Source of the DNA: an uncultured archaeon
Lineage (GTDB): Archaea > Hadarchaeota > Hadarchaeia > Hadarchaeales > WYZ-LMO6
Assembly: GCA_938074535.1 (NCBI GenBank)
Contig: CALJER010000008.1
Location: 44,954 to 108,953, forward strand
Direction of reading: 5' to 3'
DNA: 64,000 nucleotides
This document shows, in pieces, positions 1 through 64,000 of the stretch (positions within the stretch are counted from its first letter, which is position 1; the number at the start of each line of letters is the position of its first letter). The position numbers were made by a program, and so were the translations under genes. Under the pieces are notes generated by a model. It was not told where the DNA came from. It was given only the letters and a program-made list of their open reading frames with translations, and ran no database searches.

Positions 1-76
1 TCCACTCTTCCAGCAGGGGATTGGAGATCCCCGAGGAGACCCGCTCCAGGGCTTCTAGACTTCCCACTTCAAACAT
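1..76 (-). CDS. 5' fragment of a gene running off the window, possibly a 2-hydroxyacyl-CoA dehydratase / benzoyl-CoA reductase subunit
   Basis: Manual translation from ATG at 76: MFEVGSLEALERVSSGISNPLLEEW..., open to the window edge and divergent from 126. NP..EEW resembles HgdB/BcrC N-termini, but only 25 codons are visible. Confidence 0.4.
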   Translation of the reverse strand, partial: MFEVGSLEALERVSSGISNPLLEEW

Positions 77-125
77 GGTTCTTGCGGGCATAAATCTTTT
101 TTTTTGAAGGGGCCAAGAAAAACCG

Positions 126-1322
126 ATGGGAGATAAGAAGGTGGTGGTCCTGGGAGGGGGCGGGGTGGTGGGAAGAACCGCCGTGAAGGACCTGGCCAAG
201 AGCGGGGTCTTCTCGGAGGTGGTGGTGGCCGACAAGGAGGTGGAGAAGGCGAGGGAGCACCTGGAGGGAGTTCCCCGCCTCTCCTTCGTGAAGGCAGACC
301 TCACGGAGTTGTCCATCCTCAGGGAGGTGATAAAGGGGGCGGACGTGGTTCTGAACACCGTAGGACCCTTTTACAAGTTCGGCCCCTTGCTCACGAGGGA
401 GGCCATACGGACCGGGGTGAACTACGTGGACATCTGCGACGACTACGAGGCCACGCTGGAGCAGCTGAAGATGGACGAGGAGGCGAGGAAGAGGGGTGTG
501 ACCGTCCTCACGGGCATGGGCTCTTCACCCGGCGTGGCCAACGTGGTGGCCAAGTTCTGCTCCCAGTTGCTGGACCAGCCGGAGGAGATCCACATCTACC
601 ACATCCACGGGGGGGAGCCGGAAGAGGGGCCCGGGGTGATCTACCACCGCATCCACTACATGACGGGAAAAATCCCCATGCTGAAGGATGGGAAGATGGT
701 GTACTTCGGGTTCTTCAGTGAGGAAGGGAGAAGGGAAATAGAGGAAGTGGACTTCTACGAGCCCATAGGGGTGGCGAAGGTTTACCCCTACCCGCACCCG
801 GAGACCATCACCCTCCCCAGGTACATCCCGGGCCTCAGGAAGGTCACCAACAAAGGGTCCGTCCTACCCCTGGAATACTACGAACTGCTGCGGGAGGCCG
901 TGAAGATGGGTTTAGCCGATGAGAAGCCCCTGAAGGTGGGAGGGGCCTCCGTGGCCCCCATCGACTTCCTGGTCTCCTTCGTCCTCTCCAAGAGGAAGGA
1001 ATATGCGAGCAGGCTGCCTGAACCCGTGGGTTGCCTGAAGATCGTGGTGAGGGGGAGAAAGGGGGGAAAGAGGATGGAGTACAGGTTCGCCATCCCCTCC
1101 AGGGGTGCGGGTATGGGGGAGGGAACGGCCATTCCCGCCTCGGTGGGCACGCAGATGGTGGCCAGAGGGGAGATCGAGGAGAAAGGGGTCCTCCCCCCGG
1201 AGGCCTGCGTGGATCCCATGAAATTCTTCGAGGAGGCGAGGAGCAGGGAGGGGATGGGCGGCGTCAGGATCATCTTCGAGAGCGTGGACGAGGAGGGGAG
1301 GGTGACCAGCATACCCCTTTGA
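126..1322 (+). CDS. Saccharopine dehydrogenase-like NAD(P)-dependent oxidoreductase (lysine 6-dehydrogenase / carboxynorspermidine synthase family)
   Basis: Rossmann VVLGGGGVVG, NTVGPFY, YVDICDD, GMGSSPG, HPETITLP, GVLPPE motifs. Confidence 0.85.
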   Translation: MGDKKVVVLGGGGVVGRTAVKDLAKSGVFSEVVVADKEVEKAREHLEGVPRLSFVKADLTELSILREVIKGADVVLNTVGPFYKFGPLLTREAIRTGVNYVDICDDYEATLEQLKMDEEARKRGVTVLTGMGSSPGVANVVAKFCSQLLDQPEEIHIYHIHGGEPEEGPGVIYHRIHYMTGKIPMLKDGKMVYFGFFSEEGRREIEEVDFYEPIGVAKVYPYPHPETITLPRYIPGLRKVTNKGSVLPLEYYELLREAVKMGLADEKPLKVGGASVAPIDFLVSFVLSKRKEYASRLPEPVGCLKIVVRGRKGGKRMEYRFAIPSRGAGMGEGTAIPASVGTQMVARGEIEEKGVLPPEACVDPMKFFEEARSREGMGGVRIIFESVDEEGRVTSIPL

Positions 1323-1359
1323 CCCAAGCCTTTTTTTCCTCCAGAAAACCACTCTTTTG

Positions 1360-2658
1360 ATGTTCAAGTGGAGGGAAAAGGAGTACGAGGAGCTTGAGGC
1401 TCAGCCCGAGGCCCTCCCCGAGGGGGTGGATCCCGAGGAATACGTCATCGCCACCTACTTCCTCTCCCTCCCCTCCGCCCTGGATCCCTGGGAGGTGGCT
1501 AGGGCCCTGGCCATAGAGCAGAGCACGGGAACCTGGGTGCCCGTTCCCGGGGAGACCCCCGAGGTGAGGAAGAAGCACGTGGCCAAAGTGGTGGGACTGT
1601 ACGAGGCCCCCTATCCGGAAGTCCTCTCCCCCACGGAGGCCAGGGAGAGGAACTATGTGGTGCAAATCGCCTTCCCGCAGGTGAATTTCGGGAAACAGAT
1701 CCCCATGCTCCTCTCCACGGTGGCGGGGAACCTGATGTGCTGGGAGAAGATCAAGCTCCTGGACCTCCGCTTCCCCAAGAGCTTCGTGGAGGGCTTCGGG
1801 GGCCCCAAGTTCGGGATAGAGGGGATAAGGAAGCTGCTGGGAGTGGAGGAGAGGCCCCTGATCAACAACATGATCAAGCCCTGCACCGGCTTTACACCCG
1901 ACGTGGGTGCGAGGCTGGCCTACGAAGCGGCGGTAGGGGGAGTGGACATGATCAAGGACGACGAGCTACTGGGCAACCCCTCCTTTAACCCCATAGAGGA
2001 GAGGGTGCCGAAGTACATGGAGGCTCTGGACAGGGCGAACAGGGAAAAGGGGGAAAAGACCCTCTACACGGTCAACATCACGGACGAGGCCTCCAGGGTG
2101 ATGGAGAACGCGGACAGGGCCATAGAGCTTGGGGCGAACGCCCTCATGATCAACTATCTCACCGCCGGAATCTCCCTGCTCAGGGAGCTGGCGGAGGATC
2201 CAAGCATCAACGTCCCCATCCTGGCCCACATGGACTTCTCCGGCACCATGTACGTCTCCCCCTACTCAGGCCTCTCCTCCTCGCTCCTGCTGGGGAAGCT
2301 GCCCAGGCTGGCGGGTGCCGACATCTTGGTCTACCCAGCACCCTACGGGAAGGCCCCCTTCATGAAGGAGAGATACGTGAGGATAGCCCACCACCTGACC
2401 TTTCCCCTCTACCACCTCCGCCCCACCTTCCCCATGCCCAGCGGGGGGATCACGCCCTCCATGGTGCCCGAGGTGGTGGGGGATCTGGGGAAGGACATCG
2501 TGATAGGGACGGGGGGAGGGATCCACGCCCACCCCATGGGTCCCAGGGCCGGAGCCAGGGCCTTCAGGCTGGCGGTGGAGGCGGTGATGAGGGGGATGAG
2601 CCTGCAGGAGATGGCCAAGGAGCACGAGGAGCTGAGGGTGGCCCTGCAGATGGGCTGA
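1360..2658 (+). CDS. RuBisCO-like protein (form IV RLP)
   Basis: AIEQSTGTW, GPKFG, IKPCTG, DMIKDDE (carbamylated Lys motif), MPSGG, GGGIHAHP. K177, R295 and H327 equivalents are substituted. Confidence 0.92.
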   Translation: MFKWREKEYEELEAQPEALPEGVDPEEYVIATYFLSLPSALDPWEVARALAIEQSTGTWVPVPGETPEVRKKHVAKVVGLYEAPYPEVLSPTEARERNYVVQIAFPQVNFGKQIPMLLSTVAGNLMCWEKIKLLDLRFPKSFVEGFGGPKFGIEGIRKLLGVEERPLINNMIKPCTGFTPDVGARLAYEAAVGGVDMIKDDELLGNPSFNPIEERVPKYMEALDRANREKGEKTLYTVNITDEASRVMENADRAIELGANALMINYLTAGISLLRELAEDPSINVPILAHMDFSGTMYVSPYSGLSSSLLLGKLPRLAGADILVYPAPYGKAPFMKERYVRIAHHLTFPLYHLRPTFPMPSGGITPSMVPEVVGDLGKDIVIGTGGGIHAHPMGPRAGARAFRLAVEAVMRGMSLQEMAKEHEELRVALQMG

Positions 2659-2667
2659 GGGGGTTCC

Positions 2668-4167
2668 TTGGGGTACATCCTGGCCCACGACCTGGGGACG
2701 GAGCTCAACAAGGCCGCCCTGGTGGACGAGGAAGGGAGGATAGTCGCCTACTGTACCCAGGAGTACCCCGTCTCCTATCCCAGGCCGGGGTGGGCGGAGC
2801 AGGATCCGGAGCTCTGGTGGGAGGCCGTCAGGGAAACCACGAAAAAGGTGCTGGAGCTGGCGGGGATCAAACCGGGAGAGGTGGAGGCGCTGGTCTTCGA
2901 CAGCATGATGTACACGCTGGTGGCGGTGGACCGGGGAGGAAGACCGCTCAGGCCGGCCATCCTCTGGCTCGACACCAGGGCGAAGGCCCAGGCGGAGGAG
3001 CTGATGGGAAGCCTGGACCTGCTGGGGATGCTGGAGAGGGGGGTGATCCCGCCCACCTCGGCCAAGGACATCACCCCGAAGATCCTGTGGGTGAAGCAGG
3101 AGGAGCCGCACGTTTTCGAGAAGGCCTGCTTCATCGACAGCAAGGACTACCTGGTCCACCGGTGCGTGGGGGAGTTCTACACCGACTGGAGCTGCGCCAG
3201 CCTCTTCTGCCTCTTCAACTTCAGGGAGAAGAGGTGGGAGGAGGAGCTGGTGGAGGAAATGGGCCTTTCCCTGGAAAGGCTCTCCAGGCCCGTGAAGAGC
3301 ACGGAGGTGGTGGGGAACCTCACGGAGGAAGCCTCCAGGGAGCTTGGACTGCCCAGGAAGGTGGAGGTGGTGTGCGGGTCCGGGGACGCCACCGCGGTGG
3401 CGGTGGGAGCGGGGGGACCCCACCTGTACGTGGGGACCTCGGCCTGGATAGGTGCCCACGTGGAGGAGCCCCTCTTCGACCTGACCGGCGTGGGCAGCAT
3501 CTGCTCCGCCGATCCCTCCAGGTTCTTCCTGATAGGGGAGATGGAGAACGCCGGGGCCTGCCTGAAGTGGTTCAGGGAGACCCTGGCCAGGGAGGAGAAG
3601 GAAAGGGCGGAGAAGGAGGGAAAAGGCCCCTACCAGCTGCTGGACGAGCTGGCCTCCGGTGCGGAGGCCGGGTCGGGGAAGCTCCTCTTCCTCCCCTGGA
3701 TGATGGGGGAGAGGTGCCCCTTCACCCAGTCCACCGCCAGGGGGGCCTTCCTGAACCTCACCTTCGGGCACACCAAAGGGCACCTGGTGAGGGCGGTGCT
3801 GGAAGGGGTGGCCTACCACATGAGGTGGATCCTGGAGGTGGTGGAAGGGATGGGGCTCTCCCTCCCCTCCATCAGGGCCTGCGGCGGAGGGGCTAAGAGC
3901 GGGGTCTGGCTCCAGATCTTCGCCGACGTGATGGGGAGGAAGGTGGAGAGGGTCTCCTCCCCGCACCACGTGGGCTCGCTGGGAGCCGCCACCCTTGCCA
4001 GGGTAGGTCTGGGAAAGACGGACTTTTCCTCGGCGGAGAGGTCCGTGAAGGTGGAGGGGGAGTTCCTCCCCTCGGAGGAAAACCGGGACATCTACGACAG
4101 GATGTACGAGGAGTTCAGGGGGATGCAGGGGAGGCTGTCGGAGGTCTTCGAGCGCCTCAACACCTAG
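2668..4167 (+). CDS. FGGY-family carbohydrate kinase (xylulokinase-like)
   Basis: AHDLGT, PGWAEQDP, ILWLDTR, FLPWMMGERCP, RAVLEGVA, GGGAKS. TTG start 9 nt after the RLP stop. Confidence 0.9.
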   Translation: MGYILAHDLGTELNKAALVDEEGRIVAYCTQEYPVSYPRPGWAEQDPELWWEAVRETTKKVLELAGIKPGEVEALVFDSMMYTLVAVDRGGRPLRPAILWLDTRAKAQAEELMGSLDLLGMLERGVIPPTSAKDITPKILWVKQEEPHVFEKACFIDSKDYLVHRCVGEFYTDWSCASLFCLFNFREKRWEEELVEEMGLSLERLSRPVKSTEVVGNLTEEASRELGLPRKVEVVCGSGDATAVAVGAGGPHLYVGTSAWIGAHVEEPLFDLTGVGSICSADPSRFFLIGEMENAGACLKWFRETLAREEKERAEKEGKGPYQLLDELASGAEAGSGKLLFLPWMMGERCPFTQSTARGAFLNLTFGHTKGHLVRAVLEGVAYHMRWILEVVEGMGLSLPSIRACGGGAKSGVWLQIFADVMGRKVERVSSPHHVGSLGAATLARVGLGKTDFSSAERSVKVEGEFLPSEENRDIYDRMYEEFRGMQGRLSEVFERLNT

Positions 4168-4586
4168 ATGTCCACGACCGCCTGGACGACCGTCCTGTCC
4201 TTCCCCCTCCTGACCTCCATCAGGTGGTAGGTCACGGCCTTGACCGCCGTTCTTCCCTCGTGCTTCCTCGGATCGAACCTCTCCCCCCAGGCCCTCCCCC
4301 TCAGCTTCCACCTGCCGCCCTCCTCCTCCACCTCCACACGGAAGCGGGAGAAGAGGAGGCCTTCGGCGTCCCTGAAGTAGAGGAGCCTGTCCAGCCAGTC
4401 GTAGAGGAGGGCCTGCTCGTCCTCCGCCTCCAGCTCCACCCCCACCTCCTCCCGAGCCTCCACCCTGCCCGTGTCCGTCATGACCTCGAAGAGGGCCAGG
4501 GCAGCGTTCTCGAAGGCCTCCCCCAGGTCCCTACCGTAGGCCCTGAAGCCCACGTCCGAGGGATGCTCCACCCACTCGAACTTCAT
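4164..4586 (-). CDS. Archease (RtcB tRNA ligase cofactor)
   Basis: EHPSDVG N-terminus, VKAVTYH, C-terminal VVDI. Start set at ATG 4586. Confidence 0.92.
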   Translation of the reverse strand: MKFEWVEHPSDVGFRAYGRDLGEAFENAALALFEVMTDTGRVEAREEVGVELEAEDEQALLYDWLDRLLYFRDAEGLLFSRFRVEVEEEGGRWKLRGRAWGERFDPRKHEGRTAVKAVTYHLMEVRRGKDRTVVQAVVDI

Positions 4587-4617
4587 CTTCCCAGCTTGGA
4601 GGATGGGGGGTAAAGGG

Positions 4618-5019
4618 TCATCGGCGGCCCCTCCTCTCCCTCTCCAGCAGCCTTCCAAGCTTCTCGTCCAGCTCCCTGATCCTTGCCTCCAGCGCCTCCG
4701 TCCCGGGAAGGCTGGTGCCGCGGAGGATGAGGCCTGCCAGCAGACCTATGAGGCTGGCGTAGAGACAAATCCCGGAGACCATCAGACCCATCGCCAGGAC
4801 CTTTCCCCCCGTGGTCACCACCACGATGCTCCCGAAGCCCACCGTGCTCTCGATGGAGAGGGCCAGGAAGAGGGCGTCCAGGAAACCCTTCAGGTTGGGG
4901 TTCTCGCCGCGCTCCACCGCATAGAGCACCAGCGCCCCCACCACCGTCACGAGAAGGAAGACCAGAACCACATAGCCCAGCCTGCTTCTCCTCAGAAAGC
5001 CCAGCACCCTTCTCACCAA
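4618..5019 (-). CDS. Small two-TM potassium channel (KcsA-like pore)
   Basis: Two hydrophobic helices flanking pore helix FLDALFLALS and filter STVGFG, with a C-terminal coiled-coil-like tail. Confidence 0.8.
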   Translation of the reverse strand: MVRRVLGFLRRSRLGYVVLVFLLVTVVGALVLYAVERGENPNLKGFLDALFLALSIESTVGFGSIVVVTTGGKVLAMGLMVSGICLYASLIGLLAGLILRGTSLPGTEALEARIRELDEKLGRLLERERRGRR

Positions 5020-5064
5020 CCTCCCACATCCTGGATGTTTGGGCCTTCCTAAATACTCCGGTGA

Positions 5065-6192
5065 TCAGCCCTTGAACTTCACGAACCTCTTCCACACCTC
5101 CCTGGCCTTCGGATGGTGGAGATGGTCCAAAGCCGTGCCCCTTGCCTCCCTTATCCCCATCCAGTCCACCAGCTCCCTGAACCTTCCTCCCGCCAGCCCA
5201 TCCGCCACCAGGGCGTAGCCCTGCGCCGTTTCCTTGGTGAGCCTCGCCCCCTCCAGTCCACCCACTTCCCTGATCCCGCCCAGCCTGCGCTCCAGCTCCT
5301 CCCTGATCCTCCCTATCCTCGCTAGCCTCCCGGAGACCAGGAGCTCCCTCGCCCCCCCGACCGAGACCCTCATGGAAGCCACGGCCTTCTCTATTCCCTC
5401 CATCATAGCCTCAAAAGCCAGCTCGAACCTCTCCCCCCTTCCCTCCGCGAACCTCTCGGGGTCCATTTCCCCCGTGATGGTGGCCGCGCCCCCCACGAAG
5501 ACATCCCCCCTCTCCCACCTCCCCACCAGCTGCACCAGCTCCCCATCGAAAGAGGAAGCCGTGAGGAAGCCTATTCCGGGAAAGGTGGTTCCCCCTATCC
5601 CGTCCACGATCCTCCCTCCCTCCACGCCCAGCACCGCGTTGTAACCGAACCCCAGCTCTGCCAGGATGAAGGAGACCTCCCCGTAGGGGATGCCGAGCCT
5701 GGAGGCCTGGGAGTGGACACCCAGCACCGCCACCGCCATCTTGTCCGCCGTCCCCATGTCCAGCTTGTTGACCTTCCTGAACTCTGGGACCGTGGGCAGC
5801 TCCACCACCGAGGGGATGAAGACCACCGGAAGTCCCTCCCTCCTCATCCAGAGGCAGGCCTCCGTCATGTTCTTGTAGAGGACCGCGCCGAAGAGCCCCT
5901 GCTCGATGGCCTTCAGGACCTCCTCCTTGGTGGTGAGGAGGATGTAGTTGTAGTACCACTGCTCGAACCTCTCCTCCGGAACCTCCTCTATCCTCGTCAG
6001 CTCCACCCCGTACCCGGAGGGTCCGGCGATGAGGTCCACGGGGAGGGCCTCCTCAACCGCCTCCCTGAAGAGCTCTGGCCTCCTCACCAGCTCGGCGTTG
6101 TCCAGCGATCTCTCGTAGACCACCCTGCCGTCCTCCAGACCGCAGAGGTCCATGCTCTTGGTCCCGGGGTCTATCCCCAGCACCCTCACCAT
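5065..6192 (-). CDS. DUF1464 family protein (ASKHA / butyrate-kinase-like)
   Basis: GIDPGTKS, AGPSGYG, NKLDMGTADK, ELGFGYNA, DGIGGT. Confidence 0.85.
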   Translation of the reverse strand: MVRVLGIDPGTKSMDLCGLEDGRVVYERSLDNAELVRRPELFREAVEEALPVDLIAGPSGYGVELTRIEEVPEERFEQWYYNYILLTTKEEVLKAIEQGLFGAVLYKNMTEACLWMRREGLPVVFIPSVVELPTVPEFRKVNKLDMGTADKMAVAVLGVHSQASRLGIPYGEVSFILAELGFGYNAVLGVEGGRIVDGIGGTTFPGIGFLTASSFDGELVQLVGRWERGDVFVGGAATITGEMDPERFAEGRGERFELAFEAMMEGIEKAVASMRVSVGGARELLVSGRLARIGRIREELERRLGGIREVGGLEGARLTKETAQGYALVADGLAGGRFRELVDWMGIREARGTALDHLHHPKAREVWKRFVKFKG

Positions 6193-6207
6193 CGAGTCCC
6201 CTCCCTC

Positions 6208-6546
6208 CTAGGTCCCCTCCAGCCTTATCCTGTGCCCCACCCTCACCCCTCCCCTCCTGAGGGTGTCCGGAGGAAACTCCAGCAGGACCTCGGAGCCCCT
6301 CGGGGCCAGGCAGAACCTCCAGGGCTTCATCCTCCTCACCACCTTCACCGCCCTGCCGTCCTTCAGGAAGAGGAGGTCCAGGGGGAAGCGCATGAGGCAG
6401 GTGTGAACGTGCAGACTTCCCCCCCTGAAGAGGAGGGTGGTGGGCTCCTTCCTGAGCATCTGACCCTTCAGCCTCTTCCAGAAGCCCTCCGCCCTCTCCA
6501 CCTCCTCCGCCAGCACGCGACCCGTGTCCTCATCCACCACCTTCAT
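6208..6546 (-). CDS. DUF192 family protein
   Basis: A..FWKRLKG.M, HTCLMRFPLDLLFL, KPWR, VLLE pattern. Confidence 0.8.
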   Translation of the reverse strand: MKVVDEDTGRVLAEEVERAEGFWKRLKGQMLRKEPTTLLFRGGSLHVHTCLMRFPLDLLFLKDGRAVKVVRRMKPWRFCLAPRGSEVLLEFPPDTLRRGGVRVGHRIRLEGT

Positions 6547-6607
6547 CGATGAACCACCAGATTTTCCCTCACATAACCCTTAAGGAGAGGGGGGTGAAAG
6601 GAGAAAG

Positions 6608-7378
6608 ATGGAAACCGAGATCGCCTCCAGGATCATAAAGGAGTTCTGCCAGGACCTGCTGGAGAGCCTGAAGCTGGACGTGGTGGTGGCCGGGGCGGGT
6701 CCAGCTGGGCTCACCGCGGCGAGGTACCTGGCCAGGAGAGGGAGGAAGGTGGCCGTGTTTGAGAGGAACCTCTGGGTGGGGGGAGGAATGTGGGGCGGAG
6801 GGATCCTCTTCCCAAAGCTCGTCGTGGAAAGGGAGGCCGCGCCCCTCCTCCAGGAGGCGGGAGTGAGGCTGAGGGGGGAGGGTCCCCTCCTGACGGCGGA
6901 TGCGGTGGAGGTGGTGGCCAAGTGCACCTCCTCAGCCCTGGAAGCCGGTGCCAGGATCTTCGTGGGGATGGAGGTGGAGGACCTGGTGGTGAGGAACTCC
7001 AGGGTCTGTGGGGTGGTCCTGAACTGGAGGGCCGTGAATCTGGCCAGGATGCATGTGGACCCCATAGGGGTGGAGGCCGGGGTGGTAATCGATGCCACGG
7101 GGCACGAGGCCTTCCTGGCGAGGGTCCTGGAGAGGAAGGTACCGGGCGTGAGGTTCCCCACCCCCACCGGGAAAATCGTGGGGGAGGGACCCATGGACGC
7201 TGAAAAAGCTGAGAAGGAAATTGTGGAGAACACGAAGGAGATCTACCCCGGACTGGTGGTGGCGGGGATGACGGCCGGAGCCGTCTTCGGCTCTCCCAGA
7301 ATGGGTCCCGTCTTTGGGGGGATGCTGCTCTCGGGGAGGAAAGCCGCCGAGCTCGCCCTGAAGCTCCTGCGGGCCTGA
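6608..7378 (+). CDS. thi4: Sulfide-dependent adenosine diphosphate thiazole synthase
   Basis: VAGAGPAGL, GGGMWGGG, MHVDP, DATGH, PRMGPVFGGMLLSG. Confidence 0.93.
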   Translation: METEIASRIIKEFCQDLLESLKLDVVVAGAGPAGLTAARYLARRGRKVAVFERNLWVGGGMWGGGILFPKLVVEREAAPLLQEAGVRLRGEGPLLTADAVEVVAKCTSSALEAGARIFVGMEVEDLVVRNSRVCGVVLNWRAVNLARMHVDPIGVEAGVVIDATGHEAFLARVLERKVPGVRFPTPTGKIVGEGPMDAEKAEKEIVENTKEIYPGLVVAGMTAGAVFGSPRMGPVFGGMLLSGRKAAELALKLLRA

Positions 7379-7423
7379 GCCCCTCAGGGCTGCCAGCGGC
7401 GACCAAAGCAGGGATGGGGAAGG

Positions 7424-7508
7424 CGCCGGGGGAGGGATTTGAACCCTCGGGACCCAAAGGGTCACACGCTCTCAAGGCGTGCGCCTTACCTGGCTTGGCT
7501 ACCCCGGC
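7424..7508 (-). tRNA. tRNA-Ser (anticodon TGA)
   Basis: Reverse complement GCCGGGGTAGCCAAGCCAGGTAAGGCG-CACGC-CT-TGA-GA-GCGTG, long variable arm, GGTTCAAATCC, CCCCGGC-G. No intron. Confidence 0.95.
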
Positions 7509-7581
7509 CCAGAAAAACTTGGAAGGGGAGGGTATAGAGCTGACGAAAACCTCTTTTAGTCGGGACCGCCCCGGTGGAAGG

Positions 7582-7917
7582 ATGGGAGCCGGGCTGGGGG
7601 ACATTTCCAGGCTGGCCTGGTATCTGGAGCTGCTGGCCTTTTTCTGCGTGGGATTGGGGGTGGTCCTGCTGGGCGTGGACGCGTACCTGGCGGGGGCCGC
7701 GCAGCAGCTCTCCGAGCTGGGGGCCGAGACGGAAGGGGTGGAGAGCACCCTCGACTCCGCCGTGGCGGTGGTCCTGATCCTGGGAACCATCATGCTGGTG
7801 TGCGGCGGGGGATGCTGGTACCTGAGCCACAGGATCCAGAAAATCATGGAGGAGTCCTCCGAGGACCTGAGAACCATAGAGGTGAGGAGGGCCTCCCGCC
7901 AGGCCCCGAGGGAGTAG
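7582..7917 (+). CDS. Small two-TM membrane protein, unknown function
   Basis: Two long hydrophobic stretches and host-like codon usage. Start moved to ATG 7582 to avoid the tRNA. Confidence 0.6.
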   Translation: MGAGLGDISRLAWYLELLAFFCVGLGVVLLGVDAYLAGAAQQLSELGAETEGVESTLDSAVAVVLILGTIMLVCGGGCWYLSHRIQKIMEESSEDLRTIEVRRASRQAPRE

Positions 7918-7931
7918 GTCCTCTCCCAAGG

Positions 7932-7962
7932 TTTATACATCGAAACCGATATCGAAAGTGAT
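7932..7962 (+). promoter_or_regulatory. TATA box plus putative PadR operator (two tandem 12-mers)
   Basis: TTTATA at 7932, then ATCGAAACCGAT (7939-7950) and ATCGAAAGTGAT (7951-7962) directly before the padR ATG. Confidence 0.65.
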
Positions 7963-8493
7963 ATGCTCGGGTGGATGCGGGGCAGGGCCGTGCCCAGGGG
8001 CCTGCTGCGCTACTACGTGCTGGAGTCCCTGGGCGAGAAACCCATGTCGGGCTCGGAGCTCATGGACGAGATCGAGGGGAGGAGCGAGGGGTGCTGGAGG
8101 CCCAGCCCAGGCTCCATCTATCCCCTGCTGGCCTGGCTCCAGGACACGGGTCACGTGGAGGAGATGCCGCGCGACCGGAGCGGAAGGAGGCGCTACAGGC
8201 TCACGCCCAAGGGGAAAAAGCTCCTCCGGGAGGAGAGGAGGGTGTGGACGAGGGTGGGGGGGACGGACTTCTTTGTCCCCCCCTTCGGCCCCCCCTGGCA
8301 CAGGCTGCCCCCCGAGAGGGCGGCGGAAATGAGGAGGGCGATGCGCAAGGTGGTGGTCGCCTTCATGGAAGCCATGGGAACCCTGGCGGAGGAAGCCTCG
8401 GAGGAGGCTCTGGAGGGGATGCGCAGGATCCTGGAGGAAACGGCTGAAAGGTTCGAGGAGGTGAGCCGGAAGCTCAGGGAGGGGAGGAAATGA
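7963..8493 (+). CDS. PadR-family transcriptional regulator
   Basis: LRYYVLESL..KPMSG.EL, WRPSPGSIYPLL, RRRYRLTPKG. Confidence 0.92.
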   Translation: MLGWMRGRAVPRGLLRYYVLESLGEKPMSGSELMDEIEGRSEGCWRPSPGSIYPLLAWLQDTGHVEEMPRDRSGRRRYRLTPKGKKLLREERRVWTRVGGTDFFVPPFGPPWHRLPPERAAEMRRAMRKVVVAFMEAMGTLAEEASEEALEGMRRILEETAERFEEVSRKLREGRK

Positions 8494-9482
8494 GAGAAAT
8501 GGTGAGAGCGGAGGAACTCACCAGGGTCTTCAACGGCCTCACCGCCGTGGACCACGTCACCTTCGGGGTGAGGGAGGGGGAAATCTTCGGTTTCCTCGGG
8601 CCCAACGGGGCCGGAAAGACCACCACCATCCACATGCTCACCACCGTCCTGAAGCCCACCGGAGGCAGGGCGGAGGTTTGCGGCTACGATGTGGTGAAAG
8701 AACCGGAGAAGGTGCGGAAGTCCATAGGGGTGGTGCCCCAGGAGTACACGGCGGACGAGGACCTGACCGGGTACGAGAACGTGATGCTCTGTGCGGACCT
8801 CTACGGCCTCCCCAGGGAAGAGGGCAGGAAGAGGGCCCTGGAGCTCCTCTCCCTGGTGCAGCTGGAGCCCTTCAAGGACAAGAGGGTGGAGACCTACTCT
8901 GGAGGGATGAGGAGGAGGCTGGAGCTGGCCTGCGGACTCATCAACCGCCCGAAAGTGCTCTTCCTGGACGAGCCCACGCTGGGGCTGGACGTTCAGACCA
9001 GGGCCTCCATCTGGGAGCACATCCTCTCCCTGAGGGAGAACTTCGGGATGACGGTCTTCCTCACCACCCACTACCTGGAGGAGGCCGACCACCTCTGCGA
9101 CCGCATCGCCATCATCGACCACGGGAAAATCGTGGAGGAGGGGAGCCCGTCGGAGCTGAAGGACTCGCTGGGGGGAGACCTCCTCACCCTGGAGTGCGAG
9201 GGGGAGGGAGTGGAGGAGATCCTGAGGGCCCTGGAGGGGGTGAGGGAGGTGAAGGCGGAGGGGAGGGAATACAGGGTGAAGGTTACCAGGGGGGAAACCG
9301 TGGCACCCCTCCTCCTGAAGGCCCTGGGCGAGAAGGGCCTGACGGTCAAACGCCTCTCCCTCGCGAAGCCCACCCTCGACGAGGTCTACCTGGAAAAGAC
9401 CGGGAAGTCGCTCAGGGACCAGGGGGAGAGCCCGGAGGAGGTTATAAAACAGAGGGTGACCCTGTGGAGGGCCAGGAGGTAG
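8490..9482 (+). CDS. ABC exporter ATP-binding subunit (DrrA-like)
   Basis: GPNGAGKTT, YSGGMRRRL, LFLDEPT, TTHY. Confidence 0.95.
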   Translation: MREMVRAEELTRVFNGLTAVDHVTFGVREGEIFGFLGPNGAGKTTTIHMLTTVLKPTGGRAEVCGYDVVKEPEKVRKSIGVVPQEYTADEDLTGYENVMLCADLYGLPREEGRKRALELLSLVQLEPFKDKRVETYSGGMRRRLELACGLINRPKVLFLDEPTLGLDVQTRASIWEHILSLRENFGMTVFLTTHYLEEADHLCDRIAIIDHGKIVEEGSPSELKDSLGGDLLTLECEGEGVEEILRALEGVREVKAEGREYRVKVTRGETVAPLLLKALGEKGLTVKRLSLAKPTLDEVYLEKTGKSLRDQGESPEEVIKQRVTLWRARR

Positions 9483-10303
9483 GGGGCCGTCCCCTGCAGG
9501 GCTTTCTCGCCCTGACCAAAAGGGAGCTGAAAAAGTGGTACAAGGAACCCCTCCTCCTGCTCATCACCGTCCTCCAGCCCCTCATCTGGATGGTCTTCCT
9601 GGGGAAGGCCATGAACCTGGGGGCAGTTTTCGGGGGAGGGGTACCGCCCGAGCTGGCCAGGGGACTCATGCTCCGCTCCTTCGGGACCACCGACTACTTC
9701 TCCTTCATGGCCACGGGGATGATCGCCGTCACCTGCCTCTTCACCACCATGTTCACCGGGTTCTCCATCATCTGGGACCGCAGACTGGGCTTCCTCAACA
9801 AGGTCCTGAGCACCCCCGTTTCCAGGGCCTCCGTGATCTTCTCCAAGGTCGTCTACGCCACCCTTCGCTCTTCCTTCCAGGTCCTCATCATCCTGGTGGC
9901 CGCCTTCGCCCTGGGGCTGAAGGTGGGCCCCGGCTTCCATCCCCTCCACCTGCTTGGGGTCTTCCTGGTCGCCTTCATGGTGTGCGTGACCTTCTCCTCC
10001 CTCTTCCTCATGCTGGCCCTCAGGTCCACCAGGTGGGAGGCCCCCATGGCCATGGTGAACCTGATGCTCATGCCCCTGATGTTCGCCTCCAACGTCTTCT
10101 TCCCCCTGGAGCTGATGCCAGGCTGGCTGAGGGCCATAGCCAGCGTGAACCCCCTCTCCTACACCAACGATGCCGTGAGGCAGTTCACCATCTGGAGGCT
10201 GGACAGGGGCGCCCTCTTGAGGGACCTGGCCTACCTGGGGCTCTTCAGCCTGACCATCTCTTCCCTGAGCGTCTACCTGGCCAAGAAGTACCTCTCCCGC
10301 TAA
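9464..10303 (+). CDS. ABC-2 type exporter permease (DrrB-like)
   Basis: Six TM segments, [22 protein letters not shown] at 9464 with upstream GAGGGTGA. Confidence 0.88.
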
Positions 10304-10686
10304 CCCTTGAGCTCTATCTTGATGTGGACTTCCGGCGGGATCTGCAGGCGCATGAGCTGCCGCATCGCCCTCTCATCCGCCTTCACGTAGATGAGCCTTT
10401 TATGTATCCTGAGCTCCCACTTATCCCAGGTGGCCGTTCCCTCCCCATCCGGAGCCTTCTTCACGGGCACCACGATGCGCTTGGTGGGAAGGGGGATGGG
10501 ACCCCAAACCACCCTCTCCCCTCCCTCCTGGGCCTTCTTCGCCTGGGCCATGATGCGCTTGGGGGGGAGGGGAATGGGTCCGGACATCTCCACTCCGGTG
10601 CGCTGGGCTATCTCCTTGATCTGCGCACATATCTCATCCAGCTTCCTGTGATCCGTACCGGACAGGTGGATCTTGGCCCGCTGCAT
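10300..10686 (-). CDS. rps10: 30S ribosomal protein uS10 with an internal 26-aa tandem duplication
   Basis: [18 protein letters not shown] twice, [21 protein letters not shown]. Confidence 0.95.
10426..10581 (-). repeat. Diverged in-frame tandem duplication (2 x 78 nt) in uS10
   Basis: [26 protein letters not shown] vs [26 protein letters not shown]. Confidence 0.88.
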
Positions 10687-10726
10687 CCAGGCACCCCTCA
10701 CCTTTTACCGGGAGGGTAAAAAAGGT

Positions 10727-11989
10727 TCACTTGGCCTTCACCACGTCTATACACACGCCCGCCGCGATGGTCATACCCATGTCGCGGATCGCAAACCTGG
10801 CGAGCTGGGGTATGTCCGAAACCTTCTCGATCACGAGGGGCTTCGTAGGCTTTACCCTGATGGTGGCCATGTCGCCCTTCTTTATGAACTGGGGATGCTC
10901 CTCCACCACCTGGCCCGTCCTCGGATCCAGCTTGTTGATAATTTCCGTGATCTGGCAGGCCACCTGGGCGGTGTGAACGTGGAACACGGGCGTGTAGCCC
11001 ACCGCTATGGCCGTCGGGTGCTGCAGGACTGCTATCCTGGCCACGAACTCGCTCGCCACCGTCGGCGGGGAGCTCGGCAGGCCCGCCACGTCACCCCTCC
11101 TGATCTCGTTCTTGGCTATCCCCCTTATGTTGAACCCTATGTTGTCCCCCGGTTCAGCCTTGGGGATGGACTCGTGGTGCATCTCTATGGACTTCACCTC
11201 GCCCGTCTTCCCGGAAGGCTCGAGCACCAGGGTATCACCCACCTTGAGCACCCCCGTTTCCACCCTGCCCACCGGCACCGTCCCCACACCCGTGATGGAG
11301 TACACGTCCTGGATGGGAATCCTCAGGGGCTTGTCTATGGGCTTCGGAGGTATCACGAAAGAGTCGAGGGCCTGCAGCATGGTGGGGCCGCTGTACCACT
11401 TCATCTTCTCGCTGGGCTTCGTCACGTTCTCTCCGTGGAAGGCCGACACGGGAACGAAGGGGAACTTGTCCGCGTTCCTGAACCCCACCACTCTCAGCAT
11501 CTCCATGATCTCCGACCTCAGCTTCTCGTAAACCTCCTTCTTGTACTCCACCAAGTCCATCTTGTTGACCGCCACCGCCAGCTGCCCCACCCCCAGCGTG
11601 AAAGCAAGGGCGGCGTGCTCCCTCGTCTGGGGCATGATCCCATCGTCCGCAGCCACCACCAGGATGCCCGCATCCGCCTGACTGGCCCCCGTGATCATGT
11701 TCTTGACGAAGTCCCTGTGGCCGGGGGCATCTATGAGGGTGAAGTAATACTTGTCGGTCTCGAACTTCCTGTGGGCCAGGTCAATGGTGAGGCCGCGCTC
11801 CCTCTCCTCCTTCAAGTCGTCCATCACCCAAGCGAACTTGAAGGCCTTCCCCTTGTCCCCTAGGGCCTCGAACTTCTTTATCTCCTCCTCCTTCACCACC
11901 CCCGTCTCGAAGAGCAGCCTCCCCAGGAGGGTGGACTTGCCGTGGTCCACGTGCCCCATCGTCACCAGGTTCAGGTGTGGTTTGGCCAT
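10727..11989 (-). CDS. tuf: Elongation factor 1-alpha
   Basis: [36 protein letters not shown]. Confidence 0.98.
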
Positions 11990-12021
11990 CTTCTCGACCT
12001 TAGTCTCGATTGTCCTCCCGA

Positions 12022-12035
12022 ATTTAAATCTTTTT
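12022..12035 (-). promoter_or_regulatory. Putative BRE-TATA promoter for tuf
   Basis: Minus strand AAAAAG-ATTTAAAT about 32 nt upstream of the tuf ATG. Confidence 0.5.
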
Positions 12036-12040
12036 GTGTT

Positions 12041-12646
12041 TCACCTGGCCTTCTCGGCTATCCTCTCTATCTCTTCCTTCCTGGCCACCGCATAGCTCTT
12101 GGAGTCGTACTGGGAGGCCAGGATGATTTCTTCGGCCAAACACTCCTCTATGGGTTTTTTGTTCCTGAAGGAAGCGGCGAAGGCCCCTGCCGCCAGATTC
12201 ATCAGGGCCACGTCGATTCCCCTGGCGGGAGAGGCGTCCACCGCCAGATGATAGGTGATGCCTCCGTAGGTAATCCTGGTAGTTTCCTCCCGGGGAGCGG
12301 CGTAGTGGATGGCGTCCACCAGCACCTGCAGGGGGTTCTTCTTCGTCCTTTCCTCTATGATCTCGAAAGCCCTCTTCACGATGTTGTAGGCCTTGTGCTT
12401 CTTTCCGCACGCACCCGCTCCCCGAATCACCTTCCCCCCTATCTTCTTGGCCCCCGGCCCAGACCTCATGACCTTGTTTATGAGGCGCTCCACTATCGGC
12501 ACTTTTGCCTTGCCCAGACTCTCGTAGACATGCCTCCCGCCCGAAGACAGGGCCAGCGTGGGCTGCAACCTCAGGTACCTCTTCATCCCCGGGTCCCTGA
12601 TCTCCACCCCCTCCGCAGACCACTTCCCGAAGTACTTCATCTCCAA
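12041..12646 (-). CDS. rps7: 30S ribosomal protein uS7
   Basis: IVERLINKVMR, NPLQVLVDAI, APREE, KEEIERIA. Confidence 0.97.
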   Translation of the reverse strand: MEMKYFGKWSAEGVEIRDPGMKRYLRLQPTLALSSGGRHVYESLGKAKVPIVERLINKVMRSGPGAKKIGGKVIRGAGACGKKHKAYNIVKRAFEIIEERTKKNPLQVLVDAIHYAAPREETTRITYGGITYHLAVDASPARGIDVALMNLAAGAFAASFRNKKPIEECLAEEIILASQYDSKSYAVARKEEIERIAEKAR

Positions 12647-12650
12647 ACCA

Positions 12651-13079
12651 TCACCTCGCGGGCTTTTCCTTCCTGCCCTTCACCAGCTCCTTCAGGGAAA
12701 CTCCGTTCACCTTCACCACCCTGTACCTCACCCCGGGGATGTCTCCCTTAGGACCCCCCTGGGCACCGCCTATCCCCTCTATGATCACCTCGTCGTGCTC
12801 GTCGATGAACCCTATGGCACCGTCACCGGGAGCGAAGGCAGTCACCTGCCTGCCGTTCTTCACTATCTGGACCCTGACGCACTTCCTTATGGCCGAGTTG
12901 GGCTGCTTCGCCTCCATCCCCACCTTCTCCAAAACGATAGCCCTGGCCTGGGGGGCCCCTTCCAGGGGATCGGCTTTCTTGTCCAGCCCCAGCATCCTCC
13001 GCTGGTAAGCCGAGTCCCTCCACCTGAACCTCTGCCTGCTGGACTTCAGCTTCCTGGCCGCAAATTCTCCCCTTCCCAT
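12651..13079 (-). CDS. rps12: 30S ribosomal protein uS12
   Basis: [24 protein letters not shown]. Confidence 0.98.
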
Positions 13080-13100
13080 CTCATCCCCTCCGGCGCCCCC

Positions 13101-13525
13101 TCATTTTATTATTATGTTGTGGATTCCACAGTTCCTCTGGGCGAGCCTCTTCGCCCTCTTAATCCTTGCACCGCCCTTCCCTATCGCAAGTCCCTTGTCC
13201 TGCTGCCTCACCTCAAGCACCGCCACCTTCTTCCCGTCCTCCTCCGCGAAGACCAGGGAACCTATCTGGGCGGGGGCAAAGAGCAGTCTGAGGAACTCCT
13301 CCGGATCCTCCGAGTACCCCACCACCTCCACCTCCTTCCCGAGCATCTTCTTGAGCTTCTTTACGTGGCACCCGTTCTTACCCACGCAGAGTCCCACCAG
13401 CTCCTTCTGCACCAGAAACACCAGTCTGTTCTCCCCCTCGCTGAGGATGCAATCCCTGGCCTTCACCCCGCTTACCATCTCCAGGAGGGAAATATATCTC
13501 ATCTCTTCCTCGCTGAGGACGATGT

Positions 13526-13529
<4 letters not shown>
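13101..13529 (-). CDS. nusA: Archaeal NusA (KH-domain)
   Basis: GKNG and AIGKGG KH motifs, conserved position after L30e. Confidence 0.93.
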
Positions 13530-17608
<4,079 letters not shown>

Positions 17609-17619
17609 CTCCCCACCCC

Positions 17620-20600
17620 TCAGGCCTTATCCCGCAGCTTTATGCGGGCATCCAGGCAGAGCGACCTGAGCTCGTCCAGCATCAGCTTGAAGGCGTAGGG
17701 CATCTCCACGGTGTAGATCTCCGACTCCTCCCCGCAGAAGGAGCAGTAGGTCCTTCCCCTCCTCCTGTCGTAAACCGCAAAGTGCCCGCACTTCCCGCAG
17801 ACCAGGGCATCGAACTTGTCCGAGCTCTCCAGGAGCCTGTCCCTGAGGAGCCTGGCCGCACCGTACCCTATCAGGCAGTCCCTCTCCATCTCCCCGAACC
17901 TGAGCCCCCCTTCCCTCGCCTTTCCCTCCGTGGGCTGGTGGGTGAGGACCTGAACGGGACCCCTGGACCTCACGTGCACCTTGTCCGCCGCCATGTGATG
18001 GAGCTTCTGGTAGTAGCAAACCCCTATGAAGATCTCCGCCGGAATCATCTCCCCTGTCATCCCGTTGTACATCACCTCCTTTCCCACCGGCTGGAAGCCC
18101 CTCTCCTTCAGCATCTCCCTGATTTTCTCCTCGGGCTCGCCTCCGAAGGTGGTGCCGTCCATCACCCTGCCTGCCAGCGCCCCCGCCTTCCCCGCCACCA
18201 TCTCCAGGAGCTGCCCTATGGACATCCTGGAAGGTATGGCGTGCGGGTTGATGATGAGGTCGGGAACGATGCCGCTCTCCGTGAAGGGCATGTCCGCTCC
18301 GTCCATCACCAATCCCACCACTCCCTTCTGCCCGTGCCTCGAGGCAAACTTGTCCCCCACCTCCGGTATCCTGAGGCTCCTCACCCTCACCCTGGCCGCC
18401 CTGTTTCCCTCGGCCGTCATCACCAGGTAAACCATGTCGGCTATTCCTTCCTCCCCTGGTTTTATCCGGATGGAGCTCTCCCTCCTTCCCACCTCCATCT
18501 TCACCCCGAACTCGTCCGTTTCTTCGAAGAACCTCGGGGGGCTGGTCCTACCTATCACCACGTCCTCCACCCTGAGCCTGGACTCCGGCTCCACTATTCC
18601 CTCCTCTCCCAGGTTGGCGTAGCGGGAGATGTCCGAGTACCCTCTTACCTCCTCGCTGGGTATCTCGAACTTGTCCCTCTGCCCTCCGGAGTACCTTCCC
18701 TCCTCGGCCTCGTAAATGGTGAAGGAGGTGCTCCTCCCCAGCCCACGGTCTATCGAATCCCTGTTGACGATGAGGGCGTCCTCCATGTTGTAACCTCCGT
18801 AGCAGGCGATGGCCACCACCAGATTCTGACCGCAGGGCCTCTCCCCCAGCCCCAGGAGGTCCACCACCTTGGTCCCCACCAGGGGGCGCTGGGGGTAGTG
18901 GAGGAAGTAGGCGTGGGTGTCGGTCCTGATGTGCATGCTCACGGAGAAAATTCCCAGGGCCTGCTTCGCCATGTTCGCCCCGTAGGTGTTCCTGGGAGAC
19001 TGGTTGTGCTCGGCGTAGGGGATGAGGGAAGCGCTTCCTCCCAGCATGGCCAAGGGGTGAAGCTCCAGGTGGGTGTGCTCGCTCGTGAGCTCCTCGGGGT
19101 TGACCGCCACATAGGTGTTCTCCTCCTCGTCCGCGTCCAGGTACTCCACCACCCCGCTCCTGACGAGCTCGCTCCAGCTCATCCTGCCGCTCCTGAGCAT
19201 CTCCAGGTGCTGGTCGGTGACCAGGGGCTTGCCTCCCTCAACCACTATCAGGGGCCTCCGCACCCTCCCGGGGTCGCACCAGACCGTTACCTCGTTGGTG
19301 TCCCTCTTGAACCTGACGTTCACCTGATCGCTGAGCTCTCCCCTCCTCCTTCTCTCCCTGATTTCCCTGGCAAGCTTCTCCCCATCCCCCACCGTTCCTA
19401 TCACCCTTCCGTTGAGGAAGACCGCCACCCTGCCGCTGCGCTCCCCCCCCTTCCTGATGGGAAACACTCCTATCCCGTAAAGGGCCTTCTCCACCTTCTC
19501 CTCATCCTCCCCCGTGGAGATCTCAGCGGTGAGGGCAAGGTTCTTGACCAAACCGCAGTTGGGTCCCTCGGGCGTTTCCGACGGACATATCTTCCCCCAG
19601 TGGGTGGGGTGGAGGTCCCTGGCCTCGAAGTGCGGCTGACTCCTGCTCAGGGGGGAGATGATCCTGCGGAGGTGGGAGAGCGCCGAGAGGTAGTTGGTCC
19701 TGTCCAGGAGCTGGCTCACCCCCGTCCTCCCGCCGGGCCAGTTGCCCGTCGCCAGCGTATGCCTGATCTGCTCGGTGAGGAGGTCCGCCCTGGCCGCCGT
19801 CCTGAGGTTGAGCTCCCTGCCCCTGGAATGGGAGCGCTCCAGCTGGTACTTGATGTCCTTGATGAGGTTGACGAGGGCGACCCTGAAGATGTTCTCCAGC
19901 ATCTCCCCGCTCAGCTTCAGGCGCTTGTTGCCGTAGTGGTCCTTGTCGTCCACCCCCCTCCTTCCCAGCGAGAGCTCTATCACCCTCTCCACCATGCTTC
20001 CCAGGAAGTACGCCTTGGCCGGCCTGTCCTCGGGGGAGGTGCCTATGTGGGGGAGGAGGTACTTGTCCAGGACCTCCTGGGCCCTCTGGAGCCTGTAGCT
20101 CTTCATCTGCCCTATGGCCACCCTCTTCCCTATGAAGTCGAGCGCGTCCTTCTCCGTTTTTATCTCCACCCCCTCCGTCAGGTTCTCGAAAAGCTCCCTC
20201 ACGATCTCGGGGTCGTCGGAGACCGCCTCCACGATGTCCTTGTCCTTGACCAGGCCCAGGGCCCTCATCACCACCACCAGCGGCAGCTGTCCCGGAACCG
20301 AGGGGAAGGAAACCCGTATCAGGCCGTCCTTCTTGCGCTCCACCACCACCAGGGCGCGGAAGCCCCTGCGGCTGGAGAAGACCTTGGCCACCTCCACCCC
20401 CAGGCGCTCGTCCCTCTCCACCAGGATGGAGTTCGTGGCCAGGTCGTCCTGGATGACGATGACCCTCTCGGACCCGTTGATGATGAAGTACCCTCCCGGG
20501 TCCATGGGGTCCTCCCCCATGGCCACCAGCTCCTCCTCGCTCTTCCCGTAGAGAACGCATTTCTTGGACTTCAGCATCACAGGAATTTCCCCTATCATCA

Positions 20601-20937
20601 CCGTCTGGGGTGGAAACTTCTGCCCCCCGGAGACGATGCTCATCTCCAGGTAGAGGGGGGCCAGATAGCTCATGTTGCGCATCCTGGCGATGTGGGGGGT
20701 AACGTTGGGTGGTCTGGAGTAGGACCCATCAGCTTCCCTGAACCAGGGCTCGCCCACGGTGATCCTGCCGAACTCCACGCGGGTTCCCTCTATGTCGAGG
20801 TCTATTCCGCCCACGTCGTCTATCACCCGCTGGAGACCCTTCTCGATGAACTCGTTGTAGGAATCCAGGTGCTGCCTGACCAGGCCCCTTTCCCTCAGGA
20901 AGGACTCCACCAGGACCCATCTGTCCCTGAGCACCAA
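17620..20937 (-). CDS. rpoB: RNA polymerase subunit B (Rpo2, unsplit)
   Basis: GYFIINGSERV, ETPEGPNCGLVKNL, GDKFASRHGQKG, GLRFGEMERD in one 1105-aa ORF. Confidence 0.98.
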   Translation of the reverse strand: MVLRDRWVLVESFLRERGLVRQHLDSYNEFIEKGLQRVIDDVGGIDLDIEGTRVEFGRITVGEPWFREADGSYSRPPNVTPHIARMRNMSYLAPLYLEMSIVSGGQKFPPQTVMIGEIPVMLKSKKCVLYGKSEEELVAMGEDPMDPGGYFIINGSERVIVIQDDLATNSILVERDERLGVEVAKVFSSRRGFRALVVVERKKDGLIRVSFPSVPGQLPLVVVMRALGLVKDKDIVEAVSDDPEIVRELFENLTEGVEIKTEKDALDFIGKRVAIGQMKSYRLQRAQEVLDKYLLPHIGTSPEDRPAKAYFLGSMVERVIELSLGRRGVDDKDHYGNKRLKLSGEMLENIFRVALVNLIKDIKYQLERSHSRGRELNLRTAARADLLTEQIRHTLATGNWPGGRTGVSQLLDRTNYLSALSHLRRIISPLSRSQPHFEARDLHPTHWGKICPSETPEGPNCGLVKNLALTAEISTGEDEEKVEKALYGIGVFPIRKGGERSGRVAVFLNGRVIGTVGDGEKLAREIRERRRRGELSDQVNVRFKRDTNEVTVWCDPGRVRRPLIVVEGGKPLVTDQHLEMLRSGRMSWSELVRSGVVEYLDADEEENTYVAVNPEELTSEHTHLELHPLAMLGGSASLIPYAEHNQSPRNTYGANMAKQALGIFSVSMHIRTDTHAYFLHYPQRPLVGTKVVDLLGLGERPCGQNLVVAIACYGGYNMEDALIVNRDSIDRGLGRSTSFTIYEAEEGRYSGGQRDKFEIPSEEVRGYSDISRYANLGEEGIVEPESRLRVEDVVIGRTSPPRFFEETDEFGVKMEVGRRESSIRIKPGEEGIADMVYLVMTAEGNRAARVRVRSLRIPEVGDKFASRHGQKGVVGLVMDGADMPFTESGIVPDLIINPHAIPSRMSIGQLLEMVAGKAGALAGRVMDGTTFGGEPEEKIREMLKERGFQPVGKEVMYNGMTGEMIPAEIFIGVCYYQKLHHMAADKVHVRSRGPVQVLTHQPTEGKAREGGLRFGEMERDCLIGYGAARLLRDRLLESSDKFDALVCGKCGHFAVYDRRRGRTYCSFCGEESEIYTVEMPYAFKLMLDELRSLCLDARIKLRDKA

Positions 20938-20941
20938 CCCC

Positions 20942-21184
20942 CTATCCCTCCACCACGTACCTGTACGCCAAGGCTCTCCCCGCGGTGAAGCTCTCCCTCT
21001 TGATCTCCACGATATCCCCGGGCTTGGCCCCGATGGCCCTGGCCACCGGGTCTGAGCTCTTTATCAGGGGGAGCTGGTGGGGCTTCACCCTGTATCTCCT
21101 TAGAACCTCCTCCCCCTCCTCCTTTGACAGCACCCTGTGTTCGGGCACCAGCACGTGCCCCCGGGGATCTAACTCCTCGCTCAT
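20942..21184 (-). CDS. rpoH: RNA polymerase subunit H (Rpo5)
   Basis: [31 protein letters not shown]. Confidence 0.96.
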
Positions 21185-21197
21185 CCTCCCGCCCATA

Positions 21198-21272
21198 CGG
21201 GCCTGGTGGGATTCGAACCCACGACTCCCGGCTTAAAAGGCCGGTGCGCTAGCCAGACTGCGCTACAGGCCC
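21198..21272 (-). tRNA. tRNA-Lys (anticodon TTT)
   Basis: Reverse complement GGGCCTGTAGCGCAGTCTGGCTAGCGCA-CCGGC-CT-TTT-AA-GCCGG-GAGTCGTGGGTTCGAATCCCACCAGGCCC-G. Confidence 0.96.
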
Positions 21273-21293
21273 AACTAAGCAAGGGGTCGAAAC

Positions 21294-21307
21294 TACTTAT
21301 ATTTATC
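21294..21307 (-). promoter_or_regulatory. TATA promoter of the tRNA-Lys / rpo operon
   Basis: Minus strand ATAAATATAAGTA about 22-35 nt upstream of the tRNA 5' end. Confidence 0.55.
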
Positions 21308-21360
21308 TCTTTCGGATGAAGGGCGGACCCTCCCTCCCGTCTCACCATCCCCGCGAAGGC

Positions 21361-22836
21361 CTACTCAACTTCGTATACCCTCCCCCTCTCCACCTCCCCG
21401 CTCTCGAACCTCTCCCTCATCTCATCCGCTATCCTCTGCGCCAGAGGGGTGGGGTACTCCCCGGTGAGGCAGCCGAGACAGAGCTCGTCCCTCCTCATCC
21501 CGGTCGCCCTCACGAAGCCCTCCAGGGACTGGTAGTGAACGGAATCCGCCCCTATCAGGCGCGCTATCTCCTCCTCCCCGTGGGTGGAGCCTATCAGCTC
21601 ACCGAAGGTGGCCATGTCTATGCCGTAGAAGCAGGGGGAGAGGATGCGCGGGAAGGTGAAGTACATGTGGATTTCCTTGGCCCCGGCCATCCTGAGCTTC
21701 CTTATCACCCTCCTGGAGGTGTCCCCCCTCACTATCGAGTCCTCCACCACCGCTATCCTCTTCCCCCGGAGGTTCTCCGTGACATTCAATTTCTTGGAAA
21801 TGATCTTTTCCCTCTCCTCCGAGCTCGAGATGAAGGCCCGGTCCACCACGTACCTGTGTCTCCTCACGGCCCTCTCCCAGGGTATGCCCGTTACCTCGTG
21901 CATCCCGTAAGCTGCGTCATCCCCCGTGGAGGGTATGGAGACTATCACGTCCACCCTCCTCTCGAGCTCCGGATCCTCTCTGGCGAGGTTCCTCCCGAAC
22001 TCCTCCCTCACCTTGTACACCGACTTACCGTTGCAGAGCAGGGAGTCCGGTCTGGCGAAGTAGGCGAACTCGAAGCTGCAGAAAGCCCTTCTCTCCCCCT
22101 TCACTATCCTCTCCCTTCTGGCCCCCTCCTCGGACCAGATCAGGAGCTCCCCCGGCTGAACCTCAGCCTCGTACCTGAACTCGTTTATGTCCAGTCCCAC
22201 GCTCTCGGAGGACACGGCGAAGGTTTGGTTGTTCGGGCTACAACCGTAGCACAGGGGCTTTATCCCCAGCGGGTCCCTGAAGGCGAAGAGTTCCCCCCTC
22301 TGGGTGATGCCCACCACGGAAAAGGCCCCCTCTATCCCCTTCATGCAGCCCTCCACCGCTGAGACCAGGTCGGAGCCCTTCAGCCCCTGGAGCAGCTTCC
22401 TGGAGAGGAGCTCTATGTCGGAGGAGGAGCGGGGGAGACCCCTCGCCTTCAGCTCCGCCCTGAGCTCCTTCACGTTCACCAGGTTGCCGTTGAAGGCCAG
22501 CACCACCTTCTCCTCCCTCCCCGCCACGAAGGGCTGCATGTCCCTGAGAAGCCAGTACCTGGTGCTCCTCCCCGAGGTGGCGTACCTCACATGACCTATT
22601 CCCACCTTGCCCCTGAAGCTCCGGAAGAGCCTCCTCACCACGGGATGCCTGACGGGGGGGAGAAGGCCGAGGGAGCGGTGGGCGGCGAAGTCCCCCTCCC
22701 TCAGCTCCGCAAAGCCGTACGAATGATGCCCGCGGTGGTTCTGAGAAACCAGGCCCCAGTACACGCACGGGAAGACTTCCTTACCCTCGAAGTCGAAGGC
22801 ACCAAAAACTCCGCATGACTCTCCAGAAACCTCCAA
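21361..22836 (-). CDS. purF: Amidophosphoribosyltransferase
   Basis: Propeptide then CGVFG, QNHRG, GHVRYATSG, RDPLGIKPL, FEFAYFARPDS, VEDSIVRG, CFYGID. Confidence 0.96.
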   Translation of the reverse strand: MEVSGESCGVFGAFDFEGKEVFPCVYWGLVSQNHRGHHSYGFAELREGDFAAHRSLGLLPPVRHPVVRRLFRSFRGKVGIGHVRYATSGRSTRYWLLRDMQPFVAGREEKVVLAFNGNLVNVKELRAELKARGLPRSSSDIELLSRKLLQGLKGSDLVSAVEGCMKGIEGAFSVVGITQRGELFAFRDPLGIKPLCYGCSPNNQTFAVSSESVGLDINEFRYEAEVQPGELLIWSEEGARRERIVKGERRAFCSFEFAYFARPDSLLCNGKSVYKVREEFGRNLAREDPELERRVDVIVSIPSTGDDAAYGMHEVTGIPWERAVRRHRYVVDRAFISSSEEREKIISKKLNVTENLRGKRIAVVEDSIVRGDTSRRVIRKLRMAGAKEIHMYFTFPRILSPCFYGIDMATFGELIGSTHGEEEIARLIGADSVHYQSLEGFVRATGMRRDELCLGCLTGEYPTPLAQRIADEMRERFESGEVERGRVYEVE

Positions 22837-22867
22837 TCCCCCACCAACGGGTTTGGGGAGTCCCTTC

Positions 22868-23710
22868 TTAAAATTTCTTCCCCGTAACCCTTTCGTAACA
22901 CTCCACGTACCTCCTGGAGGTCTGGAGGACCACCTCGGGAGGGAGGTGCGGAGCGGGGGGCTTCCTGTTCCATCCTATGCTGGTGAGGTAATCCCTCACG
23001 TACTGCTTGTCGAAGCTGGGCGGGTCTCCCCCCTCTTCGTAGCCCTCCAGGGGCCAAAAGCGGGAGGAGTCGGGGGTGAGGATCTCGTCTATGAGGAGGA
23101 GTTCCCCCCGGCTGGAGCCGAACTCGAACTTGGTGTCGGCTATCAGGATCCCCCTCTTCTCGGCCATGGAAAGGGCCCTTCCGTAGAGGGAGAGGGAGAG
23201 CTCCCCGATCTCCTCCGCCACCTCCTTCCCCAGCTTTTCCACCACCTCCTCCCATCGCACCTCCCTGTCGTGTCCGCTCTCCTCCTTGGTGGTGGGGGTG
23301 AGGATGGGCTCCGGCAGCCTGGAGGCCTTCTTGAGGCCTGGGGGAAGGCGGATTCCGCACACGCTCCTCCCCTTCGCGTAGCTCTCCCAGGCGGAACCGT
23401 AGAGGAAGCCCCTGACGATGAACTCGAAGGGAAGGGGGGAGGCCCTCCTCACCAGCATGCTCCTCCCGTCCACCGCCTCCAGGAAGTGGTTCGGAACGTC
23501 CCTGAAGAGAGTGAACCAGAAAACGGAGAGCCTGTTCAGGGCCTCGCCCTTGTGGGGAATGCCGTTGGGAAGCACCACATCGAAGGCCGAGATCCTGTCG
23601 GTGGAGACCACCAGCAGGCTCTCCCCCAGCTCGTAGATGTCCCTGACCTTCCCTCTCTTGAAGAGCCTGAGGGGAAGTTCCGAGTAAAGGAGGGGCTCCT
23701 CTACCTCCAT
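22868..23710 (-). CDS. purC: SAICAR synthetase
   Basis: GKVRDIY, TDRISAFD, ADTKFEFG, DEILTPDSSRFW, DKQYVRD. Confidence 0.97.
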   Translation of the reverse strand: MEVEEPLLYSELPLRLFKRGKVRDIYELGESLLVVSTDRISAFDVVLPNGIPHKGEALNRLSVFWFTLFRDVPNHFLEAVDGRSMLVRRASPLPFEFIVRGFLYGSAWESYAKGRSVCGIRLPPGLKKASRLPEPILTPTTKEESGHDREVRWEEVVEKLGKEVAEEIGELSLSLYGRALSMAEKRGILIADTKFEFGSSRGELLLIDEILTPDSSRFWPLEGYEEGGDPPSFDKQYVRDYLTSIGWNRKPPAPHLPPEVVLQTSRRYVECYERVTGKKF

Positions 23711-24180
23711 CCTCTCACGGCCGCCTCGTCGGCGGAGAGGACTTCCTCCCTTCTCTTCCTCTGCCAGGAAGAGAGCTTCTCCGCCAGCCCTCTGTCCACC
23801 AAGGAGAGGATCTTGGCGGCTGCCAGGGCTGCCCCCTCAGGATCCGCCACCACCAGGGGAGCCACTCCCCGGGGCATGCGCAGGGAGGAGAAGATGTCGA
23901 AGGGGAAGTTCTCCACCTTCACGGGGCATGAGATCACGGGATGTCTCACCTGCGCGTCCACCATGCCGGAGAGGGCATTGGACCTTCCCACCACCGTAAG
24001 ATAGACCAGCTCCTCCCCGCTGCGCTCGTACTCCTCCAGCATCCGAAGGAGCCTGTCGGGGGTCTTGTGGGCGGAAGCGACCCTCTCTTCGAACTTCACC
24101 CCTAGCTCCTTTAGGAGGACCCTGGCCGGCTCGGCGAATTCCACATCGGCCTTGGACCCGTAGAGAATCACCACCTTCAT
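23701..24180 (-). CDS. purE: AIR carboxylase PurE, class II-like
   Basis: GSKAD, SAHKTP, VGRSNALSG, SSLRMP.G. ATG at 24180. Confidence 0.92.
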   Translation of the reverse strand: MKVVILYGSKADVEFAEPARVLLKELGVKFEERVASAHKTPDRLLRMLEEYERSGEELVYLTVVGRSNALSGMVDAQVRHPVISCPVKVENFPFDIFSSLRMPRGVAPLVVADPEGAALAAAKILSLVDRGLAEKLSSWQRKRREEVLSADEAAVRGWR

Positions 24181-24218
24181 CGCATCCGGGTGAGAATTGG
24201 TGGGAGGGACTTTTAGTC

Positions 24219-24558
24219 CTATCGTTTCCCCGGTCGAACCCTGGGGCCCATCGCCTCCTCCACCGCCTTCCTGAGCATTCCTTCGGGTGGACAGGGGTAG
24301 CCCCTCCCCCTGCACAAGTAGATCCTGCACCCGAGCCTGCCTTCCCCCTTTCTGATCCCCTCTTGAACATCCCTCCCGTTTATCAGCACGGTGGGGGAGC
24401 CCTGGAACCCGTGCTTCCTAGCCTTTTCTTCCGTAAAGAGCTTCCACCTCCGCCTCCGCGCCCAGCCCCTTCATAACCTCCCTGAGCACCTCCCTGGTCT
24501 TCAAGAGGCTAGGGCAATCCGGTATGTACAAAACTTGAACCCCTATCTTCCCATCCAC
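24219..24558 (-). pseudogene. Frameshifted small thioredoxin-fold protein (DUF2703-like)
   Basis: GTG 24558 behind GAGGTGAT gives VDGKIGVQVLYIPDCPS...AEAEVE, stopping at 24418-24420. The +1 frame continues FTEEKARKHGFQGSPTVLINGRD...LGCRIY...YPCPP to TAG 24219-24221. Confidence 0.72.
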
Positions 24559-24562
24559 GAAA

Positions 24563-25351
24563 TCACCTCAGCTCTTTCACCAGCGAAGAAAAAATCTTCC
24601 TCCCGTCTCCCCACAGAGGGGGGGACTCCCCCTTTGTCCAATCCGGGAGCTGCCAGCCGAAGACCGCCCTTTCGGGATGGGGCATCATGCCCATGATCCT
24701 GCCCGTGGGGTCGCATATGCCGGCGATATCGAAGAAGGAACCATTGGGGTTCAAGGGATATCTCCCTCCGGCGGGTCTTCCCTTCCCGTCGCAGTACCTG
24801 AAGACCAGCTGATCCTTCTCCAGGAGCCTCCTCAGGTACTCCCTCTCCCTGCCCGCCGGGAAAAGGAACTTCCCCTCCGCATGCGCCACGGGCATCCTCA
24901 CCACCTCCCCCCTTCCCATCCCCCTCGTGAAAAGACACTTCCCTCCGTTCTCCACCCTCAGATACGTCCATCTGCACTCGAACCTCGCCGAGTCGTTGAG
25001 GGCGAGGGCCGCCTGCACCTCTCCCCACCGGAAGCCGGGCAGGAGCCCCGCCTCCACCAGCACCTGGAAGCCGTTGCAAATTCCCAGGATGGCTCCACCG
25101 TCCTCCACGAAGTCCTTCAGGGCGGAAAGCATCCTGCCGGCCAGCTCCTTTCCCAGAATGGCGCCGGCCCTCACCCTGTCCCCGAAGGAGAAGCCGCCGG
25201 GGATCACCAGCACCTCGCATCCCCTCAGCCCCCTCTCCAGCACCCTCCTGAAGTGGACCAGCTCCACCTCCGCACCCGCCTCTTCCAGGGCCACCTTGGT
25301 TTCGCCGTCGCAGTTGGTTCCTCCCGCCCTCACGATGCAGGCCCTCACCAT
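24563..25351 (-). CDS. purQ: FGAM synthase glutaminase subunit
   Basis: GTNCD, PGGFSFGD, GICNGFQ, AHAEG, NPNGS, MMPHPER. Confidence 0.97.
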   Translation of the reverse strand: MVRACIVRAGGTNCDGETKVALEEAGAEVELVHFRRVLERGLRGCEVLVIPGGFSFGDRVRAGAILGKELAGRMLSALKDFVEDGGAILGICNGFQVLVEAGLLPGFRWGEVQAALALNDSARFECRWTYLRVENGGKCLFTRGMGRGEVVRMPVAHAEGKFLFPAGREREYLRRLLEKDQLVFRYCDGKGRPAGGRYPLNPNGSFFDIAGICDPTGRIMGMMPHPERAVFGWQLPDWTKGESPPLWGDGRKIFSSLVKELR

Positions 25352-27699
25352 GCTGGGCTCCTCCACGCCCTCCTCAGCTCCTCCGCCCCCACCTCCCACT
25401 TCTTCCCCCCCCTCCCCACCCTTAGGAGGCCTTCCTCCAACACCCGGCCTATCCTAGAGGCCCTCCTCCCCGCCACCCTCCTGAACTCCTCCTCCTTCTC
25501 CTTCTTCACCTCCAGCAGGAACCTGCTGTTGGACTCGGAGAAGAGGAGGAAGTCCTCCCTCAGCCTGCCCCCGGAGGGCACCAGCGAGAGGTCCACCTCC
25601 GCCCCCACCTCCCCGCCCAGCACCATCTCGGCCAGAGCCACTGCCAGTCCCCCCTCGGAGAGGTCGTGACACGCCCTCACCAGTCCCCTCTGCAGGGCCT
25701 CCTCCACCACCCCCAGGTTCCTCCTGGCTTCCCCGAGCCTCACCTTGGGAACGCTCTTCCCCAGGTATCCCAGCAGGGCATAGTACTCCGAGCCGCCCAG
25801 CTCCGGGAAGGTGGTTCCCACGAGGTAAAGGGGATCTCCCTCCCTCTTCAGCTCCACGGAAACGGCCTTTTTCACCTCGGGTATCACCCCCACCGCTGTG
25901 ATCAGGAGGGTGGGGGTGACGGGTCCCAAAGGGGACTCGTTGTACAGGCTGTCCTTTCCCGAGATGAAGGGGGTTCCGAGGCCCCTGGCGAAGCGATAGC
26001 ATGCCTCGCAGGCCCTGACGAGCGAACCGAGCTGCTCCTCCCTCTCGGGGCTGCCCCACACGAAGTTGTCCAGCAGGGCTATCCTTCTTCCCCCCACCGC
26101 CACGTTGTTCCTCACCGCCTCCTCCAGGCTCGAAGCCGCCATCCAGTAGGGATCTATCTTTCCGTACCTGGGCTTCAGCCCGCAGGAGAGGACCACCCCC
26201 TTCTCCGAAGCGGGGAGGGGCTTCAGCACCACTCCATCGTTGGGCGCCCCGTGCTCACCCTGCAGGGGCTTGAGGACGGTTCCTCCCTGGACCTCGTGGT
26301 CATACGTCCTGATGACCTCCTCCCTGCTGCACAGGTTGGGGGAGGAGAGGAGCCTGAGAAGGACTTTCCTGGGCTCGGGAGGGGAGAAGCTGGGCTCCTC
26401 CAGGGAGGGCGCCCTATACTCCCCCCTCCTCTCCACGAGGGGAGGGGAAAAGAGAAAGTCCAGATCCAGCTCGGCCACCCTGTGCCCCCTGTAGAAGACC
26501 CTGAGCGGACCTTCTTCCATGAACCTCCCGATGGGGGTGGCCTCCACCTCCTCCTCCTCGAAAATCCCCACCACCTCCTCCAGGTTCTCGGGCGGGACGC
26601 TCAGGGCCATCCTTTCCTGGGATTCCGAGACCCAGATCTCCCAGGGCCTCATCCCCGAGTACTTGAGCGGAACCTTCTCCAGCCACACCTCCACCCCGCA
26701 TCCCGCCTCCCTCGCCATCTCCCCGCTGGCGCAGGAAATCCCCCCTCCCCCAAGGTCGGTGATGGAACTGGCGAGACCCCTGTCCGCTATCTCCAGGATT
26801 CCCCTCCTGAGCTTTTCCTCCTCTATGGGATCGGGGATCTGAACGGCCGGCCTGGAGACCTCCTCAGACTCCTCGGAGAGTTCCAGCGAGGCGAAGGTAA
26901 CCCCGTGGATGCCATCCCTCCCCGTCCTTCCCCCCGCCAGCACCAGCAGGTCCCCAGGCTTCGTCCTCTTCACGTAGTTCTTGAGGGGGAGGAGCCCCAC
27001 ACACCCGCAGTACACCACGGGGTTGCCCACGTAGCTCTCGTCGAAGTAGATGGCCCCGGCCACGGTGGGAATGCCCATGTTGTTTCCGTAGGCCCCTATC
27101 CCGGCCACCACACCCCTGTAGACGTAGCGGGGATGCTTGACCCCGGGGGGGAGTCTGTCGTAGGGGAAGTTGAGGGGACCGAACCCCAGCACATCCAAGC
27201 AGGCTATGGGCTTCGCCCACACGCCCAGGATGTCCCTGATCACCCCACCCACCCCCGTGGCCGCCCCGCCGAAGGGCTCGATGGCCGAGGGGTGATTGTG
27301 TGTCTCCACCTTCACGGCGAGAGCGTGACCGTCCTCGAACTCCACGATCCCAGCGTTGTCTCTAAAGGTGGAGACGCACCAGGGGGGGGAAAGCTCCTCC
27401 GTGGCCCTGGCTATGAAGTCCCTGAAGAGCCTGACCCTCCTCCTCCCCACCCTCACCGTCCCCTTGAAGGTCTTGTGGAAGCAGTGCTCGGACCAGGTTT
27501 GGGCAATCCCCTGCAGCTCCACGTCGGTGGGGTCCCTGCCCTTCCTGGAGAAGTACCTGCGGCACTCCTCCATTTCCCTCAGGCTCATGGCCAGGCCCAT
27601 TTCCCGGCTTATCCGGGAAAGCTCCTCCCTGCCCGCCCCCCGCAAGCCTATCTCGTACAGCTCGAAGGGGAGCGGAAGCCTCCTGTAGAGCTCGCTCAA
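25345..27699 (-). CDS. purL: FGAM synthase large subunit
   Basis: WSEHCFHK, ETHNHPS, GGVIRDI, SESQERM, HDLSEGG. Confidence 0.97.
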   Translation of the reverse strand: MSELYRRLPLPFELYEIGLRGAGREELSRISREMGLAMSLREMEECRRYFSRKGRDPTDVELQGIAQTWSEHCFHKTFKGTVRVGRRRVRLFRDFIARATEELSPPWCVSTFRDNAGIVEFEDGHALAVKVETHNHPSAIEPFGGAATGVGGVIRDILGVWAKPIACLDVLGFGPLNFPYDRLPPGVKHPRYVYRGVVAGIGAYGNNMGIPTVAGAIYFDESYVGNPVVYCGCVGLLPLKNYVKRTKPGDLLVLAGGRTGRDGIHGVTFASLELSEESEEVSRPAVQIPDPIEEEKLRRGILEIADRGLASSITDLGGGGISCASGEMAREAGCGVEVWLEKVPLKYSGMRPWEIWVSESQERMALSVPPENLEEVVGIFEEEEVEATPIGRFMEEGPLRVFYRGHRVAELDLDFLFSPPLVERRGEYRAPSLEEPSFSPPEPRKVLLRLLSSPNLCSREEVIRTYDHEVQGGTVLKPLQGEHGAPNDGVVLKPLPASEKGVVLSCGLKPRYGKIDPYWMAASSLEEAVRNNVAVGGRRIALLDNFVWGSPEREEQLGSLVRACEACYRFARGLGTPFISGKDSLYNESPLGPVTPTLLITAVGVIPEVKKAVSVELKREGDPLYLVGTTFPELGGSEYYALLGYLGKSVPKVRLGEARRNLGVVEEALQRGLVRACHDLSEGGLAVALAEMVLGGEVGAEVDLSLVPSGGRLREDFLLFSESNSRFLLEVKKEKEEEFRRVAGRRASRIGRVLEEGLLRVGRGGKKWEVGAEELRRAWRSPAW

Positions 27700-27702
27700 C
27701 CC

Positions 27703-27957
27703 TCACCTCCCCAGCTTCCTGACCTCAAAGGAGTAGTCGTCCTTCACGGGATTGGAGAGGAGCTTTCTGCACATCTCTTCTGTGAGCTTCCTGGCCTCCT
27801 GCAGGCTGGAGGCGGTGAGCTCTATCTCGTAAACCTTCGCCACCCCCACGCGGCGTACCCTGTACCTAAGGTCCTGCAGGGCCCTCCTGGTGCTCTCCCC
27901 CTCCGGGTCCAGGTAGCCTGGTTTCAACCTCACCTCCACCCTGCTCAGGTACCTCAT
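27703..27957 (-). CDS. purS: FGAM synthase PurS subunit
   Basis: LKPGYLDPEG, KLLSNPV. Confidence 0.95.
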   Translation of the reverse strand: MRYLSRVEVRLKPGYLDPEGESTRRALQDLRYRVRRVGVAKVYEIELTASSLQEARKLTEEMCRKLLSNPVKDDYSFEVRKLGR

Positions 27958-27961
27958 CCCC

Positions 27962-29098
27962 TCACCCGTACTCGAACTTTCCCGCCCCGCTCTTTATGAT
28001 CACCCGATTCCTCCCCTTTCCCCTTTCGCACCTGCCTATCACCCTCGCCTCCAGCTTAAACCCCTCTGAAACCCTCACCACCTCCTCGGCATCCCCGGGA
28101 TCCACCACCAGCTCGAAGCCCACGCCCATGTTGAAGACCTCGTACATCTCCCTCCACCCCACCCTTCCCTCCCTCTGCACCAGCAGGAAGATGGGATCCG
28201 GCTCGGGAAGCTGGTCCTTCACGTAGACGAGGTTCTTCCCCACCCTGAGGCTCTTGGTGAGACCCCCGCCCGTGTTGTGCACCATGAGCTTCACCCCTTC
28301 CCCCACCCTCCTGAGGACTCTCAGGACCACGGGAGCGAAGAGGCGGGTGGGGGAGAGGATGGCCTCCCCCACCGTCATGCCAAGCTCGTCCAGGTAATCG
28401 TCGAACCTGAACCTTCCACGGTACCTTCCCCGGTCCACCAGCTCCGGATACTTCCTGGTGTACTCCCCCCTCATGAGAACGTGCCTGGCTAGGGTGATGC
28501 CGTTGCACATCATCCCGCTGTTCTCTCTCTTCTCGTACCTCGTCCTTCCCCCGCTCCTGAGGCCCACGATGAGGTCGCCTGCCCTTACCCTCTCCCCCCT
28601 CCTCACCTCCGACAGCCTCACCCTGGCAGCCAGAACGCCGGCGAGGTCCAGCGTCCTCACCTGGTCGGGAAGGTCGGCCGTCTCCCCGCCCAGGAAAGGT
28701 ATCTCCAGCCCCAGGGCCTCGAGCTCCTTGAGGACCCTCCGGAAACCTGAGACCATGTGGAAGAGGAGCTCGCGCTTGGGGAGAACACGCGGGTTGAGGG
28801 TGAGGTAGTCCGCAAAGGCGAGGGGGCGGAAGGGACCCACGCAGACCACATCGTCCACATTCATGGCCAGAACATCCTGAGCCAGTCCCTCGAACCAGGA
28901 CGGGTCACCCGTTTCCCTCCAGTGGAGATAGCTCTGCTGGGGCTTGCTCCCCGCTCCGTCCGCGTGGAGGACCAGGCCCGTCTCCCTTCCCTCCCTCCCC
29001 ACCGGGCAGAAGGGCATCAGATCCGCATCCAGGAGGGGGAGGAAGAACTCCGTGCCCTCCTTCTTCGCATCCACCCCCAGGGAGCGGTAGAGGCTCAC
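27962..29098 (-). CDS. purM: AIR synthetase (PurM, divergent long type)
   Basis: HADGAGSK, AMNVDD, GGETAD, LSPTR, HNTGGG, EMYEVFNMG. Confidence 0.88.
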   Translation of the reverse strand: MSLYRSLGVDAKKEGTEFFLPLLDADLMPFCPVGREGRETGLVLHADGAGSKPQQSYLHWRETGDPSWFEGLAQDVLAMNVDDVVCVGPFRPLAFADYLTLNPRVLPKRELLFHMVSGFRRVLKELEALGLEIPFLGGETADLPDQVRTLDLAGVLAARVRLSEVRRGERVRAGDLIVGLRSGGRTRYEKRENSGMMCNGITLARHVLMRGEYTRKYPELVDRGRYRGRFRFDDYLDELGMTVGEAILSPTRLFAPVVLRVLRRVGEGVKLMVHNTGGGLTKSLRVGKNLVYVKDQLPEPDPIFLLVQREGRVGWREMYEVFNMGVGFELVVDPGDAEEVVRVSEGFKLEARVIGRCERGKGRNRVIIKSGAGKFEYG

Positions 29099-29964
29099 CC
29101 CTTCCCCTCCAGCGCCTCCGAAGCTAGGAGGGTGTTATGGAGGAGCATCACGCGCGTCATGGGGCCCACCCCGCCCGGCACGGGGGTGAGGTATGAGGCT
29201 CTGCGGCTCACGCCCTCGAAGTCCGCGTCCCCCACCAGCTTCCCGCTCACGTAGTTCATGCCCACATCCACCACCACGGCACCCTCCCCCACCATCTCGG
29301 CCGTGAGGACGAAGGAGGGTCTCCTCCCCACCGCCGAAACCAGCAACCTGGCCTCCCTGGTCCTCTCCCCCAGGTTCCTCGTCTTGGAGTGGCAGAGAAG
29401 GACGCTGGCATCCCTGTCCAAAAGGAGCTTGGCCAGGGGCTTGCCCACCAGATCGCTCCTGTTGATGATGACCGCCAGCTCACCCTTCACCTCTATCCCG
29501 TACTCATCCAGCAGCCTAAGGATGCCCCTGGGGGTGCAGGGGAGGAGGCTCCTCTCGGGATCGTACTGTCCCTTCCAGAGCTTCCCCACGTTGTAGGGAT
29601 GAAGACCGTCCACGTCCTTCTGGGGGGAAATCTCCTCCACCAGGCGCCTAGGGTCCAGCTGCGGCGGCACGGGAAGCTGCAGGAAAATCCCGTGAACATC
29701 CTCTTCCTCGTTCAGGCGGTGGATGAGTTCCCGGAGCTCCCCCTCCTCCGCCGAGGAGGGGAAAGTGTAAAGCCTGAAGGAAATTCCCACCTCCGCGCAG
29801 TCCCTCCTTTTTCCCTCCACGTAGACCCTGGAGGCCGGGTTGTCCCCGACCAGCAGGGTGGCCAGGGTGGGGGCCACTCCCTTCCTCTTCAGGGCCGAGA
29901 CCCTCCCGCGCAGCTCCCCCTTGATCTCCTCCGCCAGGGCCTTTCCGTCCATAAGCACGACCAT
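29095..29964 (-). CDS. folD: Methylene-THF dehydrogenase/cyclohydrolase
   Basis: KDVDGLHP, PCTP, RSDLVGKP, TPVPGGVGPMT. Confidence 0.96.
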   Translation of the reverse strand: MVVLMDGKALAEEIKGELRGRVSALKRKGVAPTLATLLVGDNPASRVYVEGKRRDCAEVGISFRLYTFPSSAEEGELRELIHRLNEEEDVHGIFLQLPVPPQLDPRRLVEEISPQKDVDGLHPYNVGKLWKGQYDPERSLLPCTPRGILRLLDEYGIEVKGELAVIINRSDLVGKPLAKLLLDRDASVLLCHSKTRNLGERTREARLLVSAVGRRPSFVLTAEMVGEGAVVVDVGMNYVSGKLVGDADFEGVSRRASYLTPVPGGVGPMTRVMLLHNTLLASEALEGKG

Positions 29965-29972
29965 GGTCTCCC

Positions 29973-31421
29973 TCAGAAGGAGGGGGCAGCCTTCTTCCCC
30001 AGCCTCTCCGCGTACCTGGAAAGCACCGGATTCACCTCCCTCTCGAGGAAGCTGTCACACCTCTCCACCGCGTCGCCCACGTGCCTGGAGGGATCAAGGA
30101 CCTCTTCCAGCTCCTGGGGGGTCAGAAGGGGTCCCACCACGGGGTCCTCCCTCAGAAGGGAGGGCAGGGGATTTTCTCCCCCCTCCATGACCCTCTCCCA
30201 CGCGCGGAGGGAGAGCCTCCTCAGCCTCTCGTGCATCTCCTGCCTGTTCCCCCCCTTCTTCACCAGGAGCATCAGGAGGGGCTCCAGGGCGGAAAAGGGG
30301 GAGAAGAGCTGGAGGTTCCTGGCGATCATGACCCTGTTAACCTTCATTCCCTCCACCAGGGTCTGGTACAGGATGAGGATTTCCTCCACCGCCAAAAAGC
30401 TCTCCGCCAGGATCACCCTTCGGTTGGCGGAATCGTCCAGGGTGCGCTCCAGGAGGGTGTGGGAGGCGTTCTCCCAGGCCACCCTGGGAAGGGAGGCCAC
30501 GTACCTGGCCAGGGAACACATACGCTCCGAGAGCACGGGATTGCGCTTGAAGGGCATGGCGGAGGACCCCACCTGCGCCTCCCCGAAGGGCTCGGAGAGC
30601 TCCCCCCACACGGGGGAATGCAGGTGCCTGAGGTCCGCCCCGAACTTGTGGGCGCTCTGGGCTATCCCCGCCAGAACGGAGAGGACCATGAAATCCTGCT
30701 TCCGGGGGTAGGTCTGCCCGGAGATGGCGAAGTAGGGGAGGCCCAGCTTTTCCATCACCCTGGCCTCCACCTCCGCGGGCTTCGCCCTCTCTTCCAGCAG
30801 CCTCCTGAAGCCCGCGGAGGTCCCCACCGCCCCCTTCACCCCCTTACCCTTCAGGAACTCGGAGAGCAGGAGCTCCACCGCCCTCAGGTCCAGGAGGAGG
30901 TCCTGGGCGTAGCAGGCCAGCCTGTATCCCAGCGTAGTGGGCTCGGCAGGCTGCAGGTGGGTCCAGCCCATGCAGACGGTGCTCCGGTGCTCCTTTATCC
31001 TGAGGGAAAGGGAGTGGAGGCAGTTGACCAGCCTGGTGAGGAGGAGGTCGAAGGCCCTCCTCATCCTCAGCACGTCTGCGTTGTCCTCTATGTCCATCGA
31101 AGTGGCCCCGAGGTGGAGTTTCCCACCGCCCCTGGGGCACTGCTGGGAGAAGACCCTCAGTTCCGCCATGAGGTCGTGCCTTATTTCCTTCTCCACCTTC
31201 TGAGAGAGCTCCAGGTCCACATGTTCCTTTCCCGCCTTCTCCCTGATCTCCCTCAGCTCCTCCTCGGAAATCAGTCCGTACTCCGCCTGGGCCTCCGCCA
31301 GGGCCCTCCACACCTTTCTCCAGAGGGCCCTGTACTCCAGCTCCGAGAAAAGGGAGCGCATCTCCTCGCTCCCGTACCTCCAGGTGAAGGGGGACAGAAA
31401 GGTTCGGTGGTCGAAGCCCAT
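29973..31421 (-). CDS. purB: Adenylosuccinate lyase
   Basis: SPFTWRY, HLGATS, THLQPA, GSSAMPFKRNP, ERTLDDSA. ATG at 31421. Confidence 0.96.
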   Translation of the reverse strand: MGFDHRTFLSPFTWRYGSEEMRSLFSELEYRALWRKVWRALAEAQAEYGLISEEELREIREKAGKEHVDLELSQKVEKEIRHDLMAELRVFSQQCPRGGGKLHLGATSMDIEDNADVLRMRRAFDLLLTRLVNCLHSLSLRIKEHRSTVCMGWTHLQPAEPTTLGYRLACYAQDLLLDLRAVELLLSEFLKGKGVKGAVGTSAGFRRLLEERAKPAEVEARVMEKLGLPYFAISGQTYPRKQDFMVLSVLAGIAQSAHKFGADLRHLHSPVWGELSEPFGEAQVGSSAMPFKRNPVLSERMCSLARYVASLPRVAWENASHTLLERTLDDSANRRVILAESFLAVEEILILYQTLVEGMKVNRVMIARNLQLFSPFSALEPLLMLLVKKGGNRQEMHERLRRLSLRAWERVMEGGENPLPSLLREDPVVGPLLTPQELEEVLDPSRHVGDAVERCDSFLEREVNPVLSRYAERLGKKAAPSF

Positions 31422-31475
31422 TCTCCCTCCCTTTTCTTGGAAGGTTTTTAACTTTGGGGAGGAGAAAAGGGGAGA

Positions 31476-33008
<1,533 letters not shown>

Positions 33009-33070
33009 CGCCCTCCGGCTCTTACCGGACCCCGGCGACCACGCCTGAAAGAGGGGAACCCCGCAAGCCT

Positions 33071-33577
33071 TCAGCGGAGGGGCTCCACACCCTCCAAATC
33101 GCTCAATTCCCCCCTAGTCTCCTTCGCCCAGACCGCCCTCACCCTCATCCCGATGTGCACTTCTTTCGGATCCGCACCTATCAACAGAGTGCCCAAGTTG
33201 GAATCGGCGCCGTCGAATTTGACGAAAACGGGAATAATAACCTCATCCTCCTGGATGAGGCCCTGCTCCACGGGATCCATCCCCAGCACCTTGATCTTCC
33301 CCCTTTTGATGGGCGGGCTTATGATGAAGCAGGTGACGGTACCTACGTCGGAAACCACCACCCTACCCTCCATCTTCCTGTGGCACCTCCCGCACAGGTT
33401 CCTGGGAGGCACTATCACCTTCCCGCATCCGAAGCACAGAGAGCCCACCAGCTTCCTCTGTTTTAAACCCTCCACGAATTCTTCGAGGAGTCTGTTGGCC
33501 TTCCAGGTGTAGGCCCCTATGTTCCACTCCCCCTCCACGCCCAGGGTTTCCGGTCTTTCCTCTTTGAGGTATGGCAT
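33071..33577 (-). CDS. DUF35 Zn-ribbon/OB-fold protein (ChsH2 C-terminal-like)
   Basis: CFGC...PPRNLCGRC, GTV, IGMRVRAVW. Confidence 0.9.
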   Translation of the reverse strand: MPYLKEERPETLGVEGEWNIGAYTWKANRLLEEFVEGLKQRKLVGSLCFGCGKVIVPPRNLCGRCHRKMEGRVVVSDVGTVTCFIISPPIKRGKIKVLGMDPVEQGLIQEDEVIIPVFVKFDGADSNLGTLLIGADPKEVHIGMRVRAVWAKETRGELSDLEGVEPLR

Positions 33578-33581
33578 CCCC

Positions 33582-34823
33582 TCACCTCGGAGAGTCACCC
33601 AGCACCGTCACCGTGGTGTAGTTCGTCACTCCCCCCCATCCGTGGGCCACGGCGTTCCTGACCTCCTTCGGGACCTGGTGCTCCTCGGCCTTTCCCATCA
33701 CCTGCAGAGCGGCTTCCAGGATCCTCTGTAAGGCGGAAGACCCTATGGCGTTCGTGGCGAGAACCCCCCCGGAGGGATCCGTCGGCATTCTGCCGTCGAT
33801 CTCCATTTCCCCCTCCTCGAGGGCCACCCAGGCCTTTCCCTCGTCAAAAAGCCCCAGCCTCTCGGCGAAGATGAGCTCCTGACTTGGGAAGGGCTGGTAA
33901 ATCTCAGCCACATCTATCTCCCTCTTCGGATCCGTTATTCCCGCCATCCTGTAGGCCTTCATCGCGGAAACCCTGCACCCCATCTGCTCGGAGGCGTCAA
34001 GGATGCCCACTCCCCCGTAGCTCTCGCTCATGAGCTGGTTTTCCTCGTCGGAGTAGGACGCAAGCCCCTTAACCCAGGCTTTGTCCTCTTTCTTCTTTGC
34101 GATATCCTCGGCCGCCACCACAATGGCAGAAGCGCCATCACTCGCGGGGCAGATGTGTCCGAACCTGAAGGGATACGCCACCATCTCGGTCTTTGCTATG
34201 TCCTCCGGGGTGCACCCTGGCCACTGAAGGTGTGCGTACTTGTTCTTCGCGGCGTTTCTCCTGCTCTTTGCAGCCACCATGTCGAAGTGCTCGATTCTAC
34301 ACCCGGATCTGTGCATGTAGAACATCGCCTGGTAGACGGCGACCCCCGCAGCGGCCCCCACGACGGTGGTGGCCACCAGACTCTTGAGGTTCATCCCGTA
34401 GTTGAAGGCATGGAAGAAATTGGCAAGAGCCACGTGCAGGAGACCGGTGGTTGCCCCGGGCTCTTTGCTGTCGGAATGCTTCTCCCAGGCCACGGCCAGG
34501 ACTTTGTCGTACATCCCCGAGGCCACCGCATAGATGGCCCCCTGCCCCACCGATCCCCCTGTGGTTCCACCCGTGGCTATTCTCATAACGGGCTTTCCCG
34601 GGGCGCCTATCCAATCCCCAATCCACTGGTCTGGCTGGGCGACGCCGCCGAACCCCTGCATGTTCCCCACCACGATGGCGTCAATCTCCTCTGGGGTTAC
34701 CTGGGCATCCTCCATGGCCCTCCAGGCTGCCTCTTCAATCATTTCAGGCAGGCTGACATCCCTTCTCTTGCTCGAATGCTTGGTCTGTCCGCATCCTATT
34801 ATGGCGACATTCCTGAACATCAT
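33582..34823 (-). CDS. Thiolase-fold (SCP-x/Ltp3-like) protein lacking catalytic Cys and His
   Basis: VAIIGCGQT, ATGGTTGGS at the Cys site, CPASDGA, DVAEIY, PSGGVLATNAIGSS at the His site. Confidence 0.88.
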   Translation of the reverse strand: MMFRNVAIIGCGQTKHSSKRRDVSLPEMIEEAAWRAMEDAQVTPEEIDAIVVGNMQGFGGVAQPDQWIGDWIGAPGKPVMRIATGGTTGGSVGQGAIYAVASGMYDKVLAVAWEKHSDSKEPGATTGLLHVALANFFHAFNYGMNLKSLVATTVVGAAAGVAVYQAMFYMHRSGCRIEHFDMVAAKSRRNAAKNKYAHLQWPGCTPEDIAKTEMVAYPFRFGHICPASDGASAIVVAAEDIAKKKEDKAWVKGLASYSDEENQLMSESYGGVGILDASEQMGCRVSAMKAYRMAGITDPKREIDVAEIYQPFPSQELIFAERLGLFDEGKAWVALEEGEMEIDGRMPTDPSGGVLATNAIGSSALQRILEAALQVMGKAEEHQVPKEVRNAVAHGWGGVTNYTTVTVLGDSPR

Positions 34824-35965
34824 CCCTCACCCCCAAGAATGAAAACCCAGTTCTTCTGGGCACACATCCCGAACTGGCCGTGAGCCAGGGCCCTTCGCAC
34901 ACCCGGAATCTGGTACTCACCCGCCTCGCCCCTTATTTGCTTGGCGGCCTCCACCATCCTCACCAGGCCCGTCGCGCAAACCGGATCGGCCGCGAGAGCC
35001 CCACCGCTGGGGTTAACGGGGATTTCACCGCCCTTCTCCGTTGCCCCCCTCTCCAAGAGGACCTTGCCCTTGCCCCTCCTGCAGAGGCCCAGGGCCTCGT
35101 ATATCATCAGCTCCTCGTGGGCAAATTTTTCCGAAACTTCGAAGACGTCAAGCTCCGCGTAGGGATCCCTTATCCCCGCCATCTCATAGGCATCCTTTGC
35201 CGCCTTACGCAGGGAATCAAGCTCGAGGAGGTTCCTGTCACGGAGGTAGAAGTCCTGGCAGACGCCTACCCCCTCTATCCAGACGGGAGTGTCGGTGATC
35301 TCCTTTGCCTTTTCTTCCGAGGCCAGAACCAGGGCACAGGCGCCGTCGCTGATGGGGGACATCATCAACTCCCTTATGGGATGGTAATAAAGTTTGGAGC
35401 CGAGCACCTCCTCCACAGTCAGGTCCGGCATCCTCCTCTGGGCAAAGGGGTTCTTCGCGGCATTCGAGAGATTCTTGACGGAAACCATCGCGATTTCCTC
35501 TTCGGAGACTCCGTAGGAGGACATGTACATCCTAGCTTGGATAGCAGCGGCTGAAACATCGTTGAGAACTCCTATCTGCCTGTCAAAGAGGGGATCCAAA
35601 GTGTAGAAGGATACTTGGTGTGGGTTGAAGGTCGACCCCTGAGTGTGGGCCTCCACCAGAGCTACGTCATGTACACCGGAGAGAATCCTCATGAAAGCGT
35701 ACCAAGCCGCGGAGGTACCATCTTCCTCTGTTTTCGATTCGTCCTTCAGGTAGGCCCCCACCGCCATGCTGAGAAAAACGCTTGAAATGGTCCTGCCGTC
35801 CAGAAAGTCCGTGGAGGCCGTGACCACGGTATCCACCTCCCCGCGCGTGATTCCCGCGTGCGAGAGGGCCTCTTTGACAACCTCAAAAACCATGTCCTCC
35901 CTGGTCTTTTGCATATCGAACTGATGTTGGGTCTGAGCGTAGCCCACTATGGCGACTCTCCTCAA
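34820..35965 (-). CDS. Thiolase-fold (Ltp4-like) protein lacking catalytic Cys and His
   Basis: VAIVGYAQT, DFLDGRTIS, ESKTEEDG, PISDGA, NPSGGALAADP, ALAHG..G.CAQKN. Confidence 0.88.
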   Translation of the reverse strand: MRRVAIVGYAQTQHQFDMQKTREDMVFEVVKEALSHAGITRGEVDTVVTASTDFLDGRTISSVFLSMAVGAYLKDESKTEEDGTSAAWYAFMRILSGVHDVALVEAHTQGSTFNPHQVSFYTLDPLFDRQIGVLNDVSAAAIQARMYMSSYGVSEEEIAMVSVKNLSNAAKNPFAQRRMPDLTVEEVLGSKLYYHPIRELMMSPISDGACALVLASEEKAKEITDTPVWIEGVGVCQDFYLRDRNLLELDSLRKAAKDAYEMAGIRDPYAELDVFEVSEKFAHEELMIYEALGLCRRGKGKVLLERGATEKGGEIPVNPSGGALAADPVCATGLVRMVEAAKQIRGEAGEYQIPGVRRALAHGQFGMCAQKNWVFILGGEG

Positions 35966-35969
35966 AGGC

Positions 35970-36446
35970 TCACCTCGAGGGTTTGAAGTATTCTATGTCC
36001 GCCAGCTCGCCTCTGGTTGCCTCTCTCCATTTCGGCTCCACTTCCATTCCCTCCCTCACCCCCTCGGGGTCTATCTCTCCAATCGGCATGAAGATCGTGG
36101 AATCGGCTCCTTCCAGCTTTATGGCCCCTATCACCCTTGGTTTTTCCAGGTCCACAAAATTCCCCTCCCCATCCAGCCCAACATAGGCCGTGGTGTAACC
36201 GACCAGAACCCCCCTTCCGGAAAGCTCTACCAAGTTTTTCTCCCCAAGCTTGGTCAAGCATTTTCCACACCTCGACCTGGGCGGCACGTAGGTGTACCCA
36301 CAGCTGGGGCACTTCGCCCCCAGAAGTTTCTTTTCGGCGAGTGACTTTATGAATCTCTCCATCAGAAAGCCCGTGGACCACTTGAACCGTGCAACGAAAG
36401 GCAGACCCTTTACTCGAACTATCCCTTCCCTCTCCAAATGCAACAA
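35970..36446 (-). CDS. DUF35 Zn-ribbon/OB-fold protein
   Basis: CPSC...PPRSRCGKC, GMEVEPKW, DIEYFKP. Confidence 0.9.
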   Translation of the reverse strand: MLHLEREGIVRVKGLPFVARFKWSTGFLMERFIKSLAEKKLLGAKCPSCGYTYVPPRSRCGKCLTKLGEKNLVELSGRGVLVGYTTAYVGLDGEGNFVDLEKPRVIGAIKLEGADSTIFMPIGEIDPEGVREGMEVEPKWREATRGELADIEYFKPSR

Positions 36447-36534
36447 AAAAAGTCGCCTAACCCCTTTAATAAGCCTTTCGGAAGCCGGCGGTCCAAGAGC
36501 TATTTAAGCCCCAACACGGAGAGCTGTTTGGGGA

Positions 36535-38544
36535 ATGGTCTCAGATTCTTTCTCCAGGTACAGACAAAAGTACTCAGACGGCAACAGAAGAAACAACACT
36601 TGGGGCGCCAGACTTGAGATGCTCGCCCACGTGATCCCGGACAGGAGCGCCTTCATCCAAGGAGAGAGGGAAGTGACTTGGGGGCACTTCAACGAGCGAG
36701 TTAACATGTTGGCAAACGCGTTTTTGGACCTCGGGATAAAAAAGGAAGAGAGGGTGGCCATAGTGGGCTTCAACTGCATTGAGTGGATGGAAACTTACTT
36801 CGCCGCTTCCAAGATAGGGGCCGTGCCGGTTAATGTGAACCCCAGGTTCGTTCCGGAGGAGGTCAGGTACATCCTCGAGAACTCGGACTCGGCGGCGGTG
36901 GTTCTGGAAGGCGAATTCCTCGAAACCGTAGAAAAGGCCTGCCGGGGTCTCTCCTCGGTGAGGCACTGCATCGTTTGGGAAGGGAGTCCCCCAGAGGGGA
37001 TGCTGAGCTATGAAGAACTTCTAAAAAACCGCCCCCCCACCGAACCCGAGCTTGGGTGGGAGGTGACCAACGAAGATTTCTGCTTTCTCTTTTACACGGG
37101 AGGAACGACCGGATATCCTAAGGGAACCGTGTGGGATTATGAAAGCAGGGTGAGGGGCTTGGATATGCTGCTTTATCACGCCATGACGCCCCTTCTGGAA
37201 AATCTGGCCAAGATGCCGGAAGGTTCATACGTTGGAACCATAAACACCCTTATCCCGCCCGAAGCAGCTGAATTCTTGCTGCCCACTTTTCAAACACCTC
37301 CCGAGTTCGAACCATGGCTGGAGCTAATCAAAACTCTGTACCCTCCCGGGTTTGAGCCCGAGGCTGAAAAGCTCACGCGATCCCTCGTGGAACTTCTCCG
37401 GTCAGTACCGGAGCCGGTAAGGGAAAAAATGATGCGGCTGATGAACACGCCGGCAGAAGAACGCGGCACCACGCAGGAAATCTTCCGCGATCCAGCCGTC
37501 GTACACTTTTTGAAGGAAACCTTCAGAGTGCTTCTCGGCACACCGCTCGCTTACCTGCTCAACGGCTCGAGGGTAAGAATTCTGATTGCCGCACCTTTGT
37601 TCCACGGTGCAGCCTATGAAGCCAATTTTGCGTACATCGGCACTTCCGGTGCCACAAGCGTTTACCTCACCTCCCATCGCTTTAACCCGAGAGAACTTTG
37701 GGAAACTGCGGAGAGGAGAAAAGTTAATTATATCCTCATAGTGGGGGACGCCTTTGCCATTCCCATGGCCGAGGAGCTGGAAAGAAGGAGATACGATCTC
37801 GGCTCGCTAGCGGGCATCATCTCATCCGGAGTCACCTGGTCCCCCAAAATCAAGAAAAAGCTGCTCGCACACATGCCCAGAGGCCTGGCGCTGGACGAAC
37901 TGGGGACTACGGAGTTCAGCGGTGCCCACTCCCACATCTCCACTCCTGCGGATGAAGAGATACCTGACCTCAGAATAAAAATCTCTTCGAACGGGGCCTA
38001 TCCCTGCCGGGTCGTCGATCCGGAAACGTGCGCAGACACCAAGCCTGGAGAGAGGGGGGAACTCATTTACGGAGGCTATATGGCCCTGGGATACTGGAAG
38101 GATCCGGAAAGAACCGCCAAATATTTCAGGTGGATAGACGGCAGACGCTGGTTCTTCACCGGGGATGAAGGAATTGTCGATGAGGACGGATACTTTCATT
38201 TCATAGGGAGGGGTGCTCTCGTGATCAACACCGGCGGAGAAAAAGTCTATCCTGAAGAAGTTGAAGAAACCATCAAAACACATCCCAAGGTCAGGGATGC
38301 TATTGTGACGGGGGTTCCGGATGAAAAGTGGGGTGAGGCTGTCACGGCCCTCGTGGAGCTGAAGGTTGGAGAAGAGGCAAAAGCGGAAGAAATAGTGGAG
38401 TTCTGCAGGGGAAGGCTGGCGGGATACAAAAAACCAAGGCATGTGATCTTCGTGGAGAAAATTCCCAGATCCGCCAGCGGAAAAATAGAGAGGGGGGAGA
38501 TAAAGAAAATGGCGGAAAAAATACTTAAATCTGGGAAGTCCTAA
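36535..38544 (+). CDS. Acyl-CoA synthetase (FadD19-like) with a large internal insertion
   Basis: YTGGTTGYPKG, PLFHG, GYWKDPE, FTGD, INTGGEKVYPEEVE, AGYKKPR, SGK. Confidence 0.92.
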   Translation: MVSDSFSRYRQKYSDGNRRNNTWGARLEMLAHVIPDRSAFIQGEREVTWGHFNERVNMLANAFLDLGIKKEERVAIVGFNCIEWMETYFAASKIGAVPVNVNPRFVPEEVRYILENSDSAAVVLEGEFLETVEKACRGLSSVRHCIVWEGSPPEGMLSYEELLKNRPPTEPELGWEVTNEDFCFLFYTGGTTGYPKGTVWDYESRVRGLDMLLYHAMTPLLENLAKMPEGSYVGTINTLIPPEAAEFLLPTFQTPPEFEPWLELIKTLYPPGFEPEAEKLTRSLVELLRSVPEPVREKMMRLMNTPAEERGTTQEIFRDPAVVHFLKETFRVLLGTPLAYLLNGSRVRILIAAPLFHGAAYEANFAYIGTSGATSVYLTSHRFNPRELWETAERRKVNYILIVGDAFAIPMAEELERRRYDLGSLAGIISSGVTWSPKIKKKLLAHMPRGLALDELGTTEFSGAHSHISTPADEEIPDLRIKISSNGAYPCRVVDPETCADTKPGERGELIYGGYMALGYWKDPERTAKYFRWIDGRRWFFTGDEGIVDEDGYFHFIGRGALVINTGGEKVYPEEVEETIKTHPKVRDAIVTGVPDEKWGEAVTALVELKVGEEAKAEEIVEFCRGRLAGYKKPRHVIFVEKIPRSASGKIERGEIKKMAEKILKSGKS

Positions 38545-38551
38545 ATACTGC

Positions 38552-39775
38552 GTGAACTTTGAACTCACGGAAGAGCAATCGATATTCAGAAAAACCCTTC
38601 GGGAGTTTCTGGACAAAGAAATTTCCCCCATCGCGGACAAAAGGGACAGAAAGGGGCCCCTCACAAAGGAAGAGGTAATAGGATTTTACAAAAAGTTCAA
38701 GGAGATAGGACTGGGCTTCGACCCGGCGACGGCGAGAGTTTGGCTGAAGGACCCAATGTTCTTTGGGATTGCCGCGGAAGAGATAAGTCGCGTCTGGGCC
38801 AGCCTGTTCGCGGTTTGGGCGTACCAGATCTTTGCCTCCCTTGCTCCCCTAGCTTCTGAGGAAAGCGCGGAAAGGTTGGCTTCTAAACTGGAGAGGGCAG
38901 AGCTCGTCGGCTGCATGGCCGTGACCGAGCCAGGAGCCGGCTCCGACACCTCCAAACTCCAGACCACTGCGACCCTGGAAGGAGATCATTATGTCATCCA
39001 GGGAAGAAAGTGCTGGATAACCAACGCTCCCATAGCCGACGTGGCTCTGGTCGCGGCAACCGAAAAGGATACTGGAATGCAGAACTTTTTCTTCATCGAT
39101 CGGGAAGTTTCCCCCTTCGAAACGACCGAATTACATAAAATAGGTTGGAGAGCCGCGCCCACGGGCGAGATGTTTTTTGATAACTGCCGGGTACCCAAGG
39201 AGAACGCTTTAACGGAGATGCTCTCCAAAGCCTTCACGGAGAGGGAGGAGATGAGGCCCCCCCTCTTCGACCCAGAATCCGGGATAATGAAGTTGGCCAC
39301 GAAAATTAAACCCCTGAGCGCCATCTTTTGCTTCATGCGGACGGGGATGGCGCTGCAGGCGACAGGGATTTCGCAGGCGGCTCTGGACGCCTCGATGAAA
39401 TACGCAAAGGAGAGAACTCAGTTCGGCAAACCTATCGGGAAGTTCCAGCTCGTTCAGGAGCTACTTTATGAAATGACCGCCATAACGGAGTCCTCACGCC
39501 TTCTCGCATACCGGGCTTTGGATGTAGCGTGGAGGGGAGACCCCGAGGCGAGAAAGTGGTCTTCTTTGGCCAAATGTTACGCCTGTGAGGGCTGCATCAA
39601 AGTGACTTACAATGCGATACAGCTCCACGGCGGGATAGGTCTCTCGGAGGAACTTCCGCTGGAGAGATACTTCCGGGATGCCAGGATAATGACCATCGGT
39701 GACGGCACCACCGAAATTCAAAAAATGATCGTGGGGCGCGAACTCCTGGGCAAGGGATTCTCGGCCTACGCCTAG
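38552..39775 (+). CDS. Acyl-CoA dehydrogenase
   Basis: TEPGAGSD, KCWITN, RTQFGKPIGKFQLVQ, QLHGG.G, IGDGTTEIQ. Confidence 0.93.
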   Translation: MNFELTEEQSIFRKTLREFLDKEISPIADKRDRKGPLTKEEVIGFYKKFKEIGLGFDPATARVWLKDPMFFGIAAEEISRVWASLFAVWAYQIFASLAPLASEESAERLASKLERAELVGCMAVTEPGAGSDTSKLQTTATLEGDHYVIQGRKCWITNAPIADVALVAATEKDTGMQNFFFIDREVSPFETTELHKIGWRAAPTGEMFFDNCRVPKENALTEMLSKAFTEREEMRPPLFDPESGIMKLATKIKPLSAIFCFMRTGMALQATGISQAALDASMKYAKERTQFGKPIGKFQLVQELLYEMTAITESSRLLAYRALDVAWRGDPEARKWSSLAKCYACEGCIKVTYNAIQLHGGIGLSEELPLERYFRDARIMTIGDGTTEIQKMIVGRELLGKGFSAYA

Positions 39776-39788
39776 AAGCATCACCCGT

Positions 39789-40709
39789 TCATTTGCTGGA
39801 CGGTCGGGGCAGGCTGAAAAAGAAAGTCCCTTCCCTTTTCACCACCTTTACCCTTCTTTCATTCTGCAGTTTAACGAGGTGGGCCAGGACAGAATTGTAT
39901 GTAAAATACGGAAATCCCCCCTCCGGATAGACCGAGTTGACGAGCTCCGAAAGGTCTTTCTCACCCTCCCCCAGAATTTCCAGCAACTTTTGTTCCGTCC
40001 TGAATTTTTGCTGAAGGATCCCGTCTATTCTCTTGTGGACCTCCCCCACCTCCCCACCATGTGAAAGAAAGGCCTTGTCTATCCTCAGCTTTTTTAGACG
40101 CTGGAGCGATTCCAAGAATTCCTCCAGGCTGCCCTGTAGGCACCCTACGAAGGGCGTCCCCCTGACCGTGATCATGTCCCCGGCGAATATGGTGCGGCTC
40201 TCCCCTTCGTAAAGACAAATGTGCCCCGGTGCATGACCGGGCGTGTGAAGAACTTTTAGGGAGAGGTCAGCCGCTCCAATGGAGTCTCCTTCCCTCAATC
40301 TCATGTCGACCTTTGCCGTCTTCACTTTCTCGTAAATGGAAGCTCGCATTCTGGCATGATCCGCGATTATGCCAGGCATCTCGCTCAGCACTTCCTCTGG
40401 TGGGAGCTGTTTTTTCATGTCCTCTATCAAAGGCGCGGCTACTTCATGCGCCGCTATCTTAACCCCGGCTCTCTCCTTTATGGAGGCGTTCCCACCGAAA
40501 TGGTCGATATGCTCATGGGTGTTCACGATCATGGAGACGTCGCTCAAATCGAACCCTATTTCCTCCAATTGAGAGGAGAGTTCTCCCACCGATTCCTCAT
40601 ATCCGCTGTCTATCAAAACCGGCGTTTCGCTCTCTACTAAGAAGGCATTTACCCTCTGCAGACCCGGGAAGCTTGGCTCGAGCGATATCGTGTGTACGCG
40701 CAGCCCCAT
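39789..40709 (-). CDS. Metallo-beta-lactamase-fold hydrolase with C-terminal wHTH-like region
   Basis: THEHIDHFG, TPGHAPGH, AGD, SHG. Confidence 0.9.
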   Translation of the reverse strand: MGLRVHTISLEPSFPGLQRVNAFLVESETPVLIDSGYEESVGELSSQLEEIGFDLSDVSMIVNTHEHIDHFGGNASIKERAGVKIAAHEVAAPLIEDMKKQLPPEEVLSEMPGIIADHARMRASIYEKVKTAKVDMRLREGDSIGAADLSLKVLHTPGHAPGHICLYEGESRTIFAGDMITVRGTPFVGCLQGSLEEFLESLQRLKKLRIDKAFLSHGGEVGEVHKRIDGILQQKFRTEQKLLEILGEGEKDLSELVNSVYPEGGFPYFTYNSVLAHLVKLQNERRVKVVKREGTFFFSLPRPSSK

Positions 40710-40801
40710 CTCGGACTCACCACTTTTCTTCTCACCGCTACTTAAATTTGCGGACAGGATCGGGAAGAAAAGCTTTTTATACTGCGGGGCCCGGGAAAAA
40801 T

Positions 40802-41878
40802 GTGATAAAAACCAGACTTTGTGACCTCCTGGAAATAAAACACCCCATCATCCAAGGGGGCATGGGGCCCTTCCAAACGAACAAGCTAGCAGTTGCGGTT
40901 GCAAACGCCGGAGCGCTCGGGGTTATAAGCACCAGCGGAATCGTGCTCAAGAGCATGGGCGTGGATCTAGGCCCCCTTGCACCCGAAGGGGGTGACCCCT
41001 ACGAGGTGTTGAGAAGAATCATCCACCAAACCGTGGAAGCCACGGAAGAGCACGGAAAAATCGGAATAAACGTGATGGTCTCGGCCGAAATGATGGACGC
41101 TGCGAGGGAGCTCGTACGGGCCGCCGTCGACGCCAGGGGCGAGAACCCCTCGGTCCAAAAAAAGCTGAAGGCGATAATCACCTCGGCGGGTGACCCTCTG
41201 CCCTGGACCGACGTGATAAAGCCCTCCGGCCTCACATGGCTGCACGTAGTTCCCTCGGTTCGCGCGGCCAAAAGGTGTGAAAAGGCGGGAGTAGACGTGA
41301 TAATAGCCTCGGGACAAGAGGGAGGGGGACACACCGCTTGGGAGCCGGTTCACTCGATGGTTTTGATCCCAGCTGTCGTCGAGGCCGTCAAAACTCCAGT
41401 GGTAGGGGCGGGAGGATTCGCGGACGGGGCTTCCCTGGTAGCGGCTTTGGCCCTGGGGGCTGTGGGAGTCCAGATGGGTACAAGATTCGTAGCGACCAAG
41501 GAAGCCGACTTCGTGCAGATGTGGAAGGAAAGAATAGTGAAAAGTGGGGAAAGAGACACGATCATCGCAAGGGGTTTTGTGGGACCCTTGAGGTATCTGA
41601 AGAATAAGGCCTCCGTCGAACTCGCTGAACAGACGCTGGAAAAAATTCCCAACCTGTTTTTGGGGCGTCCGGACGTCTCCCTGGATCCCGAAATCCTCAG
41701 CAAAGAGCTTGAGGGAACCATGGCCCTCCTGGGGGATGATGATGAGAGGGCCCTGTTTTACGGCGGGGAGGTCGCGGGGAGGATATCCGACATACCCACC
41801 GCCAGGGAACTCATTGAGAGGATAGTGAGAGAAGCGGAAGAAATTTTGAGGGAAATGCCAAAAAAATTCCTGAGATAG
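40802..41878 (+). CDS. FMN-dependent nitronate monooxygenase / FabK-like enoyl reductase
   Basis: PIIQGGMG, GQEGGGH, AGGFADG, GVQMGTRF. GTG at 40802. Confidence 0.9.
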   Translation: MIKTRLCDLLEIKHPIIQGGMGPFQTNKLAVAVANAGALGVISTSGIVLKSMGVDLGPLAPEGGDPYEVLRRIIHQTVEATEEHGKIGINVMVSAEMMDAARELVRAAVDARGENPSVQKKLKAIITSAGDPLPWTDVIKPSGLTWLHVVPSVRAAKRCEKAGVDVIIASGQEGGGHTAWEPVHSMVLIPAVVEAVKTPVVGAGGFADGASLVAALALGAVGVQMGTRFVATKEADFVQMWKERIVKSGERDTIIARGFVGPLRYLKNKASVELAEQTLEKIPNLFLGRPDVSLDPEILSKELEGTMALLGDDDERALFYGGEVAGRISDIPTARELIERIVREAEEILREMPKKFLR

Positions 41879-41998
41879 ACGGGGCAGGATACTCGGCTAC
41901 CCACGTCTGGTCCATCCGGCTCGACGCCGATTCGAGAGCGGATGCTGGCAGGATGGTTCCGTAGAAATGCTTATACGCTTCCCCTGCAGGATTTTTTG

Positions 41999-42922
41999 AT
42001 GGAGAAACTGATCATCACCGCGGCAGTGACCGGGGGGGAGTTTGTTTCCAAGCTGCAAACCGAATATGTTCCCTGCACTGTGGACGAAATAGTTGAGGAA
42101 GTTATCAGGTGCAGGAAGGCGGGCGCCTCGGTGGTTCACCTGCATGCCAAAGATCCCGAAACCGGCAGACCCCATCCGGATCCCAATTCAGTTTTTCCGG
42201 AATACATCAGAAGAATAAGGGAAAGCGAGGCTTCGGACATCATAATCAATGTGACTACGGGTGGGGGAAGGCCCCTTCCTAGAGAGATGGCCGAGCTGTT
42301 CGGTATCGAGCAAAAGTACACCCCAGAGGAGTATGAGAGGATGGTGGACAAGTGGATGGAGGAGCGAATGAAGTTCGGTCAAGAGATGTCCTCGCTCAAC
42401 ATGGGATCGATAAACATCTGGGAGGACATGGGGCTGGAGCCCCTGAGGGACTTCGTGTTCAGCAACCCCATCTCCAGAATCGAGCGATGGGCAAAATACA
42501 TGTACGAGAACAACGTAAAACCAGAACTCGAGATTTACGACACGGGCATGATAAACACGGCCAAAGCCTTGGTGAGGGAGGGAAAACTGAAGGAGCCTTT
42601 ACATGTCCAGTTCGTCCTCGCCGGGGGGATGAGCTGTATGTCGCCAACGCCGAAAACTCTGTTGTACTGTGTTGAAAGCATTCCCCAGAACTGGACCTGG
42701 TCGGTTTGTGCGACCGGAAGATATGAGATGGAGATGGGAACACTGGCAGTTATCCTCGGCGGCCACGTGAGGGTCGGGATGGAGGACAACATATACCTGG
42801 AGAAAGGAGTCCTCGCAAAAAGCAACGCTGAACTCGTTGCCAAGATCGCTCGGATAGCCAAGGAACTTGGAAGAGAAACAGCCACTCCCGACGAGGCAAG
42901 GAAAATTCTGGGCTTGAGATAA
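41999..42922 (+). CDS. Beta-keto acid cleavage enzyme (BKACE / DUF849, Kce family)
   Basis: KLIITAAVTG, GASVVHLH, KPELEIYD, GHVRVGMEDN, ATPDEARKIL. Confidence 0.93.
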   Translation: MEKLIITAAVTGGEFVSKLQTEYVPCTVDEIVEEVIRCRKAGASVVHLHAKDPETGRPHPDPNSVFPEYIRRIRESEASDIIINVTTGGGRPLPREMAELFGIEQKYTPEEYERMVDKWMEERMKFGQEMSSLNMGSINIWEDMGLEPLRDFVFSNPISRIERWAKYMYENNVKPELEIYDTGMINTAKALVREGKLKEPLHVQFVLAGGMSCMSPTPKTLLYCVESIPQNWTWSVCATGRYEMEMGTLAVILGGHVRVGMEDNIYLEKGVLAKSNAELVAKIARIAKELGRETATPDEARKILGLR

Positions 42923-43015
42923 CTGCCCGGAAAGCAGGCGCGGATCCCGAAGGACCGTTCAGCGATGGCTCCCCAGCCCCGGGCGGTGCGGACCTGGAAA
43001 GAGGTTCAACCTGCT

Positions 43016-44194
43016 CTATGTCCTGTAACTCTTCGGCATGCCCAGAACATGCTCCGCGATGAAGTTCAGAGCCATCTGCTGGGTAACCGGGGCCAGGCGA
43101 AGCAGGTTGATCTCCCTCCACCACCTCTCCAGATCCATTTCCTTCGCGTATCCGTAACCCCCAAAAATCTGCATGGCCCAATAAACGGCCTTGATTCCCG
43201 CCTCAACGGCGACCGCCTTCGCCATATTTGCCGCGGCACCCACTTCCAACCTATGAGCCTCCCTGTCAAAAAGCCAAGAGGCCTTGAAATTCATCAGCCT
43301 CGCACACTCCAGGGTGGCGAAGGCCTCGGCGAGGGGGAACTGGAGTCCCTGATAGCTTCCGATCGGATCCTCAAACACCCTCCTCTGCTTTGAGTATTCC
43401 ACGGCCTTGTTGATCGCAAGCCTGGCCGTACCTATCGCCGCGGCGGTGAAGCTCATTCTCTCGGCGTTTAGGGTATCGAGCAGGATGTACCATCCACCGT
43501 GGAGGGGGGGAATCAGGGCATCCTCCGGGAGCCTGAGGTTGTCTATCTGTACCTCGCAGGTCTCCGAGTAGTTTATCCCATGCTTGGGTATCGGGCTTAT
43601 CCTCACCGCCTCGTTCGGAAGGTCTGCCAGGAAGAGACTTATTCCATGGGCCTTCTCCCTCTCCCTCGGCGCGGTTCTGGCCACTATGAGCATACCTCCC
43701 GCCCGGTCGGCGCCGCTGATGAAAATCTTGCTGCCGTTGATCACCCACTCTCCGCCCCCCTTGAGCGCCCTCGTCTTGGTGGCCAGGGTGTTGGTTCCCG
43801 CCTCAGGTTCGGTCAGAGCCATGCAAAACTCCATTTCACCCCTCGCCAGCCTCGGAAGATACTTCCTCTTCTGCCCCTCCGTCCCGTGCCTCACTATCGT
43901 CAGGGCCCCGAAGACCTCCGTGAGGATCAGGTACCACGCCCCGCCCATGCCGCAGCCATTCGCCGCCAGTTCTTCCATCACTATGAGGAGCTCCGTCATC
44001 CCCAGGCCCAGTCCGCCGTACTCCTCTGGGACCACTATTCCCATGAAGCCTCTCTCGCCTATCTCCCTCAGGAATTCCTCCCCCACTTCCCCCCTCTCCT
44101 CCTTCCTCCTCCAGTATTCGGGGGGGAAACGCCTGGCTACCTCCCTGGCGGCATCTGCGAGCATCTTCTGCTGCTCGGTAAGCTCGAAATTCAC
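43016..44194 (-). CDS. Acyl-CoA dehydrogenase
   Basis: PEEYGGLG, TEPEAG, NGSKIFIS, LNAER, QIFGGYGY, LLRLAPV. Confidence 0.93.
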   Translation of the reverse strand: MNFELTEQQKMLADAAREVARRFPPEYWRRKEERGEVGEEFLREIGERGFMGIVVPEEYGGLGLGMTELLIVMEELAANGCGMGGAWYLILTEVFGALTIVRHGTEGQKRKYLPRLARGEMEFCMALTEPEAGTNTLATKTRALKGGGEWVINGSKIFISGADRAGGMLIVARTAPREREKAHGISLFLADLPNEAVRISPIPKHGINYSETCEVQIDNLRLPEDALIPPLHGGWYILLDTLNAERMSFTAAAIGTARLAINKAVEYSKQRRVFEDPIGSYQGLQFPLAEAFATLECARLMNFKASWLFDREAHRLEVGAAANMAKAVAVEAGIKAVYWAMQIFGGYGYAKEMDLERWWREINLLRLAPVTQQMALNFIAEHVLGMPKSYRT

Positions 44195-44195
44195 C

Positions 44196-44933
44196 TCATT
44201 CCCCCGGGGCTTCCCACCTCTTCATCACCATCTCCCTCGTTATCCCGAATCTCTCCTGCAAGAACTCGTAGGTTTTTTCCAGGTCCCTTCTGAGATCCTC
44301 CATAGCCTTGGCATCGGCGTGAAGACAAGACCACTTGGGTGGCTCCTGCCCGGGGACGGGGACGGCGTAGATGTCCATGAGCTCCCCCTTCCTCTCCTCC
44401 CTGAACTTTATGCGGACCCTCTGCCCCACCCACACGTGGGTGGGGGAAGTCAGGATCTGGATGGGCAGAGCTGTGTGGGCACCATCGATCTGAACGTATC
44501 CCAGCACGAAGGGAAGATGCTCCAGAAAGGCCTCGGCCGAGAAGAGCATGATGGAGAAGGTGTGGACCTTCCCGCTGGGGGGAAGCTCGACCCACTCGGT
44601 CGGCTGCGCCTTGCAACTAGGGTTCCAGCAGTGGGCCCGGGCAGGACAGTAAACCGTCCCGCAGCGGGGGCATCTGGTGCCGTAAAGCTTCCCCTCTATC
44701 AATCCCCTGAAGAACTTTGAGACCTTGCCTAGGCTGTGGTGATAGAGGACACCGTGGGGGCGGTAAACGACCATGAACTCCTCCTCCCTTTCCTCCCCCA
44801 CCTTGGTGTTTCCTGCGGGACCCCTTATTATCCGGTATCCCCTGGGCCTCCAGTTCCCCCTTCTCGCGTACTCCTCCCACTCCCTCAGCACTTCCAAGAC
44901 CCTGTCCTCCACCACCTTTTCCCTTTCCCCCAC
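44196..44933 (-). CDS. DUF35 Zn-ribbon/OB-fold protein with N- and C-terminal extensions
   Basis: CPRC...CPARAHCWNPSC, GKVHTFS, VGQRV. Confidence 0.88.
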   Translation of the reverse strand: MGEREKVVEDRVLEVLREWEEYARRGNWRPRGYRIIRGPAGNTKVGEEREEEFMVVYRPHGVLYHHSLGKVSKFFRGLIEGKLYGTRCPRCGTVYCPARAHCWNPSCKAQPTEWVELPPSGKVHTFSIMLFSAEAFLEHLPFVLGYVQIDGAHTALPIQILTSPTHVWVGQRVRIKFREERKGELMDIYAVPVPGQEPPKWSCLHADAKAMEDLRRDLEKTYEFLQERFGITREMVMKRWEAPGE

Positions 44934-44937
44934 TCCC

Positions 44938-46218
44938 TCACCTCGAAAAGACGATAACTCCTCCCTGGCAGCCCGTGCCGCCGTGACCAGTGAGGAGGGC
45001 CTTCTCAGCTCCGGAAACCTGCAGCTTCGGATCCCCGAATTTTTCCGGTATTCTCTCCGCTAGCTCCCAGTAGAGGAAGAGGGTCTGGAGCAGGCTGGTG
45101 GCCCCCACCGGATGGGCAAAGGCCGTGAGGCCACCGCTGAGCTGGCAGGGCAGCTCCCCCCCTCTCATCACCGTTCCCTCCCTAACCATGGTTTTTCCCT
45201 CCCCTCTGGGACACCACAGAAGGTCCTCATACAAACAGAGCTCAACCCCGTCATAGGGCGCGAAGAGTTCGGCGAGGTCGAGTTCCCGCACGGGGTGGGT
45301 GATACCGGCCCTCCTGTACGCCTGCCTGGCGGCCTCCCTCGCAAAACCGAAATTGGCCATCTCCGGGTAGGGCGTCAAAGGCCTCTCCACGAAGCTGGGG
45401 TACCTCTCCTCGTCCTCCGGGTATGCACCCTTGTAGGGCCAGTCCACCAGCCTGTCCCCCGGCCTCATGGAATCCGTTCCGAGTCCTACCCCTTCTATCC
45501 ACATCGGCGCATCCGAATACTTCCTGGCCACCTTTTCCGAAGCCAGGAGGAGGACCGCGGCCCCCTCGCTTATCAGGGCACAGTTCCATCTCCGGTAAGG
45601 CCAGGCGACGATCCTGTCCTTGAAGTAATCATCCAGCGTCACATAGCTCGTACCGTGCTCGGATCTCCACTGAGAGTACGGATTGTGGACGGCGTTGTTC
45701 CTGTTCCTGACCGCCAACCTTCCCAGATCTTCCACGGTTTCGCCGTAGAGCTGCATGTGCCTCACCTCGAGCGCTGCATAATACCCGTTGTAGTACCCGC
45801 CCACGGTGAAATCCCAGTCGGTGTCCGAAGCCGCGGCGATGAACTCGTTGGTGGTAGCGGTGTCCACCTCGGACATCCACTCCCAACCTACTACCAGAAT
45901 GAGGTCGTACTCTCCGGATTTTATCAGGAAATACGCATTTATCAGGGCATCGAGGGGAGTGCTCCCCCCCGCCTCCACCCTGTACCCGGGCTTCCTGTGA
46001 TGCCCTATATAGTCCTGGACTATCCAGCTCATGCAGAGCTGCTGATTCAGGTGGTCGCTGAAGTAGGAACACTGAACGAATTCTATGTCCCTGGGATCCA
46101 GCTCTGGAACCTCCTCGAGCAACATCCTGTAGGCCTCCGCCACGCCCTCTTCAGCGACCTCGTAGCGAACCCTATCGGGCCTGAAGAGGCCCCCTCCCAC
46201 CACCGCCACCTTGGTCAT
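44938..46218 (-). CDS. Thiolase-fold (SCP-x type) protein lacking the N-terminal catalytic Cys
   Basis: VEAGGST at the Cys site, NAVHNPY, ISEGAA, SGGL..AHPVGAT (His retained). Confidence 0.88.
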   Translation of the reverse strand: MTKVAVVGGGLFRPDRVRYEVAEEGVAEAYRMLLEEVPELDPRDIEFVQCSYFSDHLNQQLCMSWIVQDYIGHHRKPGYRVEAGGSTPLDALINAYFLIKSGEYDLILVVGWEWMSEVDTATTNEFIAAASDTDWDFTVGGYYNGYYAALEVRHMQLYGETVEDLGRLAVRNRNNAVHNPYSQWRSEHGTSYVTLDDYFKDRIVAWPYRRWNCALISEGAAVLLLASEKVARKYSDAPMWIEGVGLGTDSMRPGDRLVDWPYKGAYPEDEERYPSFVERPLTPYPEMANFGFAREAARQAYRRAGITHPVRELDLAELFAPYDGVELCLYEDLLWCPRGEGKTMVREGTVMRGGELPCQLSGGLTAFAHPVGATSLLQTLFLYWELAERIPEKFGDPKLQVSGAEKALLTGHGGTGCQGGVIVFSR

Positions 46219-46444
46219 CTCGCCCTTTTTCCTTCGGAGTGTATTAAGCTTTTTGACTCATGCATTAAAACTGGACTTAAAACACCTTGAAGGTGAAATA
46301 AAAAGCAGAGGAACTAGCCCTGCATGAGCTAGCCGGATTTCGACCTCACGCCCTTGCCTCCACGCTTGGTCAAAGTGGTAGAGAACAAAGCATGGCGAAA
46401 CAGCTAATAAATACGAGAGCTCAACACCCAAATGGTGGAATACG

Positions 46445-48409
46445 GTGAGAAAGCCTCTTTGGACACCGTCGCAAGAACGCGTAGAAAGGGCTAACATAAC
46501 CTCCTTTATAGAATTTGTAGAAAGAAAACACGGTTTAAAAACAGCCTCCTACCATGAACTGTATAAATGGTCTATAGAAAACATCCCCAGTTTCTGGGAA
46601 TGTGTGTGGGAATTCGCTCAAATAAAAGCTTCCCACCGATATGAAGTGATAGTCGACGATCTAAGCAAGTTTCCGGGAGCAAGATGGTTTGTCGGGGCCC
46701 GCCTCAACTTTGCAGAAAACCTCCTGAAACACAGAGACGACCATCTTGCCTTCATATTCAGGAATGAGAGCCAAAAAACAAAAAGGCTAACCTACAGGCA
46801 GCTCTACGATTCGGTGGCCCGCTTGGCGAAACGGTTGCGCGAAATCGGAATTGGTCCAGGAGACCGCATAGCCGCTTACATGCCCAACATCCCCGAAACT
46901 CCAATTGCCATGCTTGCGGCGGCAAGTGTTGGCGCCATATGGTCTTCATGCGGAACGGAATTGGGTCCCAGCGCCGTCGTAGAGCGCCTGGGCCAAATAA
47001 ACCCCAAAGTACTGTTTGCTGTCGATGGCTATCCGTACAGGGGAAGAACCTTTGATGTTTTGACCAATATTGAAAAGATTGTGAAAGGAGTACCTTCCCT
47101 TGAAAAAGTTGTCGTGGTCCCGTACACAGCAGAAAAGCCCAACCTTGCGAATGTTCCCAAATCGATAAACTATGAGGAGTTTACATCCGCCGAAGAAAAA
47201 AGTGGGATCAAATTCGAACAGCTGCCGGCTGAACACCCACTCTACATAATGTTTTCCTCAGGGACTACCGGCAAGCCAAAATGCATGGTTCAGAGCGCCG
47301 CGGGAGTCCTCATCAACCACCTCAAAGAGCTAGTCCTCCACACGGACTTAAAACGTGAGGACAGGATTTTCTATATAACCTCTCCGAGCTGGATGATGTG
47401 GAACTGGCTGATGAGCTCCTTGGCCGTTGGCGCCACTATCATATTGTATGATGGCAACCCAAATTATCCGGACTGGGGCGCCATGTGGAAGCTTGTCCAG
47501 GAGGAGAAAATAACAATTTTCGGATGCAGCGCCAGCTACATAAACCATCTAAGGAGTGTGGGCGCCAAACCGGGAAAAGTTTATGACCTATCCTCCCTGC
47601 GTGAGATCTCCCAAACTGGGTCGCCACTCTCAGCTGAAGGCTTTGAGTACGCCTACAGAGAAATCAAGGAGGACCTGCACTTCAACTCCATTTCAGGAGG
47701 AACGGACATAAACGGCTGCTTCGCCGCCGGAACACCCATCCAACCAGTGTACGCTGGAGAACTGCAAGGTCCGGCGTTGGGGATGAAAGTTAAAGCTTAT
47801 GATGAAAAAGGCAACGAGGTGGTCGATCGCGAAGGAGAGCTTGTCTGCGAAGCCCCTGCACCGTCCATGCCGCTTTATTTCTGGAACGATCCAGACGGCA
47901 AAAAATACAAGGAAGCCTACTTTAGCTTCTACCCAAACGTTTGGCGGCACGGTGACTTGATTCTGATCCACAGCGACACGGGGGGAATAACCTTCCTCGG
48001 ACGCTCAGACTTTACGCTGAAACCCTCAGGCGTGCGCATAGGGCCGGCAGAAATCTACAGCGTGGTAGAAAAAATTGAGGGAATTGCCGACTGCATCGCT
48101 GTTGGACAGGACTGGAAAGGTGACCAACGCATAATTCTATTCGTAAAGCTTGCTCCACAGTTTAAGTTAACCGAGGAGTTGAAAAACAAGATTAAAAAGG
48201 TCCTAAGGGAGGAAGCTTCTCCAAGACACGTTCCGGCGTTGATCATCGAAGTGCCGGACATTCCATATACTTTCAACATGAAAAAAGTCGAAAGTGCAGT
48301 TTCAAACATAATAAACGGTAGGGCAGTTACGAATAGGGATGCCTTAATCAATCCGGAGTCGCTTGACTTCTTTGAAAAAATTCTCCCGGAGCTTCAAAAA
48401 GAACAGTGA
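46445..48409 (+). CDS. Acetoacetate-CoA ligase (acetoacetyl-CoA synthetase)
   Basis: LNFAENLL, FSSGTTGKPKC, WMMWNWL, SISGGTD, VWRHGD, GVRIG.AEIY, SPRHVP, KKVE. Confidence 0.94.
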   Translation: MRKPLWTPSQERVERANITSFIEFVERKHGLKTASYHELYKWSIENIPSFWECVWEFAQIKASHRYEVIVDDLSKFPGARWFVGARLNFAENLLKHRDDHLAFIFRNESQKTKRLTYRQLYDSVARLAKRLREIGIGPGDRIAAYMPNIPETPIAMLAAASVGAIWSSCGTELGPSAVVERLGQINPKVLFAVDGYPYRGRTFDVLTNIEKIVKGVPSLEKVVVVPYTAEKPNLANVPKSINYEEFTSAEEKSGIKFEQLPAEHPLYIMFSSGTTGKPKCMVQSAAGVLINHLKELVLHTDLKREDRIFYITSPSWMMWNWLMSSLAVGATIILYDGNPNYPDWGAMWKLVQEEKITIFGCSASYINHLRSVGAKPGKVYDLSSLREISQTGSPLSAEGFEYAYREIKEDLHFNSISGGTDINGCFAAGTPIQPVYAGELQGPALGMKVKAYDEKGNEVVDREGELVCEAPAPSMPLYFWNDPDGKKYKEAYFSFYPNVWRHGDLILIHSDTGGITFLGRSDFTLKPSGVRIGPAEIYSVVEKIEGIADCIAVGQDWKGDQRIILFVKLAPQFKLTEELKNKIKKVLREEASPRHVPALIIEVPDIPYTFNMKKVESAVSNIINGRAVTNRDALINPESLDFFEKILPELQKEQ

Positions 48410-48767
48410 GCTGAAATAGCTTCCCTTAAATCCGTCTGGCTTGAAAAACCCCGGCAATATCCCTTAGGGAACTAATCCCGCGCCCGCCCTCATGCCAAGT
48501 ATGGGCTTCCAAATCCTCAAATCTCAGATCCTGCACTTTCAAAATCCTCTTGATGAAGCGCGAGATACCCGCGAAAAGCTGGACTTTGACGGAGGGGGGC
48601 CTACCCAAAAGGCACTCACCGCAAAGGATGGTCAAGCGACCGGGCACACGAATTCGGGAGAAATTTCGGGCTTTGGGGGCCCCTCCGGGGGATGAAGGAA
48701 GCCCGACCCCAAGAAAACCTCAGAACCCCGGACGGGCTGGACAGCAAGGGGTAGTGGGGGGAAGCGA

Positions 48768-50225
48768 CTAAGCGCCCCTCTCCGACTCCGAAGGAAGCAG
48801 AACGTCGTGGGGTCTGGTCTCCTGGGCCCCCAGCGGGGAGAGAACGGCGAACCTCGCCTTTTCCCAGAGCTCCCTGATGTTCCTGGCCCCCGCGTACCCC
48901 ATGGAGGCCTTCAGGCCCAGCACCAGCTCCCTCACGGCGGTGCTCACCTCACCCTTGTAGGGCACCCATCCTTCCACCCCCTCCGCTATCCCCTTGGAGG
49001 GGATGGAGTACCTGTCCAGGGAGTACCTCTTGGCCATGGCCGAGGGACTCCCCATTCCCCTGTACTGCTTGTAGTATCTTCCCCCTATGCTCACCAGCGT
49101 ACCCGGGGCCTCCCTGCACCTGGCGAGGAGATTCCCGGCCATCACGGCGGAGGCCCCTGCGGCGAGCGCCAGCGCTATGTCCCCCGGACCTCTGACCCCC
49201 CCGTCGGCTATCACGGGGAGCTCCAGCCCGTAGTCCCTCAGGGCATCGGCCACGCTTGCGGTGGCGTAGAGGGTGGGGGAGCCTGCTTTGGTGACCTCGG
49301 TGGTCACGCATATCGAGCCAGAGCCCACTCCCACCCTGAAGCCGGCCACTCCCTCCACCTTGGTGATCACGTCCTCCGCGGCCTGATAGGTTCCCACGTT
49401 CCCCACCACCAGGTCCGCCTCCACCTCCTCCACCATCTTCTTCGCGGCCTCCAGCACGGCGGAGTTGTGGAAGTGGGCCACGTCCGTTACCAGCACGTTG
49501 ACGTACCTGTCCAGCTTCTTCGCCCTCTCCAGGTCGAAGGGGGAAACCGCGGCAGCGCACAGGAGCTGTCCCTCCTCGTCCCTTGCCGCCTCCGGGTACT
49601 TCCCCCTGAGCATGATGTCCTTGAAGGTGATGAGGCCCTTGAGGTTCCCGTTTTCGTCCACGATGGGCAGCTTCTCGATCTTGTGCTGGTGGAGCAGGTC
49701 CTGCGCCTCCTCCAGGCTTATTCCCTCCCTGGCCGTGACCACCTCCTTCGTCATCACGTTCTCCACCCTGAACTCGGGATTGGCGAAGCGCACATCCCTG
49801 CCCGTCAGAATGCCCACCAGCTTTCCCCCCTTCACCACCGGAAGGCCCGAGATGTGGTGGGTTTCCATGAGCTTCATGGCCTCCCCCACCGTCTGGTCAG
49901 GAGCCACGGTCACCACCTCCCTTATCACCAGGGACTCCGCCCGCTTCACCTTCTTGGCCATCTCCACCTGCTCCTCCACGCTGCAGTTCCTGTGGAGCAC
50001 GCCCACCCCTCCCTCCCTGGCCATCGCTATCGCCATCTCGGTCTCCGTCACGGTGTCCATCGGGGAGGAGACGAGGGGGATGTTCATGGAGTAGTTCTTG
50101 GTGAACCTGGTCCTGATATCGATCTCGGAGGGCTCCACAGCCAGTCCCGGGAGGAGGATGAGGTCGTGGAAGGTCAGGGCCAGTTCGGCCCCCATCACCT
50201 TCTTCCTGAAGCCTCCCTCGGGCAC
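48768..50225 (-). CDS. guaB: IMP dehydrogenase with CBS domains
   Basis: SSPMDTVTE, GVGSGSICVT, IADGG, YRGMGS, EGVEG. Confidence 0.96.
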   Translation of the reverse strand: MPEGGFRKKVMGAELALTFHDLILLPGLAVEPSEIDIRTRFTKNYSMNIPLVSSPMDTVTETEMAIAMAREGGVGVLHRNCSVEEQVEMAKKVKRAESLVIREVVTVAPDQTVGEAMKLMETHHISGLPVVKGGKLVGILTGRDVRFANPEFRVENVMTKEVVTAREGISLEEAQDLLHQHKIEKLPIVDENGNLKGLITFKDIMLRGKYPEAARDEEGQLLCAAAVSPFDLERAKKLDRYVNVLVTDVAHFHNSAVLEAAKKMVEEVEADLVVGNVGTYQAAEDVITKVEGVAGFRVGVGSGSICVTTEVTKAGSPTLYATASVADALRDYGLELPVIADGGVRGPGDIALALAAGASAVMAGNLLARCREAPGTLVSIGGRYYKQYRGMGSPSAMAKRYSLDRYSIPSKGIAEGVEGWVPYKGEVSTAVRELVLGLKASMGYAGARNIRELWEKARFAVLSPLGAQETRPHDVLLPSESERGA

Positions 50226-50263
50226 CCTTCCACCTTTTATACAGGGGAGGGGGGAGTTTAATC

Positions 50264-50773
50264 CTATCGGAGGACCGTGGAGTTACCCTCGAACTCCCTC
50301 AGCAGCTCCTCCACCTCCCTCCTGGCCTTCCCCACCTCCACCACCACCACCCCCTCCCCCGGCTGCCCGTAGAGGACCACCGCACCCGGAGGTGACTTGA
50401 CCACGGCAGCCAGCGTGGCCAGATCCTCCTCACCCTCCACCACTATCTTCAGGGGAGGAGGGAGATCGAAGGCCTCCCACAGTTCCCTGGAGAGGGTGGC
50501 CGGAGGGTTCGCCACCCTCCTCTCCGGAAGATCCAGCTCCTCCACCCTCCTCCTCTCCTCCCCGGTCAGGGGGGAGCGAAGGCTCTTGAAGTCCACCACG
50601 CAGACATCGGGCCTCACCCCCTCCTCCAGCAGGGTGGCGGTCACCCTGTCGCCCACCGCTACTATCCTCGCCGGTCTCAGGGACCTCGCGTACTTGAGGG
50701 CCTCCCCCATGCTGGGAAAGACCTTCCCCAGAGGTTTCTTCAGCCTGCCCCTCAGGTGCTCGGGGAGCCTCAT
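50264..50773 (-). CDS. GTP-dependent dephospho-CoA kinase (DUF359)
   Basis: LKKPLG, VGDRVT, VDFKS.R, NPPA, VEGEEDL, YGQPGEG. Confidence 0.9.
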   Translation of the reverse strand: MRLPEHLRGRLKKPLGKVFPSMGEALKYARSLRPARIVAVGDRVTATLLEEGVRPDVCVVDFKSLRSPLTGEERRRVEELDLPERRVANPPATLSRELWEAFDLPPPLKIVVEGEEDLATLAAVVKSPPGAVVLYGQPGEGVVVVEVGKARREVEELLREFEGNSTVLR

Positions 50774-50774
50774 C

Positions 50775-51647
50775 CTACACCCCCAGCCTCCCCAGCAAAA
50801 AAGCCAGCAGGCCCAGGAGCATCCAGAGGAGGGAGAGACGCTTCAGCTCCAGGGCCTCACCGGGGGAGGGATTTCTCACGGAGAGGACCCCCGTGAGGAG
50901 GAAGCCGGCGTCCGCCAGCACCACCGCAGGCAGATACCACACCGATACTTCCCCCAGCAGGAGGGGGAAGGGGCTGAGGGCCACCGCCAGGAGGTAGAAG
51001 AGGAGGACGAAGGGGGCCGCACCCGCCGGGCCCCTGGAAACGGCCAGCGTCCTGATTCCCCTCCTCCTGTCACCTTCCGCGTCCGCCATCCCCTTCAGAA
51101 TCTCCCTCCCGGTGTTGGAGAGGAAGGCCATGAACAGGAAGAGGAGGAGGGCCGGGGGTGGGTCCTCTCCCAGCACCAGAGGACCGTAGAGGAAGGGCAC
51201 GGCCACGCAGGTGCTCACCATCAGGTTGCCCGGCAGCCCCGTCCTTTTCCCCCTGGCGTTGTAGTAGGAGGAGAGGAGGAAGGAGAGAACGGCCACGAGG
51301 AGGGGGTAGAGGGTCCCCCTCTCCACCCAGCTCCCGGCCGCGGAGAGGAGGCCGAGCACCGCCAGCGCCGAAGAGAAGAGGAGGGCCTCCTCCGGGGAGA
51401 CCAGCCCGCTGGGGATGGGGCGATGGGGCTGGTTCACCTCGTCCACGAAGCGGTCGAAGTAGTCGTTCACCGCCATGGAGGCACCGGTGAGGAGGAAGGC
51501 CGTGGAGAAACCCAGCAGGCTGGGGAGAACCTCCAGCCTGCCCGCCGCCAGGACCTCCCCCACCAGAACGGCGAGCCCCATCATGAAGCAGTTGGGGAGC
51601 CTGAGAAGGGAGAGGAAAGCCGAAAGCCTGCGCGAAGCCCTCCTCAT
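50775..51647 (-). CDS. Digeranylgeranylglyceryl phosphate synthase (UbiA family)
   Basis: LRLPN, NDYFDRFVDEVNQPHRPIPSG, REILKGMAD.EGD, multiple TM segments. Confidence 0.88.
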   Translation of the reverse strand: MRRASRRLSAFLSLLRLPNCFMMGLAVLVGEVLAAGRLEVLPSLLGFSTAFLLTGASMAVNDYFDRFVDEVNQPHRPIPSGLVSPEEALLFSSALAVLGLLSAAGSWVERGTLYPLLVAVLSFLLSSYYNARGKRTGLPGNLMVSTCVAVPFLYGPLVLGEDPPPALLLFLFMAFLSNTGREILKGMADAEGDRRRGIRTLAVSRGPAGAAPFVLLFYLLAVALSPFPLLLGEVSVWYLPAVVLADAGFLLTGVLSVRNPSPGEALELKRLSLLWMLLGLLAFLLGRLGV

Positions 51648-51675
51648 GACTTCCAAGGGGGATGGGCTCTCAAGG

Positions 51676-51683
51676 CTTTAAAG
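51676..51683. promoter_or_regulatory. Palindromic TATA element shared by divergent DGGGPS and tes
   Basis: CTTTAAAG. The TTTAAA core lies 28 nt from ATG 51711 (+) and 29 nt from ATG 51647 (-). Confidence 0.6.
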
Positions 51684-51710
51684 TCTCTCCCGCTTAGATA
51701 TGCGACAAAG

Positions 51711-53303
51711 ATGGAACTCGGAAAGACCACCTCCCTCTGTCCGGAGTGCCTCAAGCTCCTCCCGGCGACCCTTCACGAGAGGGAAGGAAAGGTCTGGATG
51801 AAGAAGAGCTGCCCGGAACACGGGGAGTTCGAGGAGGTGTACAGCGGCTCCTCCGAGTGGTACAGGAGGGCCGAGAGGTATGCGATGGACGGAAGGGGGG
51901 TGGAGAACCCCCAGATCCAAAAGGAGGACCCGCTCTGCCCGAAGGACTGCGGGCTCTGCAGGCTCCATCTCAGCCACACGGCGCTCGCCAACGTCGTCCT
52001 GACGAACAGGTGCGACCTGGCCTGCTGGTACTGCTTCTTCTACGCCCAGCGGCTCGGCTACGTCTACGAACCCACGCTCTCGCAAATCGAAGAGATGTTC
52101 AAGATCCTCAGGAGCGAAAGACCCATCGCATGCAACGCGGTGCAGCTCACCGGGGGGGAGCCCTGCCTCAGGGGAGACCTCATCGACATCATAAAGCTGG
52201 CCAAATCCTACGACTTCGACCACATCCAGCTCAACACGAACGGAATAAGGCTGGCGCAGGACCCTGAGCTCGCGCGGAAGGTCAGGGAGGCGGGGGTAAA
52301 CACCCTCTACCTGAGTTTCGACGGGGTGAGCGAGAAGACGAATCCCAAAAACCACTGGGAGTTCCCGCTTGCCCTCGAGAACTGCCGCAGGGCTGGGCTG
52401 GGGATCGTCCTCGTGCCCACCGTCATCAGGGGAATGAACGACCACGAGGTCGGCGACATCGTCAGGTACGCCTTCAGGAACCTGGACATCATCAGGAGCG
52501 TGAACTTCCAGCCCGTCTCCCTGGTGGGCAGGATGCCCCGGGACGAAAGGGAAAAGTACAGGATAACCATTCCCGATGTCATCAAAAGGCTGGAGGAACA
52601 GACCAACGGTGAGATCACCCTGCAGGACTTCTTCCCCGTGCCCACGGCTCTGGTGATAAGCAGGTTCGTCGAAGAACTCACGGGCAAACCGAGCTACGAC
52701 CTCAGCTCCCACTTCGCCTGCGGGGCGGCGACCTACGTGTTCAAGGAGGACGGAAGGATGATCCCGATCACAAGGTTCATAGATGTGGAGGGGTTCCTGG
52801 AGTACCTGAAGGAGAAGACGGAGGAGCTCAGGAAGGGGAAGAGCAGGACCCTCGTGAAGCTGAAGCTCCTGGCCTCCCTGGGGAAGTTCATAGATTCCAA
52901 GAAGAAGCCCAGGGATCTCAAGATGGGCGGGCTCCTCTATCACCTGCTCGTCAGGCGCGACTACAGCGCCCTGGGCCAGTTCCACATGAAGTCCCTCTTC
53001 ATAGGGATGATGCACTTCATGGACCTCTACAACTACGACGTGGAGAGGGTGAAGAGGTGCTGCATCCACTACGTGATGAGCGACAGCAGGGTGGTACCCT
53101 TCTGCGCCTTCAACGTCATCCCCGAGTGGTACAGGGACAGGGACCAGGAAAGCCAGGGAATCCCGATCGAGGAGTGGGAAAGGAGGGCCGGGAGGAAGCT
53201 GAGGGAGGACCTCTACAAGCGGGACGTGGAGGGGCTCAAGCGGACGGAGGCCTACAGGAAGTTCGAGCGGGATGTGAGGGAGATGAGGTCGGGCCTCCAG
53301 TAG
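51711..53303 (+). CDS. tes: Tetraether lipid synthase Tes / GDGT-MAS (MJ0619-like radical SAM)
   Basis: N-terminal SLCPEC...CPEHG, CPKDCGLC..H, rSAM CDLACWYC, NFQPVS, HFACG, RCCIHY...PFC. Confidence 0.9.
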   Translation: MELGKTTSLCPECLKLLPATLHEREGKVWMKKSCPEHGEFEEVYSGSSEWYRRAERYAMDGRGVENPQIQKEDPLCPKDCGLCRLHLSHTALANVVLTNRCDLACWYCFFYAQRLGYVYEPTLSQIEEMFKILRSERPIACNAVQLTGGEPCLRGDLIDIIKLAKSYDFDHIQLNTNGIRLAQDPELARKVREAGVNTLYLSFDGVSEKTNPKNHWEFPLALENCRRAGLGIVLVPTVIRGMNDHEVGDIVRYAFRNLDIIRSVNFQPVSLVGRMPRDEREKYRITIPDVIKRLEEQTNGEITLQDFFPVPTALVISRFVEELTGKPSYDLSSHFACGAATYVFKEDGRMIPITRFIDVEGFLEYLKEKTEELRKGKSRTLVKLKLLASLGKFIDSKKKPRDLKMGGLLYHLLVRRDYSALGQFHMKSLFIGMMHFMDLYNYDVERVKRCCIHYVMSDSRVVPFCAFNVIPEWYRDRDQESQGIPIEEWERRAGRKLREDLYKRDVEGLKRTEAYRKFERDVREMRSGLQ

Positions 53304-53361
53304 CTTCTGAGGGGGGAGGGCAACGCTTCCCTTATAAGTCCACCGGAAAAGGTAGCTGAAG

Positions 53362-54531
53362 ATGCCGGAGGCGCGGGAATACGACGTGATCGTGGTGGGT
53401 GCGGGACCCGCGGGCCTGATGGCCTCCAGGGAAGCAGCGGAGGAGGGGGCCAGCACCCTCCTGCTGGAGAGGGAGAACTCGCTGGGAAGAAAGCCCTGCG
53501 GGGAGGCCGTCTCCGTGTCCACGCTGGAGGACGCCGGAGTGAAGGGGAAGAGGTTCATCCGCAACCGGGTGGAGGTCTTCAGGGTTCACGCCCCCGACGA
53601 GAAAAAATACGTGGACATTCTCTCCCGCAAGCTGGGAACGGCCGGGTACGTCATAGAGAAGGGGCTCTTCCTGAGGGAGCTGGCCTACCTGGCCGTGAAA
53701 AGGGGGGTGGAGATGAAGATGGGATCGGCCGTGCTGGACCTGAAGAGAGCGGAGGGGTGGTGGGAGGTGCTGGTCAAGCAGGGGGCGGAAAGGAGGAAGC
53801 TCAGGGGAAGGATAGTGATAGGGTGCGACGGGGTGAACTCGGTGGTGGCCGGAAAGGCCCTGGGGGTGAGAAAGCCCGAGGTCATCCCCTGTTTCCAGTA
53901 CAGGATGGTGAACTGCGGGGTGGAGGACCCGCACACGCTGGAGGTCTACCTTGGAAGGGAGGTGGCCCCCGGAGGCTACGTCTGGTTCTTTCCCAAGGAC
54001 GGAGGAGAAGCCAACGTGGGGATTGGGGTGAGGGGAGCCCCGGCCAAGCCCTACCTCGACCGCTTCCTCTCCTCCCATCCCGAGCTCTTCAGCAGGGCAG
54101 GGGTGGTGGAGGTGGGCGCGGCCCCCGTTCCTGTGGGGGGGGAGGTCGAGAAGGTGGTGGGGGAAGGGGTGATGGTGTGCGGGGACGCCGGCGGGCAGGT
54201 GATACCCCTCACGGGGGGAGGGATCCACTCCTCGGTGGTCGCCGGGAAGGTGGCGGGGGAGGTGGCGGGGAAGGCCGTGGAGGGGGGCGCGGGGCTGGAG
54301 GAGTACCCCAGGAGGTACGAGGAGTGGAGCAACCGGATCTCCCGCAGCCTGAAGGTGCTCAGGCTCATAGAGAAGCTGAGCGACAAGGAGCTCAACCAGC
54401 TGGCCGATCTCCTCACCGGACAGGACGTGGTGGACCTGGCCAACGGGACCAACCTCAAGAGGGTGGGAAGGAAGCTCCTGCGGCATCCCCACTTCGCCCT
54501 CCGCCTGGCGAGGGAGCTGCTGGGTGGTTGA
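53362..54531 (+). CDS. Geranylgeranyl (DGGGPL) reductase
   Basis: VGAGPAG, PCGEA, PGGYVWFFPK, GDAGG.V.P.TGGGI. Confidence 0.9.
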   Translation: MPEAREYDVIVVGAGPAGLMASREAAEEGASTLLLERENSLGRKPCGEAVSVSTLEDAGVKGKRFIRNRVEVFRVHAPDEKKYVDILSRKLGTAGYVIEKGLFLRELAYLAVKRGVEMKMGSAVLDLKRAEGWWEVLVKQGAERRKLRGRIVIGCDGVNSVVAGKALGVRKPEVIPCFQYRMVNCGVEDPHTLEVYLGREVAPGGYVWFFPKDGGEANVGIGVRGAPAKPYLDRFLSSHPELFSRAGVVEVGAAPVPVGGEVEKVVGEGVMVCGDAGGQVIPLTGGGIHSSVVAGKVAGEVAGKAVEGGAGLEEYPRRYEEWSNRISRSLKVLRLIEKLSDKELNQLADLLTGQDVVDLANGTNLKRVGRKLLRHPHFALRLARELLGG

Positions 54532-55291
54532 GTTGGGGAGGGTGGAGAGGTACCTGTTGGAGGGTCTGCGCAGGCACCCGCTGCACCTCACCCTCGTGGA
54601 CCCGGAGAAAACGGGGGGGAGGAAGGCGGGCGAGCTCTGCAGGAGGGCGGAGAGGGCGGGGACCTCCGCCATCATGGTGGGGGGATCCACCGTGTGCTCC
54701 ACCGCCCTCGTCGACGAGACGGTGAGGGCCATCAAGAAGGAGGTGGAGCTCCCCGTGATCCTCTTCCCCAACAACCTCTCAGGCATCAGCAGGTACGCCG
54801 ACGCCATCTTCTTCATGTCCCTCCTCAACTCCTCCAACCCCTACTTCCTCATCGACGCGCAGGCCCTGGGGGCCCCGCTGGTGAGGGAGTACGGCCTGGA
54901 GGTCCTCCCCATGGGCTACCTCATCCTGGGGCCGGGGGGGACGGCGGGCTTCGTGGGGCAGGCGAGGCACCTCCCCCTCGAGAAGGCCGAGCTGGCGGCG
55001 GCCTACGCGCTCGCCGCCCAGTACCTCGGGATGCACTTCGTCTACCTGGAGGCGGGTTCGGGGGCCTCCGCACCCGTTCCCCCCCAGACCATCTCCGCGG
55101 TCAGGAGGTGCGTGGACCTTCCCCTCATCGTGGGAGGGGGGATAAGAACGGGGGAGGATGCGGGGAGGGCGGCGAGGGCGGGGGCTGACCTGGTGGTGAC
55201 GGGAACGGTGGTGGAGGAGGGAAGGGCGGAGGAAAAGATAGGGGAGATGGTGGAGGCCCTCCGAAAGGTGCGCCGGGGTAAGGGGCGTTGA
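54524..55291 (+). CDS. Geranylgeranylglyceryl phosphate synthase
   Basis: HLTLVDPEK, VGGS, LFP, SLLNS.NPY, YLEAGSGA, VGGGIR, VTGT. Confidence 0.95.
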   Translation: MVELGRVERYLLEGLRRHPLHLTLVDPEKTGGRKAGELCRRAERAGTSAIMVGGSTVCSTALVDETVRAIKKEVELPVILFPNNLSGISRYADAIFFMSLLNSSNPYFLIDAQALGAPLVREYGLEVLPMGYLILGPGGTAGFVGQARHLPLEKAELAAAYALAAQYLGMHFVYLEAGSGASAPVPPQTISAVRRCVDLPLIVGGGIRTGEDAGRAARAGADLVVTGTVVEEGRAEEKIGEMVEALRKVRRGKGR

Positions 55292-56328
55292 GGGACATCC
55301 ACACGATCGACCTCCCCACCAGGGTGGTGGTGGGGAGAAAGGTAATCGAGAAGGTGGGGGAGACCTGCAGGGAGCTGGGGCTGAAGGGAAGGGCCCTGGT
55401 GCTTTCCGGCCCCCGCACCCACGCCAGGGCGGGAAGGAGGGTGATCGCCTCCCTGGAAAGGGAAGGCTTCGAGCCGCATTCCCTGAGGGCGGAGGGGGAA
55501 CCGCTGGAGGAGGTGGAGGAGGAGATCCTGAAGAGCAAACCCTCCTTCCTGGTGGGAGTGGGAGGGGGGAGGGTGATAGACCTGGCCAAGTACTCCTCCT
55601 CCAGGGCCCGCCTCCCCTTCCTCAGCGTGCCCACGGCGGCCTCCCACGACGGCATCGCCAGCTCCAGGGCCTCCCTCCGCCGGCTGGGGCCCCTCTCCGT
55701 GGATGCCCGCACCCCCCTGGCCATCCTGGCCGACGTGGAGGTGATCTCCCGCTCGCCCCGACGTCTCACGGCCAGCGGGTGCGGTGACCTGGTGGCCAAG
55801 TTCACCGCCGTGAGGGACTGGAGGCTCTCCCACCTCCTCACGGGCGAGTACTACGGTGACTACGCCGCCCAGCTCGCCCTGATGAGCGCGGAGGTGACGG
55901 CGCGCAACGCCGGGTTGATAGGGGAGGGAAGGGAGGAGGGGGTGAGGGTGGTGGTGGAGGCCCTCATCAGCTGCGGGGTGGCCATGTGCATCGCGGGAAG
56001 CTCCAGACCCTGCAGCGGCTCGGAGCACTCCTTCGCCCACGCGCTCGAGCAGGTGTCCCCTGACTCTTCCCTGCACGGAGAGAAGTGCGGGGTGGGGACC
56101 CTCCTCATGGCCTACCTGCACGGGCTCAACTGGAAGAGGGTGCGCAGGGTTCTCTCGGAGGTGGGGGCCCCCACCACGGCGGAGGAACTGGGGGTGGGGG
56201 AGGAAGAGGTGGTGGAGGCCCTGCTCAGGGCCAGGGAGATAAGGCCGGAGAGGTTCACCATCCTGAACAGGAAGAGGCTCGACAGGAGAAAGGCCAGGGA
56301 AATAGCGGAGAAAACGGGGGTAATCTAG
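55288..56328 (+). CDS. egsA: sn-glycerol-1-phosphate dehydrogenase
   Basis: GGGRVIDLAK, PTAASHDGIAS, SRPCSGSEH, HGEKCG, RFTIL. Confidence 0.96.
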   Translation: MRDIHTIDLPTRVVVGRKVIEKVGETCRELGLKGRALVLSGPRTHARAGRRVIASLEREGFEPHSLRAEGEPLEEVEEEILKSKPSFLVGVGGGRVIDLAKYSSSRARLPFLSVPTAASHDGIASSRASLRRLGPLSVDARTPLAILADVEVISRSPRRLTASGCGDLVAKFTAVRDWRLSHLLTGEYYGDYAAQLALMSAEVTARNAGLIGEGREEGVRVVVEALISCGVAMCIAGSSRPCSGSEHSFAHALEQVSPDSSLHGEKCGVGTLLMAYLHGLNWKRVRRVLSEVGAPTTAEELGVGEEEVVEALLRAREIRPERFTILNRKRLDRRKAREIAEKTGVI

Positions 56329-57428
56329 GGGGGAGAGCCCTTCCCGGAAAGAATCCCCCGCGCAGGGACCATGTTCCCGAAGACCTCCTTCCTTATCTCC
56401 TCCAGCAAAAGATCCAGGTTCCTCCCCTCCTTCGCGGAGATGGGGAGAACGGGGAGGGGGAGCCTTCCCAGCACCTCCATCTTCTCCTCCAGCTCCCGGG
56501 GGGAGAGGAGGTCCACCTTGTTGAGGGCCACCAGCACCCTATTTTCCCTCCCCGAAAGGATCTCCAGGCTCACCTTGAGCTTCCTGAGGATCTCCGACAT
56601 GGGATCGCTGCCGTCCACCACCAGCACCACCAGGTCGGCGGAGTAGATCTCCTCGAGGGCAGCCTTGAAGGCCTCCACCATCCAGGGGGGCAGGCCCTCG
56701 ATGAAGCCCACCGAATCCGTCATCAGGACCTTCTCGCATCCCTTCACGGCCCTGGTCCTGACCGTCAGGGTGGTGAACATCCTGCTGTCCACCTCCACGT
56801 CGGAAAGGGTGAGGGCGTTGAGGAGGGTGGACTTGCCGGCGTTGGTGTATCCGGCCAGGGCCACCAGCCTGAAACCCCTCCTCCTGCGCTGGCTCCTCCT
56901 CTTCTCCCTCGACTCCGCCAGGGCCTTGAGCTTCCTCCTCAGGACGGCCATCCTCCTCTTCACCATGTCCAGGTACATGTTGAGCTCGTACTCACCCCTC
57001 CCCCTGAACCCTGGCTGCTCAGCCGAGAGGAGGTTCCTTATCCTCTCCCTCAGCCTGGGCAGCTCGTAGCTGAGCCTGGCGTACTCCACCTGGAGCTTGG
57101 CCTCCGGGGACCCAGCCCTGCGGGCGAAAATCTCCAGGATGAGCTGGAACCTGTCCATCACCTCCACCCCCAGCACCCTGCTCAGGTTGAAGAGCTGCGA
57201 GGGGGTGAGCTGGTTGGCGAAGATCACGAGCTCCGCGCCCTTCAGCCTCACGAGCCCGGCCACCTCCTCCACCTTTCCCCTCCCTATCTGGAAGGCAGGA
57301 TCCGCCTCCCTCACCTGCACCACCTTCCCCACCACCTCGTACCCCATGGTCTCGGCCAGCTCCTCCAGCTCCCCCAGCTCATCCCTTCCGCCTGGCTGTA
57401 TCCTCTGCACGAGAACGGTGCGCATCAT
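56325..57428 (-). CDS. hflX: GTPase HflX
   Basis: LILEIFARRA, AGYTNAGKSTL, FTTL, DSVGFI, NKVD, ISA. Confidence 0.95.
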   Translation of the reverse strand: MMRTVLVQRIQPGGRDELGELEELAETMGYEVVGKVVQVREADPAFQIGRGKVEEVAGLVRLKGAELVIFANQLTPSQLFNLSRVLGVEVMDRFQLILEIFARRAGSPEAKLQVEYARLSYELPRLRERIRNLLSAEQPGFRGRGEYELNMYLDMVKRRMAVLRRKLKALAESREKRRSQRRRRGFRLVALAGYTNAGKSTLLNALTLSDVEVDSRMFTTLTVRTRAVKGCEKVLMTDSVGFIEGLPPWMVEAFKAALEEIYSADLVVLVVDGSDPMSEILRKLKVSLEILSGRENRVLVALNKVDLLSPRELEEKMEVLGRLPLPVLPISAKEGRNLDLLLEEIRKEVFGNMVPARGILSGKGSPP

Positions 57429-57493
57429 GTTACTCGGAGGCCTGGGGGTTTAATCCCCGCCCCCTATAAACCCCCCCTCCCAAAAAAAGAGAA

Positions 57494-59242
57494 ATGCTGG
57501 GGAAAGGCCTCCGAGGGGAAGGCAGGGGGTGCCCGCTCCTCCTGGTCGCCCTTTCCCTGGTCTTCTCCCTCCTCCCGACCGCAGGTGCCCTTCCCCCCTC
57601 CCCCTCCTACACCTCCGTGGTGGTGGAGTTCCAGATCCTGGAGAACAGGGACGTCAGGGTGGGGGAAAACTGCGTCCTCAACCTGCCTGGCCTCTACTCC
57701 TCCATCACCATCAGCCGCACCCTTCCCTCGGAGAACGTGAAGGGGCTGGAGGCCTGGTGCGAGCCGGGGGAGCTGAGGGTGGAGAGCCGACCCGCGGAGG
57801 GAGGGACCGAGGTGGTCCTCACCATCTCCTTCGCCTCCCCCTTCAGGGGGGAGCTGAGGTACGGACTCTCCTACGAGGTCTCCGGATGGGTGAAGGGGAC
57901 GGGACCCAAGTACGAGGCCGCGCTGGGGGGGATAAGAATAGGGGGAGGAGGTTACCCCTACGAGAGCTACAGGATCACGGTCAGGGGTCCCCCTGGAGGC
58001 AGGCTCTTCTGGTACGAACCGAGAGAAGCTGTTCCCTCGGCCGACGGCCTTTCCGTCACCCACTCCACCTCGGTGGGGGCACCCGGAAGCTTCGAGGGAG
58101 TGCTCGTCACCTTCTACACCACGCCAGCCTACTACAAGCTCATCCTCACCGAGAACGTGAGGAACTCCGGGAAGGAAAGCTGCGACCTGGTGATGAACCT
58201 CCTCCTCTTCAGCGAGGGGGAGGCACGCTTTGCCTCACTGGTGACCTCCAGTCCCCGTCCGGGCAGCCTCTACGCGGACGAGGAAAACAACTTCTACGCC
58301 TCCTTCAGGATGAAGCTGGCAGCCGGTGAGAGCAGGCAGCTGAGGGTGGAACTGGTGTGGAGAGCGGAGCTGTACGACCCCGGTATCTCCCCCCAGAGCT
58401 CCGGGACCCTCGACGACCTGCCCCCGGGCATGGAGGGGTACACGGAGGGAAGAAAGTGGTGGGAGGTGGAGGAGCTGCGCCCGCTCTCCCTGCAGCTCGC
58501 CGGTGGGGAGAGGAACCTCTACCTCCTCTGCGGCAGCCTCCTCCGCTGGATGGACGAAACCATCACCTACGCCCCCACCCAGGAAAGACAGGGGGCCCTG
58601 GAGACCTACCGAAGGAGGGCGGGGGACTGCGACTGCCTGAGCGACCTCCTCCTCACCCTGCTCCGGGCCCTGAACATCCCCTCCCGTCTCTCCTTCGGCT
58701 GGACCCCGGCGGAAAACGGCGCCGGGAACCACGCCTGGGTGGAGGTGTACCTGCCAGGAAGGGGGTGGCAACCCGTGGACCCCACCTGGTCGAAGGGCTC
58801 CGGGAAGTACCTCTTCAGGATGGACCCCCTCCACCTCCCCAGGGGCTCAAGGGGGCTGACCTCCTCCGACTCCTACCTCACCAGGTCCCACTATGGGGGC
58901 TATCCCCAGGTGGACCCGGAGGAGGTCTCCCTTCTCTTCCTCTCGGAGGAGGAAGCCCTGCGGGAGTTCCTCCTCTCCGCCAGGACCATGCTGGAGCTGG
59001 CGGAGGAGGGGGGTGAGGATCCCAGGCTGGAGCTAGCCAGGGAGAGCCTCCTGAGGGCCGAAAGGGAGGGAAAGATGGAGGAGGCCCTCCGGTCCCTCTC
59101 CCTCTCGCTCGCGGTCCTGAAGGAGAGGGGAAAACCGCTCGAACTGCCCCGCAGGATCCCACTCTGGACCCTAGCGCTGCTCGCTGGAAGCGCGGCGGCG
59201 CTGGTGCTGGCGCTGGGGCTGAGCCTCAGGAGGAGAGCCTAG
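57494..59242 (+). CDS. Secreted/membrane-anchored transglutaminase-like domain protein
   Basis: Signal-peptide-like N-terminus, GDC / HAWVEVY / VDPT triad, C-terminal TM plus RRRA. Confidence 0.85.
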
Positions 59243-60601
59243 CCCGAGCCTGGGGAGCTGCTGCAGGGCCCTCTCCACCAGCTCCTTCGGGTACTCGAAG
59301 TCCTCCAGCTTCCCCCGCAGATAGGCGTCCCAGGCCGCCAGGTCGAGCAGACCGTGCCCGCTGCAGTTGAAGAGGATCACCTCCTCCTCCCCCGTGCGCC
59401 TGCACCTCAGGGCCTCGTCCACCACCGCCCTGACGGCATGGGCCGTTTCCGGTGCCACCACGAAACCCTCAGCCCTGGCGAAGAGACTGGCGGCCTCGAA
59501 CACCTCGTTCTGGTGGTAGGCCCTGGCTCCCACGTAGCCCTCCTTGGTGAGCTTGCAGAGGAGGGGAGCATCCCCGTGGTATCTGAGCCCTCCGGCGTGG
59601 ATGGGCGGGGGAACAAAGGTGTGGCCGAGGGTGTACATCTTCAGAAGGGGTGTGAGCCCGGCCGAATCCCCGTGATCGTAGGTGTATATCCCCTTGGTGA
59701 GGGTCGGGCAGGCCTTGGGTTCGCAGGAGAAGGCCTGCAGCTCAGGCTTCCTCCCCGTGAGCTTGTCCGCCAGGAAGGGGAAGAGGAGGCCCGCGTAGTT
59801 GCTCCCCCCGCCCACGCATCCGAAGATCACGTCCGGATACTCACCCGCCATCTCCATCTGCCTCTTGGCCTCCAGCCCCACGACGGTCTGGTGGAGGAGG
59901 ACGTGGTTCAGCACGCTCCCCAGCGAGTACTTGGTGTTCGGATGGGTGACGGCATCCTCGATGGCCTCGGAAATCGCGATCCCCAGGCTGCCGGGATTCT
60001 GCGGATCCTCTTTCAGGATCCTCCTGCCGTACTCCGTCCTGTCGCTGGGGCTGGGAAGGCACTCCGCCCCCCAGATCTCCATGAGGATCCTCCGGTAGGG
60101 CTTTCCCTCGTAGCTCACCCTCACCATGTACACCGTGCATTTCAGCCCGAAGAGCATGGTGGCGAAGGCCAGCGCACTGCCCCACTGCCCCGCCCCCGTT
60201 TCCGTGGTCAGCCTCTCCACGCCCTCCTTCATGTTGTAGTAGGCCTGGGCCACGGAGGTGTTGGGCTTGTGGCTCCCTGCCGGGCTCACCCCCTCCCACT
60301 TGTAGTAGATCCTGGCCGGGGTCTTCAGCATGCGCTCCAGCCTGACCGCCCTGTAGAGGGGGGTGGGTCTCCAGATCCTGTAGACCTCCCTCACCTCCTC
60401 GGGGATGGGTATCCACCTCTCCTGGCTGACCTCCTGCCTGATCAGCTCCCTGGGAAAGATGGGCTCCAGGTCCTGCGGGCCCACGGGCTTTCCCGTGGCG
60501 GGGTTCAGGGGGGGATCCAGGGGGGAGGGAAGATCCGCCTGGATGTTGTACCAGGCCCTGGGCAGCTCCTCCTCGTCCAGCAGGAACTTGACGCGCTCCA
60601 T
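59171..60601 (-). CDS. trpB2: TrpB2 (TrpB-like PLP enzyme)
   Basis: [55 protein letters not shown] at 60601. Confidence 0.95.
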
Positions 60602-60636
60602 CGGCTCCTTTTTTCCACAAAGGATAAAAATGCTCC

Positions 60637-61293
60637 TCAGCGCTCGAATCTGTACCTCCCCAGGGAAAGAAGGAACTCCCGGGTCTGCGTGCCCAGGCCC
60701 AGCGTCTCCGCCCTGAGGAGGTCCCCCACTCCGTCCACATCCGTGGCCACCGTCTCCGACCGGTAGATCTTGGGCCTTATCCCCGCCCTCAGGCTCTCCC
60801 TCACGTGAAGGGGGAAACTTTCCCCCCCGAACCTCAGGGGAATCACGCCCGGAGGGCGCAGGAGCAGGGCATTGGTCCCGCGGGCGCTGGAGGGAGCAAT
60901 CACCACCTCCCTCTCCGAGGAAGCCATTCCCACCATTTTTTCCACATCCTCCACCCTGAGGAAGGGAAGATCGGCCGGAAGGATCAGGACCTCCCTCGCT
61001 CCCTCCCTGACCGCCTTCCCCACCGCCAGGGAGAGGGCCAGGTTGAGCTCCAGCCCCGGCTCCCTCACGGCCTCCGCACCCATCCCCGAAGCCAGGCGCA
61101 GGACCTCCTCGTCCGGTGAGACCACCACCTTCCTCATCCTCACCTGGGAGAGGATCCTCAGCATGTCCGAGAGCATGCAGAGGACCAGCTCCTTTCTCTC
61201 TTCGGGGGTGAGGACTCCCTCGAGGCTGGACTTGGCCTTCGAGAGGTGCTTGAGGGGCAGCACCACCCACCCTTCTTCCACCACCGTCTCCAT
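60637..61293 (-). CDS. cofC: 2-phospho-L-lactate/PEP guanylyltransferase
   Basis: PLK...AKS.L, LN.AL, ADLP, GTNAL, FG..SF..H, DVD...DL. Confidence 0.93.
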
Positions 61294-61368
61294 GAACCAC
61301 CGAGAGGGAACCTTTTACTTCCTTCGGAGGATACCCGGGTTTATTACCTGGAGCACCCAGGGAAGGGG

Positions 61369-62379
61369 ATGGGCTCCTCCAGGGTGGTGACCTACTCCCT
61401 GAACGTGTTCGTGCCCCTCACCACCTTCTGCAGGAACCGGTGCGCCTACTGCGGCTTCAGGAGGGAGGAGGGTGAAGCCGTCTTTCTCTCCCCCCACGAG
61501 GTCTTCTCCCTCGTGCTCAAGGGGAAGAAGGCGGGATGCTCGGAGGTCCTCCTCACGCTGGGAGAGAGGCCCGAGGTTCACCCCCAGGCCAGGGAGAGGC
61601 TCAGGGAGCTGGGCTACCGGAGCACTCCTGAATACCTGGAGGACCTGTGCAGGCACATCCTCAGGCTGGGCCTCCTCCCCCACACCAACGCGGGGGTGCT
61701 GAGCGAGGAGGAGCTGGGAAGGCTGAGGAGGTACAACGCCAGCATGGGGCTGATGCTGGAGTGTGCTGCCAGACTCGAGGCCCATCGGGAGAGTCCTGGA
61801 AAGGACCCGGGGCTCAGGCTGGGGTTCATGGAGAAGGCCGGAAGGCTCAGGATTCCCTTCACCACGGGCATCCTGGTGGGGATAGGGGAGAGCCGAGAGG
61901 ACAGGAGGAGGTCGCTGGAGGAGATAGGCAGGCTGCACGAGGAATACGGCCACATCCAGGAGGTCATCGTCCAGCCCTTCTCCCCCAAGCCAGGTACTCC
62001 CCTGGGGGGCTCCCCCCCTCCCGGGCTGGAGGAGGTGCTGGACGCCGTGAGGATGGCCGCGGAGATCCTCCCCGGGGAAGTGGGCATCCAAATCCCCCCG
62101 AACCTGGTGCCCGACGTGGTGCCCTTTCTGGAGGCGGGAGCCAACGACCTGGGGGGTCTCTCGGAGGTCACCCCAGACTTCGTGAACCCCGAGCGCCCCT
62201 GGCCCTCCCTGGCGGAGCTCAGGGAAAGGGTGGAGGCCGCCGGTTTCAGGCTCAAGGAGAGACTGCCCCTCTACCCGAGGTACGCGGGGGATGCCTCCTT
62301 CATGTCCGAAGAGGTCAGGAAGGTGGTTTCCAAGCTGGCCGACGAGAGCGGCTACAGGCGCCGCCCCCAAAAGGATTAA
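61369..62379 (+). CDS. cofG: FO synthase subunit 1
   Basis: [57 protein letters not shown]. Confidence 0.94.
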
Positions 62380-62404
62380 GAACGCGGAGACCAGAGGCTC
62401 CAAC

Positions 62405-63559
62405 ATGAAAGCGGCAAGGATGGGGGCCTCCCCCGCGCTGGAGGGAAGGACGGAAAGAAGGCTGGCGGACGCGGACCCCCTGGTGGCCGGGGCCCTCGAC
62501 AGGGCCCTCTCGGGGAAGGATTTGAGGCTGGAGGAGGTCGAAGAGCTCCTGAGGGTGAGCGGGGGAGAACTGCAGCTCCTCCTCCTGACGGCGGACCTGG
62601 TGAGGAGGAAGCTCGTGGGGGAAGTGGCCACCTACGTGGTCAACAGGAACGTCAACCACACCAACATCTGCACGGGCTCCTGCAGGTTCTGCGCCTTCCG
62701 TCGTCCCCCCTCCCACCCGGAGGCCTACTCCCTCACCCCCCAGCAGCTCAGGGCCAAGGTGGAGGAGGCCGTGAAGATGGGTGCCACCGAAATCTGCCTG
62801 CAGGGGGGCCTCCACCCCGACTTCGGGCTGGAGACCTACCTGGGCCTCCTCCGCACCATCAGGGAGGTCTCCGAGGAACTCCACATCCACGCCTTCTCCC
62901 CGGCCGAACTCGACCATCTCTCCAGGAAGGAAGGGCTACCCGTGGACGAGGTGCTGAAACTCCTCAAGGAGGCCGGCCTGAACTCGGTTCCAGGAACGGC
63001 CGCGGAAATCCTGAGCGACAGGGTGAGGGAGACCATATGCCCGGCAAAGATCAGGACGGAGAGGTGGGTGGAAATCGTCAGGAGCTGCCACCGCAGGGGA
63101 ATACCCACCACCTCCACCATGATGTACGGAACGGTGGAGACTCCCGAGGAGAGGGCAAGGCACCTCCTGCTCTTGAGGGAGATCCAGAGAGGGACGGGAG
63201 GTTTCACGGAGTTCGTGCCCCTCCCCGTGGTGCCCCAGAACACCGAGCTCTCACGCCTGGGCATCACCGGCCCCACCCCGGAGGACAACCTGAGGGTGCA
63301 CGCCGTGGCCAGGCTGGCGCTGGCGGGGTACATCAACCACATACAGGCCTCGTGGGTGAAGCTGGGGCCCGAAGGGGCCAGGACCATGCTGCTGGCCGGG
63401 GCGGACGATCTGGGCGGCACCCTGTTCGAGGAGAACATCACGAGGGAGGCCGGGGGAAGGTGGGGGCAGGGCATGACTCCCCAACAGCTCAGATCCCTCA
63501 TCCTTGGGGCCGGAAGGGTGCCCAGGCAGAGGTCCACCCTTTACGAACTTCTGGACTGA
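62405..63559 (+). CDS. cofH: FO synthase subunit 2
   Basis: TYVVNRNVN.TNIC...CRFCAF, PGTAAEIL, GGFTEFVPL, QASWVKLG, GGTLFEENI. Start approximate. Confidence 0.93.
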   Translation: MKAARMGASPALEGRTERRLADADPLVAGALDRALSGKDLRLEEVEELLRVSGGELQLLLLTADLVRRKLVGEVATYVVNRNVNHTNICTGSCRFCAFRRPPSHPEAYSLTPQQLRAKVEEAVKMGATEICLQGGLHPDFGLETYLGLLRTIREVSEELHIHAFSPAELDHLSRKEGLPVDEVLKLLKEAGLNSVPGTAAEILSDRVRETICPAKIRTERWVEIVRSCHRRGIPTTSTMMYGTVETPEERARHLLLLREIQRGTGGFTEFVPLPVVPQNTELSRLGITGPTPEDNLRVHAVARLALAGYINHIQASWVKLGPEGARTMLLAGADDLGGTLFEENITREAGGRWGQGMTPQQLRSLILGAGRVPRQRSTLYELLD

Positions 63560-64000
63560 TGGCCCATCTCCTCCAGGATCCTCCTGGCCAGTCTCCTCCT
63601 CTCCGCCAGGTCCCGCATCCAGAGGTTCGCCAGGTGCGCCTCCATCCCCATCCTCCTCACGGAGGGGGCGAACTCCCCGTCGGAGAGGTGCAGGAAGAGG
63701 TGCCCCGCCACCTCCCTGTAGTACTCCGCCACCCCCCTCGGGCTCACCTCGAAACCCAGGGCCTCCATGAGCTTCCCCGCCGGACCGCTCACCGGGGCCC
63801 TCCCAAGGATGGGGCTGACCACCGCCACCTCTTCCTTCCTCCTCTCCAGCGCCTCGCGGATCTTCCTGAGGGAGAGGATGGGTCCTATGCTCGTCACGGG
63901 ATTGCTGGGCCCTATCACGACGAACTCGCTCTGCCCGAGCGCGCGGAGGACCCCCGGGGCTGGCTCGGCTTCCTCCGAACCCCTGAACCTCACCCCCCTC
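63541..64000 (-). CDS. cofD: 2-phospho-L-lactate transferase (3' part, truncated by the window)
   Basis: GPSNPVTSIGPIL, VAVVSPI, SGPA.KLM. Confidence 0.92.
   Translation of the reverse strand, partial: RGVRFRGSEEAEPAPGVLRALGQSEFVVIGPSNPVTSIGPILSLRKIREALERRKEEVAVVSPILGRAPVSGPAGKLMEALGFEVSPRGVAEYYREVAGHLFLHLSDGEFAPSVRRMGMEAHLANLWMRDLAERRRLARRILEEMGHQSRSS

Follow-up and report, generated by a model that had tools for sequence, protein, structure and literature searches.

In the window, the 64,000-nucleotide stretch of archaeal DNA analyzed here, a form IV RuBisCO-like protein (RLP) was found encoded between a saccharopine-dehydrogenase-like (SDH-like) enzyme and an FGGY kinase. On balance, the evidence favors the reading that this trio forms a single metabolic module acting on a small compound with hydroxyl groups and an amino group. 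An RLP with a kinase and an oxidoreductase is a known theme; what is new is a variant with interchangeable amine enzymes. The module recurs in many uncultured anaerobes and probably marks a metabolic route of which the chemistry has not been worked out.

The open reading frame listing and translations showed three co-oriented genes on the forward strand, with 37 nt between the SDH-like gene and the RLP and 9 nt between the RLP and the kinase. The SDH-like gene (126..1322, + strand) encodes a NAD(P) oxidoreductase of 398 aa, identified by Pfam and PDB matches. Upstream of it lies a divergent intergenic region of 49 nt, or 95 nt if the neighboring gene starts at an inner ATG. Within this region an A/T-rich stretch (90..105, + strand), in which ATAAAT precedes a T-run, lies ∼21-36 nt before the ATG at 126; as read from the sequence, it is a candidate TATA element of the archaeal type and would yield a near-leaderless transcript. 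Between the stop codon of the SDH-like gene (1320-1322) and the start of the RLP, seven consecutive T (1331..1337, + strand) may act as a terminator, as part of an internal promoter, or as both. The RLP (1360..2658, + strand) has 432 aa from its ATG at 1360, with an in-frame TTG at 1357, and was assigned by Pfam, alignment and tree. A Shine-Dalgarno-like GAGGGGG (2657..2663, + strand) coincides in part with the RLP stop codon and is followed, 4 nt on, by the TTG start of the kinase, which suggests translational coupling. The FGGY-family carbohydrate kinase itself (2668..4167, + strand; 499 aa) was recognized by Pfam, NCBIfam and PDB matches. No methionine-salvage genes were found within ∼9 kb upstream or ∼12 kb downstream of the module; MtnA and MTAP are encoded on a different contig of the same genome.

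Both RuBisCO domains of the RLP scored above the Pfam gathering score (RuBisCO_large PF00016, 1.3e-50, 172.9 bits; RuBisCO_large_N PF02788, 4.6e-12, 46.7 bits) and its AlphaFold model (pLDDT 82.4) had the RuBisCO fold, with structural Z values of 38-43 to RuBisCOs and RLPs, which places it in the RuBisCO large-subunit superfamily. The best structural match was 2zvi (Z 42.9, rmsd 3.2 over 378 residues, 39% identity), with form III RuBisCO and the Chlorobium RLP less than 2 Z units behind. Residues were called from an alignment of 89 family members, among them form III RuBisCOs above the NCBIfam cut-off that show the canonical pattern; these rows anchor what we take to be spinach RuBisCO numbering. 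The RLP keeps E60, T65, W66, N123, K175, K201, D203, E204, H294, K334, S379, G381, G403 and G404, and its form IV pattern consists of K177C, R295M, H298S, H327V, T173M and L335A. Compared with RuBisCO, K177 and the second-phosphate site are the only losses, while E60, N123 and K334, all absent from MtnW, are retained in the RLP clade. No characterized RLP row in the alignment, apart from the apionate decarboxylase group, retains as much of the carboxylation machinery as this clade. Across 18 clade members from bacteria and archaea (60-90% identity), E53, N124, K173-P-C175, K199, D201, E202, H290 and K331 were invariant. The gene layout with both gap lengths, the lack of adjacent methionine-salvage genes and every residue call agree with an earlier note made on this DNA.

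In a midpoint-rooted FastTree phylogeny the RLP grouped in the same half as MtnW, apart from the rows above the form III cut-off. Together with the substitutions at RuBP-binding and catalytic positions this makes it a form IV protein, a class defined by such changes and by branching outside forms I-III. Against the form III model TIGR03326 it reached 279.7 bits (cut-off 497.45) and, with R295, H298, H327 and K177 all replaced, it is not a bona fide RuBisCO. Form III RuBisCO (P. horikoshii 2cwx, T. kodakarensis 1geh) shares the fold (Z 41.2) and matches the RLP at 14 of 20 active-site positions, including all residues usually assigned to enolization and carboxylation, but the RLP lacks its second phosphate site and branches among RLPs. 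Against the model of OiaX, the 3-oxo-isoapionate-4-phosphate decarboxylase (NF042437, cut-off 700), it reached only 194 bits, and OiaX-like sequences lie in the other half of the tree. OiaX-like rows keep E60, N123 and K334, as the RLP does, but, unlike the RLP, also keep R295 and H327.

The RLP clade spans Chloroflexota, Caldisericia, Asgard, Bathy-, Hadarchaeales and Archaeoglobi at 60-66% identity, and a one-genome-per-species collection contains 550 places with confirmed relatives, with most related loci supplied by Chloroflexota. Several unlabeled sister clades in the tree could represent the DeepYkrW group (R. rubrum methylthioribulose-1-P isomerase). Archaeoglobus MAG proteins belong to the RLP clade (62-63% identity) and have an SDH-like gene directly upstream. 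The RLP of Archaeoglobus fulgidus is said to have been set apart as the ‘IV-Aful’ lineage by Tabita et al. in 2007, and we know of no function assigned to that lineage; its correspondence to the present clade is a lead.

Both domains of the SDH-like protein, Sacchrp_dh_NADP (PF03435, 6.6e-18, 65.7 bits) and Sacchrp_dh_C (PF16653, 5.4e-10, 40.3 bits), scored above the gathering score. It shares this two-domain architecture with carboxy(nor)spermidine dehydrogenase, saccharopine reductase and L-lysine 6-dehydrogenase, but the similarity is distant (E-values of 1e-16 to 1e-7); the best solved relatives were 4ina (1.1e-16), carboxyspermidine dehydrogenase 8deb (1.5e-12) and PH1688 (3abi, 9.5e-8), the last presumably a lysine 6-dehydrogenase. 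None of the NCBIfam equivalog models came near its cut-off for this protein (carboxynorspermidine synthase, 31 bits vs. 800), and its clade has conserved His-rich motifs of its own. Asp36, at the end of beta-2, was invariant in 25 of 25 orthologues; by the general rule for Rossmann folds, Asp at this position points to NAD over NADP. We propose that the protein is the amine/aldehyde oxidoreductase of the module. The kinase contains FGGY_N (1.3e-50, 172.8 bits) and FGGY_C (1.7e-33, 116.5 bits) and, as the single PF00370 match, is the sole FGGY gene of the genome. With E. coli XylB as its best PDB match (2itm, 5.8e-60) and 326.8 bits for the XylB model TIGR01312 (GntK, 266.9 bits), under the equivalog cut-off of 380.25, this FGGY family member appears closest to xylulokinase.

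The linkage of the genes was surveyed at 79 RLP-related loci, with partner genes scored within 7 kb. The same families stood beside the RLP in dozens of distant genomes, in shuffled orders and across bacterial and archaeal phyla, so that the arrangement is far beyond chance. An FGGY kinase was present at 48 of the 79 loci, in 33 of these 48 with a gap of ≤94 nt between ORF limits. SDH-like genes occurred at 24 loci and class-III aminotransferases at 25, with both at a single locus; the complete trio with the SDH-like enzyme was present at only 19 of the 79. Of the 40 loci flanked by 4 kb or more on each side, 13 combined the kinase with the aminotransferase, 12 combined it with the SDH-like gene and none had both amine enzymes, a mutual exclusion with a Fisher p of 3e-5 in which the relatedness of the loci is not corrected for. 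No partner gene was in reach at 23 of the 79 loci, many of which had short flanks, and at 7 of the 40 well-flanked ones. The RLP-linked aminotransferases fell into at least three subfamilies, which indicates independent recruitment. At several Anaerolineae loci a gene for an MFS transporter precedes the aminotransferase and hints at uptake. The partner of the SDH-like gene in Asgard genomes is a second FGGY type, more distant in sequence (33-35% identity) and several kb away from the RLP, so the kinase that goes with the RLP may differ between lineages.

The two amine enzymes were also complementary by genome. The SDH-like orthologue (46-50% identity) was present in 5 of 5 genomes without an aminotransferase at the RLP locus and in 0 of 5 with one, whose best SDH-like matches had 35%, 29%, 24%, none and 28%. 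Co-occurrence was further sampled in 121 genomes of one class, Anaerolineae, ten of which encode a strict-clade RLP. A kinase orthologue was found in all ten, compared with 7 of the 111 others, and the seven genomes with an orthologue of the PRK05769-like aminotransferase were all within the ten; the HemL-like aminotransferase was not RLP-specific (2 of 6 holders with the RLP). One Theionarchaea RLP genome had no good kinase match. The module also occurs in very small genomes of 1.2-1.5 Mb. The earlier note had held that the RLP is not a RuBP carboxylase, had treated clustering with MtnW or an unconserved linkage as counter-evidence, and had suggested an archaeal pathway of oxidation, phosphorylation and enolization, possibly for an amine-linked sugar. 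The replaced second-phosphate site upholds the first point, the RLP lies outside the MtnW clade, its linkage is conserved, and the amine idea is independently supported by the replacement of the SDH-like gene by class-III aminotransferases in other lineages. With most loci from Chloroflexota the module is not specifically archaeal, and the step order, a sugar substrate and a purely enolizing RLP stand as hypotheses.

Beside these observations on gene identity, active-site pattern, conserved linkage and interchange of amine enzymes, we infer the chemical steps, their order, their direction and the substrate. The SDH-like enzyme, probably NAD-linked, would interconvert an amine, either primary or secondary, with a carbonyl, in the likeliest case by oxidizing -CH2-NH- to an aldehyde, a role that the class-III aminotransferase would take in other lineages. 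The carbonyl compound so formed would then receive a phosphate on a terminal hydroxyl from the XylB-like kinase. The RLP is predicted to hold this monophosphate at its first-phosphate site (G381, G403, G404, T65, W66) and its carbamyl-Lys/Mg2+ center (K201, D203, E204), with a non-polar pocket (M295, S298, V327, M173, A335) in place of the second-phosphate site, and to remove the proton adjacent to the carbonyl, giving an enediolate. As E60, N123 and K334 are kept, the enediolate may proceed to an isomerization or to a C-C step ((de)carboxylation or cleavage), and either outcome would lead to central metabolites. Acid- and branched-sugar RLP pathways (OiaX/OiaT in D-apionate catabolism, the hamamelose RLP oxygenase) follow a like logic, in which a carbonyl is made, phosphorylated and handed to the RLP. 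The kinases of OiaX-type pathways are not known to be FGGY enzymes, and the proposed module differs from these pathways in making the carbonyl by an amine-handling enzyme and not by a hydroxyl dehydrogenase. Weighing against the module are the 23 loci without partner genes, the seven kinase-bearing genomes without the strict-clade RLP, the Theionarchaea genome, the unspecific HemL-like aminotransferase and the divergent Asgard kinase; SDH-fold enzymes of known function use amino-acid or polyamine aldehydes, not sugars, and the non-polar distal pocket is a poor fit for a charged amine on the RLP substrate.

The trio might alternatively serve a variant of 5'-methylthioadenosine or 5'-deoxyadenosine salvage, which we regard as unlikely. 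Here the kinase would yield a 5-deoxy- or 5-methylthio-pentulose 1-phosphate, much as fuculo- and rhamnulokinases phosphorylate omega-deoxy ketoses, the RLP would isomerize or cleave this phosphate while its methyl or methylthio tail occupies the non-polar pocket, and the amine enzyme would turn the keto product into an amino acid such as methionine. The kept first-phosphate site and non-polar distal pocket suit this route, as does the fact that the RLP, the only RuBisCO-family gene of the genome, has the MtnW enzymes as its nearest characterized relatives and shares a super-group of 50 rows with them. Genes for MTAP (292 bits, cut-off 274.85) and for MtnA (352.4 bits against 279) are present in the genome with 2 kb between them, and methylthioribulose-1-P should therefore be made; yet their presence renders the kinase superfluous. 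In each of 10 other RLP genomes tested MtnA exceeded its cut-off, but it was found in 112 of the 121 genomes of the sampled class with or without the RLP, so its co-occurrence is uninformative. Further, an mtn gene adjoined the RLP at 0 of 80 mapped loci, a FucA-like class II aldolase that could close a DHAP shunt is already present and, to our knowledge, methionine is not usually formed by class-III aminotransferases or SDH-fold enzymes. That the RLP is an ordinary MtnW (2,3-diketo-5-methylthiopentyl-1-phosphate enolase) is very improbable. This name is given to many relatives by the JGI annotation, 2zvi is the top structure and PRK09549 the best NCBIfam model, and MtnW/YkrW enzymes (B. subtilis 2zvi, G. 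kaustophilus 2oek/2oem) resemble the RLP in fold (Z 42-43; 38-39% identity), in the kept carbamyl-Lys/Mg site, K175 and H294 and in the lost second-phosphate site. However, the RLP missed the cut-offs of both PRK09549 (378.8 bits vs. 409) and TIGR03332 (337.4 bits vs. 513.6), lies beside and outside the MtnW clade (support 100%), and matched form III RuBisCO and the Chlorobium RLP nearly as well in structure. Its clade has an invariant N123 where all 10 MtnW rows have the catalytic Lys (presumably Lys98 in G. kaustophilus), it keeps E60 and K334 where MtnW has G and S, C177 is invariant, and its neighbors are a kinase and an amine enzyme instead of mtnB, mtnX or mtnD.

The same three enzymes could also work in the biosynthetic direction, although this too seems unlikely: a sugar would be phosphorylated and then rearranged by the RLP so that an aldehyde or ketone is exposed, which the SDH-like enzyme or the aminotransferase would aminate to an amino-polyol phosphate for a cofactor or lipid head group. 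Housekeeping roles are likelier in carriers of 1.2-1.5 Mb, and carboxyspermidine dehydrogenase, the closest solved SDH-fold relative of named function, acts reductively. One report found A. fulgidus AF1587, which is annotated as RuBisCO and is a candidate member of the clade, to be strongly induced in autotrophically growing cells (PMC3949148), which would fit this direction. Against it, the NAD suggested by the invariant Asp36 is as a general rule more usual in oxidative roles, an MFS transporter adjoins the operon in some Anaerolineae, and the patchy presence (10 of 121 in the class) fits an accessory catabolic trait better than essential biosynthesis. A lineage-specific accident of adjacency between genes of unrelated pathways has very little probability: the T-run before the RLP could terminate transcription and 23 of the 79 loci lack partner genes, but the families recur in shuffled orders across phyla and co-occur strongly at the genome level. 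Rather improbable, finally, is that the clade acts as a C-C enzyme of the RuBisCO type on a monophosphorylated ketose with a non-polar tail, e.g., a 5-deoxy- or 5-substituted pentulose 1-phosphate from the FGGY kinase, which it would enolize before adding or removing CO2 or cleaving the chain via the retained E60/N123/K175/K201/H294/K334/S379. If true, it would be a living intermediate from isomerase-type RLPs to true RuBisCO, differing from the latter only in the second-phosphate site.

A search of the literature found no description of the SDH-like/RLP/kinase gene set. RLPs are the main window on the origin of RuBisCO chemistry, and each clade solved has given a new reaction; the present clade is large, is found in bacteria and archaea alike and shows very strong conservation. 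The results correct a common mis-annotation, as many members are labeled DK-MTP-1-P enolase or ribulose bisphosphate carboxylase. The partnership of the RLP with a kinase and swappable amine enzymes is a variant of interest to enzymologists and offers a testable handle, three soluble enzymes. For the organisms that carry it, the amine-linked module points to a flow of metabolites in anoxic sediments and hot springs that is missing from current pathway maps.

The form IV RuBisCO-like protein (RLP) is encoded by the second of three genes on the forward strand. The first gene, at 126-1322 (+), carries the saccharopine dehydrogenase NADP-binding and C-terminal domains (SDH-like), the RLP gene at 1357/1360-2658 (+) both RuBisCO large-chain domains, and the third gene, at 2668-4167 (+), both FGGY kinase domains (Pfam). 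The ORF map and the Pfam matches bore out the earlier note, which had described three co-oriented genes with gaps of 37 and 9 nt; these distances take the ATG at 1360 as the RLP start. Read from the sequence, an A/T-rich stretch lies ~21-36 nt 5' of the first ATG (SDH-like), a run of seven Ts lies between the SDH-like and RLP genes, and a GAGGGGG motif, situated 4 nt 5' of the kinase start, overlaps the RLP stop codon. The RLP and kinase genes are probably co-translated. The 5' neighbour is divergent and is the first gene of a four-gene cluster of the 2-hydroxyacyl-CoA dehydratase/activator type, and the 3' neighbour, an archease gene, is convergent; the three genes therefore stand apart from their neighbours.

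The divergent cluster lies at 2-76 (-) and extends upstream as 6202-12030 of L001, the window's own locus with its flank. It contains two HGD-D (2-hydroxyglutaryl-CoA dehydratase D-component) genes, two BcrAD/BadFG activator ATPase genes, an unnamed 236-aa gene and a CbiA/MinD-type ATPase, and an anaerobic ribonucleotide reductase gene comes after it. The HGD-D/BcrAD cluster is common to the closest Hadarchaeales relative and absent beside the RLP in other lineages. On the 3' side, positions 4164-9482 encode archease, a small K+-channel-like protein, DUF1464, DUF192, Thi4 thiazole synthase and a PadR regulator with an ABC transporter, and a ribosomal-protein/EF-1alpha/NusA/RNA polymerase A'-A'' block starts at ~10.3 kb. 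None of the genes from archease onward was conserved beside the RLP at the other mapped loci. An antisense ORF of 681 aa at 2266-4311 (-), across the RLP and kinase genes, has a Pro/Gly/Arg-rich translation and 65% G+C and was rejected as a compositional artefact.

The RLP was compared with MtnW, the DK-MTP-1-P enolase, and with true RuBisCO. By sequence, its best solved relatives were the enolases of B. subtilis (5e-87) and G. kaustophilus (1e-86), and its AlphaFold model (pLDDT 82.4) matched the same two enolases with Z scores of 42-43. Form III RuBisCO and a Chlorobium RLP reached a Z score of 41; as MtnW, form III and the Chlorobium RLP are all at most 2 Z units apart, the fold is silent on the function of the RLP. 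The top NCBIfam models were both MtnW models, neither of which reached its cut-off (378.8 vs 409 and 337.4 vs 513.6); the form III RuBisCO model scored 279.7 vs 497.45 and that of OiaX, the 3-oxo-isoapionate-4-phosphate decarboxylase, 194 vs 700. In a FastTree phylogeny with midpoint root, the RLP clade (14 rows, support 93) and the MtnW clade (10 rows, support 100) were separate; a super-group of 50 rows (support 96) contained the two, and the form III and OiaX-like rows lay outside it. Assignment of RLP groups to the named clades IV-Aful and DeepYkrW is tentative.

The active site was analyzed in an alignment of 10 clade members and 79 full-length representatives taken from 1.84 billion searched proteins; rows were labelled by passing NCBIfam cut-offs, site columns were anchored on the form III rows, and residue numbers follow spinach RuBisCO. 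The canonical 20-site pattern of the form III rows was ETWNIKKKDEHRHHKMSGGG, and MtnW rows had G60, K123, P295, L327 and S334. The window RLP and all ten sampled clade members had the pattern ETWNMKCKDEH[M/L][S/A/T]VKASGGG. Thus E60, N123, K175, K201, D203, E204, H294, K334 and S379 are retained, which are all of the positions generally linked to activation, enolisation and CO2 handling. The replacements, mostly to non-polar residues, are limited to K177, to R295, H298 and H327, the ligands of the second phosphate, and to T173 and L335. Within the alignment, the only other rows to keep E60, N123 and K334 together were true RuBisCOs, the group of OiaX-like decarboxylases and some rows without a label. 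Both a canonical MtnW and a true RuBisCO were rejected in view of model scores, residues and tree position. The earlier note had listed the same nine residues as kept, with C at 177, M at 295 and no H327, and had concluded that the protein is not a RuBP carboxylase; both statements hold, with the form III score below its cut-off and K177, R295, H298 and H327 replaced. Two of the findings it had named as speaking against its reading were not obtained: the RLP did not cluster with MtnW, given its separate clade and sub-cut-off MtnW scores, and the gene linkage is conserved, as the following counts show.

The clade has a wide distribution: RLP relatives at E <= 1e-30 made up 2,982 of the 7,999 candidates scored, and 550 matched stretches of a one-genome-per-species collection encode one. 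Neighbourhoods were mapped by tblastn and crude ORF clustering for the best 80 of the 550 loci, a set that leans to close relatives; one locus (L035) without an intact RLP ORF was left out and 79 were counted. The kinase was located within 7 kb of the RLP in 48/79 loci (within 94 nt in 33 of the 48) and an SDH-like gene was near it in 24/79 (within 154 nt in 20 of the 24). A class-III aminotransferase was near the RLP in 25/79 loci, together with the SDH-like gene in a single one, and 23/79, many with short flanks, had no partner gene. Forty loci had flanks of 4 kb or more both 5' and 3' of the RLP; of these, 13 had kinase and aminotransferase, 12 kinase and SDH-like gene, three the SDH-like gene only, three the aminotransferase only, two the kinase only and seven no partner; none had both the SDH-like gene and the aminotransferase. 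The gene order was SDH-RLP-kinase in Hadarchaeales and Bathyarchaeia, SDH-RLP in Archaeoglobi, kinase-RLP-SDH in Dehalococcoidia, aminotransferase-kinase-(gene)-RLP in Anaerolineae, and kinase-RLP-aminotransferase in one Tissierellales and one Longilinea MAG. Thorarchaeota have the SDH-like and kinase genes as a pair on the opposite strand, 4-5 kb from the RLP.

A search for further conserved pathway genes beside the RLP at the mapped loci returned lineage-specific neighbours only: FTHFS/FolD/FTCD, a GHMP kinase and an unnamed 332-aa protein in Thorarchaeota, MFS, LMW phosphatase and HD hydrolase in Anaerolineae, and 3-hydroxyacyl-CoA dehydrogenase and enoyl-CoA hydratase in Jordarchaeia. At the Thorarchaeota-type loci (L034, L050, L058, L065, L070-L072, L076, L078, L079) the RLP lies directly beside, and divergent from, formate-THF ligase, FolD and formiminotransferase-cyclodeaminase, and is followed by a conserved ~332-aa protein without Pfam match. 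In Asgard archaea (loci L050, L070, L076, L078; genomes G004:C20:1890-4751 and G005:C33:72782-75646) the SDH-like gene adjoins a gene for another FGGY kinase type, more distantly related to the window kinase (32-35% identity), often with a PNPOx-like gene alongside, and a closer kinase (45% identity) is encoded elsewhere in the same genomes. Two MAGs (L043 5375-6876, L081 296-1728) have the RLP-adjacent kinase divided between two ORFs, either through a frameshift or through faulty assembly, it may be supposed. In a Jordarchaeia MAG (L027 560-2168) the RLP match is in two segments, 599-1831 and 1881-2168, of which the second covers some of the C-terminal region again and may represent a partial duplication or mis-assembly.

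Three or more subfamilies (PRK05769-like, HemL-like, ArgD/putrescine-like) are represented among the RLP-linked aminotransferases. With orthology set by identity thresholds, an SDH-like orthologue (46-50% identity) was present in 5/5 genomes without an aminotransferase at the RLP locus, in four of them away from the locus; in the five genomes with an aminotransferase there, the best SDH-like match was at most 35% identical. Co-occurrence was further examined in an even draw of 121 genomes from the Anaerolineae class that holds locus L014, of which 10 encode an RLP of the strict clade (>760 bits). A kinase orthologue (>= 60% identity) was present in 10/10 of these vs 7/111 others, and the PRK05769-like aminotransferase orthologue (>= 64% identity) in 7/121 genomes, all seven among the 10 RLP holders. 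The HemL-like type was found in two of the three RLP genomes without the PRK05769-like type, and also in four genomes lacking an RLP of the strict clade, and is therefore not RLP-specific. Fisher tests on these associations gave p values from 1e-10 to 3e-5, which exaggerate significance because shared ancestry is ignored. MtnA was present in 10/10 RLP genomes checked, which was dropped as a sign of a methionine-salvage role since 112/121 genomes of the class encode MtnA irrespective of the RLP.

The source assembly (1.2 Mb, 53 contigs, 93.6% complete) encodes no PF00016 protein other than the RLP and no FGGY protein other than the kinase. The closest RLP, at 95% identity, is encoded by a Candidatus Hadarchaeales MAG with identical gene order at the locus. 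Three class-III aminotransferase paralogues of the own genome were rejected as orthologues of the RLP-linked ones, being only 33-37% identical. MTAP and MtnA, both above cut-offs, are encoded 2 kb apart on another contig, and there is one FucA-like class II aldolase; the organism should therefore be able to make methylthioribulose-1-phosphate and 5-deoxyribulose-1-phosphate, which would make a salvage-type RLP substrate possible.

A. fulgidus AF1587 is presumably the RLP of that organism. A transcriptome study lists AF1587, annotated as RuBisCO, as induced on H2/CO2 (PMC3949148), and recent large RuBisCO surveys left RLPs out (PMC12663927, PMC13454268). Full-text literature searches returned no description of an RLP linked to any of the partners seen here, whether FGGY kinase, aminotransferase or saccharopine-dehydrogenase-like gene.

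Every mechanistic step of the module we infer from sequence. As an SDH-fold oxidoreductase interchanges with several aminotransferase subfamilies, the exchange is best explained by the same amine/carbonyl interconversion being carried out by both. The solved relatives of the SDH-like enzyme catalyse the formation or cleavage of C-N bonds at the carbon of an aldehyde. An acidic residue after beta-2 of a Rossmann fold generally selects NAD rather than NADP, and Asp36, invariant at this position in 25/25 SDH-like orthologues, suggests an NAD-dependent and hence oxidative enzyme. The SDH-like clade also has near-invariant His-rich motifs (H159, H161, H174, R175 and H177 within residues 157-177; Y220-x-Y-P-H-P-E-T, residues 220-227). 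We know of no counterpart to them among saccharopine reductases, and they may form a substrate or metal site. The kinase, for which XylB and GntK were the best models, would phosphorylate a terminal hydroxyl, as its family does on ketoses, polyols and aldonates. Judging by its pocket, the RLP would act on a substrate with a single phosphate close to a carbonyl and a non-polar far end, and the retained E60, N123 and K334 leave room for C-C chemistry instead of simple enolisation.

Follow-up and report, generated by a model that had tools for sequence, protein, structure and literature searches.

Organization of the purH–guaB locus

The window, i.e., the whole 64,000-nucleotide stretch analyzed here, belongs to a small subsurface archaeon of the Hadarchaeota, represented by a 1.2-Mb MAG (genome G000) that is 93.6% complete. 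An open reading frame (ORF) listing and scans with Pfam and NCBIfam place an island of 13 genes at positions 33071–48409, between purH and guaB:

31476–33008, plus strand: purH, left flank, core genome; AICARFT_IMPCHas 403.8 bits; DNA identity to congeners 81–90%
33071–33598, minus strand: DUF35_a, last gene of a four-gene module; zf-ChsH2 34.4 bits, OB_ChsH2_C 21.7 bits (below the cut-off of 27.1)
33582–34823, minus strand: Thl_a, SCP-x-type thiolase fold without Cys or His; Thiolase_C_1 115 bits
34820–35965, minus strand: Thl_b, thiolase-fold paralogue of Thl_a; Thiolase_C_1 114.6 bits
35970–36446, minus strand: DUF35_b, first gene of the four-gene module; OB_ChsH2_C 41.7 bits, zf-ChsH2 35.6 bits
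36535–38544, plus strand: AMP-forming acyl-CoA ligase; AMP-binding in two stretches, plus AMP-binding_C
38552–39775, plus strand: ACAD1, acyl-CoA dehydrogenase; all three ACAD domains
39789–40709, minus strand: MBL-fold hydrolase; Lactamase_B 118.9 bits
40673–41878, plus strand: NMO/FabK-like FMN flavoprotein; NMO 168.8 bits, match from residue 47
41942–42922, plus strand: BKACE, beta-keto acid cleavage enzyme, class A (TGGE); PF05853 302.9 bits
43016–44194, minus strand: ACAD2, acyl-CoA dehydrogenase, third gene of the Thl_c cassette; three ACAD domains
44196–44933, minus strand: DUF35_c; zf-ChsH2 34.2 bits and OB_ChsH2_C 34.6 bits, matched from residue 80
44938–46218, minus strand: Thl_c, thiolase fold without the nucleophilic Cys; Thiolase_C_1 78 bits
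46445–48409, plus strand: acetoacetate-CoA ligase (AACS); TIGR01217 838.4 bits (cut-off 520.9), NF002937 897.8 bits (cut-off 639)
48768–50225, minus strand: guaB, right flank, core genome; IMPDH 380.8 bits plus CBS domains; DNA identity to congeners 84–91%

This inventory (ligase, two ACADs, FabK/NMO flavoprotein, MBL hydrolase, BKACE, acetoacetate-CoA ligase and thiolase-fold/DUF35 proteins) bears out that of the original prediction. In the Pfam scan, all three thiolase-fold genes are accompanied by a DUF35 partner; the three pairs that had been proposed are in fact arranged as one four-gene module, DUF35-Thl-Thl-DUF35, and one pair. The claim that crotonase and 3-hydroxyacyl-CoA dehydrogenase are missing also stands, in that neither ECH_1 nor 3HCDH was found in the scanned island ORFs. 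Nor did the Pfam scan detect a hydratase or an aldehyde-oxidizing gene within the island itself.

The island is an insertion of lower GC content, 0.50–0.60 compared with 0.62–0.65 in the flanks, and the AACS gene, at 0.50, is the lowest in the window. The island is missing from the five family relatives of G000. At the same site the congeners have the order purH-(BKACE)-CoA-transferase A/B-guaB, i.e., only a CoA-transferase pair, with or without BKACE. The lower GC, the absence from the five relatives and the 75–82% identity of the Thl_a/Thl_b module to Dehalococcoidia copies could indicate that assembly or binning had placed Dehalococcoidia-like DNA inside an archaeal contig. We find such a chimera scarcely credible, however. 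Only one run contains the stretch, and its Logan contigs tile positions 31000–50500 at an even depth of ~7–9; this is a second assembly, probably of the source sample, rather than independent data. The border between purH and the module (32838–34050) and that between AACS and guaB (47983–50500) are each crossed by a single contig. In addition, the BKACE gene in the middle of the island is 87% identical to its orthologue that adjoins purH in two congeners (G001 and G004), and is thus native to the locus. Lastly, the module order, DUF35_b-Thl_b-Thl_a-DUF35_a, is the archaeal one, as in Methanolliviera (locus L099).

Thiolase-fold proteins without the catalytic cysteine

Catalytic positions were read off HMMER alignments to solved thiolases. 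Where thiolases have the nucleophilic Cys, Thl_a and Thl_c have Gly and Thl_b has Thr; the canonical Cys is missing from all three folds, as predicted. In Thl_a, the His of the GHP motif is replaced by Asn, and HDCF reads YQPF; the Tyr, the Gly and the Asn are each invariant in 40/40 orthologues. Thl_a scores 471.9 bits against NF006180 (PRK08313), below the cut-off of 514, and is closer to solved thiolases than to Ltp2 (6esq, 4e-36, versus 6ok1, 3e-17). In Thl_b, which always adjoins Thl_a, the GHP His is replaced by Asp and HDCF by SEKF, and the Glu and His of the motif S/T-E-K/R-F-A-H are invariant (38/38). Thl_c keeps the GHP His and has a C-terminal Cys, and HDCF reads FAPY; its Gly, F-x-P-Y, His and GCQG Cys are each invariant in 25/25 sequences. 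The strict conservation of unusual motifs in three thiolase-fold families argues for active pockets, and not for decayed scaffolds.

According to PMC12329534, the catalytic base of Ltp2 and Sal is the Tyr of the motifs YDHF and YDCY, the motif Cys being equated with the catalytic Cys of SCP-2 thiolase; CtSal is described there as having Gly at the nucleophile position, which it would share with Thl_a and Thl_c. If, as we propose, this motif corresponds to HDCF, the Tyr of Thl_a would lie at the base position of the steroid retro-aldolases. Known aldolases have a second catalytic residue, however, which Thl_a lacks, its third motif position being Pro rather than His or Cys, and neither Thl_b nor Thl_c has the aldolase Tyr; the greater closeness of Thl_a to solved thiolases than to Ltp2 also speaks against the analogy. 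Thl_a is a candidate catalytic subunit of a retro-aldolase, and one conserved Tyr, together with the analogy, suggests a retro-aldol activity in the island. Thl_b may have a catalytic or a structural role, both being candidate roles only.

PMC12329534 also describes DUF35 partners in Ltp2-ChsH2, Sal-Shy, BbsAB and PhlABC. DUF35_a is a zinc-ribbon/OB protein with a CxxC...CxxC pattern in its translation, and its orthologues, 46–71% identical, adjoin Thl_a in related loci. DUF35_b is only ~30% identical to DUF35_a, and DUF35_c has a conserved N-terminal extension of ~75 residues. The DUF35-Thl-Thl-DUF35 module is complete in 36 of the 45 loci found with Thl_a, which come from Dehalococcoidia, Desulfobacterota-like MAGs and several archaeal phyla; in the remaining nine only a part of it is visible, and seven of these visibly reach a contig end. 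The Thl_c-DUF35_c pair is found in 28/29 Thl_c loci, with DUF35_c matching over its full length, and orthologues of ACAD2 (66–77%) lie directly downstream of DUF35_c in 5/29.

BKACE and the activation of acetoacetate

The BKACE is catalytically complete: it retains the Zn ligands HxH, E-x-E-x-Y and R...ED, including the Tyr that the enzyme needs according to PMC12871164. In G000, AACS occupies the site of the congeners' CoA-transferases, and the sole PF01144 pair of this genome is 31–39% identical to theirs; AACS thus replaces the congeners' pair. The CoA-transferase A/B pairs at the congeners' site, and CoA-transferase pairs in related loci, support the proposed link between BKACE and acetoacetate activation. 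No source of a free beta-keto acid for BKACE is apparent in the data, however, which weighs against the route proposed below; a search of G000 (93.6% complete) for a subunit of acetone-carboxylase type (Hydantoinase_B) gave no match.

The best NCBIfam name for the BKACE is Lys_ferment_KCE, and the Glu at the position of Kce Glu14 is kept, as TGGE. Together with the congeners' BKACE and CoA-transferase pair, which we take to resemble kce-atoDA, these features would fit an ordinary lysine-fermentation Kce, with the island feeding a butyrate/acetoacetate fermentation of lysine. We consider this highly improbable. The score of 275.7 bits falls short of the cut-off (382), an insertion interrupts the match, and among solved structures the best relative is 3LOT, which is uncharacterized and not a Kce. 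The lysine 2,3-aminomutase domain LAM_C was found in 0/9 genomes, i.e., G000 and eight relatives that include all five BKACE-bearing family relatives, and the Pfam scan of the island gave no kdd-, kal- or kamDE-like genes. In this respect the original prediction is upheld: the BKACE is not a plain Kce.

Ligase, flavoprotein and accessory genes

The acyl-CoA ligase contains an insertion of ~135 residues and scores 468 bits against NF005863, below the cut-off of 543, with profile positions 219–533 matched at residues 345–662. ACAD1 has a 53% paralogue in G000 (G000:C3). The true start of the NMO/FabK-like flavoprotein is probably ~130 nt downstream of 40673; the protein scores 203 bits against FabK TIGR03151 (cut-off 453). 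For the MBL hydrolase, all specific NCBIfam models are below cut-off; it is a candidate thioesterase or lactonase, and MBL genes are found near BKACE in four other loci (L026, L034, L011 and L013).

Conservation of the cassettes in other genomes

BKACE is found in 16 of the 45 Thl_a loci; in the other 29, many of them short contigs, none is visible. Among 301 sampled Dehalococcoidia genomes, 11 carry Thl_a, and in seven of these a BKACE lies no more than ~2.5 kb away from it. At the genome level, BKACE is present in 9/11 genomes with Thl_a versus 80/290 without (Fisher p = 4e-4, in a set of related genomes that are not independent). In three Dehalococcoidia loci (L155, L158 and L159), the four-gene module and Thl_c-DUF35_c occur together with three ACADs and BKACE, and CoA-transferase pairs accompany the module in Dehalococcoidia loci. 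The module also lies beside BKACE in two genomes (G017 and G025) and in locus L025, where BKACE is 81% identical and an orthologue of the flavoprotein (70%) flanks the module. The families are thus syntenic elsewhere, as anticipated, across bacterial and archaeal phyla and in distantly related anaerobes, and this synteny supports the view that Cys-less thiolase folds, BKACE and acetoacetate activation are coupled.

The island is nevertheless not a single unit, but a mosaic: its cassettes are conserved individually, and their nearest relatives differ. In a tree, Thl_a falls outside the archaeal clade in which the other Hadarchaeota copies group (support 98); Thl_c is 88–89% identical to copies of Bathyarchaeota and Methanomethylicia; the flavoprotein is 70% identical to an Archaeoglobus copy; and the BKACE is native to the locus. 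Among 33 BKACE loci (L019–L051), the module occurs only in L025, and most close BKACE orthologues have no thiolase-fold gene nearby. The ORF listing shows six transcription units of alternating direction; given these and the different relatives of the cassettes, co-regulation as one pathway is only hypothetical. Outside the island, G000 encodes three ECH, two strong 3HCDH, two MaoC and three further SCP-x-type thiolase genes, so that the term thiolase-independent, as originally used, applies to the island and not to the organism. These canonical beta-oxidation genes could perform ordinary thiolysis. All of this could be accommodated by a loose set of accessory acyl-CoA genes, in which BKACE and AACS are a self-contained beta-keto-acid/acetoacetate unit, canonical thiolases elsewhere shorten the chains, and the Cys-less thiolase-fold/DUF35 cassettes belong to another process, act as scaffolds without catalytic activity or bind lipids. 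We regard this explanation as a serious one, but on the unlikely side: the same families recur jointly in distant phyla, far above the background frequency of BKACE, and each of the three thiolase-fold families strictly conserves its unusual motifs.

A proposed route of chain cleavage

The interpretation that we put forward, with confidence and doubt about equally weighted, is that of a horizontally assembled catabolic island, grown around a native unit of BKACE and acetoacetate activation, whose enzymes would cut chains by a retro-aldol/BKACE route. The ligase would activate an organic acid, and the ACADs would oxidize the acyl-CoA to an enoyl-CoA. Hydration would be carried out by hot-dog or crotonase hydratases encoded outside the island. 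In related loci, MaoC, paired or single, adjoins the module (L017, L139 and a four-locus cluster), and a double hot-dog 4HBT protein lies near it in four. The 3-hydroxyacyl-CoA would then be cleaved without a thiol, by retro-aldol chemistry, to acetyl-CoA (or propionyl-CoA) and an aldehyde or ketone. Enzymes that oxidize aldehydes lie near the module in related loci (AOR in two, Aldedh in three), and G000 encodes five AOR genes. The putative catalysts are a heteromeric DUF35_b-Thl_b-Thl_a-DUF35_a complex, with Tyr309 of Thl_a as the base, and Thl_c-DUF35_c. Finally, BKACE would convert a free beta-keto acid and acetyl-CoA to a shortened acyl-CoA and acetoacetate, which AACS would re-activate. 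Chain cutting probably proceeds without the usual thiolase chemistry; the heteromer and the order of steps are predicted, and we infer that the substrate is branched or otherwise refractory to thiolases, the branched or cyclic carboxylates of the original prediction being candidates only.

Alternatively, the thiolase-fold/DUF35 proteins, the flavoprotein and the ACADs could build acyl chains or beta-keto acids, with BKACE running in reverse, on the model of an archaeal ketothiolase/DUF35 fatty-acid synthase or a thiolase/HMGCS/DUF35 complex. A preprint on S. acidocaldarius (bioRxiv 10.1101/2024.07.05.601840) describes Claisen condensation driven by KT/DUF35 complexes, and states that archaea commonly have multiple such pairs. 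Moreover, L025, L117, L112 and the window each have an NMO/FabK-like flavoprotein of enoyl-reductase type alongside the module. We nonetheless judge a biosynthetic direction improbable, since Claisen condensation by thiolases requires the acyl-enzyme Cys that is missing in all three proteins, and the Pfam scan found no HMG-CoA synthase, ketoreductase or dehydratase in the island. ACADs, ligase, AACS, CoA-transferases and AOR are, in turn, the usual marks of catabolism.

Gene content of the island

The gene content of the island, taken from the ORF listing together with Pfam and NCBIfam profile scans, is the one that the original prediction had claimed: 13 genes, which are organized in six transcription units of alternating direction.

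Genes of the island, with window coordinates, strand and basis of assignment
33071-33598, minus strand, DUF35_a: zinc ribbon above gathering score
33582-34823, minus strand, Thl_a: thiolase fold
34820-35965, minus strand, Thl_b: thiolase fold
35970-36446, minus strand, DUF35_b: both DUF35 domains above gathering score
36535-38544, plus strand, AMP-forming ligase: AMP-binding, Pfam/NCBIfam
38552-39775, plus strand, ACAD1: three ACAD domains
39789-40709, minus strand, MBL-fold hydrolase: ORF and Pfam/NCBIfam scans
40673-41878, plus strand, NMO/FabK-like flavoprotein: NMO family
41942-42922, plus strand, BKACE (beta-keto acid cleavage enzyme): PF05853
43016-44194, minus strand, ACAD2: three ACAD domains
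44196-44933, minus strand, DUF35_c: both DUF35 domains above gathering score
44938-46218, minus strand, Thl_c: thiolase fold
46445-48409, plus strand, AACS (acetoacetate-CoA ligase): TIGR01217

The AACS is assigned at equivalog level by two models (TIGR01217, 838.4 bits against a cut-off of 520.9; NF002937, 897.8 bits against 639). DUF35_a is above the cut-off for its zinc ribbon (zf-ChsH2, 34.4 bits) and below that for the OB domain (OB_ChsH2_C, 21.7 against 27.1). Pfam matches the N-terminal, middle and C-terminal ACAD domains in both ACAD1 and ACAD2, and both proteins are below the cut-off of every NCBIfam equivalog. The flavoprotein belongs to the general NMO family (168.8 bits against 28), and its identity as a FabK enoyl-ACP reductase was rejected, as the score with TIGR03151 is 203.3 bits against a cut-off of 453.1. 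As had also been claimed, no crotonase or 3-hydroxyacyl-CoA dehydrogenase domain was detected by Pfam among the island ORFs scanned, and there are no MaoC hydratase or regulator genes within the island.

Two features of protein architecture were also observed. The acyl-CoA ligase (36535-38544, plus strand) contains an insertion of ~135 residues, at residues about 208-344 of its N-terminal AMP-binding domain, which splits the Pfam and NCBIfam matches into two stretches. DUF35_c (44196-44933, minus strand) has an N-terminal extension of ~75 residues preceding the zinc ribbon, and this full length is kept in the Thl_c loci.

Loss of catalytic residues in the thiolase-fold proteins

Thl_a, Thl_b and Thl_c were aligned to the solved thiolases 6esq, 7yvy and 6hsj using HMMER. 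In the alignments to 6esq and 7yvy the nucleophilic Cys is absent from all three proteins, its position being occupied by Gly in Thl_a, Thr in Thl_b and Gly in Thl_c; the thiolase folds without canonical Cys that had been proposed from the sequence were thus recovered. The pair formed by the thiolase His and the acid/base Cys is likewise incomplete. That is, the His of the GHP motif is replaced by Asn in Thl_a and Asp in Thl_b and is retained in Thl_c, while the HDCF motif reads YQPF in Thl_a, SEKF in Thl_b and FAPY in Thl_c. A C-terminal Cys is present in Thl_c, within GCQG.

These positions are strongly conserved. In Thl_a, Tyr309 and the Gly and Asn are each invariant (40/40 sequences); in Thl_b, the Glu and His of the motif S/T-E-K/R-F-A-H are invariant (38/38), the Asp is found in 37/38, and no Cys occurs in the 13 columns around the nucleophile in the 38 sequences, the exact column being not aligned to the Cys. 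In Thl_c, the Gly, F-x-P-Y, the His and the C-terminal Cys are each invariant in 25/25. Judging from these alignments, the replacements in all three proteins are family traits and not decay.

Comparison with retro-aldolases and other thiolase-fold/DUF35 systems

Ltp2 and Sal are thiolase-fold retro-aldolases that are bound to DUF35 domains and for which an ACAD and a MaoC hydratase provide the upstream steps; according to the text of PMC12329534, the base in catalysis is the Tyr of a YD(H/C)(F/Y) motif (YDHF in Ltp2, YDCY in Sal), whose Cys is considered equivalent to the catalytic Cys of SCP-2 thiolase, and in CtSal the nucleophilic Cys is replaced by Gly. On that description, the island proteins resemble Ltp2-ChsH2 and Sal-Shy in having an SCP-x thiolase fold that lacks the nucleophilic Cys, with Gly in its place in CtSal, Thl_a and Thl_c. 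The obligatory DUF35 partner of Ltp2 and Sal also has its counterpart, in that a DUF35 protein is encoded for each of the three thiolase-fold proteins; as for MaoC, two genes are located elsewhere in the source genome. Furthermore, the HDCF-equivalent motif of Thl_a begins with Tyr (Tyr309, 40/40), that of Thl_b with Ser or Thr and that of Thl_c with Phe. If YD(H/C)(F/Y) is equated with HDCF, this Tyr would occupy the position of the catalytic base.

The likeness has limits, however. The third position of the motif is Pro in Thl_a (40/40), in contrast to the His of Ltp2 and the Cys of Sal; it is also Pro in Thl_c (25/25), and Lys or Arg in Thl_b. The proton donor of Ltp2 (His and a second Tyr) or Sal (the motif Cys) was not recovered: because the motif of Thl_a is YQPF, and not YDHF or YDCY, the known donor (Tyr344 or Cys304) is without visible counterpart. 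Ltp2 and Sal are homodimers with a DUF35 domain fused to MaoC, whereas the four-gene set DUF35_b-Thl_b-Thl_a-DUF35_a, hereafter the module, encodes two different thiolase-fold subunits and two free-standing DUF35 proteins. The hosts of the module are strict anaerobes and archaea without steroid genes, unlike those of the Ltp2/Sal steroid systems, and the Thl proteins match Ltp2 (6ok1) with E values of about 1e-15 to 1e-17, true thiolases being more similar.

Two NCBIfam models, NF006180 and NF005924 (a 353-position "lipid-transfer protein" model), which we take to be those of Ltp3 and Ltp4, match the module subunits below cut-off: NF006180 gives 471.9 bits for Thl_a and 261.6 for Thl_b against a cut-off of 514, and NF005924 gives 205.7 bits for Thl_b against 419. 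In sequence, the putative likeness to Ltp3 and Ltp4 consists of these sub-cut-off scores. We know of no BKACE in the Ltp3/Ltp4 sterol side-chain pathway. In arrangement, Thl_a and Thl_b resemble the Ltp3/Ltp4 genes of Rhodococcus and Mycobacterium in being two adjacent paralogous thiolase-like genes; ltp3 and ltp4 are reported to encode aldol-lyases for C24-branched sterol chains (text of PMC6593523, citing Wilbrink 2012).

An SCP-x-type thiolase gene adjoining a DUF35 gene is also found in the archaeal thiolase/HMG-CoA synthase/DUF35 complex and in the ketothiolase/DUF35 fatty-acid synthase, both described as multi-enzyme assemblies bridged by DUF35; among solved structures, Thl_a matches best to 6esq, the thiolase component of the former. 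The thiolases of these systems, however, are catalytically complete and carry out Claisen condensation, whereas in the island the Cys is lost in 3/3 proteins and the His in 2/3, and an HMG-CoA synthase or ketoreductase partner is missing from the island. The PhlABC acyltransferase and the BbsAB benzoylsuccinyl-CoA thiolase likewise combine thiolase-fold subunits with DUF35, in heteromeric assemblies, and PhlC and BbsB are among the solved-structure matches of the Thl proteins. Their partner types and gene contexts differ from those of the island, and PhlA and BbsB retain the catalytic Cys (in part from the text of PMC12329534).

Identity of the BKACE

The BKACE matches PF05853 (DUF849) with 302.9 bits against a cut-off of 24.8, over profile positions 1-274, and an alignment to 2y7d and to the family shows a complete set of catalytic residues, in VVHLH, KPELEIYD and GGHVRVGMED. 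The positions compared include those we take to be the Zn ligands of Kce, the BKACE of lysine fermentation (His46, His48 and Glu230), and also Glu143, Arg226 and Asp231. A further residue, Tyr145, is required in BKACE, which converts a beta-keto acid and acetyl-CoA into an acyl-CoA and acetoacetate (text of PMC12871164). Were this protein a plain lysine-fermentation Kce, the proposal of a new route would lose its ground; however, its score with NF052387 is 275.7 bits, below the cut-off of 382 and with the match in two stretches split by an insertion, and lysine 2,3-aminomutase (PF12544) was found in 0/9 genomes (the source genome and 8 relatives, completeness 75-95%). Lysine fermentation was rejected on these two results. 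As in known systems of BKACE or Kce with an acetoacetate CoA-transferase (lysine fermentation, carnitine and other beta-keto acid routes), an acetoacetate-activating enzyme is encoded together with the BKACE.

The BKACEs adjacent to the module fall into at least two sequence classes, a TGGE type in archaea and a TGSA/TGSV type in Dehalococcoidia, and HxH, E-x-E-x-Y and R...ED are kept in all of them. Close orthologues at loci without the module have ECH, 3HCDH, MBL, CoA-transferase or ligase genes as neighbors. As to a BKACE beside Cys-less thiolase folds, DUF35 proteins and ACADs, BKACE and DUF35 are not brought together in any of the papers listed; supplements may bear on this. The text of NetSyn on BKACE contexts makes no mention of thiolase, and its tables may be relevant; according to the same text, the BKACE set of Bastard 2014 includes only 3 archaeal genomes.

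Conservation of the gene cassettes across lineages

A search with Thl_a yielded 45 loci. The module is complete in 36 of these and partial in 9, of which 7 visibly reach a contig end. The order of genes is Thl_b-Thl_a-DUF35_a-DUF35_b in bacteria and DUF35_b-Thl_b-Thl_a-DUF35_a in archaea, including the source genome and a Methanolliviera locus (L099, 74-81% identity). BKACE is encoded in 16/45 loci. In Archaeoglobus sp. JdFR-41 (L025), for example, the sequence of genes is BKACE (81%), DUF35_b, Thl_b, Thl_a, DUF35_a and NMO (70%), and BKACE also adjoins the module in two other Hadarchaeales genomes, G017 and G025. Among 301 Dehalococcoidia genomes sampled, 11 encode Thl_a and 89 encode BKACE; the latter is present in 9 of the 11 genomes with Thl_a vs 80 of the 290 genomes that lack Thl_a (Fisher p = 4e-4, for related genomes that are not independent), and 7 of the 11 have both genes no more than about 2.5 kb apart.

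The cassette of Thl_c is similarly stable: Thl_c and DUF35_c are adjacent in 28/29 loci, with an ACAD2 orthologue (66-77%) as the next gene after them in 5. Three loci (L155, L158 and L159) bring together a paralogous four-gene module, three ACADs, Thl_c-DUF35_c and BKACE; L158 and L159 also carry the Thl_a-type module, which in L155 is on the same contig, just past the fetched stretch (L110). Other recurrent neighbors of the module are ACADs (two clusters, of 10 and 6 loci), CoA-transferase subunits (clusters of 5, 4, 3 and 3 loci), an AMP-ligase (5 loci), NMO (4 loci, the window included), a double hot-dog 4HBT protein (4 loci), Aldedh (3 loci) and AOR (2 loci). MaoC is found near the module in a cluster of 4 loci and in L017 and L139, with L140 also among the loci where it adjoins the module. 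The carriers observed here comprise Dehalococcoidia, Desulfobacterota-like bacteria, Archaeoglobi, Hadarchaeota, Bathyarchaeia, Methanolliviera and Asgard-related archaea.

The concern that these genes might not be syntenic elsewhere is therefore answered by the module (36/45), by its association with BKACE (16/45) and by Thl_c-DUF35_c (28/29). That the same families are repeatedly assembled in different lineages is the main argument for their working together. Across domains, the Cys-less genes travel with BKACE and with acetoacetate-activating enzymes.

Several neighborhoods have additional features. In L017 (G017:C15, 14328-19227), from another family of Hadarchaeota, two MaoC genes come after the module, along with genes for a methylmalonyl-CoA-mutase-like large subunit, a B12-binding subunit, MeaB and a corrinoid adenosyltransferase; on its upstream side are ECH, 3HCDH, an ADP-forming acyl-CoA synthetase, an ACAD and a ligase. 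This neighborhood hints at the rearrangement of a branched carbon skeleton. In five Dehalococcoidia loci (L103, L116, L155, L159 and L161) a second DUF35-Thl-Thl-DUF35 module, 33-47% identical, adjoins the first, and G017 and G025 have a second Thl_a-like gene (42-44% identity); the four-gene design is thus a family with several members. Lastly, a PF04199 cyclase-family gene is located beside BKACE in 4 Dehalococcoidia-type loci (e.g., L110, 13399-14340), near GlcD/GlcF-like FAD/CCG proteins, a nitroreductase and an acetyl-CoA hydrolase/transferase; these loci may have a branch for ring opening or for hydroxy acids that leads into the same genes.

Proposed pathway

The oxygen-free degradation of branched, isoprenoid or cyclic acids by subsurface anaerobes is only partly understood, and reconstructions of beta-oxidation from MAGs routinely count thiolase-like genes as "acetyl-CoA acetyltransferase". 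For a widespread group of these genes, the lost residues preclude a thiolase function.

The original prediction had C–C cleavage running through retro-aldol and BKACE chemistry with acetoacetate recycling, in a thiolase-independent manner. Of the first part, the coupling of Cys-less thiolase folds, BKACE and acetoacetate activation is favored by the synteny and by the AACS or CoA-transferase genes that accompany BKACE, with retro-aldol cleavage as a candidate reaction; the second part does not extend to the whole organism. Outside the island, the source genome has 3 ECH, 2 strong 3HCDH, 2 MaoC and 3 further SCP-x thiolase genes, and in total it encodes about 8 ACAD paralogues, 6 SCP-x-type thiolase-fold genes and 5 AORs. 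Because canonical beta-oxidation genes are present elsewhere in the genome, the organism is not thiolase-independent.

In the pathway we propose, the ligase and ACADs would form a front end, and hydration would be carried out by hydratases encoded elsewhere, such as the 2 MaoC and 3 ECH enzymes. The Cys-less thiolase-fold/DUF35 complexes are candidates for a non-thiolytic cleavage step, whose aldehyde product might be oxidized by the 5 AORs, and BKACE and AACS would process the free beta-keto acid and acetoacetate. Although a closed loop via 3-hydroxy-3-alkylglutaryl-type intermediates would be attractive chemically, we found no support for it. Formation of the beta-keto acid by methyl-ketone carboxylation was dropped as a step, as Hydantoinase_B was not found in the source genome (93.6% complete); nor is there a gene for this reaction among the annotated related loci.

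It is conceivable, though on balance we doubt it, that many strict anaerobes share an undescribed non-thiolytic shortening of carboxylic acids, i.e., from heteromeric Cys-less retro-aldolase complexes to BKACE and on to the recovery of acetoacetate. The retro-aldolases would then take 3-hydroxyacyl-CoAs that resist oxidation or thiolysis, e.g., those with beta-branched, isoprenoid-like or ring-bearing chains; BKACE would convert the resulting, or a derived, free beta-keto acid into the next acyl-CoA and acetoacetate; acetyl-CoA would cycle between aldolase and BKACE; and acetoacetate would be recovered via a CoA-transferase or AACS. The original interpretation is partly supported. The gene set is a variation on known kinds of system, thiolase-fold/DUF35 aldolases and BKACE with acetoacetate recycling, and its wide distribution among anaerobes is undescribed. 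The four-gene module and its partner enzyme offer a concrete, clonable test object.

Host genome and origin of the island

The source genome (1.2 Mb, 53 contigs, 93.6% complete) carries the window on contig C8, and the remainder of the window consists of housekeeping genes, namely those for ribosomal proteins, EF-1alpha and RNA polymerase and a purine-synthesis cluster. The GC content is 0.50-0.60 within the island vs 0.62-0.65 alongside. In two congeners (G002 and G003) the distance between purH and guaB is ~1.8 kb; in G001, BKACE lies directly beside purH, where the contig ends, and in G004 the order is purH-BKACE-1.8 kb-guaB. The 1.8 kb, which lie amid purine genes, encode both subunits (A and B) of a CoA-transferase of family PF01144 (L144, G003:C1, 2487-4258; L146, G004:C184, 532-2312). 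In the source genome this pair is absent from the purH–guaB site, and AACS is found in its place. Relocation of the CoA-transferase was rejected, since the only PF01144 pair of the source genome (on C26) is 31-39% identical to the congener pair and is thus a paralogue. The gene order in the congeners indicates that the native unit is BKACE with an acetoacetate-activating enzyme; in the source genome, a non-orthologous activating enzyme has taken over, and the unit has gained additional cassettes on both sides.

A Thl_a orthologue occurs in 3/41 Hadarchaeales genomes searched (the source genome, G017 and G025) and in 0/5 family relatives. In a quick tree, Thl_a of the source genome is outside a clade of support 98 that unites the copies of other Hadarchaeota with those of Archaeoglobi, Thermoproteota and Freyarchaeota, and has bacterial and Methanolliviera sequences around it. 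For Thl_c, identity is 88-89% to copies from Bathyarchaeota, Methanomethylicia and other uncultured archaea, and ACAD1 and NMO have 53-54% paralogues elsewhere in the source genome. As the nearest relatives differ by cassette, the island was assembled piecemeal. At its borders we found no convincing repeats in direct or inverted orientation (the best candidates span 16-34 nt at 62-94%) and no tRNA, and Pfam detected no integrase or transposase domains among the ORFs scanned. One DNA run and no RNA run was listed as containing the stretch. A second assembly, of this sole run, has even depth across the region and bridges both borders; this run is probably the source sample, so the assembly is not independent data.

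This Hadarchaeon thus gained acyl-CoA catabolism through piecemeal transfer, to be compared with the restriction of beta-oxidation to Ca. Cerberiarchaeaceae that is given in the text of PMC10811742, on which supplement Table S6 may bear. A link to alkane oxidation by alkyl-CoM reductase was rejected, as MCR_alpha is missing from the source genome (1.2 Mb, without Mcr/Acr), and the organism probably lies outside the alkane-oxidizing family.

Elsewhere in the window, five long ORFs (359-681 residues) are without a Pfam match at E <= 1e-5: 2266-4311, 6711-7940, 53332-54837, 55042-56121 and 61315-62631, all on the minus strand. An ORF of 968 residues (50397-53303, plus strand) combines a radical SAM domain with an HMPTM-type zinc ribbon; since ORFs for UbiA and DUF359 overlap with it on the opposite strand, its 5' part is probably non-coding.

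Follow-up and report, generated by a model that had tools for sequence, protein, structure and literature searches.

Which reaction, if any, could be carried out by two adjacent thiolase-fold proteins that have both lost the thiolase nucleophile, and that are encoded between two DUF35 genes in an archaeon? We met this question in a 64,000-nucleotide stretch of DNA (the window) whose host is clearly archaeal, having a split RpoA, aEF-1alpha, a GGGP synthase and a G1P dehydrogenase-like gene. Among named homologues the nearest, at 94% identity, belongs to Candidatus Hadarchaeales. The host is a subsurface archaeon. Open reading frames and Pfam matches confirm the preliminary description of an operon in the order DUF35, thiolase-fold, thiolase-fold, DUF35, divergent from an acyl-CoA ligase gene (Table 1). 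The genes, which we call DUF35a, ThlA, ThlB and DUF35b in operon order, are separated by a gap of 4 nt (DUF35a/ThlA) and overlaps of 4 nt (ThlA/ThlB) and 17 nt (ThlB end/DUF35b). By our reading of the sequence, the divergent intergenic region holds two A+T-rich TATA-like boxes, TTTAATAA (~36464-36472) and TATTTAAG (~36501-36508), each ~20-35 nt from its facing start codon, which are putative promoters.

Table 1. Features of the low-GC island and its flanks, in window positions.
Feature	Positions	Strand	Description
purH	31476-33008		island flank
island	33071-48409	.	13 genes, 15.3 kb, between purH and guaB
four-gene module	33071-36446	-	
DUF35b	33071-33598	-	second putative zinc-ribbon + OB-fold partner, 175 aa
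ThlB	33582-34823	-	B-type (Ltp3-clade) thiolase-fold predicted subunit, 413 aa
ThlA	34820-35965	-	A-type (Ltp4-clade) thiolase-fold predicted subunit, 381 aa
DUF35a	35970-36446	-	putative zinc-ribbon + OB-fold partner, 158 aa; operon gene 1
divergent intergenic region	36447-36534	.	88 nt, between DUF35a and acyl-CoA ligase starts
acyl-CoA ligase	36535-38544	+	669 aa; Pfam AMP-binding + AMP-binding_C
acyl-CoA dehydrogenase 1	38552-39775	+	all four Pfam Acyl-CoA_dh domains; no NCBIfam model at cut-off
metallo-beta-lactamase-fold (MBL) hydrolase	39789-40709	-	Pfam Lactamase_B 118.9 bits
NMO/FabK-like FMN oxidoreductase	40673-41878	+	Pfam NMO 168.8 bits; start uncertain, family match from residue 47
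BKACE (beta-keto-acid cleavage enzyme)	41942-42922	+	Pfam BKACE 302.9 bits; Kce model 275.7 bits, under cut-off 382
acyl-CoA dehydrogenase 2	43016-44194	-	Pfam match; NCBIfam scores all under cut-offs
DUF35c	44196-44933	-	DUF35 partner of Thl3
Thl3	44938-46218	-	third Cys-less thiolase-fold protein
acetoacetate--CoA ligase	46445-48409	+	NF002937 897.8 bits (cut-off 639); TIGR01217 838.4 bits (cut-off 520.9)
guaB	48768-50225		island flank

ThlA and ThlB each match Pfam Thiolase_C_1 at ~115 bits, and we aligned them with solved thiolases and with the three canonical thiolases of the genome, which are all encoded outside the window and retain Cys and His. The alignments confirmed that the nucleophilic Cys and the C-terminal His are missing from both proteins, and the four motifs on which that claim had been based (ATGGTTGGS, ESKTEEDG, TNAIGSS and AADPVCAT) are all found in the translations. 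In ThlB the Cys position is Gly86 (ATGGTTGGS), the HDCF site reads YQPF (Tyr309-x-Pro311-Phe) and the His of the GHP motif is replaced by Asn358 (TNAIGSS); Gly86, Tyr309, Pro311 and Asn358 are invariant in 18/18 B-type rows, and the polar active-site residue His198 is likewise invariant. The Cys loop of ThlA is replaced by a shortened acidic loop, KTEEDG (E80, D82 and G83 of ThlA are invariant in 28 rows), while its HDCF site reads SEKF and its His position holds Asp (AADPVCAT). Because Cys, Tyr and His are all missing at its catalytic positions, ThlA is probably an auxiliary subunit; ThlB is likely to be the catalytic one. Its Tyr309 aligns with the Tyr of the YDHF motif in a Nocardia Ltp2-type protein, and the available portion of PMC12329534 names the Tyr of YDHF (Ltp2) or YDCY (Sal) as the catalytic base. 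An AF2 model of ThlB (pLDDT 83.3) has the SCP2-thiolase fold, but a fold search places true thiolases ahead of both Ltp2 (rank 20) and Sal (rank 47), and the fold itself is therefore not discriminating.

That these proteins are homologous to the actinobacterial Ltp3/Ltp4 pair, as had been proposed, is borne out by family models, by a tree and by AU tests. On the Ltp3-type NCBIfam model NF006180, ThlB reaches 472 bits (runner-up model 227), although curated cut-offs are missed by both ThlB (472 against 514) and ThlA (206 against 419), and identity is 40-42% for ThlB/Ltp3 and 30-33% for ThlA/Ltp4. A thiolase-superfamily tree of 43 rows, including Ltp2-, Ltp3- and Ltp4-type proteins, contains a 36-row clade (support 100/99) that divides into A-type and B-type clades of 18 rows each (98/97); ThlA groups with Ltp4-type proteins in the former and ThlB with Ltp3-type proteins in the latter. 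AU tests rejected monophyly of Ltp3 with Ltp4 (p 0.014) and of ThlA with ThlB orthologues (p 2e-52). Judged by sequence, it thus holds that ThlA and ThlB are true relatives of the bacterial sterol side-chain aldolase pair.

The likeness to the actinobacterial systems (the 'aldol-lyase' of C24-branched sterol side chains; NF006180, NF005924) extends to the adjacent paralogous Cys-less pair, A-type then B-type, in the same tree clades, to the Gly / Y-x-P-F / Asn signature of Ltp3-type proteins, to a FadD19-type ligase nearby and to the presence of two DUF35 domains. In Nocardia, the gene that scores 750 bits on NF006180 adjoins an NF005924 gene (596 bits), a double-DUF35 gene and a TIGR03559 'F420_Rv3520c' gene; the earlier statement that DUF35 lies beside ltp3/ltp4 therefore stands, but in Nocardia and Streptomyces the two domains are fused in one gene next to ltp4-ltp3, whereas the archaeal module has two genes. 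DUF35a matches Pfam OB_ChsH2_C (41.7 bits) and zf-ChsH2 (35.6 bits) and carries C-x2-C-x10-C-x2-C; DUF35b matches zf-ChsH2 (34.4 bits), with OB_ChsH2_C at 21.7 bits, under the cut-off of 27.1. In a DUF35 tree the orthologues of each form a clade of their own (99/97 for DUF35a, 100/99 for DUF35b). ThlA departs from Ltp4-type proteins in having SEKF where they have HAPF, and in keeping segments that they have lost.

The divergent ligase had been called FadD19-type, and its best family model is indeed NF005863 (468 bits over two separate segments, against a cut-off of 543; the second-best model scores 331), which in the Nocardia record has its sole over-cut-off match ~6.6 kb from the ltp4-ltp3 locus. 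Its linkage to the module is less general, being found again only in two related metagenome contigs (L077 and L078). The ligase has a ~140-aa insertion (residues ~207 to ~345); among its homologues, those of 600-677 aa come from Hadarchaeales, Deltaproteobacteria and Solincola, and those of ~540 aa bear the JGI name 3-oxocholest-4-en-26-oate--CoA ligase.

The module was also compared across 45 loci, 36 bacterial (mostly Dehalococcoidia) and 9 archaeal, so that "archaeal counterpart" is right as to kinship with the Ltp3/Ltp4 set but wrong if taken as archaea-specific. The complete four-gene set is present in 36/45 loci, the remaining 9 being interrupted by contig ends; identity across loci is 64-82% for ThlB and 59-79% for ThlA, and pairwise A and B distances are correlated (r = 0.88; 0/2000 permutations equally high). 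ORFs in which Ltp4-type and Ltp3-type proteins are fused, of 737-746 aa, also occur (P0391-P0394). The four genes are a laterally spread, cross-domain unit and not an archaeal invention. In this genome they lie on a laterally and recently acquired island, with GC of 55.4% against 63.3% for the genome and GC3 of 0.55-0.79 against 0.85-0.89 in flanking genes; in two genomes of the same genus (G064, G063), where we viewed the insertion site, purH and guaB are 1.8 kb apart, and a ThlB orthologue was found in none of four same-genus genomes.

Several other island genes recur beside the module elsewhere. BKACE lies within 5 kb of it in 15/45 loci. In L077 the MBL hydrolase, BKACE, ligase, four-gene module and acetoacetate-CoA ligase share 10.7 kb, in a different order; there the BKACE copy is 91% identical and is adjoined by a 64% identical MBL copy, and a 74% identical acetoacetate-CoA ligase stands beside the module in both L077 and L078. 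MBL-fold genes are close to the module in L022 and L030, and NMO genes adjoin it in L027 (43% identity) or lie near it in L022. Thl3, which has Gly at the Cys position, keeps the His and falls outside the A/B clade, occurs with DUF35c as 77-79% identical copies in Dehalococcoidia loci (L026, L044). Suggested partner genes are, however, missing nearby in about two thirds of loci, and in several the module sits amid unrelated genes. No hydratase was found on the island, MaoC and crotonase genes being elsewhere in the genome, which also has, on contig C3, a separate canonical set of HMGCS-like, Cys-bearing thiolase and DUF35 genes.

We infer that the products of the module assemble into a single heteromeric enzyme, in which A-type ThlA and B-type ThlB would each be covered by a DUF35 zinc-ribbon/OB protein of its own, with ThlB catalysing and ThlA assisting. 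Such a heteromer could not be a thiolase, because both subunits are without the nucleophilic Cys. Since ThlB has Tyr309 at the aldolase-base position and the invariant Asn358 in place of the oxyanion-hole His, with no Cys, retro-aldol cleavage seems most likely: a 3-hydroxyacyl-CoA would give a carbonyl compound and acetyl- or propionyl-CoA, or the reverse. The complex thus probably splits C-C bonds in acyl-CoA compounds. The island would add an activating ligase, two acyl-CoA dehydrogenases, BKACE and acetoacetate-CoA ligase, and because of this gene content it suggests a route from a substituted acid to acetyl-CoA and acetoacetate. We put this whole reading, a heteromeric ThlA/ThlB/DUF35 aldol-lyase on an acquired island, at a probability of about 0.6. 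The available part of a review (PMC6678751) terms Ltp3-Ltp4 a heteromeric aldol-lyase; in the literature excerpts consulted, the term traces to reviews that refer to a genetic study, and no assay was found for any Ltp3/Ltp4-clade enzyme.

Aldol reactions are reversible, and the same chemistry could instead serve assimilation or biosynthesis, with a ketone, an aldehyde or acetoacetate accepting acetyl- or propionyl-CoA to form a branched 3-hydroxyacyl-CoA. Both acetoacetate-CoA ligase and BKACE on the island handle acetoacetate, and the consulted part of a preprint (bioRxiv 10.1101/2024.07.05.601840) describes unfavourable condensations being pulled by thiolase/HMG-CoA synthase and S. acidocaldarius KT/DUF35 complexes. 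We nevertheless think this direction unlikely: the neighbours are of a catabolic type (the AMP-forming ligase, the pair of acyl-CoA dehydrogenases and, in bacterial loci, CoA-transferases) and no reductase/dehydratase set like that of the archaeal fatty acid synthase lies beside the module. Cys-less chain-length factors of type II polyketide synthases decarboxylate malonyl-type or beta-keto-acyl-CoA substrates, and such decarboxylation, or an isomerisation, would be another enolate chemistry without a covalent intermediate. It would fit the pairing of a catalytic with a non-catalytic thiolase-fold protein, and a Cys-less T. brucei thiolase-like protein slowly decarboxylates malonyl-CoA according to PMC12329534, which, in the part available, argues that this protein is really an aldolase. 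With the conserved ThlB Tyr at the aldolase-base position, and no substrate-making carboxylase found in the genome (93.6% complete), we hold this to be improbable to a like degree.

It is less probable still that the assembly has lost enzyme function and binds acyl-CoA or lipids as a scaffold or carrier, even though the classical catalytic residues are all missing in both subunits and NCBIfam labels related families 'lipid-transfer protein'. The very high cross-domain identity and the invariance of Tyr309, Asn358 and His198 speak against such a loss, as does genetics: in 2012 Wilbrink reportedly found, as reviews tell it in the parts available, that ltp3 and ltp4 are needed for a specific catabolic step. 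A true thiolase using another nucleophile, such as ThlB Cys225, is very improbable; Cys225 is invariant in 18/18 B-type rows, but it is not a replacement because two of the three canonical thiolases have it besides their true nucleophile, and the nucleophile-activating His is also lost.

The preferred aldol-lyase also has to be set against characterised systems. The steroid aldolases Ltp2-ChsH2 and Sal-Shy (PDB 6OK1, 9MYR) share with ThlB an SCP2-thiolase fold with a DUF35 partner (a presumed one for ThlB), the absence of a nucleophilic Cys (Gly in Sal too) and a Tyr first in the HDCF-site motif. However, they are homodimers of a single thiolase-fold protein, the tree places the Ltp2-type protein apart from the A/B clade, and PDB sequence E-values are only ~1e-17. 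ThlB has no equivalent of their second catalytic residue (Tyr344 or Cys304), with Pro against the Ltp2 His and Sal Cys and Asn against Ltp2 Tyr344; the Ltp2/Sal mechanism is therefore not simply transferable. PDB 6ET9, the top PDB match of ThlB in both structure and sequence, is an SCP2-type thiolase fold with a DUF35 partner, but thiolases of this type are Cys-dependent Claisen enzymes. The multicomponent C-acyltransferases PhlABC and MucABC likewise combine two unlike thiolase-fold subunits with a DUF35 protein (PMC6392133, in the part consulted). PhlC, however, depends on Cys88 and His347, its partner PhlA comes from a different branch of the fold, and sequence similarity is low (E ~1e-19 for ThlB, ~1e-10 for ThlA). 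BbsAB, the benzoylsuccinyl-CoA thiolase of anaerobes, also has thiolase-fold and DUF35 subunits, but BbsB is a true thiolase and the two NF053628 scores are only 106 and 126 bits (cut-off 750).

As to substrate, the sterol, hopanoid or isoprenoid chains suggested in the preliminary description found no support. No carboxyltransferase or acyl-CoA carboxylase was found in the archaeal genome (93.6% complete), where the proposed sterol route would call for one in its carboxylation step, and no sterol genes lie close to the module. Its hosts, in contrast to those of Ltp3/Ltp4, are anaerobic archaea and bacteria, and the recurrent BKACE and acetoacetate-CoA ligase neighbours point away from sterols.

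The four genes of the module encode two Cys-less thiolase-fold proteins (ThlA and ThlB) and two zinc-ribbon/OB partners (DUF35a and DUF35b). They are tightly packed: from DUF35a to DUF35b, a 4-nt gap is followed by overlaps of 4 nt and 17 nt. The 88 nt between DUF35a and the acyl-CoA ligase gene contain two TATA-like boxes, each some 20-35 nt from the start codon that it faces, and these are putative promoters. The host genome (1.2 Mb, 93.6% complete) shows archaeal markers within the window, namely a split RNA polymerase subunit A, aEF-1alpha, GGGP synthase and a G1P dehydrogenase-like gene, and the nearest named ThlB homologue, at 94% identity, is from Candidatus Hadarchaeales.

Features of the module and its surrounding island, in window coordinates
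Feature	Position	Strand	Remarks
Island, laterally acquired, 13 genes	33071-48409	both	low GC; absence from relatives
DUF35b	33071-33598	-	zinc ribbon + OB fold (Pfam)
ThlB	33582-34823	-	thiolase N- and C-domains (Pfam)
ThlA	34820-35965	-	thiolase N- and C-domains (Pfam)
DUF35a	35970-36446	-	zinc ribbon + OB fold (Pfam)
Acyl-CoA ligase, 669 aa	36535-38544	+	divergent from module
BKACE (beta-keto-acid cleavage enzyme)	41942-42922		island gene

Alignments of ThlA and ThlB covered the three canonical thiolases of the genome, thiolases of solved structure and relatives from actinobacteria. Every motif quoted in the preliminary description was found in these alignments, confirming its observation of a module with two Cys-less thiolase-fold proteins: the Cys and His of Claisen-type thiolases (EC 2.3.1.9/16), both present in the three canonical paralogues, occur in neither ThlA nor ThlB. 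ThlB has Gly86 at the nucleophilic Cys, Y309-Q-P311-F at the H-D-C-F site and Asn358 at the His of G-H-P; in ThlA a shortened acidic E-E-D-G loop replaces the Cys loop, S-E-K-F stands at the HDCF site and an Asp at the His. All 18 B-type proteins of our tree (the ThlB/Ltp3 clade, including two Ltp3-type proteins) share Gly86, Tyr309, Pro311, Asn358 and His198, and the fourth position of the Y-x-P-F motif varies among them (F, A or C). The ThlA orthologues are without the B-type active-site residues, yet they are conserved about as strongly as ThlB (mean pairwise distance 0.32 vs 0.28) and their E-x-D-G loop is invariant.

Tyr309 of ThlB aligns with the Tyr of the YDHF motif of a Nocardia Ltp2-type protein. 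An excerpt from PMC12329534 assigns this Tyr the role of catalytic base, both in Ltp2 (YDHF) and in Sal (YDCY), and places a Gly at the thiolase Cys position in Sal. The complete Ltp2/Sal arrangement, Y-D-[HC]-[FY] with a second acid residue, was not found in ThlB: its YQPF keeps the Tyr and Phe only, Asn occupies the position of Ltp2 Tyr344, and the second catalytic residue of Ltp2/Sal is absent. Given that absence, we infer that Tyr309 would act as the base and that Asn358 would form part of the oxyanion hole. An AF2 model of ThlB has an SCP2-thiolase fold (pLDDT 83.3; family-specific insertions at 120-156 and 266-275 of low confidence), and in a Foldseek search with it the top matches were DUF35-binding thiolases, Ltp2 coming at rank 20; such a search cannot separate aldolase from thiolase, because all SCP2-type thiolase folds score alike. 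Retro-aldol cleavage, the type of chemistry initially suggested, is probably right, judging from the active-site residues.

The relationship of the two subunits became clear in a tree of 43 thiolase-fold proteins (IQ-TREE, LG+C20) rooted on the three canonical paralogues. A clade of 36 proteins (support 100/99) divides into sister clades of 18 proteins each, both with 98/97 support. ThlA orthologues fall in the A-type clade, together with both Ltp4-type proteins and the subunits that come first in other two-thiolase modules; the B-type clade consists of ThlB orthologues, both Ltp3-type proteins and the subunits that come second in those modules. Outside both lie the Ltp2-type protein, the canonical thiolases and Thl3, a further thiolase-fold protein of the island. 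AU tests, in which the groups were named after the tree had been inspected, reject Ltp3 and Ltp4 as one clade (p 0.014) and ThlA and ThlB orthologues as one clade (p 2e-52). Sister clades and AU tests together indicate that the A/B pair is the product of one old duplication, each module keeping one subunit of each type. The homology to Ltp3/Ltp4 proposed earlier thus holds, ThlB standing with the Ltp3 type and ThlA with the Ltp4 type, and the thiolase phylogeny that had been put forward as a check places both apart from the Cys-bearing canonical thiolases. Among the best 150 ThlB representatives from a library of 1.84 billion proteins, 115 were full length; 94 of these closest 115 lack the thiolase Cys (30 have Gly/Tyr/Asn and 18 are canonical), so that automatic 'acetyl-CoA acetyltransferase' labels are misleading here.

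On the family models, both proteins score below the cut-offs. ThlB scores 471.9 bits on NF006180 (NCBIfam; cut-off 514), and the runner-up model gives 227. NF006180 is also the best model for ThlA (261.6 bits), which matches NF005924 over its full length with 205.7 bits (cut-off 419); the remaining five thiolase-fold proteins in the scan that are not of the Ltp4 type reach 53-95 bits on NF005924. From the gene order of M. tuberculosis, we take NF006180 and NF005924 to be mycobacterial Ltp3 and Ltp4; the anchors for this identity are the name of TIGR03559, 'F420_Rv3520c', and the ltp3/ltp4 labels in PMC10398937 given below. In a Nocardia farcinica record reached by tblastn of a plasmid collection, an NF005924 gene (596 bits) adjoins an NF006180 gene (750 bits), preceded by a gene whose 340-aa product contains two DUF35 OB domains and which is itself adjoined by the TIGR03559 oxidoreductase. 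The same trio of double DUF35, NF005924 and NF006180 genes occurs on a Streptomyces clavuligerus plasmid, divergent from an acyl-CoA synthetase. Part of the text of PMC10398937 identifies the consecutive genes Mn_2766 and Mn_2767, in a sterol-degradation cluster, as ltp3 and ltp4, and sections of reviews, PMC6678751 among them, describe Ltp3-Ltp4 as an aldol-lyase acting on a hydrated, branched acyl-CoA.

The module resembles the Ltp3/Ltp4 system in that two paralogous thiolase-fold genes lie next to each other and represent the two sister clades, in the Gly / Y-x-P-F / Asn signature of its B subunit and in its two DUF35 domains, which are encoded by separate genes in the window and by one fused gene in Nocardia and Streptomyces. 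In a DUF35 tree DUF35a and DUF35b each form a clade, with no clear one-to-one match to the N- and C-terminal halves of the actinobacterial double DUF35. The zinc-ribbon cysteines are lost in both halves of the Nocardia protein (L008:5914-6936), and C-x2-C...C-x2-C is kept in the C-terminal half only of the Streptomyces protein (L063:6916-7935). Four of the longer proteins (P0391-P0394) are single ORFs of 737-746 aa, with an Ltp4-type N-terminal half 49-63% identical to the Nocardia protein and an Ltp3-type C-terminal half 75-78% identical. They could be fusions that occur naturally or, alternatively, overlapping genes called as one by read-through, and they support physical association of the subunits in the actinobacterial branch. 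Among the longer proteins searched there was no A-B fusion of the ThlA/ThlB branch; the long representatives P0309, P0251 and P0377 were checked and are not such fusions. The archaeal thiolase/HMG-CoA synthase/DUF35 complex is different: the module has neither an HMG-CoA synthase gene nor a Cys-bearing thiolase, and the genome's canonical HMG-CoA synthase/thiolase/DUF35 trio is on another contig (C3).

The preliminary description had taken the module for an archaeal feature, which is wrong: searching genome contigs with ThlB gave 45 loci (61-82% identity), 36 of them bacterial (22 Chloroflexota/Dehalococcoidia, five delta- or other proteobacteria, nine unclassified) and nine archaeal (Methanolliviera, Thermoproteota, Hadarchaeota, Freyarchaeota, Archaeoglobi and unclassified archaea). 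The four-gene set is complete in 36 loci and cut by contig ends in the remaining nine. Gene order is DUF35a-A-B-DUF35b in all six complete archaeal loci and A-B-DUF35b-DUF35a in all 30 complete bacterial ones. The A and B distances correlate (r = 0.88), and a quick tree of concatenated A and B sequences unites all 31 bacterial rows, the window, its metagenome twin (contig L077) and Methanolliviera in one clade, with other archaeal lineages at the unresolved base; it points to no donor. Our literature search found no description of the module in archaea or anaerobes. Paralogous DUF35/A-type/B-type/DUF35 modules are present beside or near the main one in four loci (L013:4440-7644, L026:231-3486, L027:5-2279, L049:8460-11102); three of these have an A-type subunit with Y-D-A-F, hence a Tyr, so that both subunits may be catalytic there. 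At window positions 126-2658 (+), 31 kb away from the module, a saccharopine-dehydrogenase-like gene adjoins a RuBisCO-large-subunit-like gene, and three Dehalococcoidia loci (L010, L011 and L047, ~1-2350) have the same two families some 7-8 kb upstream of their module.

Within Hadarchaeota, a ThlB orthologue is present in three of 66 genomes, this one included, and in none of the four same-genus genomes (88-95% complete) nor in the one other genome of the family. The distance from purH to guaB is 15.76 kb in the window vs 1.8 kb in two same-genus genomes, where the gap holds two CoA-transferase-like genes (in G064, L075:5987-7758). That pair is absent from the window, so the island replaced it rather than being simply inserted. 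Island GC is 55.4% vs 63.3% for the genome, with GC3 of 0.55-0.79 vs 0.85-0.89 in flanking genes. On these compositional and comparative grounds the whole segment is a laterally acquired island; no direct repeats marking its ends and no integrase within it were seen.

The ligase scores 468 bits, in two stretches, on the FadD19-type model NF005863 (cut-off 543), which is its best model by 137 bits (the next gives 331). In the Nocardia record the only match above that cut-off is about 6.6 kb from the Ltp3/Ltp4-type locus, and shorter ligase homologues carry the JGI label '3-oxocholest-4-en-26-oate--CoA ligase'. An insertion of about 140 aa (residues ~207-345) splits the AMP-binding domain match in two; it is apparently common to homologues of 600-677 aa (Hadarchaeales, Deltaproteobacteria, Solincola) and absent from FadD19-like relatives of about 540 aa. 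Besides L077 and a second contig (L078), which repeats part of the L077 gene group, the other 17 loci found via the ligase have no module.

Beyond module and ligase, the island encodes two acyl-CoA dehydrogenases, a metallo-beta-lactamase-fold (MBL) hydrolase, an NMO/FabK-like flavoprotein, BKACE, Thl3 with its partner DUF35c, and an acetoacetate-CoA ligase that scores above both curated cut-offs. In the metagenome contig L077 a stretch of 10.7 kb has, in a different order, counterparts of the MBL hydrolase (64%), BKACE (91%), the ligase (74%), the four module genes (74-89%) and the acetoacetate-CoA ligase (74%). Among genes no more than 5 kb from the module, BKACE was counted in 15 of the 45 loci, acyl-CoA dehydrogenases in 12, AMP ligases in six, CoA-transferases in five, and MaoC, thioesterase and cyclase genes in four each; in several loci the module sits amid unrelated genes. 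MaoC, crotonase and 3-hydroxyacyl-CoA dehydrogenase genes are elsewhere in the genome. The pathway could run through activation, dehydrogenation and C-C cleavage to the handling of a beta-keto acid and acetoacetate. Thl3 and the 245-aa DUF35c (44196-46218, -) adjoin an acyl-CoA dehydrogenase gene; Thl3 has Gly at the Cys, retains the His and shows F-A-P-Y at the HDCF site, and copies with 77-79% identity occur in two Dehalococcoidia loci (L026 and L044).

For the substrate, a sterol, hopanoid or isoprenoid chain had been proposed, by analogy with Ltp3/Ltp4. A section of PMC6678751 states that the sterol-type scheme (carboxylate, hydrate, cleave) requires carboxylation; no PF01039 carboxyltransferase was found in the 93.6% complete genome, and the island is not a sterol catabolic cluster, so that this proposal is unsupported here. 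In four Chloroflexota loci (L020, L022, L023, L024; ~12300-14350) BKACE and a cyclase-family (PF04199) gene follow the module; a double-hotdog thioesterase gene precedes it in the first three, and the fourth member of that thioesterase cluster is in L044. The pairing of BKACE with a cyclase is reminiscent of the anaerobic phloroglucinol pathway, an idea that we set aside, as the neighbouring genes included neither a reductase nor a dehydrogenase belonging to it and a cyclase is missing from the window. An HMG-CoA-lyase-like or leucine route fits the acetoacetate theme and lacks direct support; one HMGL-like gene lies elsewhere in the genome.

The module is, on the evidence of its sequences, a new variant, spread across domains, of the Ltp3/Ltp4 kind, which has been little studied and whose two-subunit architecture is here traced to an old duplication. 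Ltp3/Ltp4 is regarded as a speciality of sterol-degrading actinobacteria and, to our knowledge, has never been characterised biochemically; one very conserved branch of it, with 64-82% identity between domains, circulates among strict anaerobes of the subsurface, both bacterial and archaeal, that lack a sterol pathway. We put at about one in four the chance of a bolder reading: that ThlA, ThlB, DUF35a and DUF35b form an unrecognised, domain-crossing, four-subunit C-C lyase which, with BKACE and acetoacetate activation, would allow strict anaerobes (Dehalococcoidia, Hadarchaeota, relatives of Methanoliparia, Archaeoglobi and Asgard archaea) to cleave blocked 3-hydroxyacyl-CoAs independently of O2 and biotin. 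Its substrates would be 3,3-disubstituted or otherwise blocked 3-hydroxyacyl-CoAs, possibly from isoprenoid-derived or other branched acids, and its products acetyl-CoA and acetoacetate. If this is true, Ltp3/Ltp4, the sterol enzyme, would represent a single specialised branch within a much larger family. The module offers a compact, probably thermostable, four-protein target for finding the function of this enzyme class, and it draws attention to a step, so far unexplored, in the way substituted acids are degraded anaerobically in sediments.
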